Shown here piece by piece: positions 1-64,000 of a stretch of DNA of 64,000 nucleotides (position 1 is the first letter of the stretch; every line of letters begins with the position of its first letter). The notes under the pieces are model-generated. The model was not told the origin of the DNA. It was given only the letters and a program-made list of their open reading frames with translations, and ran no database searches. This stretch comes from Paragordius varius (taxonomy: Eukaryota > Animalia > Nematomorpha). The stretch is taken from the NCBI GenBank assembly GCA_964247055.1, contig OZ176055.1, forward strand, positions 4,402,001 to 4,466,000. The letters are read 5' to 3'. A program made the translations under genes and the position numbers.

Positions 1-799
1 AAAAATTAATTATTAAAGTGGGAAATAATTTTGTTTCCTTGTGATTTAATGCATCAGAGTATAGCAATATGAAATTAATTTTCAGAAAATCTTTTTGTAT
101 TTCAGAAAATGCATGTGGCGAAAGGACATTGGATACAATGGCTTCAACCTTTGTACGGGCACATGTAAATTTTTTATTGATTAAGGTACGAATAATCTGT
201 GAAGGACATCTAAAATGATTGTAATTAACGGCGAAACGTAGTGACAAATCCTTTTCTTCCTCTCCAAAAGCGGTTTTTGATAAAAATCGCTCATTTTGTA
301 AGATGATGCCGCCATATCTAAACATTTTAATGTTTTTGTGTTTCCATATGCTTGCTTGCCGCCATGTGCTAAGGTGAAATCCCCCTCGCATAAAGAGCAT
401 TTAACAAATGATTTATTCTTCGTTTTTTTGATAAAAGGAAATTCTTATATTAATTCATCGGTAAATTTACAACCTCTTTTTGTACTCATATTTTTAAATT
501 AATATTAGTAATAAAAAAATATTATATTACCTTAATTTTCTGGAGTAAACGTATAAGCTATTGATATGTGGTATCAATTTGTCTTTTTGATAAAGTTGGC
601 AGTAGGATGAAGCAAAGTGTATAATCATATTATATAAATTCGGAAAAAAATAAATATTTTTAATTTAAAAGTAAAAAATTTTAATTTAAAATTAATATAG
701 ATTTTCAAGATAACTAATGATAAAAAAACGGATAAAAAAAATAAATTTTTTATAATAAATTTAAATGTATTTAAAAAATTTTATTTTTTATAATCGTGA

Positions 800-888
800 A
801 AAAGCGGGACATTTTAAAAACGTACCGGGACGCGGGACAAAGTGTGAAAAGTGGGACTGTCCCGTCAGCGGAAGGTCTGGTCACCCTA
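800..888 (-). mobile_element. One end of a hAT-Blackjack-like element
   Basis: The reverse strand reads TAGGGTGACCAGAC followed by repeated GTCCCG/CGGGAC subterminal motifs. The other end was not found. Confidence 0.5.
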
Positions 889-897
889 CTAATGGAT

Positions 898-2210
898 GAA
901 AATAGCTCAAACTTTGTGATGGCAATGAATGTCTAAAAAAGATAACACAAGAAAGTTTTTTTGATAAAAACACTTATTTATTGCTTTTATGTCATTCAAA
1001 GAGCCATTTTAATTTTTTGTTTTTTTTTAAAAAATTACCATCACATCCATTATTTTCTTTGGAAGGCTTATAATTTTTAAACTTCAAAGACTAGAAATAT
1101 AGTTTAATGTATTGTTGAATTTTATAACCATTATCTAATAAATTTAGAGTTATAGCTATGCATTTTATTCACTAGGTAAAATAGCTATGATAATAATAAT
1201 TTTAATTAAAAAAGCTAACCAAAAGCTTTTTTTTAGATTATTTTTGTATTTTATACTTTAACCAATAATTATATTAAAATAATTTATATGATTTTCAAAT
1301 TAGTTTGTATGTGAAAATTTTTGACTTGTTTAACACATGGATGCAATACATTCATTTCAATCCTTTGATTCAAATAGGGGTAGTTGATACCCGAGGCCTG
1401 TTTAAAATTAAATACTTTAAAAAATATGGAAGGAATTGAAAGCCTAGCGAAATTTTGCACTTAACATTAATAAACCGAAATATATAAAAAATTTATATAA
1501 AAATACTTAATATTACTTATTTTAATATAAAACGCAAAGGCAAAAATTTAGTCCACGTAACATGTCATTGAAATTGAAAAATAACACAAAATACACCACA
1601 TTCTCTATTCCTATCAATGTTAGATGTTTAAATAAAAATTATCTGTAATTTTATCTTTAAAATTAAATCAACACGATATTATGCAAAAATTTTGTAAAAA
1701 AATGCGTCGAAGTAGTTTGACATGGAACTTTTTAAAACAAAATTTTATTTAGATATTTTAACTTATTTATATAGTCTTTTTAGGATGGAGACAAGAAAAC
1801 AAATTGGGATTGTTTCCTTTACTAGTTTTTTGAAAAATCAATTAAATTTAGTTTGGGGTATTTACCCAATTCGAAACGAAGTGTTAAGGGGTTGAAAATT
1901 TTGACCATATAAAGACAAATATAACTTTTAGATCAGATTGATTTAAATGACTAATACTATTCTAAAAATTCAGTTCTTCGTGCTCTCCCGAATGATATAA
2001 AATACATGGCTTTATATCTAAAACTTTAAATTTTTGAAAATTTCGAGTTTAATGTTAAATCGGAGGCAAAAATGATAAACTCTAAAAAAAATTGGATGTT
2101 AGACCAATTTTATTTTCAGATATATTTATGTACATTAATGAAATAAATTTTAAATTTACATGAATGGCCAGAAAAGTCAAAATTTATTGTCTAATATTAT
2201 GAATTACTAA
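898..2210 (+). repeat. Old dispersed repeat, copy 1 (interrupted by a TTAA MITE)
   Basis: Colinear similarity to 25581-26320 on both sides of the 1334-1883 insert. Confidence 0.8.
1334..1883 (+). mobile_element. TTAA-target (piggyBac-like) MITE, 550 bp
   Basis: TTAA|CAC...GTG|TTAA ends; target-site duplication shown by the empty paralogous site; subterminal GGGGTA...TACCCC inverted repeats. Confidence 0.85.
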
Positions 2211-3138
2211 TGGTTCTAAATATATCTCTTGTGAAGGTTGTAATTGTTACAGCCTCATATGTTATGCATCTGCCTAAAATTGAACATCTTTGTTTAGTTT
2301 GTTAAAATGGCGAAACTTTTTATCTCTCAAATCTTTATGCACGATCCGCCAACATATGTTCTATATTTTTTGCAAATGATGATGTATAAATTCTAAACAT
2401 GTTACCGGGCGGGGAACACAAGGCCTTAGCGATATCTCCCATGATCGGTGAATTGATAAGATAAATGAAATAATACGATTTTCAATTAGGTTACATATCC
2501 CGAAAAATTACCCAATATTATAAGGTGCTGATGAGCATTTTACAACGGGTGGGCCTCTATCCACCCTACGTCCGAAACTGGGGGATGCAAAAAATATTCT
2601 GCTAAAATATATATAATGGAAAAATTTATTAGGATTATCATGGTCCTTAGTTTTGTGCCTTACGACTGATATATAGTTATTATCACTTTTGTAGTTGCTC
2701 CATGTTAGAAAATGGCAAAGTATGCCCTTATTTTTGTAATATTTTTTTTGGTGAAAACTCTGCTTCATTCCAAAATAAATATATAATAAGCTACATATAA
2801 AAAGCTAAATAATTTTTTAGAAATTTTAGTTTGTATATGTGGGTTCTACAAGTTTTTCGCCTTCTAAAATGGGATAGTTTTTTATATAAACGTAAAAATG
2901 CTGAGATGCGCGATAAAAAAGTTAAATATAAGATGAATTTTGGCATCAACTAAAAATATTTTCAGCATACTATTTTCACAACTTTAATTTTAGCAAAATT
3001 TGGTACAAGCGTATTATACTCATCGTGGAAACAGTATTAATAACGCTTAATTCTAATAACACTTTTTCTATAAAATTCAATAATGCTGAACATTTGTATC
3101 GCCTAGGTTGAACTGATAGAAATGTTCAGTGTCATCGA

Positions 3139-4244
3139 AACTTGCATACAACACATTCATTTTAATCTATCTATTCAAATTAGGTCGTAGACTTGAGTAT
3201 TTCAAAAATACGGAATAAATTGAAACCATGGCAAAATTTTGCACTTAATAACTATAAGGAACCGAAATATAAAAAGAATTTTAAAATATAATAATAACTA
3301 TTTAGAGCTAAACCCAAAGCTAAAAATTTAGCCAAAATGACATGTACATAAGCTAAATATAAAAGCAAAATATATCACTTTTTTATATTAATATTATGAT
3401 TTTTATTAAAAAATTTACATGTTAGCCTTAGATGTTAGCCGTAGAATTAACACTTCGATTCAGGGGTATCTAAATACCCCAGACAATATATAATACATTT
3501 TTTAAAAACTATTAAAGGAAACGGTCCCAATTTAAATTTATTCTTCTATTATCCTAAAAATTATATAAAAACGCCAAAATATCTTAATAAATTATAGTTT
3601 TAAAAAAAACGTTCCATATCAAACTATTTCGCCGCCATTTTTATTTTACAACATTTTTCAAAATATCGTTTTTATAATTTAAATTCTAAAATTAAAGCTA
3701 ATTTTTATTCAAATCATATCTAAAATTGATAGAAACATAAAAAATGGTTTATTTTGTGTTATTTTTTATTTTGCTAATGGACACATGTCAGGTTGACTAA
3801 ATTTTTACCTTTAGATTTTACCTTAAAATAAGGGATATCAAATATTTTTAAATGAATTTTTTATATGGTTCATTAATGTTATGTAATTGCACACTTTTGC
3901 CATGGTTACAATTTTCATATTTTTTGAACTATTTAGGTTTCAACAAGCCTGTGGTATCCAACCACCCCTAATTGAATCGAAGGGCCAAAAAGAATATATT
4001 GCATCCAAGTGTTAAATAAACATGATATTTACAAAAATGTTGTAAAATATATTTGGCGTCGAAGTAGTTTGATACGGATTTTTTTAAAAAACTAAAATTT
4101 ATTTAAAAATTTTGGCTTATTTATATTGATTTTATTCGGATAGAAGCATAAATTTAAATTGGAACCGTTTATAAGTAATTTCTTGAATTATCAACAACTT
4201 AAATATTGTTTGGGGTATTTAGATAGCACAATTTTAATTAAGTG
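3139..4244 (+). mobile_element. TTAA MITE containing a nested inverted copy of the same family at 3451-4011
   Basis: The inner copy is bounded by TTAA at 3447-3450 and 4012-4015. The host sequence resumes at 4016 (ataaacatgatattt) and ends GTG|TTAA at 4244. Confidence 0.75.
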
Positions 4245-4899
4245 TTAATATTAAAGCATTTAATATACTGTTTCCATCGTGCCTCAAAATATTATGAAGT
4301 ACACTTTGACAAAATTTTGCAAAAAAATCAAATTTTACTTTGCATTTTTTTAAAAATATTTTTAGTTTATATCCAAATTTAGCATATATTTAAAAAAATT
4401 ATTGCCCAATCCTTGTATTTTTGCGTTTATTTTAACACTTCATTACATTTTGGGGTAATTTTATGTCCCAGAGCTATTTAATATTTGGATATTAAAAGTA
4501 TGTAAGGTATTAAGTCAAATTTAAAAGTATGCTTTCTTTAGCCTTTTAGGCGCATTACACAAAAAATATACAAAAAATTTAAAATAGTTAAAAATCCTTA
4601 TCTCAAACTTTTGCCGCCATTTTCTTCTATAAGTTTTTTGAATGGCTAATGCAACAGGCAAATAAATGATTATTGTTATAAAGCGTGGGGTGATAAAAAA
4701 AGTCGCTATTGTAATTCAAGCGTGGCACGTTGAGCAAGTTTACTTAAGCCAGCAAATGTACACCTGAAGATCGATGATAAAAAACACTTAAGTCAAGTCT
4801 TTTCTTATGTGAGTTTTACAGATATTATTTTGATCATATTCAGCCAAAATTTATGAAATTAGGCACAAAACATAAAAAATCATAGCAAAATGCATCAGC

Positions 4900-6385
4900 A
4901 CTTTGATTAAAATTCGGTATCTAAATATCCCAGACTATATTTGAGTTGATATTTTTAAAAAATACTGAAATTATCCCAATTTAAATTTATGCTTATATAA
5001 GTAAAAAATATGTAAATAAGCCATATCTAAATTTAGTGTAGAAAAAAAGTTCCATGTCAAACTACTTCGACGCCATTTTTATTTCAAAAATTTTTGCAAA
5101 ATATCGTGTTTATTTAACACTTGGATACAACACACTCATTTTAGTCCTTCGATTCAAATTGGGGTAGTTAAATACCCCAGGCCTGTTTAAGATCAAATTC
5201 TTTAAAAAGTATGAAAGGAATCATAACCATGGCAAAATTTTGCACTTTTATAACATTAATAAACCGAAATATATAAAAAACATTATTCAAAGATACTTGA
5301 TATTACTTATTTTAAGCTAACACCGAAAGGTTAAAATTTCGTCAACGTGACATGTGTCAAATTATAAAATTAAAAAATAATACAAAAAACATCGCTTTTT
5401 CTATTTCTATCAATGTTAAATGTAATTTATATAAAAAATTAGCTTTGGTTTACCCTTAAAATTAAATGAAGACGATATTTTGCAAAAATTTTGTAAAATA
5501 AAAATGGCGTCGAAGTAGTGTGAGATGGAATTTTTTTTTTCAAAACAAAATTTTATCAAGCTATTTTGGCATATTTATATAATTCTTATCAAGATAGAAG
5601 CATAAATTTAAATTGGGACCGTTTTCTTCATTTAAAAATATTAATATTAATTTAGTCTGGGGTATCTAGGTACCCCAGACTTAATTTAAGTTAATATCTT
5701 TAAAAAATACTAAGGAAACAGTCCCAATTTAAATATATGCTTGTATACTAATAAAAATAATATAAATTAGCCAAAATATTTAAATAAAAAATTTGATAAA
5801 AAAGTTCCATGTCACACTACTTTCGCCATATACAAAATTTTTGAAAATATCGTCTTCATTTAAATTTAATTGTAAAATTAAAGCTTTTTTTATTTAAATT
5901 CGATAGAAACAGAAAAGATGGTTTATTTATTTTATTATTTACTTTTACCGTTGCACACATGTCACGTTGACTAAATTTTTACCTAAGGGTTTTAACTCAA
6001 AATAAGTGCTATCAAGTATATTTGAATAAATTTTTTTTATATATTTCGGTTTATTAATGTTATATAAGTGCAGAATTTGGCCATGGTTTTGATTCCTTCC
6101 ATATTTTTGAAAGAATTTAATTTTAAACATGTGGGGTATCTAATACCCCAATTTGAATAAAAGGACTAAAATGAATGTGTTGTATCCAAGTGTTAAATAT
6201 ATTTTAAGATATCCAAATTAGATATTGCTCATGGTTATACAACTAACCCAAATGGTAGATTTTTTCTTAATTTTGGTGCATCAATGTTATATAAGTGCAA
6301 TTTTTAAAAGATTAAATTTGTTAGATTTTTAGAAAATATGATTTTAAACAGGCCTAAGGTCCTCAAACACCCCAATTTTAATTTA
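4900..6385 (-). mobile_element. Inverted TTAA MITE interrupted by a tail-to-tail MITE dimer (5118-6192)
   Basis: The insert has CACTTGGATACAACAC at both ends in inverted orientation, TTAA on both flanks and a central junction GTCTGGGGTATCTAGGTACCCCAGAC. Confidence 0.7.
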
Positions 6386-6486
6386 CTTGACAAATTAGTA
6401 GGAAGGCGGTAAGGGTCGTCCTCTAAATCGGTTGGATCCATGCCTGTCACACCCTTTTCTGGATACCTGGATAATCATTTTTAAAA

Positions 6487-9344
6487 ATGAATGAACACAA
6501 TGAAAAAGGCATTGAAGAAAATATCACTGAAATTCAAAGCTTGTGTCCATCGTGCGAAAAACAGGGAACTTCGAAATTACTACCGACCAATATTCCCTTT
6601 TATAAAGATATTGTAATTGCCAGTTTTGAATGTCCTCATTGTCATTTGCGAAATAATGAAGTAATGTTAACTGAAGATATAAAACCTTATGGGATTAGGT
6701 ATAAGTTGGAAATCATTCAAACTGAAGTAACTTATATCAATATATTATAGGATTACGATAGAATGGTGGTGAAAACGGATTATGCAACTATATATATACC
6801 GCAACTTGAACTTGAAATTCCACCCACAAAAAAATCCGGTTAACACAAATATATTTTTATTATATTTTTTAAAATAGCTTAATTTTAAGTTTGTCCGTAT
6901 AATATTCTTTTAATTATTTACTCTAGATGTGAATACGATAGAAGGTATTATTCAAAAGGTTTATGACGATTTGATGCAGGATTACGGTGAAACATTTAAA
7001 CAAATAGCGCCTGAGAAACCTGAGGTGGATGAACAATCAAAACAAATAATTAGTTTGAAAAATTTTACTGATACTTTGTGTAAACTTTTAACGGAAAAGC
7101 CGACATCCAACATAACGCTTCTGTTAGATGACCCTTCCGGTAACAGTTTTGTCGAAAACCCAAATGCCCCAAACTCAGATGCTAATTTATCCATTATTCA
7201 TTATGACCGAACCAATGAACAAAATATCGCGTTGGGTTTTTCGAATGTAATATAAATATAATTTTTTACATGTTGAGAATCCCGAATTCACAATGATAAA
7301 AAATGGTTAACATACATCGAAATTTGATAAACTTTCGTTAATACTTATTTTTTAAAAAGAATAGATGCGATTACTTAATATACATAGCTATGCATTTTTC
7401 CACTTGATAATAATATTTGAAATTTATAATTTTAATGTCAATTATTTTTCTCCATAAATACCATTAATATTGCCTTTTTAATTTTGAAAAATTCACATCA
7501 GTAAAGATTTCTTTAAAAAAATAAGTATTCTAATATAATTAAAATTTTAGATTGAAGATCAAACATCAGCTGATGCTAATAAACCAATTACAACAAAAGT
7601 TCCTGATTTTCAAAGTGAACAAGAATTTAATGCCACCAGTGAGGTTTTTATATAATTTTAATTTTATTAATTCTTATTTGATACTGATTCTTTTTTATAG
7701 GTTTTACAATTTCCAGGTCATTGTAGTGCTTGTCAATTCCCCTGCGTTACAAATATGAAAATTGTCGGTAAATATTAATAAAATTTAATTTGGAGTTTGC
7801 TTTAGGGATTGAGAGTGAAAGCGTTTTTAACCATTAGTATTAGTTTGGAATGGTGTTACAATAAACGGTTACAAATATAATTCAAATTTTTATTTTTCCA
7901 ATTTCAATACATTGTTTATTTTAATGTCATCACCATCATTTAATGAAATTTTCTTCTGATTAAATTAAGAAATTTTAAAGTCAGAATAAACACATCAATT
8001 GAGGTTTCATGTTTTGGAACCATTTTTTTATGAAACCATAAATATGTGAAACCCAAACAAAAAATGGATTTTGTTTCGATACCTGTTTTTATAAAATTTT
8101 ATCTAACACTAATATAGATATTCCCCATTTTCACGAGCTTATTATCATGTCGAGCTTGTGTGATAAATGTGGTAATCGATCCACTGAAATCAAACCTGGT
8201 GGTGGCATCAATGATATGGGTTGTCGTATCGAATTAAAGCTATGTAATTCACAAGACCTTAAACGAGAACTTATTAAAGTTTATTTATAACATACATATC
8301 TCACTTTTTCAACTATTATGATCTAATATTTTTAAAATTTAAATAATTTAATATTTTATAAAATTGAAGATTTTACATATATAATTTCGGATTTAATTTA
8401 CCATATGATCCATACATAAGCAAATTTATATCGACTTATTAATGTATTTTCCTAAGACAACTATTTTTTTAATTAAATGTGTAAAAGGTTATAAAGTAAA
8501 GACATAATAGGTGTAGATTGGATTCAAAATTGGTGTTTTAGAGTTTCTTTTCAGCAGGATTAAATCCTCACTTGTAGGGAAAATTATTCAAATACACGAC
8601 TGACGCACGTATTATCTTATTAGTTTTGTATTTTTTGTTTAACCATGGGTTTTAAATATGGGCATGCATAATTGCTACTTTTAGCGATAAATTATTAATT
8701 TTTATATCTATCTAGTCTGATTATTGTGAAATATATATACCTGAATTCGATATACATTTATCACCAACTACACTGGGTGCCAAATATACAACTGTTGAAG
8801 GCTTCCTTAGAGATATGATAGAACAAGTAGAACTTTAATTATGATTTTTTTATGAAAATACCCCTTGATGAAGTCCATCAATTATTGTGATAAAATTCTA
8901 AATATTTTTTGTCGTTAAATTTAGCTCAAGGAAGCCAATCCATTTGTACAAGGGGATTCAAGTCTTAGTCCACAATCCGCCAAATTTACTCATCTCATTG
9001 ATACACTTCAACAATCTATCGATAAATTGCTTGATACAAAAAATGACAATTTATCCCAAGATAAATCACCGACAAACTCATGCACATTTACCCTTGTTTT
9101 GGATGATCCCACTGGAAATAGTTTTATAACACATACAACTCACACTAAAACTAATGATCCTCATCTCATTGGACAATATTTGGATACGAAATCAAACACG
9201 CAACAAACATCGGAACAGTCGCAGCCAGCAGAAAAATTAATTAGCGATCCTTTGAGCTCCGATGAAAATATTAAAATTACTTATTATCAAAGAACTTGGC
9301 AGCAAAATGAGGATTTGGGTATAAATGACATGAAAACGGATTAA
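6487..9344 (+). CDS. ZPR1: Zinc finger protein ZPR1, 8 exons
   Basis: Exons 6487-6726, 6751-6838, 6927-7246, 7551-7643, 7701-7767, 8118-8278, 8716-8826 and 8925-9344, all GT-AG and phase-compatible. Two C4 zinc fingers (CPSC...IPFYKDIVIASFECPHC; CSAC...IPHFHELIIMSSLCDKC), two LLDDPSGNSF/LDDPTGNSF motifs and the C-terminal YQRTWQQNEDLGINDMKTD match the ZPR1 family. Confidence 0.95.
6727..6750 (+). other. 24-nt GT-AG micro-intron (ZPR1 intron 1)
   Basis: GTAACTTATATCAATATATTATAG ends in an in-frame TAG. Removing it joins YKLEIIQTE to DYDRMVVKTD and restores the ZPR1 alignment without a gap. Confidence 0.9.
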
Positions 9345-9844
9345 TGAATATATATTAAATATCGTGCTAAAATTTAATAAATAAGGATAAATTTATTATT
9401 TGGTCTCGCGTTAAATCGAGGTTTTTTAAATTTTCCATGCCATTGGATATATTTTTATATAGTTAAATCATTATTTTTGAATCATAAAACTAATCTAGGT
9501 ATTTTAAGATCACACTTAACTGTTAAGAAATTTAGTCAATTAACACTTCATTAGCTTACTATTTCCCCTAGTTTACATATTGGGGTAGCTTTATATCCCA
9601 GAGCCTAATTTTGTAAATAAACACAGTTTTAAGAGATATTTTTGTTAAAATTTAATTATTAAACATTGTTCTCATGTATTAGGTAAAAAAGCTTATATTT
9701 TTTTACAGCTTTGTTACTTCTGCAGTCTAAAATTAGTATAGCTCCAAAGCACGATATGAACAGTTGATAATAAATATATAAACTTTTTGCTGGTAAAATG
9801 ATTGTCAGCTTTTCAAAGTTATTTATTACATTTTCCATAATATA

Positions 9845-10677
9845 TACCATTTGCACTTCAAGTTGGTCCCTGAACATTTCAAGTTGTCCTTACACTTCAA
9901 GTTGGTCCTTGAATTTCAAGTTGGTGTTTAAAATTTTTAAATTTTACCATAAATTTTAAATATATTTTTTATTTTATTTTTAACCTAATTTTCCTTATTT
10001 ATTATAAATTTATTCATTTAAAATAAAGGTTTTAGTATTCTTTCATATTCATATTATTTATACTTCATGGTTTATTGAGGCAATTTTATGCGTAACTGTC
10101 CTTGTGTACAACTAAGGATTTTACAGATTATTAGAAAACTGGCCTTTGCCGTTAGCGCATTTTCATGCCCCGGGGATGTGGCAATATATGGCGGGAATTA
10201 CTTAGTGGCCACAAAACTCCGAATCTGGAGTCCTGACCCTTACCTACCTTATAAATTAAAATTTTCATTCAAAAACCACTTTTTTTGTTTCAAACTAAAT
10301 TTTTCGGATTTGACAAAATTATTAATTTATGAATGTTTTAATGAAAATTTGTAATTAATAACCCAGAAATATTATATATTTTATAATTACATGTTAAAAT
10401 CATATTAATATGTAAAATATTTTTAAAGAAATTAATTAAGATACACTGTTTCTGAATGATTAAAGGTTGATACTGATTTAAAGTCTTTGTTAAATGAGGA
10501 AAATTTAAAAATGATAAAATAGATGAATAATACACGATTTGATTGATAAAAGTTAAAAACAAAAAAAAAGTTAATGGACCAACTTAAAGTATTCAAGGAC
10601 CAATTGAAATGTTCAAGGACCAACTTGAAGTGTTGAGGGATAAAATTGAAATGTTCAAAAACCAACTTGAAGTGCAA
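9845..10677. mobile_element. Foldback-type MITE whose terminal inverted arms carry 21-bp tandem repeats (TTCAAGTTGGTCCTTGAACAC-like), copy 1
   Basis: Arms TTGCACTTCAAG...CTTGAAGTGCAA, each with 3-5 degenerate 21-bp units. Confidence 0.7.
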
Positions 10678-10774
10678 GTATCATTTATTTGCCCGTTGCA
10701 TTAGCGATTTTGTAGGTAAAAAAGTTTTAAATGATGATTTTTTTGTAATTTATGAAAAAAATTGTATGTGTGTG

Positions 10775-12130
10775 TTATAAGCTAGTCATTAGTGACTCTT
10801 GGCTTTCTCATAATGTTCTCCATTTTTGACGATCCTGTGATTTCAACAATTGAGGAAATTTTCGGTTTGTTATTGATTTAAGCATGTCGATCCACCGCTT
10901 TTTGGGTCGGCCCCTTCTGCGGGTGCCATCTACCAAACCAAAAAGTATGCTTTTTTTCTAGCGAGTCGGATCGCAGGATATGACCCAGATTTAGCTGTTT
11001 GAAGATTATTAAATCGTGAAGTAAAAATTCGGGTTTGATGAGGTTGAGGATATAAGAATGGGAGATGTGGGCTTTCTAGGAGATTCTCAATATTTTCCGA
11101 AAGCACCACATTTGAAAAGAGTTTATGCGGGCTTTGTCAATGGATTTGCATATCCATGATTCGGACCCATAAATTGCCACTGGGTATATCATCGCTTTCA
11201 GGATGACAAGTTTGGTTGGAAATCTTATGACCACAAATTTTGGACAGTTTACCCATATTAGCACGACTTAATGCTAGCCGTGCTCGGATGTCGGGATCCG
11301 AGCTACCGTCGGATGTAATTATGGAGCCCAAATATTTACAGTGATCAGTTAGTTCGATGGTGGAGTTATTGATTGTAAATGGTAGTTGTGGAGCGTTTGG
11401 GATTATTATTTTAGATTTATCTGGGTTCAGCTTAAGACCCATCAAACTTGCTTCGATGGTAAGATTATTTAAAAGATAGGTCATGTCCGTGTGGGATTTT
11501 GACAAGAGGATGGTGTCGTCGGCGTACCGGAGATTGCAAATAGTAAGACCACCGATCCGTGCCCCCAATATGTTGGGGAAAGTTACAGTTGCGTATTAAT
11601 GTTTCTGTGTATAAGTTAGATAGGAGGGGAGAAAGGACACATCCTTGTCTCACACCTCTGAGGATAGGAAACCAGTCGGTGGGACCGAATTGGGTTTTAA
11701 TCGCAGCTGTTTCTAGAATACAGCGATTAAAGCAAGAGTATTATGTGCGGGGAAACTCCGGAGGATCGTAATATGTTCCATAGGCACTCGTGGTTGACTG
11801 TATCAAAAGCCATACTGAAGTCTGAAATGCAGCAGTATAGACTTTTCCCAAATTCATTGTATCTTCGAATTATTGTATTAAGATTAACTGTGATTAGCAG
11901 TGTTTCTCTTTACTCTAAAGTCAGCCTGCACCTCAGATATTTCAAAGTCCAGTGAGGATGAGATTTTTTTGATTATAAATCTTGAGAAGAGGTTTGGATA
12001 GTTTATTAGTGATAGCAATCATTCTATAGTTCTGACAGAGATGGGGGTTTCCCTTTTTAAAAAAAGGGTAGAAAAGATTTAATCCAATCATCCGGCCAAA
12101 TACATGTTTGAAAAACTTTTTGTAAAAGAT
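10775..12130 (-). mobile_element. 5'-truncated RTE-clade non-LTR retrotransposon (RT pseudogene), family 1
   Basis: Frameshifted RT motifs WPDDW, NYRMIA, DFSMAFDTVNH, GVRQGCVLSPLL, NLRYADD, KYLGS, IYGSESW and RRxGRPKKRWID. Confidence 0.9.
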
Positions 12131-12131
12131 C

Positions 12132-12947
12132 CCGACTGGTTTCCTATCCTCAGAGGTGTGAGACAAGGATGTGTCCTTTCTCCCCTCCTATCTAACTTAT
12201 ACATAGAAACATTAATACGCAATTGTAACCCCCAACATATTGGGGGCACGGATCGGTGGTCTTACTATTTGCAATCTCCGGTACGCCGACGACACCATTC
12301 TCTTGTCAGAATCCCACACGGACATAACCTATCTTTTAAATAATCTCACCATCGAAGCAAGTTTGATGGGTCTTAAGCTGAACCCAGATAAATCTAAAAT
12401 AATGATCCTAAACGCTCCACAACTACTATTTACAATCAATAACTCCACTATTGAACAAACTGATCACTGTAAATATTTAGGCTCCATAATTACATCCGAC
12501 GGTAACTCGGATCCCGACATCCAAGCACGGCTAGCATTACGTCGTGCTACTATGGGTAAACTGTCCAAAATTTGGAACTCGTCGGTCATAAGATTTCCAA
12601 CCAAACTTGCCATCCTGAAGGCGGTGATATACCCCGTGGCAATTTATGGGTCCGAATCATGGATATGCAAATCCATTGATAAAGCCCGCATAAACTCTTT
12701 TCAAATGTGGTGCTTTCGGAAAACATTTGGGAATCTCCTGGAAAGCCCACATCTCCAATTCTTATATACTCAACCTATCAAACCCGAATTTTTACTTCAC
12801 GATTTAATAATCTTCAAACAGCTAAAATATCTGGGTCATATCCTGCGATCCGACTCGCTAGAAAAAAGCATACTTTTTGGGTTGGTAGATGGCACCCGCA
12901 GAAGGGTCCGACCCAAAAAGCGGTGGATCGACATGCTTATATCAATT
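12132..12947 (+). mobile_element. Inverted partial duplicate of the same RTE element
   Basis: Roughly 95% identical by eye to the reverse complement of 10873-11679, and abuts the 5' end of the first copy. Confidence 0.9.
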
Positions 12948-13472
12948 TAGTAATTTATAAAAAAAATTGTATAATGCGGCAAAAAGGCTAAAGAAAGAAT
13001 ATAATAAAATTTGGCTTAATACCTTAAAAACCTTTAAGATATTCCAGATTCTTCAAATCGCTCTGGGATATGAAACTAATTTAAAAGGTAATGGAATGTT
13101 AAACTAATTCCTATTTATTAATATGTTATGTAGTAGGGAAAAAATGTAACATTGATTAACTGAGTTAACAATTAATATCTAACTCTACTACAATGGCTAA
13201 TGGATATCAGAGGTGAGAATAGGCAAAGACAAAATTAAACTAGTTTTAGCTAAAATAAAAAGTCAACATTATATTAATTGCATAAAGCGATGTTTTAACA
13301 ATTCTTCAAAATAATGATCAACATTTTTATTAAAAAATTAAATAAACAAAATCTCAAAATAAAAATTAATATTGCTGCATTTTTGCGTTTGTTTACAAAA
13401 GCTTTTTTTAGAGATGTCCCAAAATTTGAGAAATTTGGAGCATACATCTGAAAATAAAATTTTATCAAAATA

Positions 13473-15438
13473 TACCATTTGCTCTTCAAGAGTGTCCTTG
13501 AACACTTCAAGTTTGTCCATGAACACTCAAGTTGGTTCTTGAACACTTAGAGTTGGTCCTTTGACTTTTTTGATTTGTTTTTAACTTTTATCAATCAAAT
13601 CGCATATCATTCATCATTTTATCGTTTTTAACCTATTTATTACATTGCACAACAAGGTTTTGCACCACGCCATTTTTTTGAATTTTCTGTTACCTAATGG
13701 CATGGAAAGGCCAAAACAAAATAATTTGAGGCCACCAATCGGATTTTTTTAAATTTAATTTTAAATTTTGTATTTAATATAAAAAACAATTACTCCTCGT
13801 GTTCATATATTTAAATATTTAAACGAGCAAGTCATACAAGTGGTATTCCAAAGCTAGGTTTTTCATTATAATTTTAGAACGAAAATGCAAAAATGAGCCA
13901 AATATACCAGCCTCAGTATACGATACTACAGAAGATTTTTTATTAACGAAGACTCTACAGAAAATGTTATTGATGATCCATATAATAAAACTTTATAAAA
14001 ATGCGTCGATCTTTATATTAGAATATAAACTGCCCAAAATTGCTACGAAGGTTTGTTATCTCTTTTGCACGAGAGATACGTCTTATCAAGCGGGTTTGTT
14101 ATTCGACATAGAAATAGACAATATCATTTATTGAATATATAATTAAAAATTCTATGTGATTGCTAAGAGCGAGAGATATTAAAAATCTAAAAGGGCTAAT
14201 GTATGGTATGGTGTTATAGATCCGGGCGGCTTGCACAAGCTTTACAAAAATCCTTAAGCATCCTATAATTATGCCAGATATGGCAAAGGGTATACAATGA
14301 GGTCGTCGTAGAACCCGGTAGGAGAGACCAGCAGATAATATAACGTAGTTAACTTCAGCATAATCCAGGGAAGTACACATGTCAAATAAACCAATTCACA
14401 GAATAGAGTTAAACAAATTTGACCATTAAATCGGATAAGAATATTAGATAAGTTCAAGTGGTCATATTCAGTAAAAAATTATGGTAGAATATCCATAATT
14501 CAGGTAATAAAAGTGGCTGCCCAACATCCATCTGTTAAAATTATACCGCATCCAATTATTTTCAAAATAAATAATATCCACTAGTTATAATAACAGGATA
14601 GTAAGAATCAACCGAAGAGAAAAACCCTAAAAAACTAAAAATAACCAAAACTAACAAAATAAATATAGCCTATCTGAAAGCGGATAATTAAATAACAAAG
14701 TGCCTCTTAGTATTTTTTTATATAAATTTATACGTGTTTAAAATTAGCTTAAAACTAAATTTCAACGTTTATACCCGTACTATCTATTTAATCCCTGATA
14801 TTGACATATTTATAACTAAAAGATAGAGTTTAAAACGCTTAATTAAATGATACCGATTTTATAATATAATAACTTTTTATATAAAGTTATTTGATTTTCT
14901 GTAAGTTAAAAAACCTGTAATATCTCTGAATTTTGATTGGGATTGGCGGGATGGGAATTTTTTCCAGATTCGGTTTAAAACACTGAAATCAGTTTAAATT
15001 CAAAAATTTGAGTGATGGTGCTCGAAAAACCAAATTTGTTGGCTAGTGTTATTTACGATAAATATAAACTAATATAAACTTTTGTTGAGAAACAGTATAT
15101 CTTTTTAATTAATTAAAATTCGGATATTTATAAGATTTTAATATGTAATTAAAAAAAAGTTTTTGGGTTATTATTTAAAATTCATTGACAACATATTAAA
15201 ATTAAAACGTTAAAATAGAAAAAAAATAGTCTGAACTAAAAAAGTGATTTTTGAACAAAAATATTTATTTTAACTAAATAAATATATTATAAATAAAGGA
15301 AATTAGGTTAAAAAATAAAATAAAAAATACATGCAAAAATTATGGTTAAATCAAATGTTAAACATTTTAAGGACCAACTCACAGTGTTCAAGGACCAACT
15401 TAAAGTGTTCAAGGACACTCTTGAAGTGCAAAGGGCAT
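13473..15438. mobile_element. Same foldback MITE, copy 2, opposite orientation, interrupted by a Tc1-like element
   Basis: 13484-13630 is the reverse complement of 10505-10677, and 15285-15435 is the reverse complement of 9845-10010. Internal sequence is also shared. Confidence 0.7.
13643..15048. mobile_element. Non-autonomous Tc1/mariner-like element, copy 1, with hydrophobic ORF-like cargo
   Basis: Left end TA|CATTGCACAACAAGG and right end TTGTTGGCTAGTG. Colinear with 23464-24579. Confidence 0.65.
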
Positions 15439-15982
15439 AATGTTTTTTTTGAAATAAAGCATTTGGCTTTCACCAAAAAACTTTATTTACATAATGAGCG
15501 CAGGTTTTTTAATATTGAGGAAATAAAAGACGACAACTTTCTTAAATCATTTGTAAGGCCCAAAACCCATAGCGCCATGAAAATACTGAAACATGCATCA
15601 TATCCAAATATATATAATTTATCAGGTTATAATTTTATACTCCCCGATTTTGCTGTGTTGTGTCGACTGCATCAAAACTAAACGCATTAGTATAATTCTG
15701 ATACATTTGTTTACCATTTAATCGCAATTTACATTAAAATAGCTAAAATCTCTTAAAACAAACCTGAAGGTGAAAAACAAATATCTGTAATTGATTGGAA
15801 GATGATAGGCAGAATAAGCAAAAGATTTTGAATTGTGTTAATATTTTAATGGATCGATTCAATATATCAATCCAAAACCGTATGATTCGCCTCACTAGAA
15901 GTTTTTAATATTTAATTTTGAAAGCAAAAGCGGCGATAAGTAATATATTTTTTGATTATATATCGAACATAGCACAATTTAA

Positions 15983-16537
15983 CAGTTGTATATAAGACAT
16001 TCATTTCAGTCCTTCGAATCGAATTGGGGTTGTTGGATACCCCAAGCCTGTTTAAAATTAAATACTTCAAAAAAATATGGAAGGAATTAAATTCACGGCA
16101 AATGTTTGCGCTTATATAACATAATTTTAATACATAAAAAAATCATTCAAATTTATGGTATTACTCATTTTAAGATCAAACCCCAAGCTAAAAATTTAGT
16201 TATGACGTGTGTGCATTAGCAAAATTTAAAATAATACCAAATAAACAGTTTTCTTTCTATCAATGTTAGATGTGATTAAATAAAAAATTGGCTTTAATTT
16301 TTGCTTTAAAATAAACAAACACGATAATTCGCAAAAATGTTGTAAAATAAAAATGGCGTCCGAATAGTTTGATACGAAACTTTTTCTCCCAAACCAAAAT
16401 GTATTTTGTTTAGGTTTATTTATATGATTTTTAGGATAGAATCACAAATTTAAATTAGAACCGTTCTTGTAGTTTTTTAAAAATATCAATTTAAATATTG
16501 TGCGGGTTAATCAGATACCCCAATTTGAATCAAAGTG
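15983..16537 (+). mobile_element. TTAA MITE copy just upstream of DNAJC9
   Basis: Colinear with 1334-1883, with the same subterminal motifs. Confidence 0.78.
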
Positions 16538-16717
16538 TTTAATATAATAAGATTACCTTATGCTTGCAATAACGTTTTATATTTATTTGTAATTTATGTC
16601 AATTTACTATTCAAAAAATATATTAATTACGATTTATAAGAATATTTATAAAGCGCAGTTGTAAAATTCAGCATGTTTTTCATTTTCGCATTCTCACATT
16701 TTAAAATTTAGCGCGAC

Positions 16718-19700
16718 ATGCCTGTTTTATCCAAAGAACTTATAGCACATTTTAAAACCGACAATTTGTATAAAATATTTAGCCTCAATCCCAGCGCAAA
16801 ACCAGGGGAAAGTATTTTTATTTTTAAATATCTAGTTAAAAAAGCTTATTATCAACTATCTCTTAAATATCACCCCGACAAAGTTAAGGGTAACAAGAGC
16901 AATACAACTCTCAAATTTCAACTAATATCTAATGTGTATGAAATATTAAGTGATCAAGAAAAACGACAGTTATACGATCAAACTGGTGAAATTAATGATA
17001 ACCCTCAAAATTCAGATATTAAAGATTGGTTAAATTATTGGAGACTATTGTTTCAAAAAGTTACAACCGAAGACATTCGTAATTTTGAAAAAGAATATAA
17101 AGGTAATATTTTTATACCTAATTTTTTGAAATTTTATTTTTATTGTGAAGGGCGCAACCGAGTATTTAAAGACTTTCCTCGGTTTAGCCCCACTCAGCGG
17201 TACAATACAAAAATTTAATACATATTTTGGCAAAAGTGTACTCATTAGCCACTTAAATTTTATTTAAATTCGCGTATAGCAAATTAAGTTTTGGAATTTT
17301 TAGGGTTCAATGCAACTTCTTTAAATATTGTGTATAGAGATTTGCTATTTCTAGAGGGAGCCGGCAAAAGAAACGTTAACTTTGAACAATATAACTTAAA
17401 TAATTTTAGATGTTTGCGACCCCCTTGTTTAATCTCACTCCCGATAATGGTAGAAATAATAAAATTCAGCTGTCCCTCACCATAAAAATAACGGGTTGAA
17501 CATAAATCTTTTGTCTCACGGACCGTTAAAATATAATACCGATCACATATGCAAATACTTATAATCTTAATCAGCACACCGTGATTTTTGGGCACGCATA
17601 TAAATCGCAGCTAAAATTACTTGTTTATTAAAAATAAAAATAATTTTAACAATACATCTTTTAACAAATAAGTAGACATATTTTAATAATAAACAACTAT
17701 TTTGACCTTAAATATCGTGACAGGCCAATCTAAAAATGACATTTTCTTTTTACAAATTTCAAATATGCACTTCGGCCTGATATAAAGGTAATACAGTATG
17801 GATAACTTAAGCACCATTTGGCACATCTCACCTAACAATATACTCATGCAATTTTTTCGCTAAAAATTATCAGAATCGATAAAATCAACAAGATGGGCCA
17901 TGACAAAAACCGATTTGCCCATATCAAAAAAAAACCAGAATTTCTTCGCATTAAATTAATTATAATAGGTGACCAACAAAATAGCGAAAAAAAATAAAAC
18001 TGGAATTTACAAATTAAACATTCAAATCAGTTAAAAATTTTTATGTATGATCTCTACGCAATTCTTGAAAAATATTAATTTAATAATATAGGGTGAATCT
18101 CCCAATAGTTAAGCGGTCATAAACCTTGACGTGAAGGGAACAAAATTCGTTACATACCCTGAATATCTCTCATCTATGAATTTTATGCTCTTATTTAAGA
18201 TGATTTACCGTATTTTTAAATTAGGATCTAGATTTTGCTTAATTTTAAGGATAGATTTTTTTTAAAGGGTTTTAAAGGCGTAAGCTTCTATTTATAAAAT
18301 AATTTAATAAGATCCAAATAAATTAATAATAATTGGAAGATATGATTTTGTATTGATGGTAATAAATATTACCCTTAAAATATCAGAACCGCGGGTCGTG
18401 CGTCCCTATCATACAATTTTATCATTAATCTAATGTAGATTAGAAATAATTCTTATTTATTACAAATATTAATATTCACAGCAAAGTATAAGCCGCTAGT
18501 ATTTTATAAGAATCAGCCGTGGGAATTTAGATTGGTGTGATTTTTAGCACACTAAGTTTTATTTCAGAGATTATTTTACGATACAACTTATAAGTGTCGT
18601 TTATGCAAAGTTATGACAAGATAAATACCCCAAGTATTTCATATACAGCTAAGTGCATAATTACAAAAATATTGGGCATTATTCCATTATTTAGCAGTCA
18701 ATATTTATGCTTGAGTGCTTAGATTGTGATTGCCTATGAATATTTTTTTTTTCAATATTTAAATAAAATATTGTATTCAGTTGTTACTTTACACTGCCAA
18801 TTTCACTGTTATCTAGATTATGCATAATATATTTTTGAAAGAGTGTTGTTTATCTAAAAATATTATTTGATATAAATCATGGGTCATTATCCCTCATCTT
18901 TTTCATTCTACACGTTAATCGTACTTTCAAATATATTTTCTAATTTAAAAATTGCCATATGTTATATGCCCCACTATGAACCTAGTCGGATTGTAGCAAA
19001 GCCCATTAACATTTTTACAATATTTCATTTCACATATAAAAATATGTAAATATTATTATAGGATTAAAAATTCAGAACAGCCATTATTATTTGATTGTCT
19101 TTCTATAAAATTTATAAAGTTGCTTAATAATTTTTCTGACGTATATATTACCAATTTTTCATGGGTTTTGATAGATTTATTTCATCATAGGAATTGATAT
19201 TTTATTGCATAAATTGATGTAATTAGGCAACAAATTAATTTTCGAACGGCAAATTTCAAATCATCGCGTTTTTACTTAATCACAGCCACGCATAGCGGTC
19301 CTCTATCAAACTATCAAATTTTCAATTATTGGATTATAATTATCAAATTCCCTTTAGGTTCTGAACAAGAAAAGTTTGATGTTTTATCAGCATACACTAA
19401 GTTCAAAGGCGATATGACAACAATCATAGATAATGTTATGTGCGCTAGCCAATTAAATGCCGATGATGAGAAAAGATTTCGTACCATAATTGACGAAGAA
19501 ATTGAAAAACAGAATGTGCCAATATATAAAGCATACAAATCCGATAATTCAATCAAGCGATCTAAGATTAAGAAAAAGGTTATTTTGTTTTTGAATTGAT
19601 TACTAATTTAACATCTATTTTATATAAGTTGTTAGGTTAGGAACGGAACTGTTTTTGGTTCCATATGAAATGCGGTTTCAGTAAATTTGTATGCAAAAAT

Positions 19701-21001
19701 TAGTTTTCTGATTCATTTTTTCGGTAATGGTTTATTTTGTTTAAATTTACAGAGGTCTTAATTGTAGCCATATTTTAATTATATACAAACAATTTATTAC
19801 GCTAAATAAGTCTTAACCGTTCCGAAGTTTTACTTTAAACACGGTTTTCAATCTATATATATGGATTTTTTGGTTCAAAACTGTTTCAAAAAAGCTAATT
19901 TGTTTTCGTGTAATCCCTGATTTTTCTATTTAAATTGGCAATCTTCCGCAAATTAACGCAAACGTTTAGCGAATGTAAGATTTTACAGAAAATATGTAAA
20001 TCTTTTTTATACAAAATACTACTTAGGCTGAAAAAGAGGCACGCGAAGCCGAAGAATATGCCAAAGAAATTTTATCGGAAAAAGAACAAAGCCTTTTGAC
20101 TAAAACAAAATCGACGCATTGTAATGGGAATGGCCCACAAAATGATAATGATTCAGCCTTGGTGACTTTAATTCAAAATCGCAAAGCACAACGGGATGCT
20201 AAGGCTGACACTTTTCTCAACAATTTGGAGGAAAAATATTGTGTTAGCAGTAAAAATAAAGCAGGAAAAAAACCGACGACCAAAGTATCGAAAAAAACGA
20301 TTTCCGAAACCGGTAAAAATTTTAATTTTTGATAGTAACCAAGTTTATAATGTTTTTTATATAGTTTATATAAATAACTTATTGCTCCTTTTGAAAAAAA
20401 TTAATTTATATATTATACCTAAGTTTATTGTTGTTCATATTTTTTATTTAATAAAAATTGGTTGCATTTTAAATAATTACATATTATATGCCATATAATA
20501 TATGACAAAGTTATAATTTATTCTGGTAAAAAATAATAGAGGAATAAAAAAAATGTTTTTAAGTTGACTAACCCAATAATATTTATTATATTTTTTAGGC
20601 GGGTCGGGGAATACTCAAAAGAGTTCACCAAAAAACAAGCCACAAAAGGTAATTAAAACTTGGTTTTAAAACACAGTTTAAAGATAATTTTGCGAATTTT
20701 TAATACTACTTATATAACAAGAAAAAGGTTACAAAAGACGAACCAATTGTGCTTGAAAAGCAGAATGGGCATCAGGATCAGACTGAGAATACCAAAGGTG
20801 CAAGGACAAAACGTAAGGTCTTACCGGATTCCGATGAAAGTAAGAGTTATTTAATTTTTCATTGTTATCAATTTTTGATGAATTAAAATAATTTTTGTTA
20901 TCTATTTAGAGCTCTCCAATGATATTGTTAAAACCAAAGTTACTACCAAAAAAATAAAAACCCCTCCACCCAAACGTGAATTGAGAGAACGCAATAAATA
21001 A
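16718..21001 (+). CDS. DNAJC9: DnaJ homolog subfamily C member 9 (J domain, histone co-chaperone family) with a basic C-terminal extension
   Basis: Exons 16718-16811, 16836-17102, 19358-19578, 20027-20312, 20599-20648, about 20722-20839 and 20910-21001. J domain with HPD (YHPDKV), then [31 protein letters not shown], KGDM and FLNNLEEKY, as in DNAJC9. The last three exons are less certain. Confidence 0.9.
16812..16835 (+). other. 24-nt GT-AG micro-intron (DNAJC9 intron 1), in frame and stop-free
   Basis: GTATTTTTATTTTTAAATATCTAG. Splicing changes GESIFIFKYLVKKAY into the canonical J-domain GEIKKAY. Confidence 0.8.
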
Positions 21002-21734
21002 GAAAGATATTATTTACACAACGTTTTTTTTAATATTAATAAATATTTTTAATTTTCCATATGTACAGAATAAGCATGGCTACCGCCAAACGAAAATTTA
21101 GTTAAAGCAAAAATAATCATAGAAATTCGCTATTTTATTATAATTAGCTGTTTCGCCAAGATAATTTAAATTTTTATTCGAAATATATTTCACGGGTAAA
21201 GGTTTACCTAACATACGCAGAAAGAAAATATTTTTATAATATTAGTAGACAAATAATTTAGTAATTAATAAAAAACGTGCATCATTATTATCGTTTTATT
21301 TGATTTTGCTGTGTGTTATGAAATGTTCACTAAAATATGCGACCTAGGCCTATTAATTCAAATAATCTACGTTTTTATAATAAAAACCAATATTAAATTT
21401 AATGATAAAATTTTCTGAATATAACTTTAAACGATTTTCACTTTTACCATTCCACCCAAGTTTAGCCATTTGTGAGCAAATATATATATATAATTAATTA
21501 ATATAAATAACCTTGTAGCTCAAGTTTTCAAAAACAATTCAATTGCTTAAAATATGTTGACTTGTATAAATATATGGAGCTATATTATATTGAATATTAT
21601 AATTATATCACATAAAATCAATCATATATTATGCATTATATTCGTAATTGCTTATATATGGTACATTTATATCTCAAATAGATTCTCCAAATAGTAAAAG
21701 GTTTTAAGTTTTTTAAACCAAAATAACTGGTTTT

Positions 21735-24700
21735 TTATTTATCAGCAGGTACAAGAAAAATCCGGTGTTTTGCATGAATAAATGTTACGATGCCTTGATA
21801 AGATGTTCGAGCCGAGCCTCCCTAAAATGAATAAACTTTTCTATTGTATAGTGTAAAAATTAAAATCATAAAGACACATCCAAAAACTAAAAGACAAGTT
21901 TTTTATAAAGACCATACTCATTGATACATTTCTTTCTTTTAAATAACCTATATGATTATACTATTCATTTATTTTGCAACTCAAAACGATAATTTATTTA
22001 AAAAATCAAGGTTTAAAAGACATGGTTGTCTTTTTTAGAAAAATTTTTTTTTCTCTTTAAAATTCAATTTTTATGGTAAATCTACCGTAAATAAACATTT
22101 TATAGTAATTATAAAGCAAGTTCAATTTTCATACCAAAGTTTATATCGTAAGAAGCTAACTATTTTTTTATTTATTCGAAGATTACTTAAAAATAGGTGG
22201 ACCTAAATAAATTGTTATAGTTTCAAAATAGGATTTGTAAGCCATATAAATTATTTTAATATATTTAAATATTATACTCTTATATCCGACATTAAACCAA
22301 ATCGATCAGCCAACGATTGAAATTCTTCTTTAGTGTTGTAGCTAATTTTCAAATCCGGTTTTTGAAGCTCATTATACAGAGGTATATTATTTTTTGAAGT
22401 ATATTTATTATTATCATCACTAAATTCATTTATTACGGGTAAAGGCTTTAATGGATTATTTTTTAGGAATAGTTCGAGATCATCAATAATTTCGGCTTGG
22501 GATATATTACTCATCAATTGTTTATCATATTCATCCTAATATTGATATTTTTTAATTATAAATTTGTATATATGGGTAAAGGAATATACTTTTATCAAAG
22601 CTAAAAGCTGTGATTCCCATTGCTTTATGTCTTGATTTGGGTTAGATTGATTGGTCCAAACGTCTCGAAAAACTGGTCTAATAAGTTTAACATCCAATAA
22701 TAAAGATAATAGGGACAAATTTATTGAAAAAAATATATTAAAATTAATTTCATTAAAAATAAAAATCAGCTTATTAAGTAAATTATGAAATTAGCCAAAA
22801 AATAAATGGTCAAAAAAGTGATATAATCACAACATAGTTTTAAATAAATCATCAAACTACAATGCCGTTAAAATAATGATTATAAATTTACTTGATATAT
22901 GGAGTTTAGCATATCAAATTTGGAAAAACTTCACATTTTTTATAATATGAATGTGAAGAATGATTCATTACAGTGCAAAAAAATTTAAGATTTTTAATTT
23001 CCATACAATCTTTTTCAAATCAAAATGAAATCAGAAAAATTCATTTTGTAAGCCATGAATGATGCAATTTTTTTGTGTATGAATAAATACCTTTGATTGA
23101 GGACAGTGTGTGCTAAATGGGTGTTATAGAACTCACCATTGCTCGTCCCACTACGACCAAAAGTAAAAGTACGTGACAATTCTGGTCTGATGCAAACTCT
23201 ATTTTGACGCACATCAGCTGATCGCATCCAATCATCCCAAAAGGCAGCGGGCCATTCCAAAGAAAGCTGCGTGCGCCATACTTCGCCGGGTAATAACCAA
23301 CCCAACCCGGGGAAAAAGTCGGTTCGGTATAAAAGACCTAAGTAAAGTTAAATTAAGAGTTAAGAAATTGTTGTGAAATGTTAGTAATATAAACCATTTC
23401 ATCTTGGTTAGCTAAACAGATAAAAGCTGGCTAAAGAATAAATTTAAACTTATGATATCATTACACTGCTCAACAAGGTTTTGCACCACCCCATTATTTT
23501 TGCATTTTCTAATACACAAAAAAGAAAATTGAGGCCACCAATAGGATTTTTCCAAAATTTAATTTTTAAATTTGTATTTAATTCAAAAATAACAATCATC
23601 CCTCGTGCACATATGTTTAAATATTCAAACGAGCAAGTCGATACAAGTAATATTCCATGCATGGATAACAAATTCTAGGCATTAAATAAGATACTAAACA
23701 AGCTAAGAGCCAAATTATTAAAAATCTAAATGGGGCTTATGTATAGTGTGATAGATCCGGGCGGCTGCACAAGCTCTGCATATCCCCCAAGCGATCCTAT
23801 AATTATGCCATATGTGGCAAAGATAACAATAAGTAATCGTAAAGTCCAATAAGAGAGACTTGCAAGCAAAATCCAGGCAAATTGACATGTCAAATTAACC
23901 AATTTACTGAATAAAGATAGATAAATTCTACAATTAAATTGAATATAAATTAGGTAAATATAAATGGTCCAATCCCATAACAGTAAATTCTACTAAAAGT
24001 GGCTACACAACATCCATCTGAAATTCAAAATACAAAACAACCAATAATTTTTACAAAAATAAGGTATATCCACTAGGTATAAATAAAGGATTTATAAGAA
24101 CCAACTCAAGAGAAAAAGTATAATAAGTACTTAAAAGAACGAAAACTAACAAAAAATATAGCCTATCTGAAAGCCGAAGGTTTAAACCATAAAATGCCTT
24201 TTTTAGTATTTTTTTAAAAAATTTTTATATGTGTTAAAAATTCACTTGAAAAAAAAAGACTAAATTTTGACATTTAAGTCCGTACTATTTTTTTCTCTCT
24301 GATATTTAAATGACATATTTATATTCAAAAGATAGAGTTTAAAACGCTTTATTAAATGATATTAAGTTTATAATATAATAACATTTTATTATAAAGTAAT
24401 ATTCAATTTTCTCTCGATTTTCTCTTGTTTTTGAAAAATTAAAAAACCTATAAAATTTCAAAATTCTGATTGGCTGGATCAAAAATTTTTTTAAATTCTG
24501 TTTTAAAACACTGAAATTAGTCATAATTTAAAAAGTTTGAGGGGTGGTGCTTAAAAATGTCCAAATTTGTCGACTAGTGTTATTAATAAAATAATTTACA
24601 TAAGTTTAATTATTTAATTGTAAGTAATCAAAAGTAAACCATATTCAATATTTAGTTGTTTAAAATATAAAGGAGGAAAATATGTTTGCATCTATTCCGC

Positions 24701-26364
24701 TTTCCTTTTTAAACGTTGTAAAACAAAATAAAATGGAGTAATTTAAACACATTATTAAGGAAATCTTATTTACTGGCTATTAAGATTCAAGTATAATTAT
24801 TTAAAATTTTTATACACCAAAAACAGCTAACAAAGCGAAGGAAAATAGATATGATACTCGTGTCAAGCATATGGTCATAAAATATAAAGAACTAATCAAT
24901 ACCTTTAATTTATTATTTGATGTAATGAACAAAATAATATTTGTAAGAAATGTCCAAAAAAAGAATAAAAAACAGGGGCATTTTATGGATAGTGTATATA
25001 AAACTTGAGGACAATCTTGGTAAGTGTAAAATATGCACATTTGGTTTATTAAAATGCGAGAATTTTTTTTAAAAATTTTAGTGAAACATAATTTTCCAGA
25101 TTTCATATAAAAATTATGTGGTAATAATTAGGTAAATAACATAAGCGTATGGTTAATAATCGATTATGTTACGATAAAATGGAGAAGTATGATGAAATCA
25201 TGTATAAATTAATAAATAATTTACTTAAGGGATTCATAAATATATGCTAAGTAAAATAACACTAGACAAAAAATTCCCTCAAGTTTTCTGCATTTTCTGA
25301 TATTTACTATCCTTTTATGAGTATATCTGAAATAAAAATTATAATTCCACCTAAGAATTTTGTAAAATATGATATTTGTGAATATGCACCCTCTTTATCA
25401 AAATTTTTCTAAAAAATGGTTTTCTTTGAAAACATACAATAAATGCCCATTTGTAATATATCATTCGAAAGAGTAATGAGAACTTTATAAAATGCATACA
25501 ATTATGTTTTACATCGATTGTTAATATTGGACATAGGAAGCGCGACAAATCCGCGAAACGAGAGCGTTCCTTTTAAGGATAAAAATAGCTCAAACTCCGT
25601 CTAGATGGTACAATGAAAGTCCAAAAAAGAAACAAAAGAAAGTTGTTTGATTAAAAAATTATTTATTGCTTTTATGTCATTCAAACAGTTATTTTTAAGT
25701 TTTTTGTTTTTTAAAAGTTACCATCTCATCTAATTTATATACTTTAGAAAACTTATAATTTCGAAATTTCAACGACTTAAAACAAAGTTTAAGGTCTTTT
25801 TTTAGTTTTTTAGGATTATGTAATAAATTTACAGTTATAACTATGCATTTCAGCATCCACTAGGTAAAATCATTTTGATAATGATAATCGTCATTGAAAA
25901 GGAGGACCAAAAGCTTTTTCAAATATTTTTTTTTAATTTTTACTAATCTAACCCTAATAATTATATAAAATAATTTATATGATTTTTAAATTGGTTTGTC
26001 TGTGAAATTCTTTGACTTATTTAAGGGTTGAATTTTGACAATATAAACCCAAATAACTTTTAAATCAGATTGATTTAAATGACTAACTACCATAGATACA
26101 CTTCGCGCTCGAATGATATAAAATACATGGCTCTATGTTAATTTTAAAAATTACGAGTTTAATGTTAAATCGGGGCCAATTAACGATAAAACCTTATAAA
26201 AAAAATTTAGATTTTAGACCAATTAATTTTTCAGATATACTATTCATGTATTTTAATGTTATAAACTTTAAATTTGCAAGAATGTTAAAAAAAGTCATTA
26301 TTATCTAGTGTAATGAATTGTATTGAAATTTTTTTATAAGTATTACTATGCTATATTGCTAAAT

Positions 26365-26403
<39 letters not shown>

Positions 26404-29400
26404 CAAAATTGAGAGAATACGCCTTATGTGTTAATTTATTTAAAATTAAGCTAAAATGCGTATTATAAATATATAATTTTTAATATTTATTATTAAAAAG
26501 CCAGTACACAACAATCTTGATGGTACTGGTTTTTCCATCAATATTACCAATATCACACTATATATATCATATTATTTCGTTATAATTCATTTTATCAAGA
26601 ATTTTCTTCAATAAAAGTCGAAAATTAAATTATTTTTATTTATTATTATTATGCATTCTAGCTTAGTTTTAAATAATTTACATAATATATATAATACCTT
26701 TTTATTAAAATTAGGCTTTTTACTTTATTCGGTAATTTTTTAAAACTATATTATAAAATTTTGAAAACTGGGTATCGTTAATATATATAAAAATTGATGA
26801 ATTGAACATTATAATTGAGCTAATTACATAATATTTTTATACATTCTTATTGAGTGCAAACCATTGCATTAACATTTGTATATATTTTAAAATCATTTTA
26901 GTATTTTATATGCATATTTTAATCATACTTCTCTATTTTATCGTATTATACTCTATTGTTAACCATACGGTTCTGTTATTTATCTAATTAGTACCATGAA
27001 AAGATTCATAATTTTTATCAGAAATCTGGGAAATTATGTGTCACTAATATTTTTAAACTTTCCATAGCTATATTAGAAACCAAATGCGCACATTTTATTT
27101 ACATTGATTGTTCCCAAGTTTTGTATATACATATCCATATCATCTCCCTGTTTTTTAAAAAATACGAATTTTTAATTCTTTTTTGGACTAACATTGTTTT
27201 ATGCAATACGCTACTATATATATATATATATATATAAAGAAAAACAAACTAGGATCATTGATTGTAAGGTTTGGTAAAGCATTATCATTCCATGCTGAAA
27301 TACACCATATACTCGGGTCAGCTTTCAGGATTGGATATGTTGCAAGAAAGTAGTCAAAAAAATCAGGAGATATATCAAAATCATCTAGATATAAAATATA
27401 AAAATAATTATGCATAAATAAATTCATTCATTTAAGTCAAAGGTTAAGAAGTGATTTTAGTTGCTAAATAAAAAAGGAGGGATTGGAAACCCGTTTTTAG
27501 GACCAGTAAAATAAATTATTTTACATAATTTGGAGTAATTGCAAATAAATAAAAAATACGGTTTCAAAACTCTATTGACTTTTATGATTCTTTGGCTTCA
27601 TTTTCTTAATTTTAATTAGTTTAATTGGATACTTCAATAACTTATTAAAAGAAATTAACCAATTCCCATTTTTATGCACAGTGGTCAATACAATGTATTC
27701 TTGATAATTTAAAAAACATAAAGCAATTTCGGTTTTGGTAAACACTAATAAAAGATTTACTATTTACCTTCAACAATAATTACGGCATCGTGCCTTTTGA
27801 GATCAAGTATGTAATTGAGTCCAAACTTATAATGAGCCGCTATTTTGTAATAACCCCACATAGATTGAGATATTTCAGTATATGGATCATATTTTTGAGG
27901 TGTGTGCTAAAATTTACATTTGTAAATAATTATAATTTTACCTGTTAACAATTAGAATTATAACGATAAAAACTCAAGGACAAATATTTTTTTAATATGA
28001 GACAACCATATTTCTTAAACCTAAATTTGTTTTATTAACTTATCGTTTTGGGTTCCAAAATACGGCTTTGAGATGTAAATTCATAATTTTATTTTAAAAA
28101 TGTAATTATATTTATGTAGAAGAAATGAGGTTAAAGTATAGCTCTCATAAAAACGTTTTTTAGAGATTACGTTTTGTCTTTATAATATTAATATTTACTG
28201 TTAATGATATGATATTTTTTAACAAAAAGTAGTTAAATAATAATATTTACCTTTAAAATGTTTACAACGTTTTTGTAGGGTTTTAAAATGCGTTCCAAAT
28301 CAGCATCAGGACACCCCAAGCTTATATAAATAGGAAAGCGTTTGGTAGACGGCCTTAGCCTATATGGGAGAATATAAGTTATCATGAAATAATTTTAAAC
28401 ATAAAATTAAATGAAAAGAAAATAAAGCGAATAAAAATTTTTTTATGGAAAGTTTTTATATTGATAAAAAACAGAAAGTAACGAACACAAAAAAGGAAAA
28501 CAATTTAATAATATCACCAATTAATTACTAATAATATTACAAATATGTTTTTTAGTGTCATTTCTAATTTAGTTTTTGCTTTTATATTTTTGTTTTATTT
28601 TACTTTTGAGAGAGATTATGTAGTACACGAAAGTTGATGTTCTAAATAAGTTTTATTCTTGCTGAATTTAAATAATATCAAATAATATAATATAAACAAA
28701 ATATGCAAATAATGCTATCATTTTTTTTAAGGATTAATTTTATAAACTATATTAGGATATTTTATTCCCAAGCTTTCAAGCGCCCAAAACAAATGGCTTC
28801 GCGGGCAGGATATGTGTCTCAAAAAACCGACGGGCCGCATTCGAAAAAGGATATAAACACAAAAAACCGAAAGAATCTATAAAATCCAAAAATAATTGGT
28901 TTAAAAAAATTAATTTATCCCTTTACCGGACAATCAATTGTGTTGAGAAAACGATCGAAACCATAAATATAATTTTTCTGATCAAATCAATACATGAACA
29001 GACAAAAAAAATTTTCATGGGAAAAACAATATTAATTTTAGTATTCAATTTCCATAATACAATATTTTTGCAAACTATATATCTTAATTTTGTTTATTGC
29101 AAATTTTTGCAGAGAGCCAGAAAATATATTTTTTGATATTTTTATAGTGATTTAACCAAAAGATGTAAATAATATTGGGCGAAAAGTTTGATGTCAGAAT
29201 TTTTACTATCACACATTTATGATTTTTTTAAAAAATTGATGCCCCTATAAGGCCATAGAAAGCATATTTTAAATTTTGGCTTAATATCATATTTATAAGT
29301 CATTTATATTTGTGGGGACCAAAACTACAAAGATAATGAAGTGTTGGGTGATGTTATGCATTTTTTATATGAAATTGGGAGACTTCTGTAAAATTTAAAC

Positions 29401-30835
29401 AGGTAATAGTTGCACAATTTAATTTAAATCAAAAGTTTTACATATATATATATATATATATAACATTTGCCTAAAAAATTTATAATATTTTACTCATTGA
29501 TATTTATAAAAAGCACCTTACCCAACTTTTTTGATACAATTTTCGAATATTATCCATAGCTATCGCTTTACAGATATTATATATTTTTAAGCCTCTAATT
29601 TATAAAATTTACTAACAATAATGACAAAATAGTTAAATTCATCATAATTTTGTATTAAATTCGTGTCGATATCAAAGTTCATGCCTTAAGTTAAACCTTT
29701 AAAATAATAAAAAAAATAATTAAGATTTATTTATATCATGCTTTACTGAATACAAATTATTTCACATGTCCTTTGATATTTGGGGACAGTGACAACCTCG
29801 GACCTGTTAAAATCAAATTTATAAAATATGGATATATTAAAAATACATTTCTTAAGTTTGCACATATATAGCATGGATGCACCAAAATAAAAAAATCACC
29901 CAAAATGACTTGATGTTTTTTATGATTTGACTTAAAGGCACAAACCTTTAAGAATTAAATGAGTGCAAGAGCTAAAATAAAAAATAGCGCTAATCCGGCT
30001 TTTAGTATTTTTTATATAAGGTGTTTATAAAAAATAAAATCAAATTTTTTAAAAAAAATTAGGTTCAAAAAAATTTAAGCGTTAAAATAGTAATATGTAA
30101 CTTTTTGCCCAAAACAAAATTATCTTTTTAGTTATTCTGAATAGAGGTATAAATATATTATAAGACCGCTCGTTTAAGTAGTTTTTAAATAATTGTTTTA
30201 GAGTTAATCTGGGGTATCCATTTACCCCAATTTGATCCAAAGTTTAAATGATATAATTTATTTTTAATTTACATAAATTTTAAAATTCGTTATAGCGTGG
30301 GGTATAAAAACACCAATGTATGCATCAAAGACCATAGGTAAAGATTTTTATTATATTTTACGAAAATTGAGGCATCGAAAGTCGTTAAAGCTTCATACAA
30401 TAAGGACGGCCTGATATAATATAATGTATAACTTACAGTAAATGCTTTTTTCTTTGATTTAATGGGTTATAATTACATTAATTAAAATTATTCGCAACCT
30501 TATTAGTTGTGACAATGTCCTTAAAATGGTTTCACGGTCGCACGCGAATATTAGAATCGGCAATATTTCAGGTACAGCAGGTAAAAACGTGATTTTATCA
30601 TTTAATGAAGAGGAAAAATTTATTCGCAATATCTCATTTTTTATTTTGGCCTGTAAATCCAATTGTATGTTTATTTCTTGCGAAAGTTTTTCATATACAC
30701 TTGGCTAATAAATTAAATATTGATTACCAAAATTGGGTTAATTTCAACTGGCAGCGTCACAAAACGAATATAAAATAAATATAAAGTTAAAATTAGCAGA
30801 ATCCAAATGAAAGCCACCTTTCGCGCATACTGCAT
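21735..30835 (-). CDS. MGAT1: Alpha-1,3-mannosyl-glycoprotein 2-beta-N-acetylglucosaminyltransferase (GnT-I, GT13), 9 exons
   Basis: Exons 30835-30728, 30704-30499, 28359-28251, 27906-27768, 27384-27250, 23337-23091, 22677-22590, 22535-22278 and 21821-21735, with all phases consistent. N-terminal type II membrane anchor; motifs [85 protein letters not shown] and [10 protein letters not shown]. Confidence 0.93.
23464..24579. mobile_element. Non-autonomous Tc1/mariner-like element, copy 2, in MGAT1 intron 5
   Basis: Left end TA|CACTGCTCAACAA and right end TTGTCGACTAGTG, with inverted GCACCACCCC subterminal motifs. Confidence 0.65.
25581..26320 (+). repeat. Old dispersed repeat, copy 2 (empty site), in MGAT1 intron 5
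   Basis: Colinear with 898-1333 plus 1884-2210, with a single TTAA at 26021-26024. Confidence 0.8.
26366..26400. repeat. (AT)n microsatellite; others at about 27214-27237, 29441-29461 and 58515-58545, and (GT)n at about 35119-35147
   Basis: Visible directly in the sequence. Confidence 0.9.
30705..30727 (-). other. 23-nt GT-AG micro-intron (MGAT1 intron 1)
   Basis: GTAATCAATATTTAATTTATTAG. Its removal is required to put the membrane-anchor exon ([21 protein letters not shown]...) in frame with the stem and catalytic exon. Confidence 0.85.
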
Positions 30836-30912
30836 ATCAAATATTGCCACCTGGGCAAACTCATATGGACCTGAATGTATTAATTAAATGTGTTTATTAA
30901 AGTTTTTTTGCT
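30836..30912. promoter_or_regulatory. 77-bp bidirectional promoter between MGAT1 and PTPMT1
   Basis: Divergent ATGs at 30835 (-) and 30913 (+). Contains the palindrome TTGCC-acctg-GGCAA (30844-30858). Function is inferred from position only. Confidence 0.6.
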
Positions 30913-31495
30913 ATGCTCCAAAAAATTTTATTCTATCCTACCTTATATTACAATGTTTTAATGGAAAAAATGAGCAACCGTCGATGGTTTGACCGGATTG
31001 ATGATTATATTGTTTTGGGAGCTTTACCATTTAAAAAACAATTAGGAGAATTATTGCGCTTAGATATTGGTGGAGTTATATCTATGAATGAATCATTTGA
31101 GTTAAAATCGTTTGTAGCCAAAAAGGAGGTACAATTTAATATAATCAAAAGTAGGATTGGAACAAAAATGATGTTAAATACCTAAACCTCCCGACAAGCG
31201 ATTTTATTGGTTCTCTCTCTTTACCACAAATATTACAGGGCTTGTCTTTTATCGAGAAAATAAAGCAATCATCAAAATCTGTTTATATCCATTGCAAAGC
31301 CGGAAGAAGTCGAAGCGCAACTTTAGTTGCATGCTACCTTATAAAAGTAAATTTTACATTTAATTTTAGACTTATCAATATGACCCATTCCAAGCCATTA
31401 AATTTATTAAGAATAAACGGCCCCACATACGAATTAATAAACGCAATATAGATTCTATAAATATGTATTATACAAATTATAAATCAATAAAATGA
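30913..31495 (+). CDS. PTPMT1: Mitochondrial phosphatidylglycerophosphatase / protein-tyrosine phosphatase 1, 3 exons
   Basis: Exons 30913-31128, 31155-31346 and 31370-31495. Motifs LFYPTLYYNV, RRWFDRID, VLGALPF, GVISMNE, the active site VYIHCKAGRSRSAT and KRPHIRI. Confidence 0.93.
31129..31154 (+). other. 26-nt GT-AG micro-intron (PTPMT1 intron 1)
   Basis: GTACAATTTAATATAATCAAAAGTAG. Retention shifts the frame; splicing gives KKE|DWNKNDVKYLNLPTSDF, matching the family pattern E-W-x4-V-x2-L-x-L-x-T-x-D. Confidence 0.9.
31347..31369 (+). other. 23-nt GT-AG micro-intron (PTPMT1 intron 2)
   Basis: GTAAATTTTACATTTAATTTTAG. Retention shifts the frame; splicing gives CYLIK|TYQYDPFQAIKFIKNKRPHI, the expected phosphatase C-terminal helix. 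Confidence 0.9.
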
Positions 31496-31822
31496 GATCT
31501 TTGTTGCATTACTGCTTTTTCATAATATTTAATATTCATTCCATCAATGCAATGTATCCATTTGGCCATAAAAATATCGCTTGATCTATCATATTCCCCT
31601 CCAACACAATATAGAGAATTGACTAGTAAATCTATTATTGAAACATATTTAGTATCTACAATCAGTTCGCAGTGGTGATTGGTGGTCCCTTTCATGACAC
31701 ATTTGTTTGGATATTCAATCTGTTTTATTCTGTAAAATTAATTGCTACTTTAACCTTCCTATAATAATGATAGATGCATCGGTTAAATTTTGATAAATAT
31801 CTTTCTCTTGCGCAAAGTACAT
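31477..31822 (-). CDS. TEN1: Probable CST complex subunit TEN1 (small OB fold, about 106 aa), 2 exons; start codon uncertain
   Basis: Exons 31822-31755 and 31729-31477. The protein IIIIGRIK...LIVDTKYV...VNSLYCVGGE...FMAKWIHCIDGMNIKYYEKAVMQQR resembles human TEN1 as recalled (TFGRL...VLVCTKLV...VGSLYIVLGE...KARVLTCVEGMNLPLLEQAIREQR). Confidence 0.75.
31730..31754 (-). other. 25-nt GT-AG micro-intron (TEN1)
   Basis: GTTAAAGTAGCAATTAATTTTACAG. Phase-2 removal restores the G-R of the first OB-fold strand. Confidence 0.78.
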
Positions 31823-32967
31823 GAGTGAATGAATTTTCCATAACAATGTACTCTCCCACTCGATTCCGACTCAAACCAAATAGCGCCTTTTTAACATTTT
31901 TTATCTATTTTTTGTAAATGATTATGTTTTCGGATAGTTTTTATACCACAGCTTAAACTTGTAAATAAACTACTCCAGTCGATATTCACTAAACTTAAGG
32001 GACGAATAGGATTTTTTATCCTTAGGCCAGAGCGCCTTAAAATACCGGAAAATCTTGTATTGTTTGACAGCAAATATTTATACTTCAAATAGGATATAAA
32101 AAAATAAATTATTTACGGATGGGCCGCCAAGCCCATCGAACTATTTTGAAAGTTGTTTTGGTTAAAAAAATTATTATACATTGATGTATTAATCAAAAGG
32201 CTTCTATTCTTTATCTTCTGGAATCCGAAACCCACGTATATTAATCGATTATATTAAAAATTTACAATATAATTTGAGCGAAATGGCGGAGAAAAGTTTG
32301 TAGTGAAGAATTTTCATTTTCAATCTTTTTGAATCCTGCGCCTAAAAGCCTATGAAGTGTTAGTACCGTTTTTTTCTTTCTCTTTCACATTATTCATCCA
32401 TTGTCTAGAAAATTATTTGGTCGCTTTTTTTAGTTTTAACAGAAAATATTTCTTTTTATTTCAAATTCATAAATATTTTAATTTTTATCATCGAATCATA
32501 TTGAACACTAAAATCTTGAATTAACTGATAATTAAGAGAGGATTTAAAATTATTAGTGCTCTCATATACTTGTCGCGGCAAGTTTTCTTTCATAGTTAAT
32601 ATTTTTTGACCATTCAAGACATTTACGTTCCTAGAAGGACGGTAAAAGTGAAGTTTTTTGTTATAACGAGATTATATCTTATATGGTAAGGTATTTATTT
32701 ATTAAGTATTTATAAATAGGCCAACCTGCACAGTTTTTTGGTGGTTTAACTTATTATTGGCCCAAAATATTTCTTACGTAATGCCTTTTATTCTTTTATC
32801 TACCTTAAAAGGTAGGCTCACTGGCCTACCGAGCATTTACGGCTCTCAGAACATAAAACTCTTATGGTAACCCCCTTTTTGAGCCAAAAACAATTTTTTA
32901 AAAATATACAAACGTCGCAAACTAAACATCATAGATAAAACCGACTTGTACAGTCATATATATTTTT

Positions 32968-33232
32968 TGTTGCTAAGGTCGATTCCGACTAAATGTAACA
33001 TTGAAAATGTAACTTCTCTATTCATTGTGAACACAAGATCTGGCAGATATTGTTTGGTTGGTGTCTTTGAGGATGTTATCCATCCAACAAGTTGGTCTTC
33101 TTCCTCTTTTACGAGCACCATCATTCACTTTTCCCAGCATCAGTGACTTTTCAAGTGAGTTAGATCTCATAATGTGACCAAAAAAGGATATTTTTTTCCG
33201 TATTAGGCTTCCCAGTAGTGGCATTTCCGGAT
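32968..33232 (-). mobile_element. 3' fragment of an RTE LINE, family 2
   Basis: FFGHIMRSNSLEKSLMLGKVNDGARKRGRRPTCWMD; close match to 60628-60897. Confidence 0.85.
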
Positions 33233-33549
33233 TATATAAATTAAATTTATTCATATCCAAATACACACATTTAAAATTATAATAATAAGGAAATATTTGT
33301 ATCAAAATAAAACACATTGATTTTCGTTGCATACATTGAATCGATCTTGTGATAATGGCAAACAATAACAATGATTTAAAATTAATCGTAAATCTAGGCG
33401 AATTTCCAAAACAGATCCTAACTGGAATTTTAAATATTATGACAATTTACGTTGTGCAGTTTTTTGAATCCCTAAAATAGTTATATCAATGAGATTCCAT
33501 TGAGAGTGTCAGAATACAAGGATACAATTAGATCCTATGTAAAAAATGC

Positions 33550-33745
33550 GTATCCAATACTACGGCCATATCATGCCGCTGAATGACGGAGCTTGTGCCA
33601 AAGATATATTGGAGCAACGCTTCGACGCCCAAATCGACGGGGACGCCCACGCCTTACTTGGTTAAATCTTGTCCATCAAGATCTAACTTCATTATCCTTA
33701 CAACCTGAGGACGTTTATGACAAAGATTTGTGCTAGCATTCAGGG
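33550..33745 (+). mobile_element. 3' fragment of an RTE-like LINE, family 3
   Basis: RIQYYGHIM, then after a frameshift RRGRPRLTWLNLVHQDL, typical of an RTE ORF C-terminus. Confidence 0.65.
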
Positions 33746-34128
33746 TACCTTTACCACGTTCAGAAGAAAATATGCCAATGATGAATGAAATTCTGCTACT
33801 TGGAAAGAGGCAAAAATAAGATTTAATAAAACAATTAATTCAGCTCTAGAAGCTCATATATTATTGAAAAAGATCGATGGCGAATTATTTTACATCGATT
33901 TTGAAGATAGTTGAAACTTTGACCTACCTTAATGTGACCAGATATTTAGAACCTTGGCGCAGTACATTAAAACATACTTTGCCTATTTTTTAACCGGATT
34001 TTTGGCGTTTTATATTAAATGATATTGTTCGTTATTTATAAGTTCATTAGTAACGATTAAAATATCCATCAATATTATTAAAAATTTAATATAAATGCAT
34101 ATGTTATATATATGGATACATAATAATA

Positions 34129-34704
34129 CTAGTGTAAATCTCGTGCTGCTACGCAGCCTGAGGAAGTTCTTCGGATTGGTGGGGCCATTTGAAAAAAGGG
34201 ACAATAAAATGATCCACATATTTGGATTATTTCGAAACATTACCTATTAGCTATGATCTCATATGAACAAAATGATGCATTCATACTAATATATAGTTTA
34301 CTTGGGCGAAAAATAGATTCAAACAATTGCTTTTGAATTTTTTTGGAAGAATGGCATTTTACGGGAGGAGCGGGTAAAAAGAGGGCCTTAATTAAAAAAG
34401 CGAGACGACTATGTTCGGCGCAATCGAATATAAGTAAAAAAAAATCATATTTGAAATTGAACAGTCCAACACGTTTTCCAGAAAATTCTCTCAAAGACAC
34501 CATTTTTGTGGACTTCTGTTTTCAATAAAACCGTTTTTTACACGGGGTAGGCCCGAACTGGGGGCCTAATTCAAAAAAGGGCGAAGATATTGTCGGGGCA
34601 TTCATTAATGATTATATTTTTCGACATTTGGATTTGAATGTATCTACCGGTTTCCCGGAAATAGATCACCAAGCCACTACTTTCCATTTTTATAAATATA
34701 TAGA
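34129..34704 (-). mobile_element. Non-autonomous Helitron, copy A
   Basis: Minus strand begins A|TC and ends CTAG|T, with a GCTGC-gta-GCAGC hairpin about 12 nt before the 3' CTAG. No target duplication. Confidence 0.75.
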
Positions 34705-37010
34705 TTATAATGGTATGTTTGTTTTAAAAAATGGTAATTAAAACAATATAATTACCAATATATGATAATAAAAATAGAGGGAAACAATATATCTGGTTTT
34801 TATAAGATGTTGCCGTGCAGATAAAATCATTCACACACAATCTTATGAAAGTGCCCCATAGCTTTTTAGAAAAATTACTATTTGACAGCAGGTAAAACTA
34901 TGCGTTGATGAAAAAAGATAGGTGAATGGATAGAAAATTATTCAAATGCCGACTTTGCTACATTGTAAAATTTAAAAATAATTCAAATATTCTGTATTTT
35001 TGACTATTTTGCTTTCAAAGTATATATTGTGAGTTGTGTTTTTCCGTAGTCCATATTTTGTTTATAGGAAAAGGCACGGAAAAGAAAATTAAAATGGAAT
35101 TAATAAAAAAATTATTATGTGTGTGTGAGTGTGTGTGTGTGTGTGTGCCAAAATTAAAATAGGTCTATAAATTTGTTTATGCACAAAATAATGAAAAGAC
35201 TGGCTAAAAATTAAAGTTTAAGGAAGCAAAAAATTAAGGAACATACCTCCCACCCAAAACATAAAAAAGTTGTTTTATTCCTAGAAAAAAATGGTTATAT
35301 CGAAACCAAATATAATGAATTTTAAAAATAATATGCGGAAATATAAAAATTTTCCATTTGATAATTATAATTAAAGTAAACTCAAATAAATTTTAATTTA
35401 GCTGAAACTTATATGAAACAAGATGAATTTTCAAAGGATAAAATTACTGAAATATTAATTTATTTTTTGTTTATTTTTGAGGTCGCTTTCGCGGAAGCCC
35501 TGAGTGAAAGGTTGGCCTAAATCCGGAGTCTGATATTGATAGTTCCGCCACTTCGCGAATGGCTGCATTCATAAGCGATTTGGCCGGTCCAAAACGCAAG
35601 TCCATGTATAATTAGAGCAGAAAATAAAATATTAAAATTAAAAACCATAGTTTTTTACAGTTAAAAAAACCATTTATTTATTTTAACTAAGGGTACTCTA
35701 TCGAATTCTACAAACAAAACTTGTATAAATAAATGGTAATTAAAATATTTATAAAAAAAATTTTTAAAAAGCAGTACAAAAGTCTGGGCAGTACAGGCGC
35801 GGTTTTTTTTCGAAAACCCAGTACTGTACTGCGAAAAACAGCCTATCTGGTCACTTTAACCTACCTAGATCCCAAAACTGAATTATGGAGACCTCTTATC
35901 TTAAAAACGTGTAGCTCAGGATCTAATACTGGGAGATTATATGGGAAACATTAAATGTACTCAATATTTAAAATAAGTTTATATATCTTTACAATTTGTC
36001 AAATAGGTGTTTATTGCATTTATTATCAAATCCTTAAGATCCACGAATAATCGTTTCTGTCTGAAGTTGACTATGGGAATATTATTATTATTATATTTTA
36101 ATAAGGCAATATCATTAAACTCTAAAGGTGAAGCGCTTTGAATTTCTAATGGTGTATTTGTAGTTTTCTCATCCCTATTTATTGGATCAATAACTAGGTT
36201 TCAGATGTATTTAAATTATTATTATTAAGGGGTACCCTTATGTTTTCGCATCCACTTTTTTCAATATTCGTTCAGTATTTATTTACGTTATATATGATTT
36301 CATAGTCATTCTCATTTTAGTTGTTTTCTCTTCTTAGATTTTTCGTTTATTTGCGTAACCACTGAGTTTAGGCATTGATATCTGATGACAATGTTATAAA
36401 AAATACAAGGCTATAATAATAATAAAATCTCACCTTGTTAAAGATGGAATGATCTTGGAAATTTAATTAAATTTGGGTTTTGATTGGAAATTAAATATGA
36501 CTAAAATAAAAATGCAATGGATTTCTTAATTAAAAGAATAAGCGATAGACGTTTGAACAGATAGAAAAGTAAAAATAATTAAATTAAGAGCAGTAAGAAT
36601 CAACTATATAATCATGCGTGACAAAGAAATGTTTTTAGGCAAAAAAATAAGTTTGCATATGTTTGAAGGGAATACCAACATGGAAGTTGTTTTTGCATTA
36701 TGTTTGCTCTTGATCTCATTTATATGTTTATAAATTTTTAGGGATTATTACATAAATAGCCAAAAAATTTAAAATTTATATAATAACTAAACATAAATAG
36801 GCACCTCTATGGCACATGGAAGGGAAACTTACATGAAAGTTAATATTTTTGCATAATTTTTATAGTAAAAAAATTATAAATAGATTCCCCTTAATAACGG
36901 CACCCGGGGCATGATGCACCCCCTTGCCCCCCTTCGGTACGCCACTGAGTATGCTGAGCCTTTTTCATTATATTATATACTACTTTTAAACCTTAAAAAT
37001 ATTTAAATTA

Positions 37011-37202
37011 GAGTATGAGTAAGTAAACATTGCTAGAAAGTTATTACTTATTGCCAAATAGTAAATACAACAAAAGGCAGTATTATTGGCTAATATAATA
37101 GTAAAAGTGAAAAAAAATACCTATAAGCCAATAATACTGCCCTTTGTTGTATTTACTAGGCATAATTATTAACTTCCTAGCAATGTATACTTACTCATAC
37201 TG
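37011..37202. mobile_element. About 190-bp near-perfect foldback Tc1/mariner-type MITE
   Basis: Long terminal inverted repeats, TA flanks, homologous to 53063-53251. Confidence 0.75.
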
Positions 37203-37676
37203 TATTTGTGTGCAGGTCAAACATTTCCTTGCTCGTAACAATTTGAAGGGGTACAATGTACTGTTTCTATTAATATTTTTTGACAAAAGTCTTTTTTTTA
37301 CATTATAAAATAATTTTGTTTTGTTTTATGGAGCTATTTTATGTTTGTACAACATGTTTTTAAGGCTTTACAAGCGGTAAGATATATAGACTTTACTTTT
37401 AGCATATAACGTTTAAATTTGAACAAAAAATTTAATACTTTTTAAAAAATGTTGTTTTTACGTATTTAACACCAGCAAAATCTTTTTACTGTTTTGGAAC
37501 AATAAATTTATTTTAATAAATATTATATTTATAATTACAAATACATAATATAAATGTCAAATTTATATTTGTAATATGCATGAGACTTGTATATTCCGGG
37601 GTTTTTTGTTTAAAAAAAATAATATTGCTTTTTAGTTTTTCCACAAATCATAACATATAGCTTATGTATTAAGTAA

Positions 37677-40600
37677 TTATTTTTCACAAATTTGTCGATC
37701 ACATTCAGTTTCGCACAGAGTTAACCCACAAAATATATTAAGTTTTTTTGTATCAGGATCGAAATTAAGATTTGTTAAATTTGCGTACGTAAATATATTC
37801 TTTTCATTGAGGCGCTTATTTTGAAACAGATCATGATTTTGCTTTCGAGAATCCCCATACAATTGGCATCTAAATAGAAATATCAAAAACCAATGTTACT
37901 ATAAGAAGCACTAGAATATTAAAGAGGTTATTTAAAAAAATTGCATTTACGTTTCGATATTTCAAAAATGGTTGTCAAATCAATTTAAATAACACTGGTA
38001 AGCCTTACGTCGGCCGTGTTTAAAACTTAATTCAAATTTCGTGTTTACTATTAGAAAAACTTCAACTATAATCAACATGACCTCCATTTAAATAGATAAC
38101 TTTTATAAAAAGATATTAAAATATTACCCATTTATATCAATGATTTGGATTTTGTTTCTGTGATCTCCAGGTGATGCATAACAATGAGTCAATAGAATAT
38201 CATTAACAACTAATATCCCAAATTTACAGTAAAATCGAATTTATAAGACAAAATCTAAAAACAAAAAAAGACTAATATTTTTTCCAAACACCGCTCTACT
38301 TTACTTTAAACGTATTTTCTTATAAATAACTAATTATTTTAATTGCAACAGGGTGGTGCATTTGACTGCTTTTTCAAAAAAGGGTCAGACCCAGTCATAC
38401 CACGGTCATGACCACTTTTTACTTAAGTAAGTATCATCGATATTCGATTGTTAAAATAATGTTCGAATTCACTTGCGTTTCACTAATAATGTCATGTTTT
38501 TTCTTTGTTTGTATTATACTTTTTGATATTTATTATTTACATATATTTTCAATCGAATTTGATCAAGAAATTGTTTTCAAATAAATTTTGCCACATGTTT
38601 GTGGCCTTGTGAATCTTCAAATACATAGCTTTTAATACTGTATATTTCAAATTTTACCTAGTTTGTTTTACACTTTCTTTCATCATTAAAATATCCAATT
38701 ATAGGATGTTTATCATTTTTGGTGAACATATATGGAATATATTTTGCAAAGTGCTATATTGTATTATTACTTATGTTATAAAGAGGCATGTTTAACAATT
38801 TTTAATATTGTTAAATAAGCATATTTAAATATTTAATTTTTATTTTTAAAAATATATTAAAAAACAATAAAATCTTACTATCTCTCTTCCAAAAAAATTA
38901 CTACCATTTTTTCAAAAAACAGCTGTTTTTTACATTGACCATGGTCAAATAATAAATAGTCACTGACCTGGTCATGACTTGGTCAATTGACCGGGTCATG
39001 ACTTTGTCAGCACAACCCTAATTACAACAATTAACCATATGTTTTATAATTTGATATAGCAAGGTTTAAAAACTATGGTATAATCTCAAATTTTATTGTA
39101 TAAATCAAATTTTTTAATTTTACCTAAATCTTCAAATATTGGCCCCACAAATTTGCCAATCAATGTAATATGATCACCAACCATAAAAAAAGAATCTTGT
39201 TCACGCAATAAATTTTCTTTAAAACTATCTTTGTATAAACTATTTTTGTTGTTTAACGCAGCGGCATTGATAATAAATATAGAAACATGGTCCCTTAATT
39301 CATTTATATTCTGTTTGTGTTTTAGCATTGGATGATGGGGCCTGCCTTGGAAATTTATATTTGTAATATAAGGCTTTACCAATACCACCCGATTCGTAAT
39401 GTCTTGCTTTCCTAAAGTTGGGACTACCTTGTCTATGTCGTTTTCCTCACTAGTTAACGAAATTGTAAAAAAATCTAATTAATATAATACCTTAAAGAAA
39501 CAATAAAATTGTGATTGCCCATATTGACATCAAAATTTATCGTTTATAAAAAAGCTTCGGCTTATTTATATTTAGCTGGCATTTAATTATTGCACATTAA
39601 AAATTAACGGGTATAAAGTTGTAACAATATATAAATTAAAAAAAATTTGTTAATTTTTATAATATTAGCTTTTTGGACATGAATATTAATTCTATTTAAC
39701 TAATTGTCCAACATCGTGTCACCGTGAATAGATGTTCCTTGAGAAATTATGTTTATAAAAATAACTATTTTAAATATTTGATGTTTTAAAAAAATGGTTC
39801 TAATTCAATATCAATCGTGATTTCAAGTTGTTCATTACTTTTATATCCCTTACTACAGCAAAATTTGGATGAACATCACATCTAGCTGCTGAGCTATGGA
39901 TAGGTTTACGCCAAATTGATTATTATATAATGATTTGAAGCCATTTTTCTTTTTAAATTTTTTAAAAGAAACTAATCACCTGAGCATGTTGCCACTCCGA
40001 TACCTAATTGGAGATTTAGTTATAGGTTCTTTTTCTTTGATATCCAAACCATATTCTATGCTTCGGCTGAGATCATATATAGCTTTATTTGTTGAATGCG
40101 TTGTACACTTAACCTCATAAATTTTATCACCGTAATCTAAGATGCCGTGTTGTCCCTCTTTCATGACGACAATCTTATTTTGGAATTCACTTAAGGGCTG
40201 ACCCACCAAATTATCATCTAACTAAATTATCGAATAATAAAAAAAAGCATGCCATAAGAGGTAATATTAAATAAGATAAATATTTTTTTAAAGACATCCA
40301 TACTTTTTCAAACCTTGATGTTTTCTACATAAACTGCATAATTACAATTGTGAAATGCAGAATCGATTGAGTAAATAATTTAAAATTCTATTCCTTATTT
40401 TCGACAGGGATAGGTTATTGAAAATCAAGGTTTAAACATATGGTTATAATTTTTAAAATAATTATTGTCTTGTCTGTGAAATTAAAATATCTACTGTTTA
40501 TTAGCAAGAAACCAAATAAATCTTGTATCAAAACCATAAGATTATGTTTAAAATATATCTTAGAGAACTATTTTTTTTACCAAATTTTCATTTGTACCAC

Positions 40601-43600
40601 ATTCGCGTAAGGAAAATGTGAATGTAACATGCATTGAACCATCGCCCGTCAAACGACATTTGTCATCTTTGAAATGGCCCAAGATATATATTACGCCAGT
40701 GAACGGTTTAATGAAATCGAATTCGACATCCATTAAATAACGAATGTTATCACAAGTTACCATGGCTTTGCCTATAATCCAATAATAGATTTAACTATCT
40801 CACAAATTTTTGATTCATGGTATTATCTTTTTCAATGGATGAACTAAAAATTTAATATTGATAAAATATTAATTTTATTATATACTAGCGTGAATCTCGC
40901 GCTGCTACGCAGCCCGAGGAAGTCCTTCGAACTTCTGGGGGGGGGGAAGGGGGGGGGGGGGGAGGGGGGGTTCGAAGTTTGGATTTGAATGGGTCTACCG
41001 TTTTTCCTATAGATCACAAAGCCAGCATTTTCCATTTTTATAAATATATAGATTACCATAAATAATGTTTTAATATCCATATATCTTTTAACAAGTTATA
41101 CATATGATAGATACTCCTTACTCAGCAGCTATCATCAAAGAAACGCCTGACTAAAATTTTTGCCTTTTAACAGGCATTACGAAAAATCCTTCTCGAATTT
41201 TTACAGTCTCATACCTTGGACAAAAAAATACAATCAAAAAATATTTTTGTGGACTTTGTTTTTTTTTGAAAAAAATGGCATTTTACGGGGGGAGCGGGTA
41301 AAAAGAGGGCCTAAATCAAAAAAGTGACTCGACTATGTTCGGCGCAATCGAAAATAAGTAAACAAAAATCATATTTGAAATTGAATGGTCCAACACGTTC
41401 TCCGGAAAATTGTCTCAAAAACACGATTTTGTGGACTTCTGTTTTTAAAAAAAACCCGTTTTTCATACGGGGTGGGCCCAAACTGGGGGCCTATTTCAAA
41501 AAAAGGGCGAAGCTATTGTCGGGACATTTATTAATGATTATATTTTTTCGATATTTGGATTTGATTGGGTCTACCGGTTTTCCTGTACCAGATCACAAAG
41601 CCAGCATTTCCATTTTTATAAATATATAGATTATAATTATTTTTACTACTTTGTTTTAATTATTACTTTATCAATATTAAATTTTTTTGTATTATTTCAT
41701 CCATGGAAAAGATACTAACATGTATCGAAAATTTTGGACTAATTTAATAAATTTTACGATTGAAATTATTATTTACATCAAATATTTTTTTACATAATGT
41801 CAACAACATCATATGTAATAAAATAAGGGATTTAAGATAAATTATCTAAGATTGTATTTAACTTGTAATCCATAAGTCTTGAGGTTCTGCTGGGTCGGGC
41901 TCATTTTTTGGGGTGGGATTGTTAAGGTCATCCCACAAATATTTCCAACTTTTTTTCACATCATTTTCCGGATTGAATATATTGTTTTTCTTCAATTGTT
42001 TAGGTTTTGAAATTCTATCTTCTCTCCTATCTTCGTTTTTTCTTACATTAAAATTATGAATAAAAATACAAAAATTTGATCAAATACTGAATCATTTTAC
42101 TAGATTGGTATTTATCTAAATTTTATGGTCTCTATTGAACTATTCCAAATTGTTACTATGATATTGGTTAGTGTGTTGTTTATTAATAAATATTAAGTAA
42201 GATGAATCAGTTTTTTAGGATGATATTTTTTAAGCAATATAGTCGAAATAAATGTGAGAGATTTTATCTAAAGTCAAATTTAAGCCTGCATTAGTTAAAA
42301 ACTTGAATAAAAAATCGATGACTTTTTCATTGTGCTTATATTGTGGTAACATGAAAATATTTTATGGAATGCCAAAAATATTATATGCCTTATATTATAA
42401 TTTATATTATACCCAAGATCCATAAAAAAATTGTTTTGGTCATCTGGTTGCAGCTGTTCTAAATATCTGCATTCCGTCAGGTGTTGATATTGAGGCACTG
42501 AACACATTATTTCAATATCCCTTAGATATGAATAATCTAATTTTGAAACGGCTTGTGTATTTCCATTCTTTAATTCGTAATTTTTATTTTCATTCCATTT
42601 TCGTTTAAGAAAAACAATCAAATGATGTAAATTATCATCTCCATCGTGGAATGGCTCTTCTATTCGACCCTTTTTTCTCATACGATTTGGTTGTTTTTCT
42701 TTTAAACCACGTGATTTTTTATATATTTTTTCAAAAGAACGAAACTTATTTATATTATTTTGTTTCTTCCTTATGTTTGTGTGATAATTTTCATATGATG
42801 GTTCAAAACTTTTTCGTTGTCCTCCATATCCATCATTAGCGTTAACAGGAATGGCTGCTCCCTTGTAATAAAACGGATACGTATCTCCAAATGTGTCTGA
42901 TTTTTCATTGTATGTCTTTTGTTTTTTATTTTTCCTGACGACCGAATTCCTCCTTTTTGGGGGATAATAATGATAAGGGTACTCCTTATCAGGTTCATCA
43001 TCGTTATGATAAAATGCTTTCTTGTGCATTTTTGGTGAATTACCATTATTATCTTGTTCGTTTGTAGTTGTATCGACTGGCATCCAATCTCGGCCCATTT
43101 CTCTCAACACTTTCCCCTCCACGTAATCATCGTCAGACTGTTCTTCTCTCTCATTGTTGTTATCAGCATTATAAGGTTTGGAAGGCCTAAAGTCATTATA
43201 ATCTTTTGGTTTATTCCTATCCATGCCATCCTCATATTCAATTGATGGATAAATATTTTCTTTCTCTCGATCTGATCCTCCAAAATTATGATTTGGAGAT
43301 GATGGAGCTTGTGCAAAATTTGGGTTTGAATAGTCAACATTCCTATCATCTGCATTATAATCATTTTTGTCATCATTATGTGATTTATCAGTTGTTGTCT
43401 CCGGATATCTTTTCTTATTATTATTATTGTTACCATGCAATGGTTTTTTATATCCTCTTTTATGGCTCTTCAATCTTTTAAAGGCTCGTACAGCTTCCTC
43501 AATCATCCGTTCATCATTATAATTGTGTGGGTAAGAATTTTTCCTTAATTTGTTACGAGCTTTGTGTCTATGACGACGTTTTGGATGATTATAAGCTATC

Positions 43601-46102
43601 TTTTGATCATTGTAAAAATCAAAATCTCTATCTGTATCGAATTGCGAATCCACATAAAATTTTGAATCTTCCGGTCCGGTTGGGTATTCATCGGGTGCAT
43701 AATCGAATGTGCGTAAATAATTTCCTTCACGCATTTGTCTTGAATTGGTTCGGTCCTCGTCAAATCCTCGGCCAACCCCATGGTAATATGGGCTGAGATT
43801 GTTGTTTTGTCGTTCATTGTTGTGTTGAGCATAGCTATCTTCCATTTCCATTATGGTAGGTCTATCATTTATAAAATATACAGTTTATTAAAGTCTATTT
43901 TTTACTTTTTCATAGAGGCTTAGGACTTAAATTGTATTAACACTTATGAAATCTTTAACAGTCGCCTGGGGCAGTTTCGAGGTTCGAAATATGGCACTCC
44001 TTACAGACATGTAAGAGTCCGGCGCAATACCTATTATACCATCACGCCTTCTATAGTATCATAATATAAAAAAGGTAATATACAGTAAGTATTATTTAGA
44101 TGGTTGTTTATTTCACATTATAGTAGGGCGATTTGCAATGCAGGAATATATGGAAAAAAGAAAATAATAGTTTATTCAACATTTTGTTGTTTTTTCCATA
44201 CACTACTATGTTGCGAATTGCCCAACTATAGTGTGGAATAAGCAACTATAAAATGCATTTTGTAATATAAAATGATCAAACATATTTTAAGCCAATTTTG
44301 TGATCATGATTCCTAATATTTATAAAAATAATGAACTAATTGAAAAGAAAAAATTTTGATTTTTGCCAATAATGATTACGGTTGGAATTTTTGTTTAGAG
44401 TATTAAGCATAAAACAAAAATGATATTGCCTATCACAAAATTGAAATTATAAACTTACAAAAAGTATTTGGATTTTAATTATACTGTTTATACCACAGGT
44501 TCCAACACAGATGGCCTTGCGGGCCCATTTAGAATATATGTGGGCATTCATAAACGTATTTCATGCATACGACCGTAAAATGCAAGCACAATATTACATT
44601 TTTTGTAGTTTTTGCCATTTTGATATTAAAAAATTGTTTACAAATAGTTTGTGAGCATATTTAATTACGAATTCCAAATTTTTCGCGGGCCGCACATAAA
44701 GTTTCGGAGGGCCGCGTGCTGGAAATCCGTTGTTTACACAATCATTTATATCAAATGAAGATATTAAATCATTCTTTTTCAGATGTTTTGCTTATGCATA
44801 AAATAGCGAAATACACTAAATATTTTTATTATGTTTATTTAAGCTCCCATATAAATGTAGCCGTCAATTCAGAATTACAGGTCACTAAATATTTTTAATA
44901 TGTTTATCATAAACTCCTATATAAATGTAACCGATTATTTAGGAAAAATTCCAGACGACCTGGAATAAAAGATTAGGCATACCAAAATTAATTTAAAAAA
45001 ATTGAAACAAATCACAATTTTAATGTTGGGTATCATAATATATAAAATATATTTTTGAGTTTTACATATCAAAATTGACTGGTCCTTCTTGATTGCCTCC
45101 GCTGTCCAGATTTTTGCCCCCGAAATATCTCATGCTAAAATCGTCATTATCTTCATATTGATCATAGTGACCCTCATTGCTATTCATTAAATGGCTACGA
45201 AAATCTTTGAGTCCTTTTGGCTCCTGATGAGCCGCTATCCCGAAATCGGGACTTTCCAAAGGTAAGATATTTGATGCTTTCAAATGCGGAAAGATGCTAT
45301 ACACATCGGATTTAATCGACGTATGCTGATTATCGATCCCGGACACTGTATTATCTTTGGAATTAAGGGGCATTTCAAATACGTTTGAGTTTGGATCACT
45401 AGATGAAGGTTGAGGATGTGATCCAATTAGATTCGTATTTCCAAGCGAGGAGAGAGAAGGCATTTGTTCTTGTTCCACGCCCATGTTTTGATTATTTAAG
45501 GGCATATTTAACATGTCTAATGGATTAGTATTTAGTGTTTTAACTTCATCATCATCATTGTTATTACCATTATGCCTTTCAACTGGTTGAGTATTGCTAT
45601 AGTTTGGATTGATGATAAAATTTTGCAAATGAGTTGTAGTCTCAGAAGAATTTTTGGTTGTGACTGTAACAATATCGTTTTTGTGTGGACCTTTATTTTT
45701 TACCCCCTTATTGTCATCAAGTATGGGCTCAACTATTAAAAGCAGTTTGCTGTAATTAGCTTTTGGATTAGGTGAAGTAGAAACTTGAATCATGTTTTTA
45801 CGTGTTTTACCCGTGGAGGAGGGAGGAGTATCATTTCTTCGATATTTAGTTAATCGTCTCAAATCATCTTTTGTAATTTGTGGAATTAGCTTACTTTCCG
45901 ATAATTTAAAATTCGGATCCCCATACCTTTGTTGGAGATAAAAATTGGATTCGTGAATGTCTGCTGGTCGGAACTTAAAACCGTAGACATGAGATGTTGC
46001 GGATAGAAATTGTGAGATGAATGATATTAGGAATGGTGTAGCAAAAATTACAATAAACATTATCGTGGAAATTATTAAAACAATTCCAATTTTATTCATC
46101 AC
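37677..46102 (-). CDS. Large secreted or membrane ZP-domain (cuticlin-like) protein with a long low-complexity N-terminus; 3' end uncertain
   Basis: Phase-compatible exons about 46099-45066, 43861-42413, 42041-41863, 40771-40581, 40221-40004 (or 39980), 39449-39124, 38209-38128 and 37869 to about 37680. Hydrophobic N-terminus. ZP-N-like VTC...VEFDFIKPFTGVIYILGH...CRL...SLRECG; ZP-C-like LTHCYASPG...IIDINGC and NIFCGLTLCETEC. Confidence 0.72.
38350..39020. mobile_element. hAT-like MITE, 671 bp, in a ZP-gene intron
   Basis: Ends AGGGTGGTGC / GCACAACCCTA; 8-bp flanks ATTGCAAC / ATTACAAC; subterminal GGTCATGAC repeats at both ends. Confidence 0.7.
40885..41630 (-). mobile_element. Non-autonomous Helitron, copy B, composite with two 5' ends, in a ZP-gene intron
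   Basis: Same termini as copy A. 5' TC ends at 41052 and 41630; expanded G-tract at 40937-40970. Confidence 0.72.
44081..44270. mobile_element. Degenerate foldback MITE
   Basis: Inverted arms TTATTTCACATTATAGTAGGGCGATTTGCAA / TTGCGAATTGCCCAACTATAGTGTGGAATAA; starts TACAGT. Confidence 0.5.
44497..44731. mobile_element. hAT-Charlie-like MITE
   Basis: GCGGGCC/GGGCCGC subterminal motifs and imperfect terminal repeats typical of Charlie-type MITEs. Confidence 0.5.
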
Positions 46103-47547
46103 TACGAATTTGCAAATATGACATTTTTAATAAGTGATGTATTTAATAAATTTATATAATTTTTTTGCATAAAAGTTTAATTAATATTAATAATGCGTGT
46201 CAAAATTGAATTCGTGCTTTATATAAAAAATACAGTGAACTGTCTGTTCTTTGTATGATTTTAGCTTACGTCTTATTTGATGTTTATCTTTGTTCAAAGT
46301 TTAAATAGTTATATTGCCACAAACCTTTTTAAATAGCGATGCAAATTTAAATTAGTTAAATATATTTTTTGGATTTTTAATTATAATTTCTCGAAACAAA
46401 TGATTGTCTTTATTCCTTATTTTAAAAACAACCGTTTTATGGAATAATCAAAGAAATAGACATATAGTATATTGATACTTATGATACAGCTCTTATATAT
46501 TTTTAAATTGTATAGTTCATATATGGTCCATATTTTTAAATATAAATTCCGCATTAAACAATCCTCATTGTATTAACTAGAGAAAACTAGTATCAAAATA
46601 GGTTGGACATTTTATTGGTGTAGAATTTAGTTTTTCTACAGCACTTATTTTAAGCCTTTTACAATTTTATGTATATGTAAAAAATCAAAAATTTTTATCA
46701 TTAATCATTTTGTTTTTCTATTAAAACAACATTTTCAGTCAACACAGGTTTTTGCTTCCATTTTCAATCAGACGCAACATAACGACTCATTTTTTAATTA
46801 TTAAATCATAAATATTTTAGGTTTGCTGCGTCAGAGTGAAGAATGGATAAGAGCAAAACAGTATACCATTTTTCAGGCTAAAGAACATTCTCAAGCAAAC
46901 GCAACATTTTTCATCCAAAAGCACCATTTTTTTGAGCAAACGTAACACTTTTTCAAGCACGCGCACCATTTTAGCAAATGCAACTAAAAAAATGTTGCTT
47001 TTGACTAAAAAATGGAAAATAACAGATAAATTTTGTCCTTCAATTTTTAAGTCAGTAAAGATACAGCATGAACTAAAAATTTTTAGGAACATTTTTAATT
47101 TTAAAACTATTAGCATTTTTTTCTTAATTTCTGGTCCAAATGTATTTAAAAAAGCGATATTAATTTTAAATTTATTAAATTAACTTTGCAATATCTCAAA
47201 TATAATATTAGGGTGACTATGTAAAATATCAATTGCATATATCCATTCTGTCGTTAGATAAGAATATAATTATGGATGGAATATTAATAAATATATTTTA
47301 ATAAAATTAATCATAAATCCAATCCATGCATTGTCCAAAATATTTTTTATATTGATTATTTGGAAGATGTGTTTTATATCTTAAAATATTATAAAATTAT
47401 GTCATGATCAATATTGTATAAATATATTTGCTTTATATATCATGAAAAAAATATTATCACAGGAAATACTAAATTATATATAGATAGATAAATGGAAGAT
47501 ACTCAAATCTAGCATTAAAATATATCAGTAATGATATTATTGTATTT

Positions 47548-50500
47548 TTATTCACTGCGTAATGTGGATGTTTGGTAAAATAATAGATATGCATTTTTGG
47601 TGTCAATATTTGATGGGTCTACCTCTTCTACCCTAAAAAATTAAATAGTAAAATAAATTAAATTTAGAGTAAAAAATTCTTTACAATAAGTATTATAGGG
47701 GAAAGATACTGTAAAAGTTGAGTTATACAGACAAAACGTAAAAACTAAAAGACAAACACGTATTTAATTAAAAAGACAACCATATTTCTTAAACCATAAT
47801 TTTTTAAGATATGACTCATCGGTTTTGGGTTGCTAAATAAAGATTAGAGATGTAATTGGTTTACACTTATGTTGATTCAATATTTTAGTACTACATAATT
47901 TAAAAATTAAGGTTAAAAGCATAGATATCTTTTCAAAAAAATATGTGTCTTTCTGTATAATTTCATTTTTTACTATAACTATAAAGTGATAACTACTTGC
48001 TATCCTCAAACAAGTGCCATTTTCCCGTGACAGGATGTTTGCAGTAAGAAAAGTAATGTCCGGATGAAATACCACCAGTATGACAAGTGATACCATATAA
48101 GTTATATAATTTTTCGCTCCTCGCATCAGATGAGGATAAGTACTTTGATGGAAACGTGATTGAAGTGGAAGAACTATTTTCGGCTGAAAAAGCCGATAAA
48201 TCAAGCCCTTGAAATGGGAATTCAACTGGAGTTCTGACTTTCGTAAAACTTTCATAACCGTTCCTATTGACAGCTGCGAATCGTTTGATATCTAGATAAC
48301 AAAAGAGAAAATATAAAATATGTCCTTGTTATATGGTTATCTGCTATTTCTAAATCTCTTATTTTTATAAATATTAAAACATCCATATTTTTGTTTTTAG
48401 TAAGGTTACGATTTGTATTAAAACATAGACAGGTTTGTATTTCTAACCTGTATAACCGCTTATAAAGACCGTATATAATCAGTCAATAAATTATATAAAT
48501 ATTTGAAATTTAACCAATATCAATATTAATAATTTTTTAAAACCAAATGAGGTTAATGCATTTATATCCGGTCAGTCAATTCCAAACAAATAGTAATTTC
48601 AAGTTTTTTTGGAAAATTTTTAAAAAAAACAATGGAAAGCGATTTTAATTTATTATTAATTAAATATATTCGATTATGAAGTATTAAAAGTAAAGGCTTA
48701 CGAATTATAAGAATTTGTGGGTATCTCTGTATTTTGAATGATTTGGTGGCACTTTGTCGTTTTTCACATTTGCAACAATACTATATATCAAAAATACATA
48801 TTAATATAGGGTTATATTTAAAACCAGTCGATCGCGCTTTTGCGCAGTCATTTACGGCCATTAACTATTCACTAATTTTCCATTTTTTGCAGAGGGTTCA
48901 ATTTTGGAGTAGTTTAATACCCCAAGAGTTAATTTGTAAATAAACTAGAGTTTCGTTAGGTGTTTTGGTTAAAATTTGGTTATCAAATATCGTTTTCCTG
49001 GTTTTGATAAAAAAAAGCTTATAATTTTTAATTTTCTAACTTCCAGATTCCGAATCGGGATAACTTCAAAACACGATTGAAACAAGCAACTCATTTTAAA
49101 TTCAGTTATGAAAATTTTGATGGTAAAATACATATAAAAGCTTTCATTATTATTTATTTGCATTTTTACATATGATATACAATTATATGCCTGTTGTTGT
49201 GGCATTTTAAAAATCCAAAGAAAAACGGCCAAAATTTAAATCAATTTTTTAAAATTTTGCTATTTTAAAAAAATTATTTTTATACTAGTATTTAACATTA
49301 ATTTACAAAAAATCACATATTCACTTTGTCTATAATTATTGGAAATGAATATTAAAAAATGCTAAATTCATCGTGTAAATAAATAATATTTTGATATATA
49401 AACTAATTTTACACTCTTTTTTGTTGGAAAAATTACTAAATTACTATTTTTTGTCCTGTTCAAAATTAAATAGCAACCGGTGCTTCGTCATCTTCCAATC
49501 GTTCCTCCTTTATGAGTGTATTTAAACAATCATACAGATTGGGACATATTTGATCAGATGCAATGGAAAGTGACAAATTCCAAAATGGATCATAGGCTAA
49601 GCTTCGATGGCCGCAAACAGCACAGGTAAGTATGCTTTTGAGTTGACCTCCAAACAAATCTAACATTTTAATAATATTTAATTTTTATATAATTGTTTAA
49701 TTTCATATAATTTTTAACTATAATGATTCTATGATTTAATCTCTAATTAAAATTATTGTCGAATAAACTATAAAAAGAGTATTGTTAAATATTTTATAGA
49801 TACCTATGATAATATAATAAAAATCACAAAATTTTGCTATATAATATCTTTAATTGATTGAAAAATTGAATTTTTTCGACTTTACTTGCTTAAAATCATA
49901 TCATCAATTTTCTATTTTCATTAATAGACAATTTAACCCAAGTTTAACATTTTTTAAAGAAATTTAAGTTTATTTACCGACAATTTTACTCTTGTTGGTT
50001 TCTTGATAACGTTTCCAAGAAACATCTGCTGTCAATTCAACCGAACTTTCAATGCTCCTATATAAAAATACCATTAGTTTTTATCATAAAAAAGGTATAA
50101 TTTTAAATCAGGAGTCCCCATGCGGCCCTTCGATATTCTTTGTGCGGCCCACAAAAAATTTAGAAAAAACCAAATAAATACAAATTACATAATTTTCAAA
50201 AGGGTAATAACATTTTTAAACAAATTAAAATGTTAATGGGTCTTTAAAATTTTTGGCATAAAATTAGCAAAATCGGTGAAACAATAGTAGTTATATTGTG
50301 TTCGTTATTTTTGTACAGTAATATTAAAATCTATAATAATGCCCATATATTTTTCGAACTCGACCCGCCAGATTTTCTGAGCAGAACATGCGAGCCATTG
50401 TTGGGCATTTATATTTTAAGATCAATATTATTTAATAATAACTTTCGTTTGGAATAAAGTGTTTTCTTAGGAGCTTGATTTAAATCATCATGAAAACCAC

Positions 50501-53500
50501 TGAGAAGGTAGGCCAGAAATTCTTGGGCATCTTGTTGACTATATACGTATAAAATAATTGGAAAATTAACATAAACTACTATTAAGGCCGAGTCTTATAA
50601 ATTTTTACATCACATAAAATTTGTCGAAGTAACTCAACAAAAGTTACGTTCGCAGAAAAATTTATATAAAGCTAATTTATTTCCATTTATAAGTCAATAG
50701 GAAGTAAAAATAATTGTTGTATACACTGTAAACTTTCCAAATCAGCCCAACACTTGTTCCTAGAAAAATTAAAATCAAATTTCTTTGAAAATACCTTTTA
50801 TTAAACATTTTATCATTAAAAGGATACGAGACATATGAATATCAATCTAAAAAAATGAAAAATTTAGCAGGCAATACTTATATCCAGCAAAGCGAGGTGC
50901 GTAAGATTCTACTTTCCGTTTAATGTCGATTGGGCGAATACTCATACTTTGACTTAAGACTGGATCTTCGGATCCATCACAATCCCAAAGTTCAGAGATA
51001 ACTTTTGCGAACTCTATTTCAAAAAAATGTGTAATATAGTGATTATCAACTAAATGTTTATATATGAATAATATTAATTAAATAAAACAAATTTGCGCCT
51101 TTCACTCATAAAAATAGATTAGATTTTATATGGTTTTGATAAAATTATTAAAATATTTAACTGAAAAAATAGTAAATTAAATAAAAAATTTACCCTTAAT
51201 TATTTCGCCCTTTAAGGGACTTTTGCCATTTATATCGGTGAGGTATTCCTTGTTTTGTATGTAAGTGAGCAAAGGTTTCGTGTTGCTTAATACTTGAATG
51301 ATAGAATTCATAAAGCACTAAAAATTAACGACAAATATGTATGTATGCGTTGGAACATAGATATAAGACTTTAAATAAAATATAAAACAATGATTTCCGG
51401 AATAAAATTTTTAAAATTTAAACTGTATTTCCCAAATTGGCTAAGCCCCTAAGACCACCCCGACTGTTTTTATTAATTAGGCCCGGAGATTTTGGTTTGG
51501 AAGATAAAACATCCTCTATTTTCTTTGTTACGATCGGCTCAGTGACCAAAGATGGTTTTTGTAAGCTTAAAACTCCATTCATTTTCTAAGCACAAACATT
51601 TATATAAAAAACTAACATATTTCAAAAAATTGTAAAAATAATTTACAATTAATTACTTCATAATTAAGGCTGGTAGGATCACGTATTTTATTGATATCAA
51701 TCGGTTTATTAGTAAACCCGTTCTCAAGATTGTTTGAGGATGATTTATTGATATCAAAATTATACGATGGTAAATTATTTTCTGGTTTTATGGCGGGGCG
51801 TGTTTCAATAATTTTGGATTTGCTTTTGGTGTCATTTTGAGCGGGATCATTATCCAAATATTTAGATTTATAAGCCGCATATTTAGATTCAAAATCATCG
51901 TCTGCAAATGTTTGATCCGAATTTATATCTTTTGAGCCTTTTCTCGAAGCAGTTGTAGATTTATTCGCCGCGGAATTCAAATTTTCAATTTTTTTATTGT
52001 GGTCTTTGGAGTATGATCTACTTAAACGCAAAGTTTCTTGAATATTTTTTTCTAGCTCTTCAATATCTTTCATACGATCTCGGCCAGACTTGGCTTTCTT
52101 AACCGTTTCCCCTGTTGTGTTCTTTTCAGGAGAAGAATCTATAGAAAATTTTCTGATAGACTCCTTTTTTAAGGGGGGTATTAAAGGGTCATCATTGATC
52201 CGATGGTTTGAGTCTTGAAATGTTGTTAATACTGTCGTTTGTGTTGGTGCTGAGATCATAGGCGAAGAAGGTAGAGAATATTCATCGGTTGTATAATCAA
52301 AGGAGCCTTTGGGATAAGCCTTTCTTATGGTAGCCACTAATTCTTGGTTAGAAAGGCGTTTGGTAAAATCGGGTGAAAAAGACGACGGACTAACATCATC
52401 TACGTGACAGAAATAAAAGATTAAAAAAATTTAAAGTTCAAATAAAATTAATGCTATTAGCCAATAATGATGCTCCGTGATCCGTGCTGTATATGCTATC
52501 TGGCAATATTTAATAACAATGAATGTATATTTACTCATACTCTAAAATAGTTTATATAAGATTTTTGGTAACATTACAATAATCACTTAAAATAATACTT
52601 TCTTGTTCTTCTTGTATAGCAATAATAGGACCATAGGTAGCTTTTTTGGGTCTTTCCAATAATGTGGTAGGCTGGTCGTCATAAAAAGATTTGGAATATC
52701 GATTTTCAGATAAATTTGAGGTTTGAAAAGGAGAACGTTCAAATTTATGATAGCCATTTGTTTCACCATTTGTTTCATCAAAATTTTTGGGGGTGAGAGA
52801 AAAACGTCTCCCTTTTCTACTATTACTGGGATAATCGATTGAGTCAGTGTAAATATCATTTGTTGATATATTTATTTGACTAGAAGAATATTTGGGACTA
52901 GTCCTTTTGTATTGGTAACTAATATAATTTAAATCTATACTACAGTAAAAATTAAATTTATGCACCCAAAATTTCTGTAAAACAGCTGATTTTTATAATT
53001 AACCTTTGGATGTAAATAATAATCAAGAGTATATTTAGCAAATCAAACAAACGTTGTATATACAGTAAGAGTAAGTATATATTGCTAGAAAGTTATTAAT
53101 TATTGCCAAATGGTATGCAGCAAAGTAAATTACTATTGGCTAATAATGGTAAAAATGAAAAAATAATTATGAGCCAATAATACTGCCCTTTTTGTGTATG
53201 CTATTTGACAATAATTAATAACTTTCTAGCAATGTATACATACTCATACTGTATATTAATAGCGCTTAGTGTATTTGCACAAAGGCTTTAAATATTAGTG
53301 AACAGTTTAACAGAGGATTTTTAACAAATTGATTATTAAAATATGTATTAGCCCAAAGATATTAAATATTTTGGTCTTTTATGATGGATTTATAACTACC
53401 CTAAAGCAAAATATAAAACAAAAAGTATTCAATCATAATGACATATTAAAAGCTTAAATGGCAGTGATGCGATTCATTATTATATTGACCTTCATTACAA

Positions 53501-56500
53501 ATAGGCTTATAAACTATAGCGATATATATCGAACTACTGTAGGAGTAATTTTTACCGGTGAATGCATTCATTGCAGAGATTTTAAATATGAAATAATCAT
53601 ATAAAATTTTGAAATTAGATATCATTTTTAATTATTATTTAATAATAGAAATGTTAATTCGTAATTTCTAGTCTTGGCGGTCAGCCCGGTTATAAATAAT
53701 AGAAAAAACACAATATAAAGTCTATTTTCCTTGGCGTATTGTAAAGCTAATATTAATTTTGGAATTTAATTTTAAGCATAAAAACGCATGAAAACTCGTA
53801 TACCTAATATCATATTGTAAATTATCTTTTATAAAAGTAATATAAATATTTTTAAATTTATATACAAAGTAAACAAAATTAAAATAAAGCCAATAAATAA
53901 TTTATATGTCCAAAGAGCGCGACGTAAAAAATGGCTTTTATGAAATGTACTTTATAAGTCAACACACACATCTATATAAATTGGAAGCTTTCGCTTTTTC
54001 GTTAACGGTATAAAATAACAATTTCTTTGTTTCGTCTTGCTATTTCCAAGATCAATGCCAACAAATGGAAAGCGTGTTTTTAGCTGTTTTTTGAAAAATC
54101 GATAAAATAATTAAATAAATTATAAAATTAAACAATGTATGAATAATATTCATTAACTTTAAAAGTTTTTCATCATAATCTAATATTGTAAATCACATGC
54201 AAATATTTATCAATGTAATTTTGCAAAATATTTTTAACGATTTATTTATAATTATATTTATTATTAGCAGTTAAACTAAAATGAATTTAATTTAATTATG
54301 AACATATATAATCTAAGTATAACGTTTATATAATTTATGGGCACAAAAAACATGTGTCATTTTTAATAATTGGGTCAAAATCAGAGGCGTAGCTTGCATT
54401 TCTGGCGCCCAGTGCATAAATCCGTTATGGCGCTCCCCTCCCCTTCCACAGGCATTTTGAAAATATAATCAAATAAAAACTGTACTCAAAAAATGAGTGA
54501 TTTTTATATGTAATACCATAATAACCTTTAGAAAACGGTTGAAAGTGTCTCACGTAGATATAATTCCCAGTAATTAAGGGTCTCATAATCAAAGAGAGAA
54601 AGAAGAGAGCAAGATGAGGGGAGAGAAGGGCTTATTAAGATTAAGACAAAGTTTGTTCCTGAAAGACTGAAAAGTTCTATCAAGCCGCAGTGATCAATAG
54701 GTTTTTATTCTAAAGAGCGAACTTTGTCTTGATTATTTTTTTACAATCCGGTCCCCCTTTAAACTATGGTGTCCAGTGCATCAGCCCCCTTTACCCCCAT
54801 TAGCTACTACGCTTCTGGTCGAAATAGAAGTTATCAAAGAATAAAAATCGAAAGATATTTAAAAAAAATGTCTTTTCGTTTTTACATTTTGTCTTATTAA
54901 TTTTATTGTTAATGAAATAGCTCTCGCCCTACAAAAGAGTGGAGGAAAGGGTAGAGAAAACAGAAAATCGAAAAAGCATGAGCCCCCTCTCGTCCCACAA
55001 GCAGTACATGGCACGACATGACTTTAACACCATGTAGGCCTGAATGGCGCGGCGTGTCAAATAGACTATATACATTTACAGTTAAATTTAATACCCTCCA
55101 TATCTTACCTAAGATAACGCTTGATATGGGGGTCCGCGGACACCGGTTGGACTCCTCATATATACTTGATTAAAGAAAATATTTGGGACATATTACTTAA
55201 TCATGCTTATTTTGATATAAACTCAAGCCTGACTTTCTAGGTAAACATTTAATCGCTATTAAATATAAGATAATATCAAACAATAACATTTGCATTCTAT
55301 GGCTAAGGTTAAATATTTAAATTTGATAGCAGAGATTTACTCATTTTTAATATGTGGTCAAATTTGTATATTATTCCATTTGTTAGGATTGTCAAATTAC
55401 TGTTACTAACAAATCTGTTTCCTTGAATTGACAGACAATCAATGAAAAATTTTGTGAGATAAGGATTTTATATACCGAATTTGGATTATAAAAAAACCGC
55501 TTTAGTATCTGTACACCTTAACAAAATATTAGAAGATAAATACAAAATTAATAGTGGATGATTCATTTAAAATAATCCCCTTTTTATATACATACCTATC
55601 GTCAAAGCCATTTTGTTTTGAATGTTCCTTTAATATTTTGGAATCTTTTGTATTTGTATCTCTGAATGTTTCTTCCGAGGCATTGTTAAATGTTCTTCCA
55701 CCAAAATTATAATTGTGATTGGGTGAATTTAAATCTGAATAACTTATTGAATCGTTTTGCTCATTAAAATTGTCTATTGAATCAAGATATGCATTTATCT
55801 TAGCATCTATTCTCTTTAAAGCTCGAGGCGTTTTCACATCATTCTTGGAATCACTGTTAAATTTAGACCTTAGAGATTGATTTGTAAAATTATTTTTGTC
55901 ATTTTCTGTGAATATTGCATAATCTCTCCGCAAATTGTCTTGCGCTTCCTTGTGGTCCGATTCATGATATGATTCTGACATGTAATTTGGATATAAATGA
56001 ACATTTAGTTTGCTAGGAGAGGATCTAGAATCGCGCACAACGCTGCTAAATCGCTCTCTGATCCTAGGTGATTTTTCACAAATTATTTGACCACTTTTCG
56101 CGGGGTAAAGAGTTGCCAGGTAGCGTTTTTTCCTTTCAGCCAAGTTATTGTTTGATTGTGAATTAGCTAAAGGAACTTTGATATAAGTCCTTATTTTACC
56201 ACCATCTCCCGATTCCGGTATAAGTGATCTCGGATCATAATATGCCACACCCTTGACAGAATACACATTATAGGAATCCGCATTGTTTTCTTTTTTAACA
56301 TTTTGATTGTTGCTATTAAAATTATTATCAGGATGTTGATTTAAATTCTGAATTGAGGCATATCTTGAGGGTCCCTTTTTTCGTCTTTCAGTTGTCGCGG
56401 CATACGAAGGTTGATACAACCTGTATGCATAAAAATTATTTTTCCGATCTGAAGAACCGCGTGATCTATCAAACCCATAATTTTCAACAACTGGTTCTCT

Positions 56501-56530
56501 GAAATAAGGCGTTGGATAAGTGCTATACAT
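47548..56530 (-). CDS. USP2: Ubiquitin-specific protease, USP2/USP21 family, 12 exons
   Basis: Exons 56530-55596, 52918-52599, 52399-51657, 51585-51424, 51317-51194, 51013-50878, 50538-50443, 50057-49978, 49659-49478, 48780-48702, 48291-47997 and 47632-47548, all phase-compatible. Cys box GLANLGNTCFMNS, YAPRFAGYNQQDAQEFL, DLFGGQLKS with CxxC pairs, His box YNLYGITCHTGGISSGHYFSYCK, and AYLLFY. The choice of USP2 over USP21 is by recollection. Confidence 0.88.
50109..50412. mobile_element. hAT-Charlie-like MITE in a USP intron
   Basis: Starts CAGGAGTCCCCATGCGGCCC; similar along its length to 60993-61289. Confidence 0.55.
53063..53251. mobile_element. 189-bp foldback Tc1/mariner-type MITE in USP intron 1
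   Basis: TA|CAGTAAGAGTAAGTATATATTGCTAGAAAG...CTTTCTAGCAATGTATACATACTCATACTG|TA. Confidence 0.8.
54382..54817. mobile_element. hAT-like MITE, 436 bp, in USP intron 1
   Basis: Terminal repeats CAGAGGCGTAG / CTACGCTTCTG; 8-bp target duplication GTCAAAAT / GTCGAAAT. Confidence 0.8.
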
Positions 56531-58511
56531 GTGGTTTCTCAAAAAATTATAAAATAATGCACCAATTTAAGCTTTATCACATCGATTTATAATTAATTTT
56601 GGAATATAAAAATCTTATTACAATAATTAAAGTATAATCGAAGTCGTATTGCACCGTTTTTTTAGCGTAAGAATAGCTCACATAATGAATTTCAAATGAG
56701 AGATTAAAAGGCAAAAGGAAACAACAATAATGTTTTGTATAAATATTTTATTTATAGATAAATTTTTAATCATTATATTGGTTGGTTGGTAGTAGAAAAA
56801 AAAACAAAACATACCATTACAAAAGTATTTTTGTTACACTAAATAAAAAAATAAAATCAATATATAACATCAAATAATTAGTAATAGTAAGTAAGTAATA
56901 TCATTTATCCAATAGATAGAGCATACATTATAATATAAATATTGGTAAAAATTTTATAGCTGATTTCATAATTTTGTAAAGGAAACGTTGCTTTTGTTAC
57001 ATTATTTAATATTTTACATTAGTAAATTGTATGTTTTTTACATATGTTTCTGATCGTAAAAAATAGTCAAATATATATTGTTTTCCAACGCATCAGTTTA
57101 ATCCTTTTTCGCGAGTCTTTACGCAGCATTCAATGTTTAAATGAAGAGTTTTTTTTAATGCGCTGACCTTGAAAATTTCAATAAAATTGTAATTTTTTCA
57201 GGTATCAAAAAAATACCAGACAATTTAAATTAATGGCAATACATTAATTATTCACAATAAATTTAAAGAGATTGCATGCTTATATATCAATTAAAAGTTA
57301 AAAATCGCATCCATCTTTTATTTATGATAATTAGATGCCAAAACTAATTTAAATCGTATTTTGAATAAGCGTTGCCGGTTACAAATGTCATAACAATAAA
57401 AATCTTAACAAGGTATATTGCAATGAACAGTCGCATAACTTAAATCTGGTGGAAGATATTTAAAATATAAATTAAATTTAGCATTTAATTATTGAAATTT
57501 TACGATATGCTAAAAATGTGGGTGTTCTTTTAAATACAGTGAAAACAAAATATAAACATAATGTAATCATTTTCGTTTTGTTTTTTTTAATACAAGATTG
57601 AAAAGGACAAAAAATGATTAACTTGAATCATTATACCATTTTTAAATTTATCTAATGATGATCCTCAATCTTCATATTTTCGTTTTTTATACACGATTAC
57701 CTTTTGTTGACCTCTAGCCCAGAGCTAGTTAAGAGTTATTTTGACTTTTATAATTCCGAATTCGGATAGCTCTAAAACATGGAAGCAAATATCTGATATT
57801 AGAATCAATAAATATCAAAAATTTGTTAAATTATGACTTGGAAGCTTTCTACTTAGTTAATTAAAATCCAACCATAAATATATATGTATTGCCTATTACA
57901 AAACAAAATGGCGGCGAAAAAGTTTGAGAGTTTTTTTAATTTTATATTTTTTAAAAGTATGTTTTTTGAATCATGCAACTAAATGGCTAAAGAAAGCATA
58001 TTTTCAAATTTGGTTAAAGACCCCGGTGTATAAAACCACCCCAAAAAGTCATGAAGTCATTCAATTGAAAAAACCAAATTATTTTAATAATCAATTATCA
58101 CAACCATGCTGCAAACTCAAATGCAGTAGGTTTTTTTTACGAGAAATATTTTCATATATCTAAAAGGCCAGTTATCCCTAAATTTGGCTCAATGAATATT
58201 TTATATATATAAAAGCGCTCTGTAGCGGAAATATTACAGAGTTAGGAAGATATAAGAAAGACCTCTGTAAGAATTGTTTGTCATTTGAGTTTTACTCTTT
58301 ATATTTGTGATAAATGTTAACTTTATCGTTTTTCTGACTTAGACTGGCCGCTATAAATTAGGGTTTAAAAAAACGGTATATATTGTGTTTAATAAAGCAA
58401 CATTTGAAAAAACATCTATGCCTTGATTCATATCTCTGTAAAGTATAGTATATATACGCAGAGCGTATTAGACTTATCTCTGGTCAGCAGGGTGTATATA
58501 CTATTATTTTA

Positions 58512-58545
<34 letters not shown>

Positions 58546-58546
<1 letters not shown>

Positions 58547-59465
58547 TAGCGTAAATCTCGTGCTGCTACGCAGCCCGAAGTCCTTCGGACTTCTGGGGGG
58601 GCTATTTGAAATAAGGGACAATAAAATGATCCACATATGTGGATTATTTCGAAACATTATTTAATAGATATGATTTTATAGGAATTTTAAAACGGTGCAT
58701 TCATACTAATATATTGTTTAATTGGGGGAAAATAGATTTAAAAAATTATTTTTGTGAACTTTTTTTTTTGAAAAAATGGCATTTTACGGGGGGAGCGGGT
58801 AAAAAGAGGGCCTAAATTAAAAAAGGGCGAAGCTATTATCGGGGCATTCATTAATCATTATGTTTTTTCGATATTTGGATTTGATTGGGTTCACCGGTTT
58901 TCCGGAAACAGATCACAAAGTTACATGATGACTCAGTTTTTAGCGGGTAGCTCCTTACCCAGCAGCTATCATCAAAGAAACGCTTGACTAAAATTTTTGA
59001 CTTTTATCAGGGAATACATGAAATCCATATTGAATTTTTACGGTCTCATACCTAGGGCGAAAAAATAGTTTTAAAAATTATTTTTGTGGACTTTGTTTTT
59101 TGAAAAAAATGTCATTTTACGGGGGGAGCGGGTAAAAAGAGGGTCTAAATTAAAAAAGCGAGACGACTATGTTCGGCGCAATCGAAAATAAGTAAACAAA
59201 AATCATATTTGAAATTGAATGGTCCAACACGTTCTCCAGAAAATTATCTCAAAGACACGATTTTTGTGGACTTATGTTTTTAAAAAAAACGCGTTTTTTA
59301 CACGAGGTGGGCCCGAACTGGGGGCTTATTTCAAAAAAGGGCGAAGCTATTGTCGGGGCATTCATTAATGATTATATTTTTTCAATATTTGGATTTGAAT
59401 GGGTCTACCGGTTTTCCTGTACCAGATCACAAAGCCAGCATTTTCCATTTTTATAAATATATAGA
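58546..59465 (-). mobile_element. Non-autonomous Helitron, copy C, with an internal duplication
   Basis: Same termini. 58740-58920 is repeated at about 59080-59420; adjacent to an (AT)n tract. Confidence 0.75.
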
Positions 59466-59699
59466 TATATGTATGCAGGCAGGGTGGCTTATTAATATAA
59501 GGTGGAAACAGGCACACAGGATCAGTATGATTTACTGACAAAAATAAAAAGTCTATTATATCATTAAAAATGTTCATGCTAATTAAATCATTTCTCCCAG
59601 AACGTGTTACGACATTTTGATAGTGGCCATTTATTTATGTTCGCGCAAGCGTAACCGAGGCTTGTTACTTGCCATTGTGTTTAGCGTCGCTTTTTAATT

Positions 59700-60897
59700 A
59701 GCATTGGCAATGAATTGCTCCCCAAAACCTTATCTTTAAAGGGATTGTCAAAGTATAGGCGTATCAGATTGCAACCATATTCTTCTTTTAAGTAGGGAAC
59801 GGATATTATAGCCCCGAATAAAGGTGTAATAAATATTTTTAAATTGACAAACTTAATTAAGAACTGCACATGTGCTTTGTCGATTTTTCCAAAGCATTTG
59901 ATTTCATCCAACACAATAAACTTCGAACATACCTAAAACAACTTGGAGTATCAAACCATCTAATCAACGTCATATTCTCAATTTACTTAAATTCCAAGGC
60001 TGTAGTATCTACCACGGTATAACTGATTCAGGTAAGGTGCAAGTCGGCCTACGTACGCCAAGTATACGTTTTATCCCCACTTCTTTAACAGGTACCTCGA
60101 ATGCATAATAAGAAACATCCTATAAACTTATGGCCTAAAAGTAGGTGGAAACCTACTTACATCCGTTCTTTACGCGAATGACACGGTCTTATTCGCAGAC
60201 AGTGTAGACACATTATCGTAAGCTTTGCAAGTGTTTACAACTGCAATAGATTCGGATTAAATATCAACTTTAAAAAAAAACAAAGGCAAATCAACCCGGC
60301 TCAAACAACTAATTCAATAATCCTCAACGGTAATTAGATTGTAACGGTAAACAGTTGCATGTATTTGGCTAGGGCAGTATTATAAACAATGAAAACAACT
60401 ATCCAGAAATAAAACGAGGAATTGCCATTGCAAAAGCAGTCACAATCAAATATAACAAGATTTGGACGTCACATGACATCAAACTAAAAACCAAAATTAG
60501 ATTAATCAAGGCAACAGTTTTCTCCACATTCCTATATGGAGGGAAAGCTGGACACTGAAAAAATATGACGAACGACACTCGAATTATCGGTTTGGAGGAA
60601 TAAGGTCACTATTTTAAATAGAATTAATCAGGAAATGTCACTACTAGGCAGCCTAATACGAAAACTATCCTTTTTTGCCACATTATGAGATCTAACTCAC
60701 TTGAAAAGTCACTGATGCTGGGAAAAGTGAATGATGGTGCTCGTAAAAGAGGAAGAAGAAGAACTCGTTGAATGGATAACATCCTTAAAGAAACCAACCA
60801 ATCACCATCCGAACTAAACGCTAGATCCGATATTCGCAATGAGTGGAGAAGTTATATTTTCAATATTGCAGTTAGTCTGAATCGACCTTAGCGACAA
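59700..60897 (+). mobile_element. Degenerate 5'-truncated RTE LINE, family 2
   Basis: ELHMCFVDFSKAFD, a LYANDT (YADD-like) motif, FLYG-ESWT, and a C-terminus like 32968-33232; many stops and frameshifts. Confidence 0.85.
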
Positions 60898-60992
60898 CAA
60901 ATATTATAACTCAAATATTTAAAAATTTTAATCATTCACACATGTATTTTTTTCTTAGATATAATAATCGAACCCTTTGTTTTAGTTTAAAT

Positions 60993-61289
60993 CAGTGGTC
61001 CAATACGTGGCCTTTCATAATATTTTGTGCGACCAAATAATTAAGTGATTCAATGATTTTTGAAAATATGCCACAAATATTAGTGTAATTGATATTTTTT
61101 AAACAAATTTCAAAATAAGCGTTTCTCAATTTTGGCAATAAAATAGCAAAAATTGGTGAAAATAGTATATATTTATTTTAATCCAATTTTTTTACCGCCA
61201 ATAAAATTTTAATTATGGCATATTCAAATGGGACCCGCCGGTTTTTTTGAGTCGGTGGCCCGTAAATCCAATTGTGTTGGGCATCTCTG
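60993..61289. mobile_element. hAT-Charlie-like MITE
   Basis: CAGTGGTCC...GGGCATCTCTG ends; flanks GTTTAAAT / CTCTAAAA resemble the Charlie NTCTARAN target. Confidence 0.55.
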
Positions 61290-61935
61290 CTCTAAAATTG
61301 CTTAATTTAAAATATTTGACTTTTGAATGGTTGTGATTTTGCTGAGTTTTGGGCGGTTCCATAGCTGGTTCACAAGTTTGGATTTTCGGATAAAAATGTC
61401 AATAAATCAGATTTAATGTTGCGGACTCTTTTATTATAAATTTACGAAATTTCATACTATTCCCTAAATTTATGAATTATTTTAAATTGATCTCTATGAC
61501 TGTATATATGAAAAACCGAAATGTTAATCTTTATACTCTGCATCAATGAATCATTTGAAAACATCAATGATTAAAAAGTATAGGTGGTAAAACTAATTAT
61601 TACTTATAAAAACCCTTTTCTCACCGACCTATCAATCGGCTTTGAACGGTTTTGATGTTTTGTATGTAAAATATTTCATAATCTTAAACTTTGAGTTTAT
61701 TTAAATCCTTAATAATACCATAATAATAAAAGTTGATTATTTAATCATTGGGTACATTTAGTAGAGAACTTTAAAATAAAGCAAATAAAAAAGCCACCCT
61801 TATTGCACCTATCGAAAAAATTTCGCAATTAATATCCACATAAATACTAATTAACATAATATTATCAAGGTTTAATAAATATGACTATTAAAAACATAAA
61901 ACATTTAAAACATATTTTCCCAAATTAAGGAAGTC

Positions 61936-62783
61936 CTAATTCCAGGACACAAATTGATTTGTTGGTGATTTGTTATAAGCTTGGGGATAACTCAAATATT
62001 TTTCCAGCGTATCCATGTGTAATTCCTTACCTATTTTGTTTAATTCACTCCTTGTAGAACCTTCTATATATATTATAAAAATAAATATGAATTTAGTTTT
62101 AAAAATTTACACCAAAAATATGGCACGTCTCATTTTTAAATATCGGCTATTTCCCCACGCCAAAGATCAAACGAAAAATATAAAATTTAGGTCCCGTTCT
62201 CCTTTATATTAAAAAGTGACGTTAAAATTTGATAGAATTCATAAAAGCTTTAAATCCCTGCTTAGAGCGGATAGTAATGGAAAACTGTGCAGTTTATAAA
62301 TTCGAACTTTGGCACACTGAGGCGGATAATGTGCGATCTGGCGTTTTAAAAACTTGACCACCACACCTATAAAACCAAATGTATCCAAAAAATGCCTTCG
62401 ATTAATAATAACTTTAATTACGAACCGAAGTGTTCTATTTGACCAGTATACATAAATTCCAACGCATATTCTAGCATGTTGCCTCTCATCATTTTGAAAA
62501 GAGAACTGCTTGTTAAATCCACCAATGTGATTTCGTTAAAGGATTGAATCTCTTCCTGATATGGACCACGAAGTATATGACAAAAATATTTACTGTAACA
62601 AGCCATTATAAGTTTATGAGCATGTAATGTTTCATACGAAGTTAAAATAGTCAAATCAAATGGCTGATGTGGAGATCTTGTACGATATTTGGAAATATGC
62701 ATACCCAATTTATATAAATGAATGCTTATTGGTGTCTTTAGGGTGTGTTTATAATTTAAAGCATTTTCAATTCGCATTTTCAT
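61936..62783 (-). CDS. BTB/POZ-domain protein; gene ends uncertain
   Basis: Exon 62783-62426 encodes DLTI...LHAHKLIMACYSKYF...GPYQE...EITLVD...LEYALEFMYTGQI, a BTB consensus. A phase-1 splice joins it to 62063-61936 (EGSTRSELNKIGKELHMDTL..., post-BTB helix). Confidence 0.72.
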
Positions 62784-64000
62784 TAATTTGGGTATATAAA
62801 GTATGCGTGTAAAATTAATTAAAATGACGTAAAATATCAATGATGTCGTTATTTTAAAATAAAAAATCAATTTTTGCGATTATAAATTAAGTTTTTTTTA
62901 ATTGGTAAATAAATATTATTATAAATGCAAATTTGGTTTTAGGCAAAGTTCAGAAAAACCCGGAGAACCAGTCAAAATTAAATAATCATTTCATATTAGC
63001 ACAAAGCATTTTTATTACTCTTTGTGTTTAATCCACGTAAATTGGCTTTTATCGCAAAAATATATACCGTAAAAGACAATAAAGTTAGAAAATGTTTTAT
63101 TAACGCCGTCCGTAATTTATTCGAAAAATCCAGAGAATTTTTACTTATCAAATGTTGAATTTTAACAAATTATTCTGAAAATTTCTGAAATTTATAAATT
63201 TATGTACAACATATAATGTTAAAGAAGGGAGGAATTAGATTGGCTAATACGAATGTTTTTAAATAGGTATTAACTCGTATACTTATAAAGTAATTTTTAA
63301 CCCAATTTTTGAGCCCCATTAAACACACCTATCAAGAGGGTTGGATTTATTGATGCAACGATTATAGAAATAACTGGTTAACCTTTAGGTGTTATCAAAA
63401 AATAAAATTAAAAATTTAATCATCTCTTTATGATGTTTAAGAGAACATAGAATCAGATAAAATCATTGCTATCTTATTCTAGCTTTTAACATAATTATAG
63501 ATGTGCAGATTGGCTATTATATATCGTATACGACTAATTTTAGATTTTAATCCTTTTAAAATACATCATAAATTAAGATGTATTTCTGGCGTTTTTTTTA
63601 TTAATTACGAAATAATTTTTTTTCTAAACGGTATAAATATTTATAATTTTTTTTTCTTGTTTTATGCACAGCAGTGGTTTCCAAAGTAAAGGACATCCCT
63701 TTGGGGTATGGAAAAAAGCGATGCTAGAAAAAATAATCCATACCTTTGTTACATACTAGCATAAAACCATAAGTTTTTGTTAGCATAAAAAATTAAAGAC
63801 AGTGTAGGTCGCATACCAAAAAAGGTTGGAAACTAACGCTTTATACTATGGACTTTTGTTTAATAACATTTTTAATATATTTTATATATACTATAAAATA
63901 GATTTTAACTGATTTTGAATTTTAAGTAGATTGCATTATCTGTGTCATTGCGTTTGTTATTTATTTTTCAAAATCGATTGTGTTGTAATTTAAAACTCAT

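What the first reader, a model, noticed from the sequence alone, without database searches (positions are those of the whole stretch)
6727..31754. A discrete class of 23-26 nt spliceosomal micro-introns in an animal genome that also has kilobase introns
Seen in sequence: six GT-AG introns of 24, 24, 23, 26, 23 and 25 nt in ZPR1, DNAJC9, MGAT1, PTPMT1 (two) and TEN1. Five must be removed to keep a conserved reading frame, and the sixth restores a canonical motif. The other introns I defined in these genes are 54 bp to 3.9 kb, and none is 27-53 nt. Established: introns this short are known from ciliates (Paramecium, Stentor), chlorarachniophyte nucleomorphs, microsporidia and dicyemids, where most introns are tiny. 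They lie below the usual minimum for animal spliceosomes. Inference: this lineage splices two separate size classes, implying a spliceosome able to handle a branch-to-donor distance of only about 13-17 nt in a transposon-rich, non-reduced genome.
Basis: partly seen in the sequence, partly recalled or inferred. Interest (0 to 1): 0.92.

Follow-up and report, generated by a model that had tools for sequence, protein, structure and literature searches.

The report
Tiny introns in hairworm-like genes
Five ordinary housekeeping genes in this AT-rich genome, from a relative of horsehair worms, each begin with GT-AG introns only 23-26 bases long, a size published for just two other animal groups; two of them sit where a related worm has 40-41-base introns, but no RNA reads could be examined to show the cutting.

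Summary
Removing them together with 15 longer introns (54-3912 nt) gives five complete single-stop ORFs.

For four of the six, homology fixes the junction to the residue. ZPR1 and PTPMT1-1 become gapless against mouse structures. DNAJC9 loses an 8-residue insert that no homologue has. In PTPMT1-2 the phosphatase match stops at the donor. MGAT1 could instead use a 44 or 56 nt intron, and TEN1 a 19 nt one.

The nearest relative found is the horsehair worm Gordionus, with the same DNAJC9-MGAT1 neighbourhood. Its annotated genes have a 41 nt intron at the identical DNAJC9 position and phase. They also have a 40 nt phase-0 intron at the matching MGAT1 place. So these are most likely the lineage's minimal-length introns, about 17 nt shorter than in Gordionus.

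Introns under 30 nt are published only for dicyemids and myxobolid myxozoans. This scan has already noted the same class in other windows of this genome.

The parts
6727..6750 (+). ZPR1 intron 1, 24 nt, phase 0, GTAACT...ATAG
   Evidence: Carries an in-frame TAG. Exon 1 residues 15-76 align to mouse ZPR1 (2qkd_A) 10-71, so residue 80 falls at 75; exon 2 residue 1 aligns to 76, so removal is gapless. Pfam: Zn_ribbon_ZPR1 in exon 1; jr-ZPR1 starts at model position 2 in exon 2. The only alternatives (57, 63 nt) would delete aligned residues.
16812..16835 (+). DNAJC9 intron 1, 24 nt, phase 1, stop-free, GTATTT...CTAG
   Evidence: Read-through adds 8 residues (SIFIFKYL) absent from all five homologues aligned (A1). 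The Pfam DnaJ model resumes at position 18 at the start of exon 2. Gordionus DNAJC9 has a 41 nt intron after CDS nt 94, phase 1, the identical position.
30705..30727 (-). MGAT1 intron 1, 23 nt, phase 0, GTAATC...TTAG
   Evidence: Joins the ATG and membrane-anchor exon (30835-30728) to the stem exon. Without it a TAA follows 4 codons later, and the catalytic frame has no ATG. Gordionus GNT-I has a phase-0 first intron of 40 nt (76 nt in isoform X2) in the same unalignable linker. Alternatives of 44 or 56 nt with the same acceptor are not excluded.
31129..31154 (+). PTPMT1 intron 1, 26 nt, phase 0, GTACAA...GTAG
   Evidence: Exon 1 residues 25-65 align to mouse PTPMT1 (3rgo_A) 1-42, so residue 72 falls at 49; exon 2 residue 1 aligns to 50, so removal is gapless. 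Unspliced, the frame shifts and stops after 18 codons. The 41 nt alternative would delete 5 aligned residues.
31347..31369 (+). PTPMT1 intron 2, 23 nt, phase 0, GTAAAT...TTAG
   Evidence: Exon 2 aligns to 3rgo_A 50-112 up to its last residues. In the read-through version the Pfam DSPc match ends at residue 66 of 98, right at the donor. The spliced frame gives an RPxIxxN-type C-terminus (read from the sequence) and runs to the stop at 31495. Exon 3 alone gave no database hit.
31730..31754 (-). TEN1 intron 1, 25 nt, phase 2, GTTAAA...ACAG
   Evidence: The last exon matches Pfam Ten1_2 positions 47-114 and human TEN1 49-112, so the N-terminal third of the fold must come from upstream. The adjacent 68 nt exon with an ATG supplies it and ends in ...IIIIGR. 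A 19 nt alternative using the donor 6 nt downstream is equally possible. This is the weakest of the six.
6487..9344 (+). ZPR1 gene model, 8 exons, 499 aa
   Evidence: introns 24, 88, 304, 57, 350, 437, 98 nt.
16718..20332 (+). DNAJC9 gene model, 4 exons, 295 aa
   Evidence: introns 24, 2255, 448 nt. All three positions match Gordionus introns of 41, 752 and 45 nt.
21738..30835 (-). MGAT1 (GnT-I) gene model, 9 exons, 458 aa (the low coordinate is approximate)
   Evidence: introns 23, 2139, 344, 383, 3912, 413, 54, 456 nt. Where I worked it out (window introns 2-5), position and phase match the Gordionus intron (constant 36 nt offset); the later ones line up in the same order.
30913..31495 (+). 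PTPMT1 gene model, 3 exons, 177 aa
31477..31822 (-). TEN1 gene model, 2 coding exons, 106 aa

Best explanation
The six segments are ordinary U2-type GT-AG spliceosomal introns of the shortest length this lineage's spliceosome accepts, about 23-26 nt. The genome belongs to a relative of the horsehair worm Gordionus (Nematomorpha). Like most animals it has a narrow minimal-intron peak plus a long tail of larger introns, but the peak sits near 24 nt instead of about 40 nt (Gordionus) or 50-90 nt (most animals). The micro-introns are the 5'-most introns of their genes. Their signals are only GT(A/T) at the 5' end and TAG at the 3' end. An A-rich TAAT-like stretch 7-10 nt before the acceptor is the likely branch site, leaving about 13-16 nt between donor and branch.

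Shown: the segments exist, four are pinned to the residue by homology, one matches a Gordionus intron exactly in position and phase and a second probably does (same phase), and their composition is non-coding.

Inferred: that they are removed from RNA, the branch site, and any adaptation of the spliceosome.
For: 1. Gene models with the six segments removed give complete single-stop ORFs for five conserved genes. Identities are confirmed by Pfam and PDB: ZPR1, DnaJ, GNT-I, DSPc/PTPMT1, Ten1_2.
2. Junctions are exact. ZPR1 runs 75 to 76 on 2qkd_A. PTPMT1 runs 49 to 50 on 3rgo_A. The DnaJ model resumes at position 18, and an 8-residue insert is unique to the read-through. The DSPc match stops at the second PTPMT1 donor.
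3. The relative has introns there. Gordionus sp. m is the best DNAJC9 hit and has the same DNAJC9/GNT-I tail-to-tail neighbourhood. Its annotated DNAJC9 has a 41 nt intron at CDS nt 94, phase 1, exactly as in the window. Its RefSeq GNT-I has a 40 nt (76 nt in isoform X2) phase-0 first intron in the same linker. Window MGAT1 introns 2-5 match Gordionus introns in position and phase.
4. Gordionus short introns are 37, 40, 41, 41, 43, 45 and 46 nt, and its others are 456-5662 nt. So it has the same two-part distribution, shifted.
5. Micro-intron GC is 16.6%, against 33.9% in exons and 23.9% in long introns.
6. Signals are shared with the long introns: 20 of 21 introns end in TAG, and donors are GTA or GTT only.
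7. All six are the 5'-most CDS introns (p = 0.0018).
Against: There is no transcript evidence. The RNA-labelled runs of the same species label hold none of the locus words. Word shares of the other runs on the PTPMT1 stretch (0.20-0.67, where spliced-only RNA could reach at most 0.60) do not tell DNA from RNA.

No protein of this species is in the protein collections. MGAT1 and TEN1 have alternative frame-preserving splice pairs. PTPMT1 exon 3 and the first TEN1 exon gave no database hit on their own. Chance GT..AG segments that join open frames are abundant in this AT-rich DNA. The sample is 21 introns in five genes.
Confidence: 0.83

Rival explanations
1. Real introns, but some of the six are not under 30 nt or not the stated length. 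MGAT1 may use an upstream donor (44 or 56 nt intron) and TEN1 a donor 6 nt downstream (19 nt intron), possibly as alternative isoforms.
For: One search lists these as the only other frame-preserving, stop-free pairs. The 56 nt MGAT1 version gives a linker length close to Gordionus isoform X2, while the 23 nt version fits isoform X1. The 19 nt TEN1 version removes the 2-residue gap that phmmer places against human TEN1.
Against: The 23 and 25 nt versions fall within the 23-26 nt range of the four homology-pinned introns here. The MGAT1 23 nt donor GTAATC is of the GTA type seen in most introns here, whereas the upstream alternatives start GTG or GTT (GTGACG, GTTGAA). This affects only two of six; the other four have no viable alternative.
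Confidence: 0.25
2. The segments are not removed at all: the genes are pseudogenes or carry small insertions, or the segments are assembly artefacts.
For: No RNA evidence. No annotated proteins of this species exist to compare.
Against: Five unrelated conserved genes are otherwise intact over 106-499 residues. Every interruption has GT and AG exactly at the homology-defined exon ends. All lie within 23-26 nt. Gordionus has an annotated intron at exactly the same DNAJC9 place and probably at the MGAT1 one. Several runs from different samples and species labels hold words of the locus, although I could not check the micro-intron words themselves.
Confidence: 0.04
3. The segments are excised at DNA level, like the short internal eliminated sequences of ciliates, rather than spliced from RNA.
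For: The size range resembles the shortest Paramecium eliminated sequences (my own knowledge). Programmed DNA elimination occurs in some nematodes. Nothing here separates DNA-level from RNA-level removal.
Against: The ends are GT...AG, not TA...TA; the ZPR1 segment cannot be re-registered to TA-TA ends (reading). The segments share GT(A/T)...TAG signals with the long introns of the same genes. The Gordionus counterparts are annotated as introns in mRNA models. No such system is known in animals.
Confidence: 0.02
4. The micro-introns form a truly separate class handled by a distinct recognition mode, and are not merely the minimal-length end of one distribution.
For: There is an empty range between 26 and 54 nt among 21 introns. 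All are strictly at the 5' end of their genes. GC is lower than in the long introns (16.6% vs 23.9%, p = 0.04).
Against: Donor and acceptor motifs are the same as in long introns. Gordionus has the same gap, between 46 and 456 nt, with an ordinary-looking short class. Orthologous introns switch class between the two species: 37, 46 and 45 nt in Gordionus against 2139, 344 and 448 nt here. The sample is small, and introns of 54 and 57 nt exist.
Confidence: 0.2

Closest known systems
Ultra-short introns of Dicyema japonicum (Dicyemida)
   Same: Animal GT-AG introns under 30 nt. The 5' signal is reduced to about GTa, there is little or no pyrimidine tract, and a few A residues lie just upstream of the AG (as described in PMC13644364). 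The host is also a parasite.
   Different: In Dicyema the median intron is this short. Here only 6 of 21 introns are micro, the median is 304 nt, kilobase introns and transposon fragments are present, and the micro-introns sit at the 5' ends of genes.
Ultra-short introns of myxobolid myxozoans (Henneguya, Thelohanellus, Myxobolus; PMC13644364, 2026)
   Same: Median 22-27 nt GT-AG introns in an animal parasite, validated there by conserved intron positions and long RNA reads. Longer introns coexist.
   Different: These are cnidarians with small, fast-evolving genomes in which short introns dominate. The paper found no third lineage among 51 metazoan genomes; I did not see its species list, so I do not know whether it sampled Nematomorpha.
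Short-intron class of Gordionus sp. m (G. montsenyensis), the closest relative found
   Same: Same gene order. The DNAJC9 first intron is at the identical position and phase, and both MGAT1 first introns are phase 0 in the same linker. The 5'-proximal runs of short introns are followed by kilobase introns, the ends are GT(A/T)...(T/A)AG, and genome GC is about 27% with about 64% repeats (10.1101/2023.06.26.546503).
   Different: The Gordionus short introns seen are 37-46 nt (n = 7). The two corresponding pairs differ by 17 nt each (41 vs 24, 40 vs 23). Some introns that are short in Gordionus are long here, and two are absent here.
Minimal-intron peaks of model animals (C. elegans near 47 nt, Drosophila near 61 nt, human near 85 nt; my own knowledge)
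   Same: A narrow length peak at the shortest workable intron, coexisting with a broad tail of long introns.
   Different: The peak here is about half the length of the shortest of these, and below the roughly 30 nt floor long assumed for animals.
Paramecium and other ciliate introns (about 25 nt; PMC5014332, 10.1101/2021.08.05.455221)
   Same: Similar length range, and AT-rich.
   Different: These are unicellular, nearly all their introns are tiny, and the lineage is unrelated.

Membership tests
U2-type GT-AG spliceosomal introns | GT at the 5' end and AG at the 3' end | tested here: met
   All six. Five of six start GTA and five of six end TAG, as do the long introns of the same genes.
U2-type GT-AG spliceosomal introns | Removal restores a continuous conserved coding sequence | tested here: met
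   Complete ORFs. Junctions are gapless against 2qkd_A and 3rgo_A. DnaJ model continuity and alignment A1.
U2-type GT-AG spliceosomal introns | A related species has an intron at the same position and phase | tested here: met
   DNAJC9: exact match, CDS nt 94, phase 1. MGAT1: phase 0 in both, within about 6 residues in an unalignable linker. ZPR1, PTPMT1 and TEN1 orthologues could not be fetched.
U2-type GT-AG spliceosomal introns | Branch-point adenosine upstream of the acceptor | tested here: inconclusive
   Each has an AAT/TAAT-like motif 7-10 nt before the AG (reading). Such motifs are expected by chance in DNA that is 83% A+T, and n = 6.
U2-type GT-AG spliceosomal introns | Absent from mature mRNA | not testable with these tools
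RNA-labelled runs hold none of the locus words. No transcript-derived proteins were found.
Animal ultra-short intron genomes (Dicyemida, Myxobolidae type) | Introns shorter than 30 nt | tested here: met
   23-26 nt; four of six are fixed by homology.
Animal ultra-short intron genomes (Dicyemida, Myxobolidae type) | Reduced splice-site motifs (about GTa ... AG) | tested here: met
   Donors share only GT(A/T). The acceptor keeps a T at -3 (TAG in 20 of 21), somewhat more than the bare AG described for those groups (PMC13644364).
Animal ultra-short intron genomes (Dicyemida, Myxobolidae type) | Ultra-short introns are the majority (median below 30 nt) | tested here: not met
   6 of 21 introns; median 304 nt in these five genes.
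Ciliate-type internal eliminated sequences | TA dinucleotide at both ends, removal from somatic DNA | tested here: not met
   The ends are GT/AG. The ZPR1 segment can shift by only 1 nt and then lacks the second TA. Somatic versus germline DNA was not testable.
U12-type (minor) introns | Extended conserved 5' motif (TATCCTT-like) and branch motif | tested here: not met
   None of the six donors resembles it.

The most novel reading that the evidence does not exclude
Horsehair worms, or at least this lineage of them, would be a third independent animal group with introns under 30 nt. Here miniaturisation is uncoupled from genome compaction: it concerns only the 5'-most introns, coexists with kilobase introns and abundant transposons, and appears to have shrunk by about 17 nt since the split from Gordionus. 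Common gene finders and BUSCO-type searches refuse introns this short, so genes such as ZPR1, PTPMT1, TEN1 and MGAT1 would be called broken or missing. Part of the 'rampant loss of universal genes' and the roughly 70% BUSCO scores reported for Nematomorpha could then be an annotation artefact.
Probability: 0.5. Interest if true: 0.85.

Novelty: new member of a known kind. Interest (0 to 1): 0.74.

Why it matters
Animal spliceosomes were long thought unable to handle introns under about 30 nt. The two published exceptions (dicyemids, and myxobolid myxozoans in September 2026) are explained in the 2026 paper as a by-product of parasite genome reduction. A third lineage, whose close relative's genome is about 64% repeats and whose long introns reach 3.9 kb, would show that the minimal intron length can fall without any general compaction. 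That points to a change in the splicing machinery or in first-intron recognition rather than to selection for small genomes.

The Gordionus comparison also offers a tractable pair of relatives whose minimal length differs by about 17 nt, useful for finding which spliceosome component sets the limit.

In practice, annotation pipelines need a lower minimum intron length for these genomes. Claims of gene loss in Nematomorpha should be rechecked.

Tried and rejected
The two sequencing-run runs gave only word shares. Runs X1-X5 are of unknown kind, and their shares on the PTPMT1 stretch (0.20-0.67) neither prove nor exclude spliced RNA. RNA-labelled runs hold nothing.

2. Looking for this species' own proteins or transcripts. 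None came up in the DNAJC9 and GNT-I searches. The TEN1 search found no candidate at all. Exact look-ups of window ORFs are not on record.

3. Gordionus orthologues of ZPR1, PTPMT1 and TEN1. They are not within 10 kb of the DNAJC9/GNT-I locus.

4. A blind statistical scan for ORF-joining GT..AG segments showed no excess over control dinucleotides, so I dropped it as a test. The candidates it threw up elsewhere in the window look like noise.

5. Extending the survey to the rest of the window. Apart from a BTB gene, the other ORFs are low-complexity, lineage-specific proteins or repeats, so introns cannot be defined there by homology. A candidate 26 nt intron after the BTB exon (62396-62421) got no Pfam support.

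6. The equal 456 nt length of the last MGAT1 intron in both species is coincidence: their alignment is no better than shuffles.

7. Rfam found no RNA family in the window.

Full report
**What is in the sequence**

The window is 23-35% GC. Between 6.4 and 32 kb it carries five conserved genes, which I modelled exon by exon:
- ZPR1, + strand, 6487-9344
- DNAJC9, + strand, 16718-20332
- MGAT1/GnT-I, - strand, about 21738-30835
- PTPMT1, + strand, 30913-31495
- TEN1, - strand, 31477-31822

Pfam and PDB searches confirm the identities. They match Zn_ribbon_ZPR1 and jr-ZPR1, DnaJ, GNT-I, DSPc with mouse PTPMT1 as the best structure, and Ten1_2 with human TEN1.

The six claimed GT-AG segments are at 6727-6750 (24 nt), 16812-16835 (24), 30705-30727 (23), 31129-31154 (26), 31347-31369 (23) and 31730-31754 (25). 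Removing them and 15 other GT-AG introns gives complete ORFs with a single terminal stop: 499, 295, 458, 177 and 106 residues. The other introns are 54, 57, 88, 98, 304-456 (seven), 2139, 2255 and 3912 nt.

**Is it more than chance?**

A blind scan cannot answer this. GT..AG segments of 15-70 nt that join two open frames are no more frequent than segments bounded by control dinucleotides. False candidates exist, for example a 23 nt one at the donor of MGAT1 exon 4 that leads into an unrelated open frame. The argument has to come from homology, and there it is strong.

- **ZPR1.** Exon 1 residues 15-76 align without gaps to mouse ZPR1 residues 10-71, which puts the last exon residue at 75. The first residue of exon 2 aligns to 76.
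- **PTPMT1, first intron.** Exon 1 residue 65 aligns to chain residue 42 and seven residues remain. Exon 2 starts at chain residue 50.
- **DNAJC9.** The stop-free read-through inserts eight residues that none of five homologues has. The Pfam DnaJ model resumes at position 18 at the start of exon 2, which leaves the 17 residues before the donor for model positions 1-17 (my count).
- **PTPMT1, second intron.** Exon 2 aligns to the mouse protein up to its end. In the read-through translation the DSPc match stops at the donor. The spliced frame continues with an RPxIxxN-type C-terminus.

For these four, the only other frame-preserving splice pairs would delete aligned residues.

Further support:
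- A random insert would carry GT and AG at both homology-defined ends in roughly 0.3% of cases per site.
- The micro-introns are 16.6% GC, against 33.9% in the exons (p = 4e-6) and 23.9% in the long introns.
- They share the long introns' signals: GTA or GTT donors, and TAG acceptors in 20 of 21 introns.

**The two weaker cases**

The MGAT1 segment is needed to join the ATG and membrane-anchor exon to the rest, because the catalytic frame has no ATG. It lies in an unconserved linker, however, and donors 21 or 33 nt upstream would give 44 or 56 nt introns in the same frame.

The last TEN1 exon covers only Ten1_2 positions 47-114, so an upstream exon is required and one lies 25 nt away. A donor 6 nt further on would give a 19 nt intron. 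That version fits human TEN1 without the 2-residue gap phmmer introduces.

**Whose genome, and what the relative shows**

The best DNAJC9 hit is from the horsehair worm Gordionus sp. m RMFG-2023, at 47% identity. In its chromosome, DNAJC9 lies tail to tail with GNT-I, as in the window. Earlier notes of this scan had suggested a horsehair worm, and this synteny supports that.

I threaded the annotated Gordionus proteins back onto their DNA.
- DNAJC9 introns are 41, 43, 752 and 45 nt.
- GNT-I isoform X1 introns are 40 (76 in isoform X2), 41, 37, 46, 5662, 1137, 4833, 684 and 456 nt.

The 41 nt DNAJC9 intron follows CDS nt 94 in phase 1, exactly where the window's 24 nt segment sits. The first GNT-I intron is phase 0 in the linker between anchor and stem, like the window's 23 nt segment.

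For window MGAT1 introns 2-5 I checked position and phase against Gordionus introns 3-6: both agree, with a constant 36 nt offset. The later introns line up in the same order. Introns that are 37, 46 and 45 nt in Gordionus correspond to 2139, 344 and 448 nt here. Two short Gordionus introns have no counterpart here.

Gordionus thus has the same architecture: a tight short class, mostly 5'-proximal, plus kilobase introns. Its short class is 37-46 nt. The two corresponding pairs differ by 17 nt each.

**Interpretation**

The six segments are best read as this lineage's minimal-length spliceosomal introns. A two-part length distribution is the normal animal pattern, so I would not call it 'two separate classes' in a mechanistic sense. 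What is unusual is a peak near 24 nt.

All six are the 5'-most coding introns of their genes. Only 96 of 54264 possible placements among the 21 introns would give that (p = 0.0018). This agrees with what other windows of the scan reported.

An A-rich TAAT-like motif lies 7-10 nt from each acceptor, which would leave 13-16 nt from donor to branch. This cannot be separated from chance with six AT-rich sequences. Nothing in the window speaks to the spliceosome itself.

**What is missing**

Transcript evidence is missing. Runs labelled RNA for this species hold none of the locus words. The runs that do hold it are of unknown kind, and their shares (0.83, 0.69, 0.46, 0.36 and 0.29 on 30400-32300; 0.20-0.67 on 31099-31400) do not discriminate. 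No protein of this species is in the searchable collections.

**Literature**

A September 2026 paper (PMC13644364) states that animal introns under 30 bp are known only from myxobolid myxozoans and Dicyema japonicum, after a survey of 51 metazoan genomes. It predicts more lineages will follow. The Gordionus genome preprint never mentions introns; it reports 26.9% GC, 63.8% repeats and 71.6% BUSCO completeness. My searches found no report of short introns in Nematomorpha.

The same class has already been noted by this scan in at least eight other windows of this genome, always without RNA evidence.

**Verdict**

These are most likely real sub-30-nt introns, which would make a third animal lineage. 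They are notable for occurring next to kilobase introns and for the measurable difference from a relative. Direct proof of splicing is still outstanding.

Noticed in passing
window 31477-31495: PTPMT1 (+) and TEN1 (-) converge, and their coding regions overlap by 19 nt in my models (stops at 31495 and 31477).
   Followed up: partly
window 30836-30912: The start codons of MGAT1 (-) and PTPMT1 (+) diverge only 77 bp apart, so they probably share a bidirectional promoter. In Gordionus, PTPMT1 and TEN1 are not within 10 kb upstream of GNT-I.
   Followed up: partly
window 10900-13000: Two roughly 90% identical copies of a LINE-type reverse-transcriptase C-terminal region lie in inverted orientation (ORFs 11137-11568 on - and 12240-12950 on +), both broken. 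This supports the 'transposon-rich' description.
   Followed up: no
window 34010-34240, 40844-41080, 58361-58660: A repeated element gives similar short ORFs (MFRNNP.MWIILLSL...SSTRFTLV) at three or more places.
   Followed up: no
L003 10091-10166 (Gordionus GNT-I intron 1): RefSeq isoforms X1 and X2 differ by an alternative acceptor, giving a 40 or 76 nt first intron and a 12-residue difference in the stem. The window's MGAT1 has an analogous choice of donors (23, 44 or 56 nt).
   Followed up: partly
window 21822-22277 and L003 23657-24112: The last MGAT1 intron is 456 nt in both species, but their alignment is no better than shuffles, so the equal length is coincidence.
   Followed up: yes
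window 62242-62870 (-): A BTB/POZ gene fragment: the ORF matches Pfam BTB positions 4-77 of 110 and then stops. A 26 nt GT-AG candidate (62396-62421) follows, but the joined frame has no Pfam support.
   Followed up: partly
window 42295-46102, 51612-52965, 55529-56542 (-): There are several long ORFs (137-518 aa) for asparagine- and serine-rich low-complexity proteins that show no obvious conserved motif in translation; I ran no Pfam or homology search on them.
   Followed up: no
window 27745-27767 (-): A chance 23 nt GTA...TAG segment starts at the true donor of MGAT1 exon 4 and leads into a 56-codon open frame with no homology. It is a concrete example of how easily false micro-introns arise in this DNA.
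   Followed up: yes
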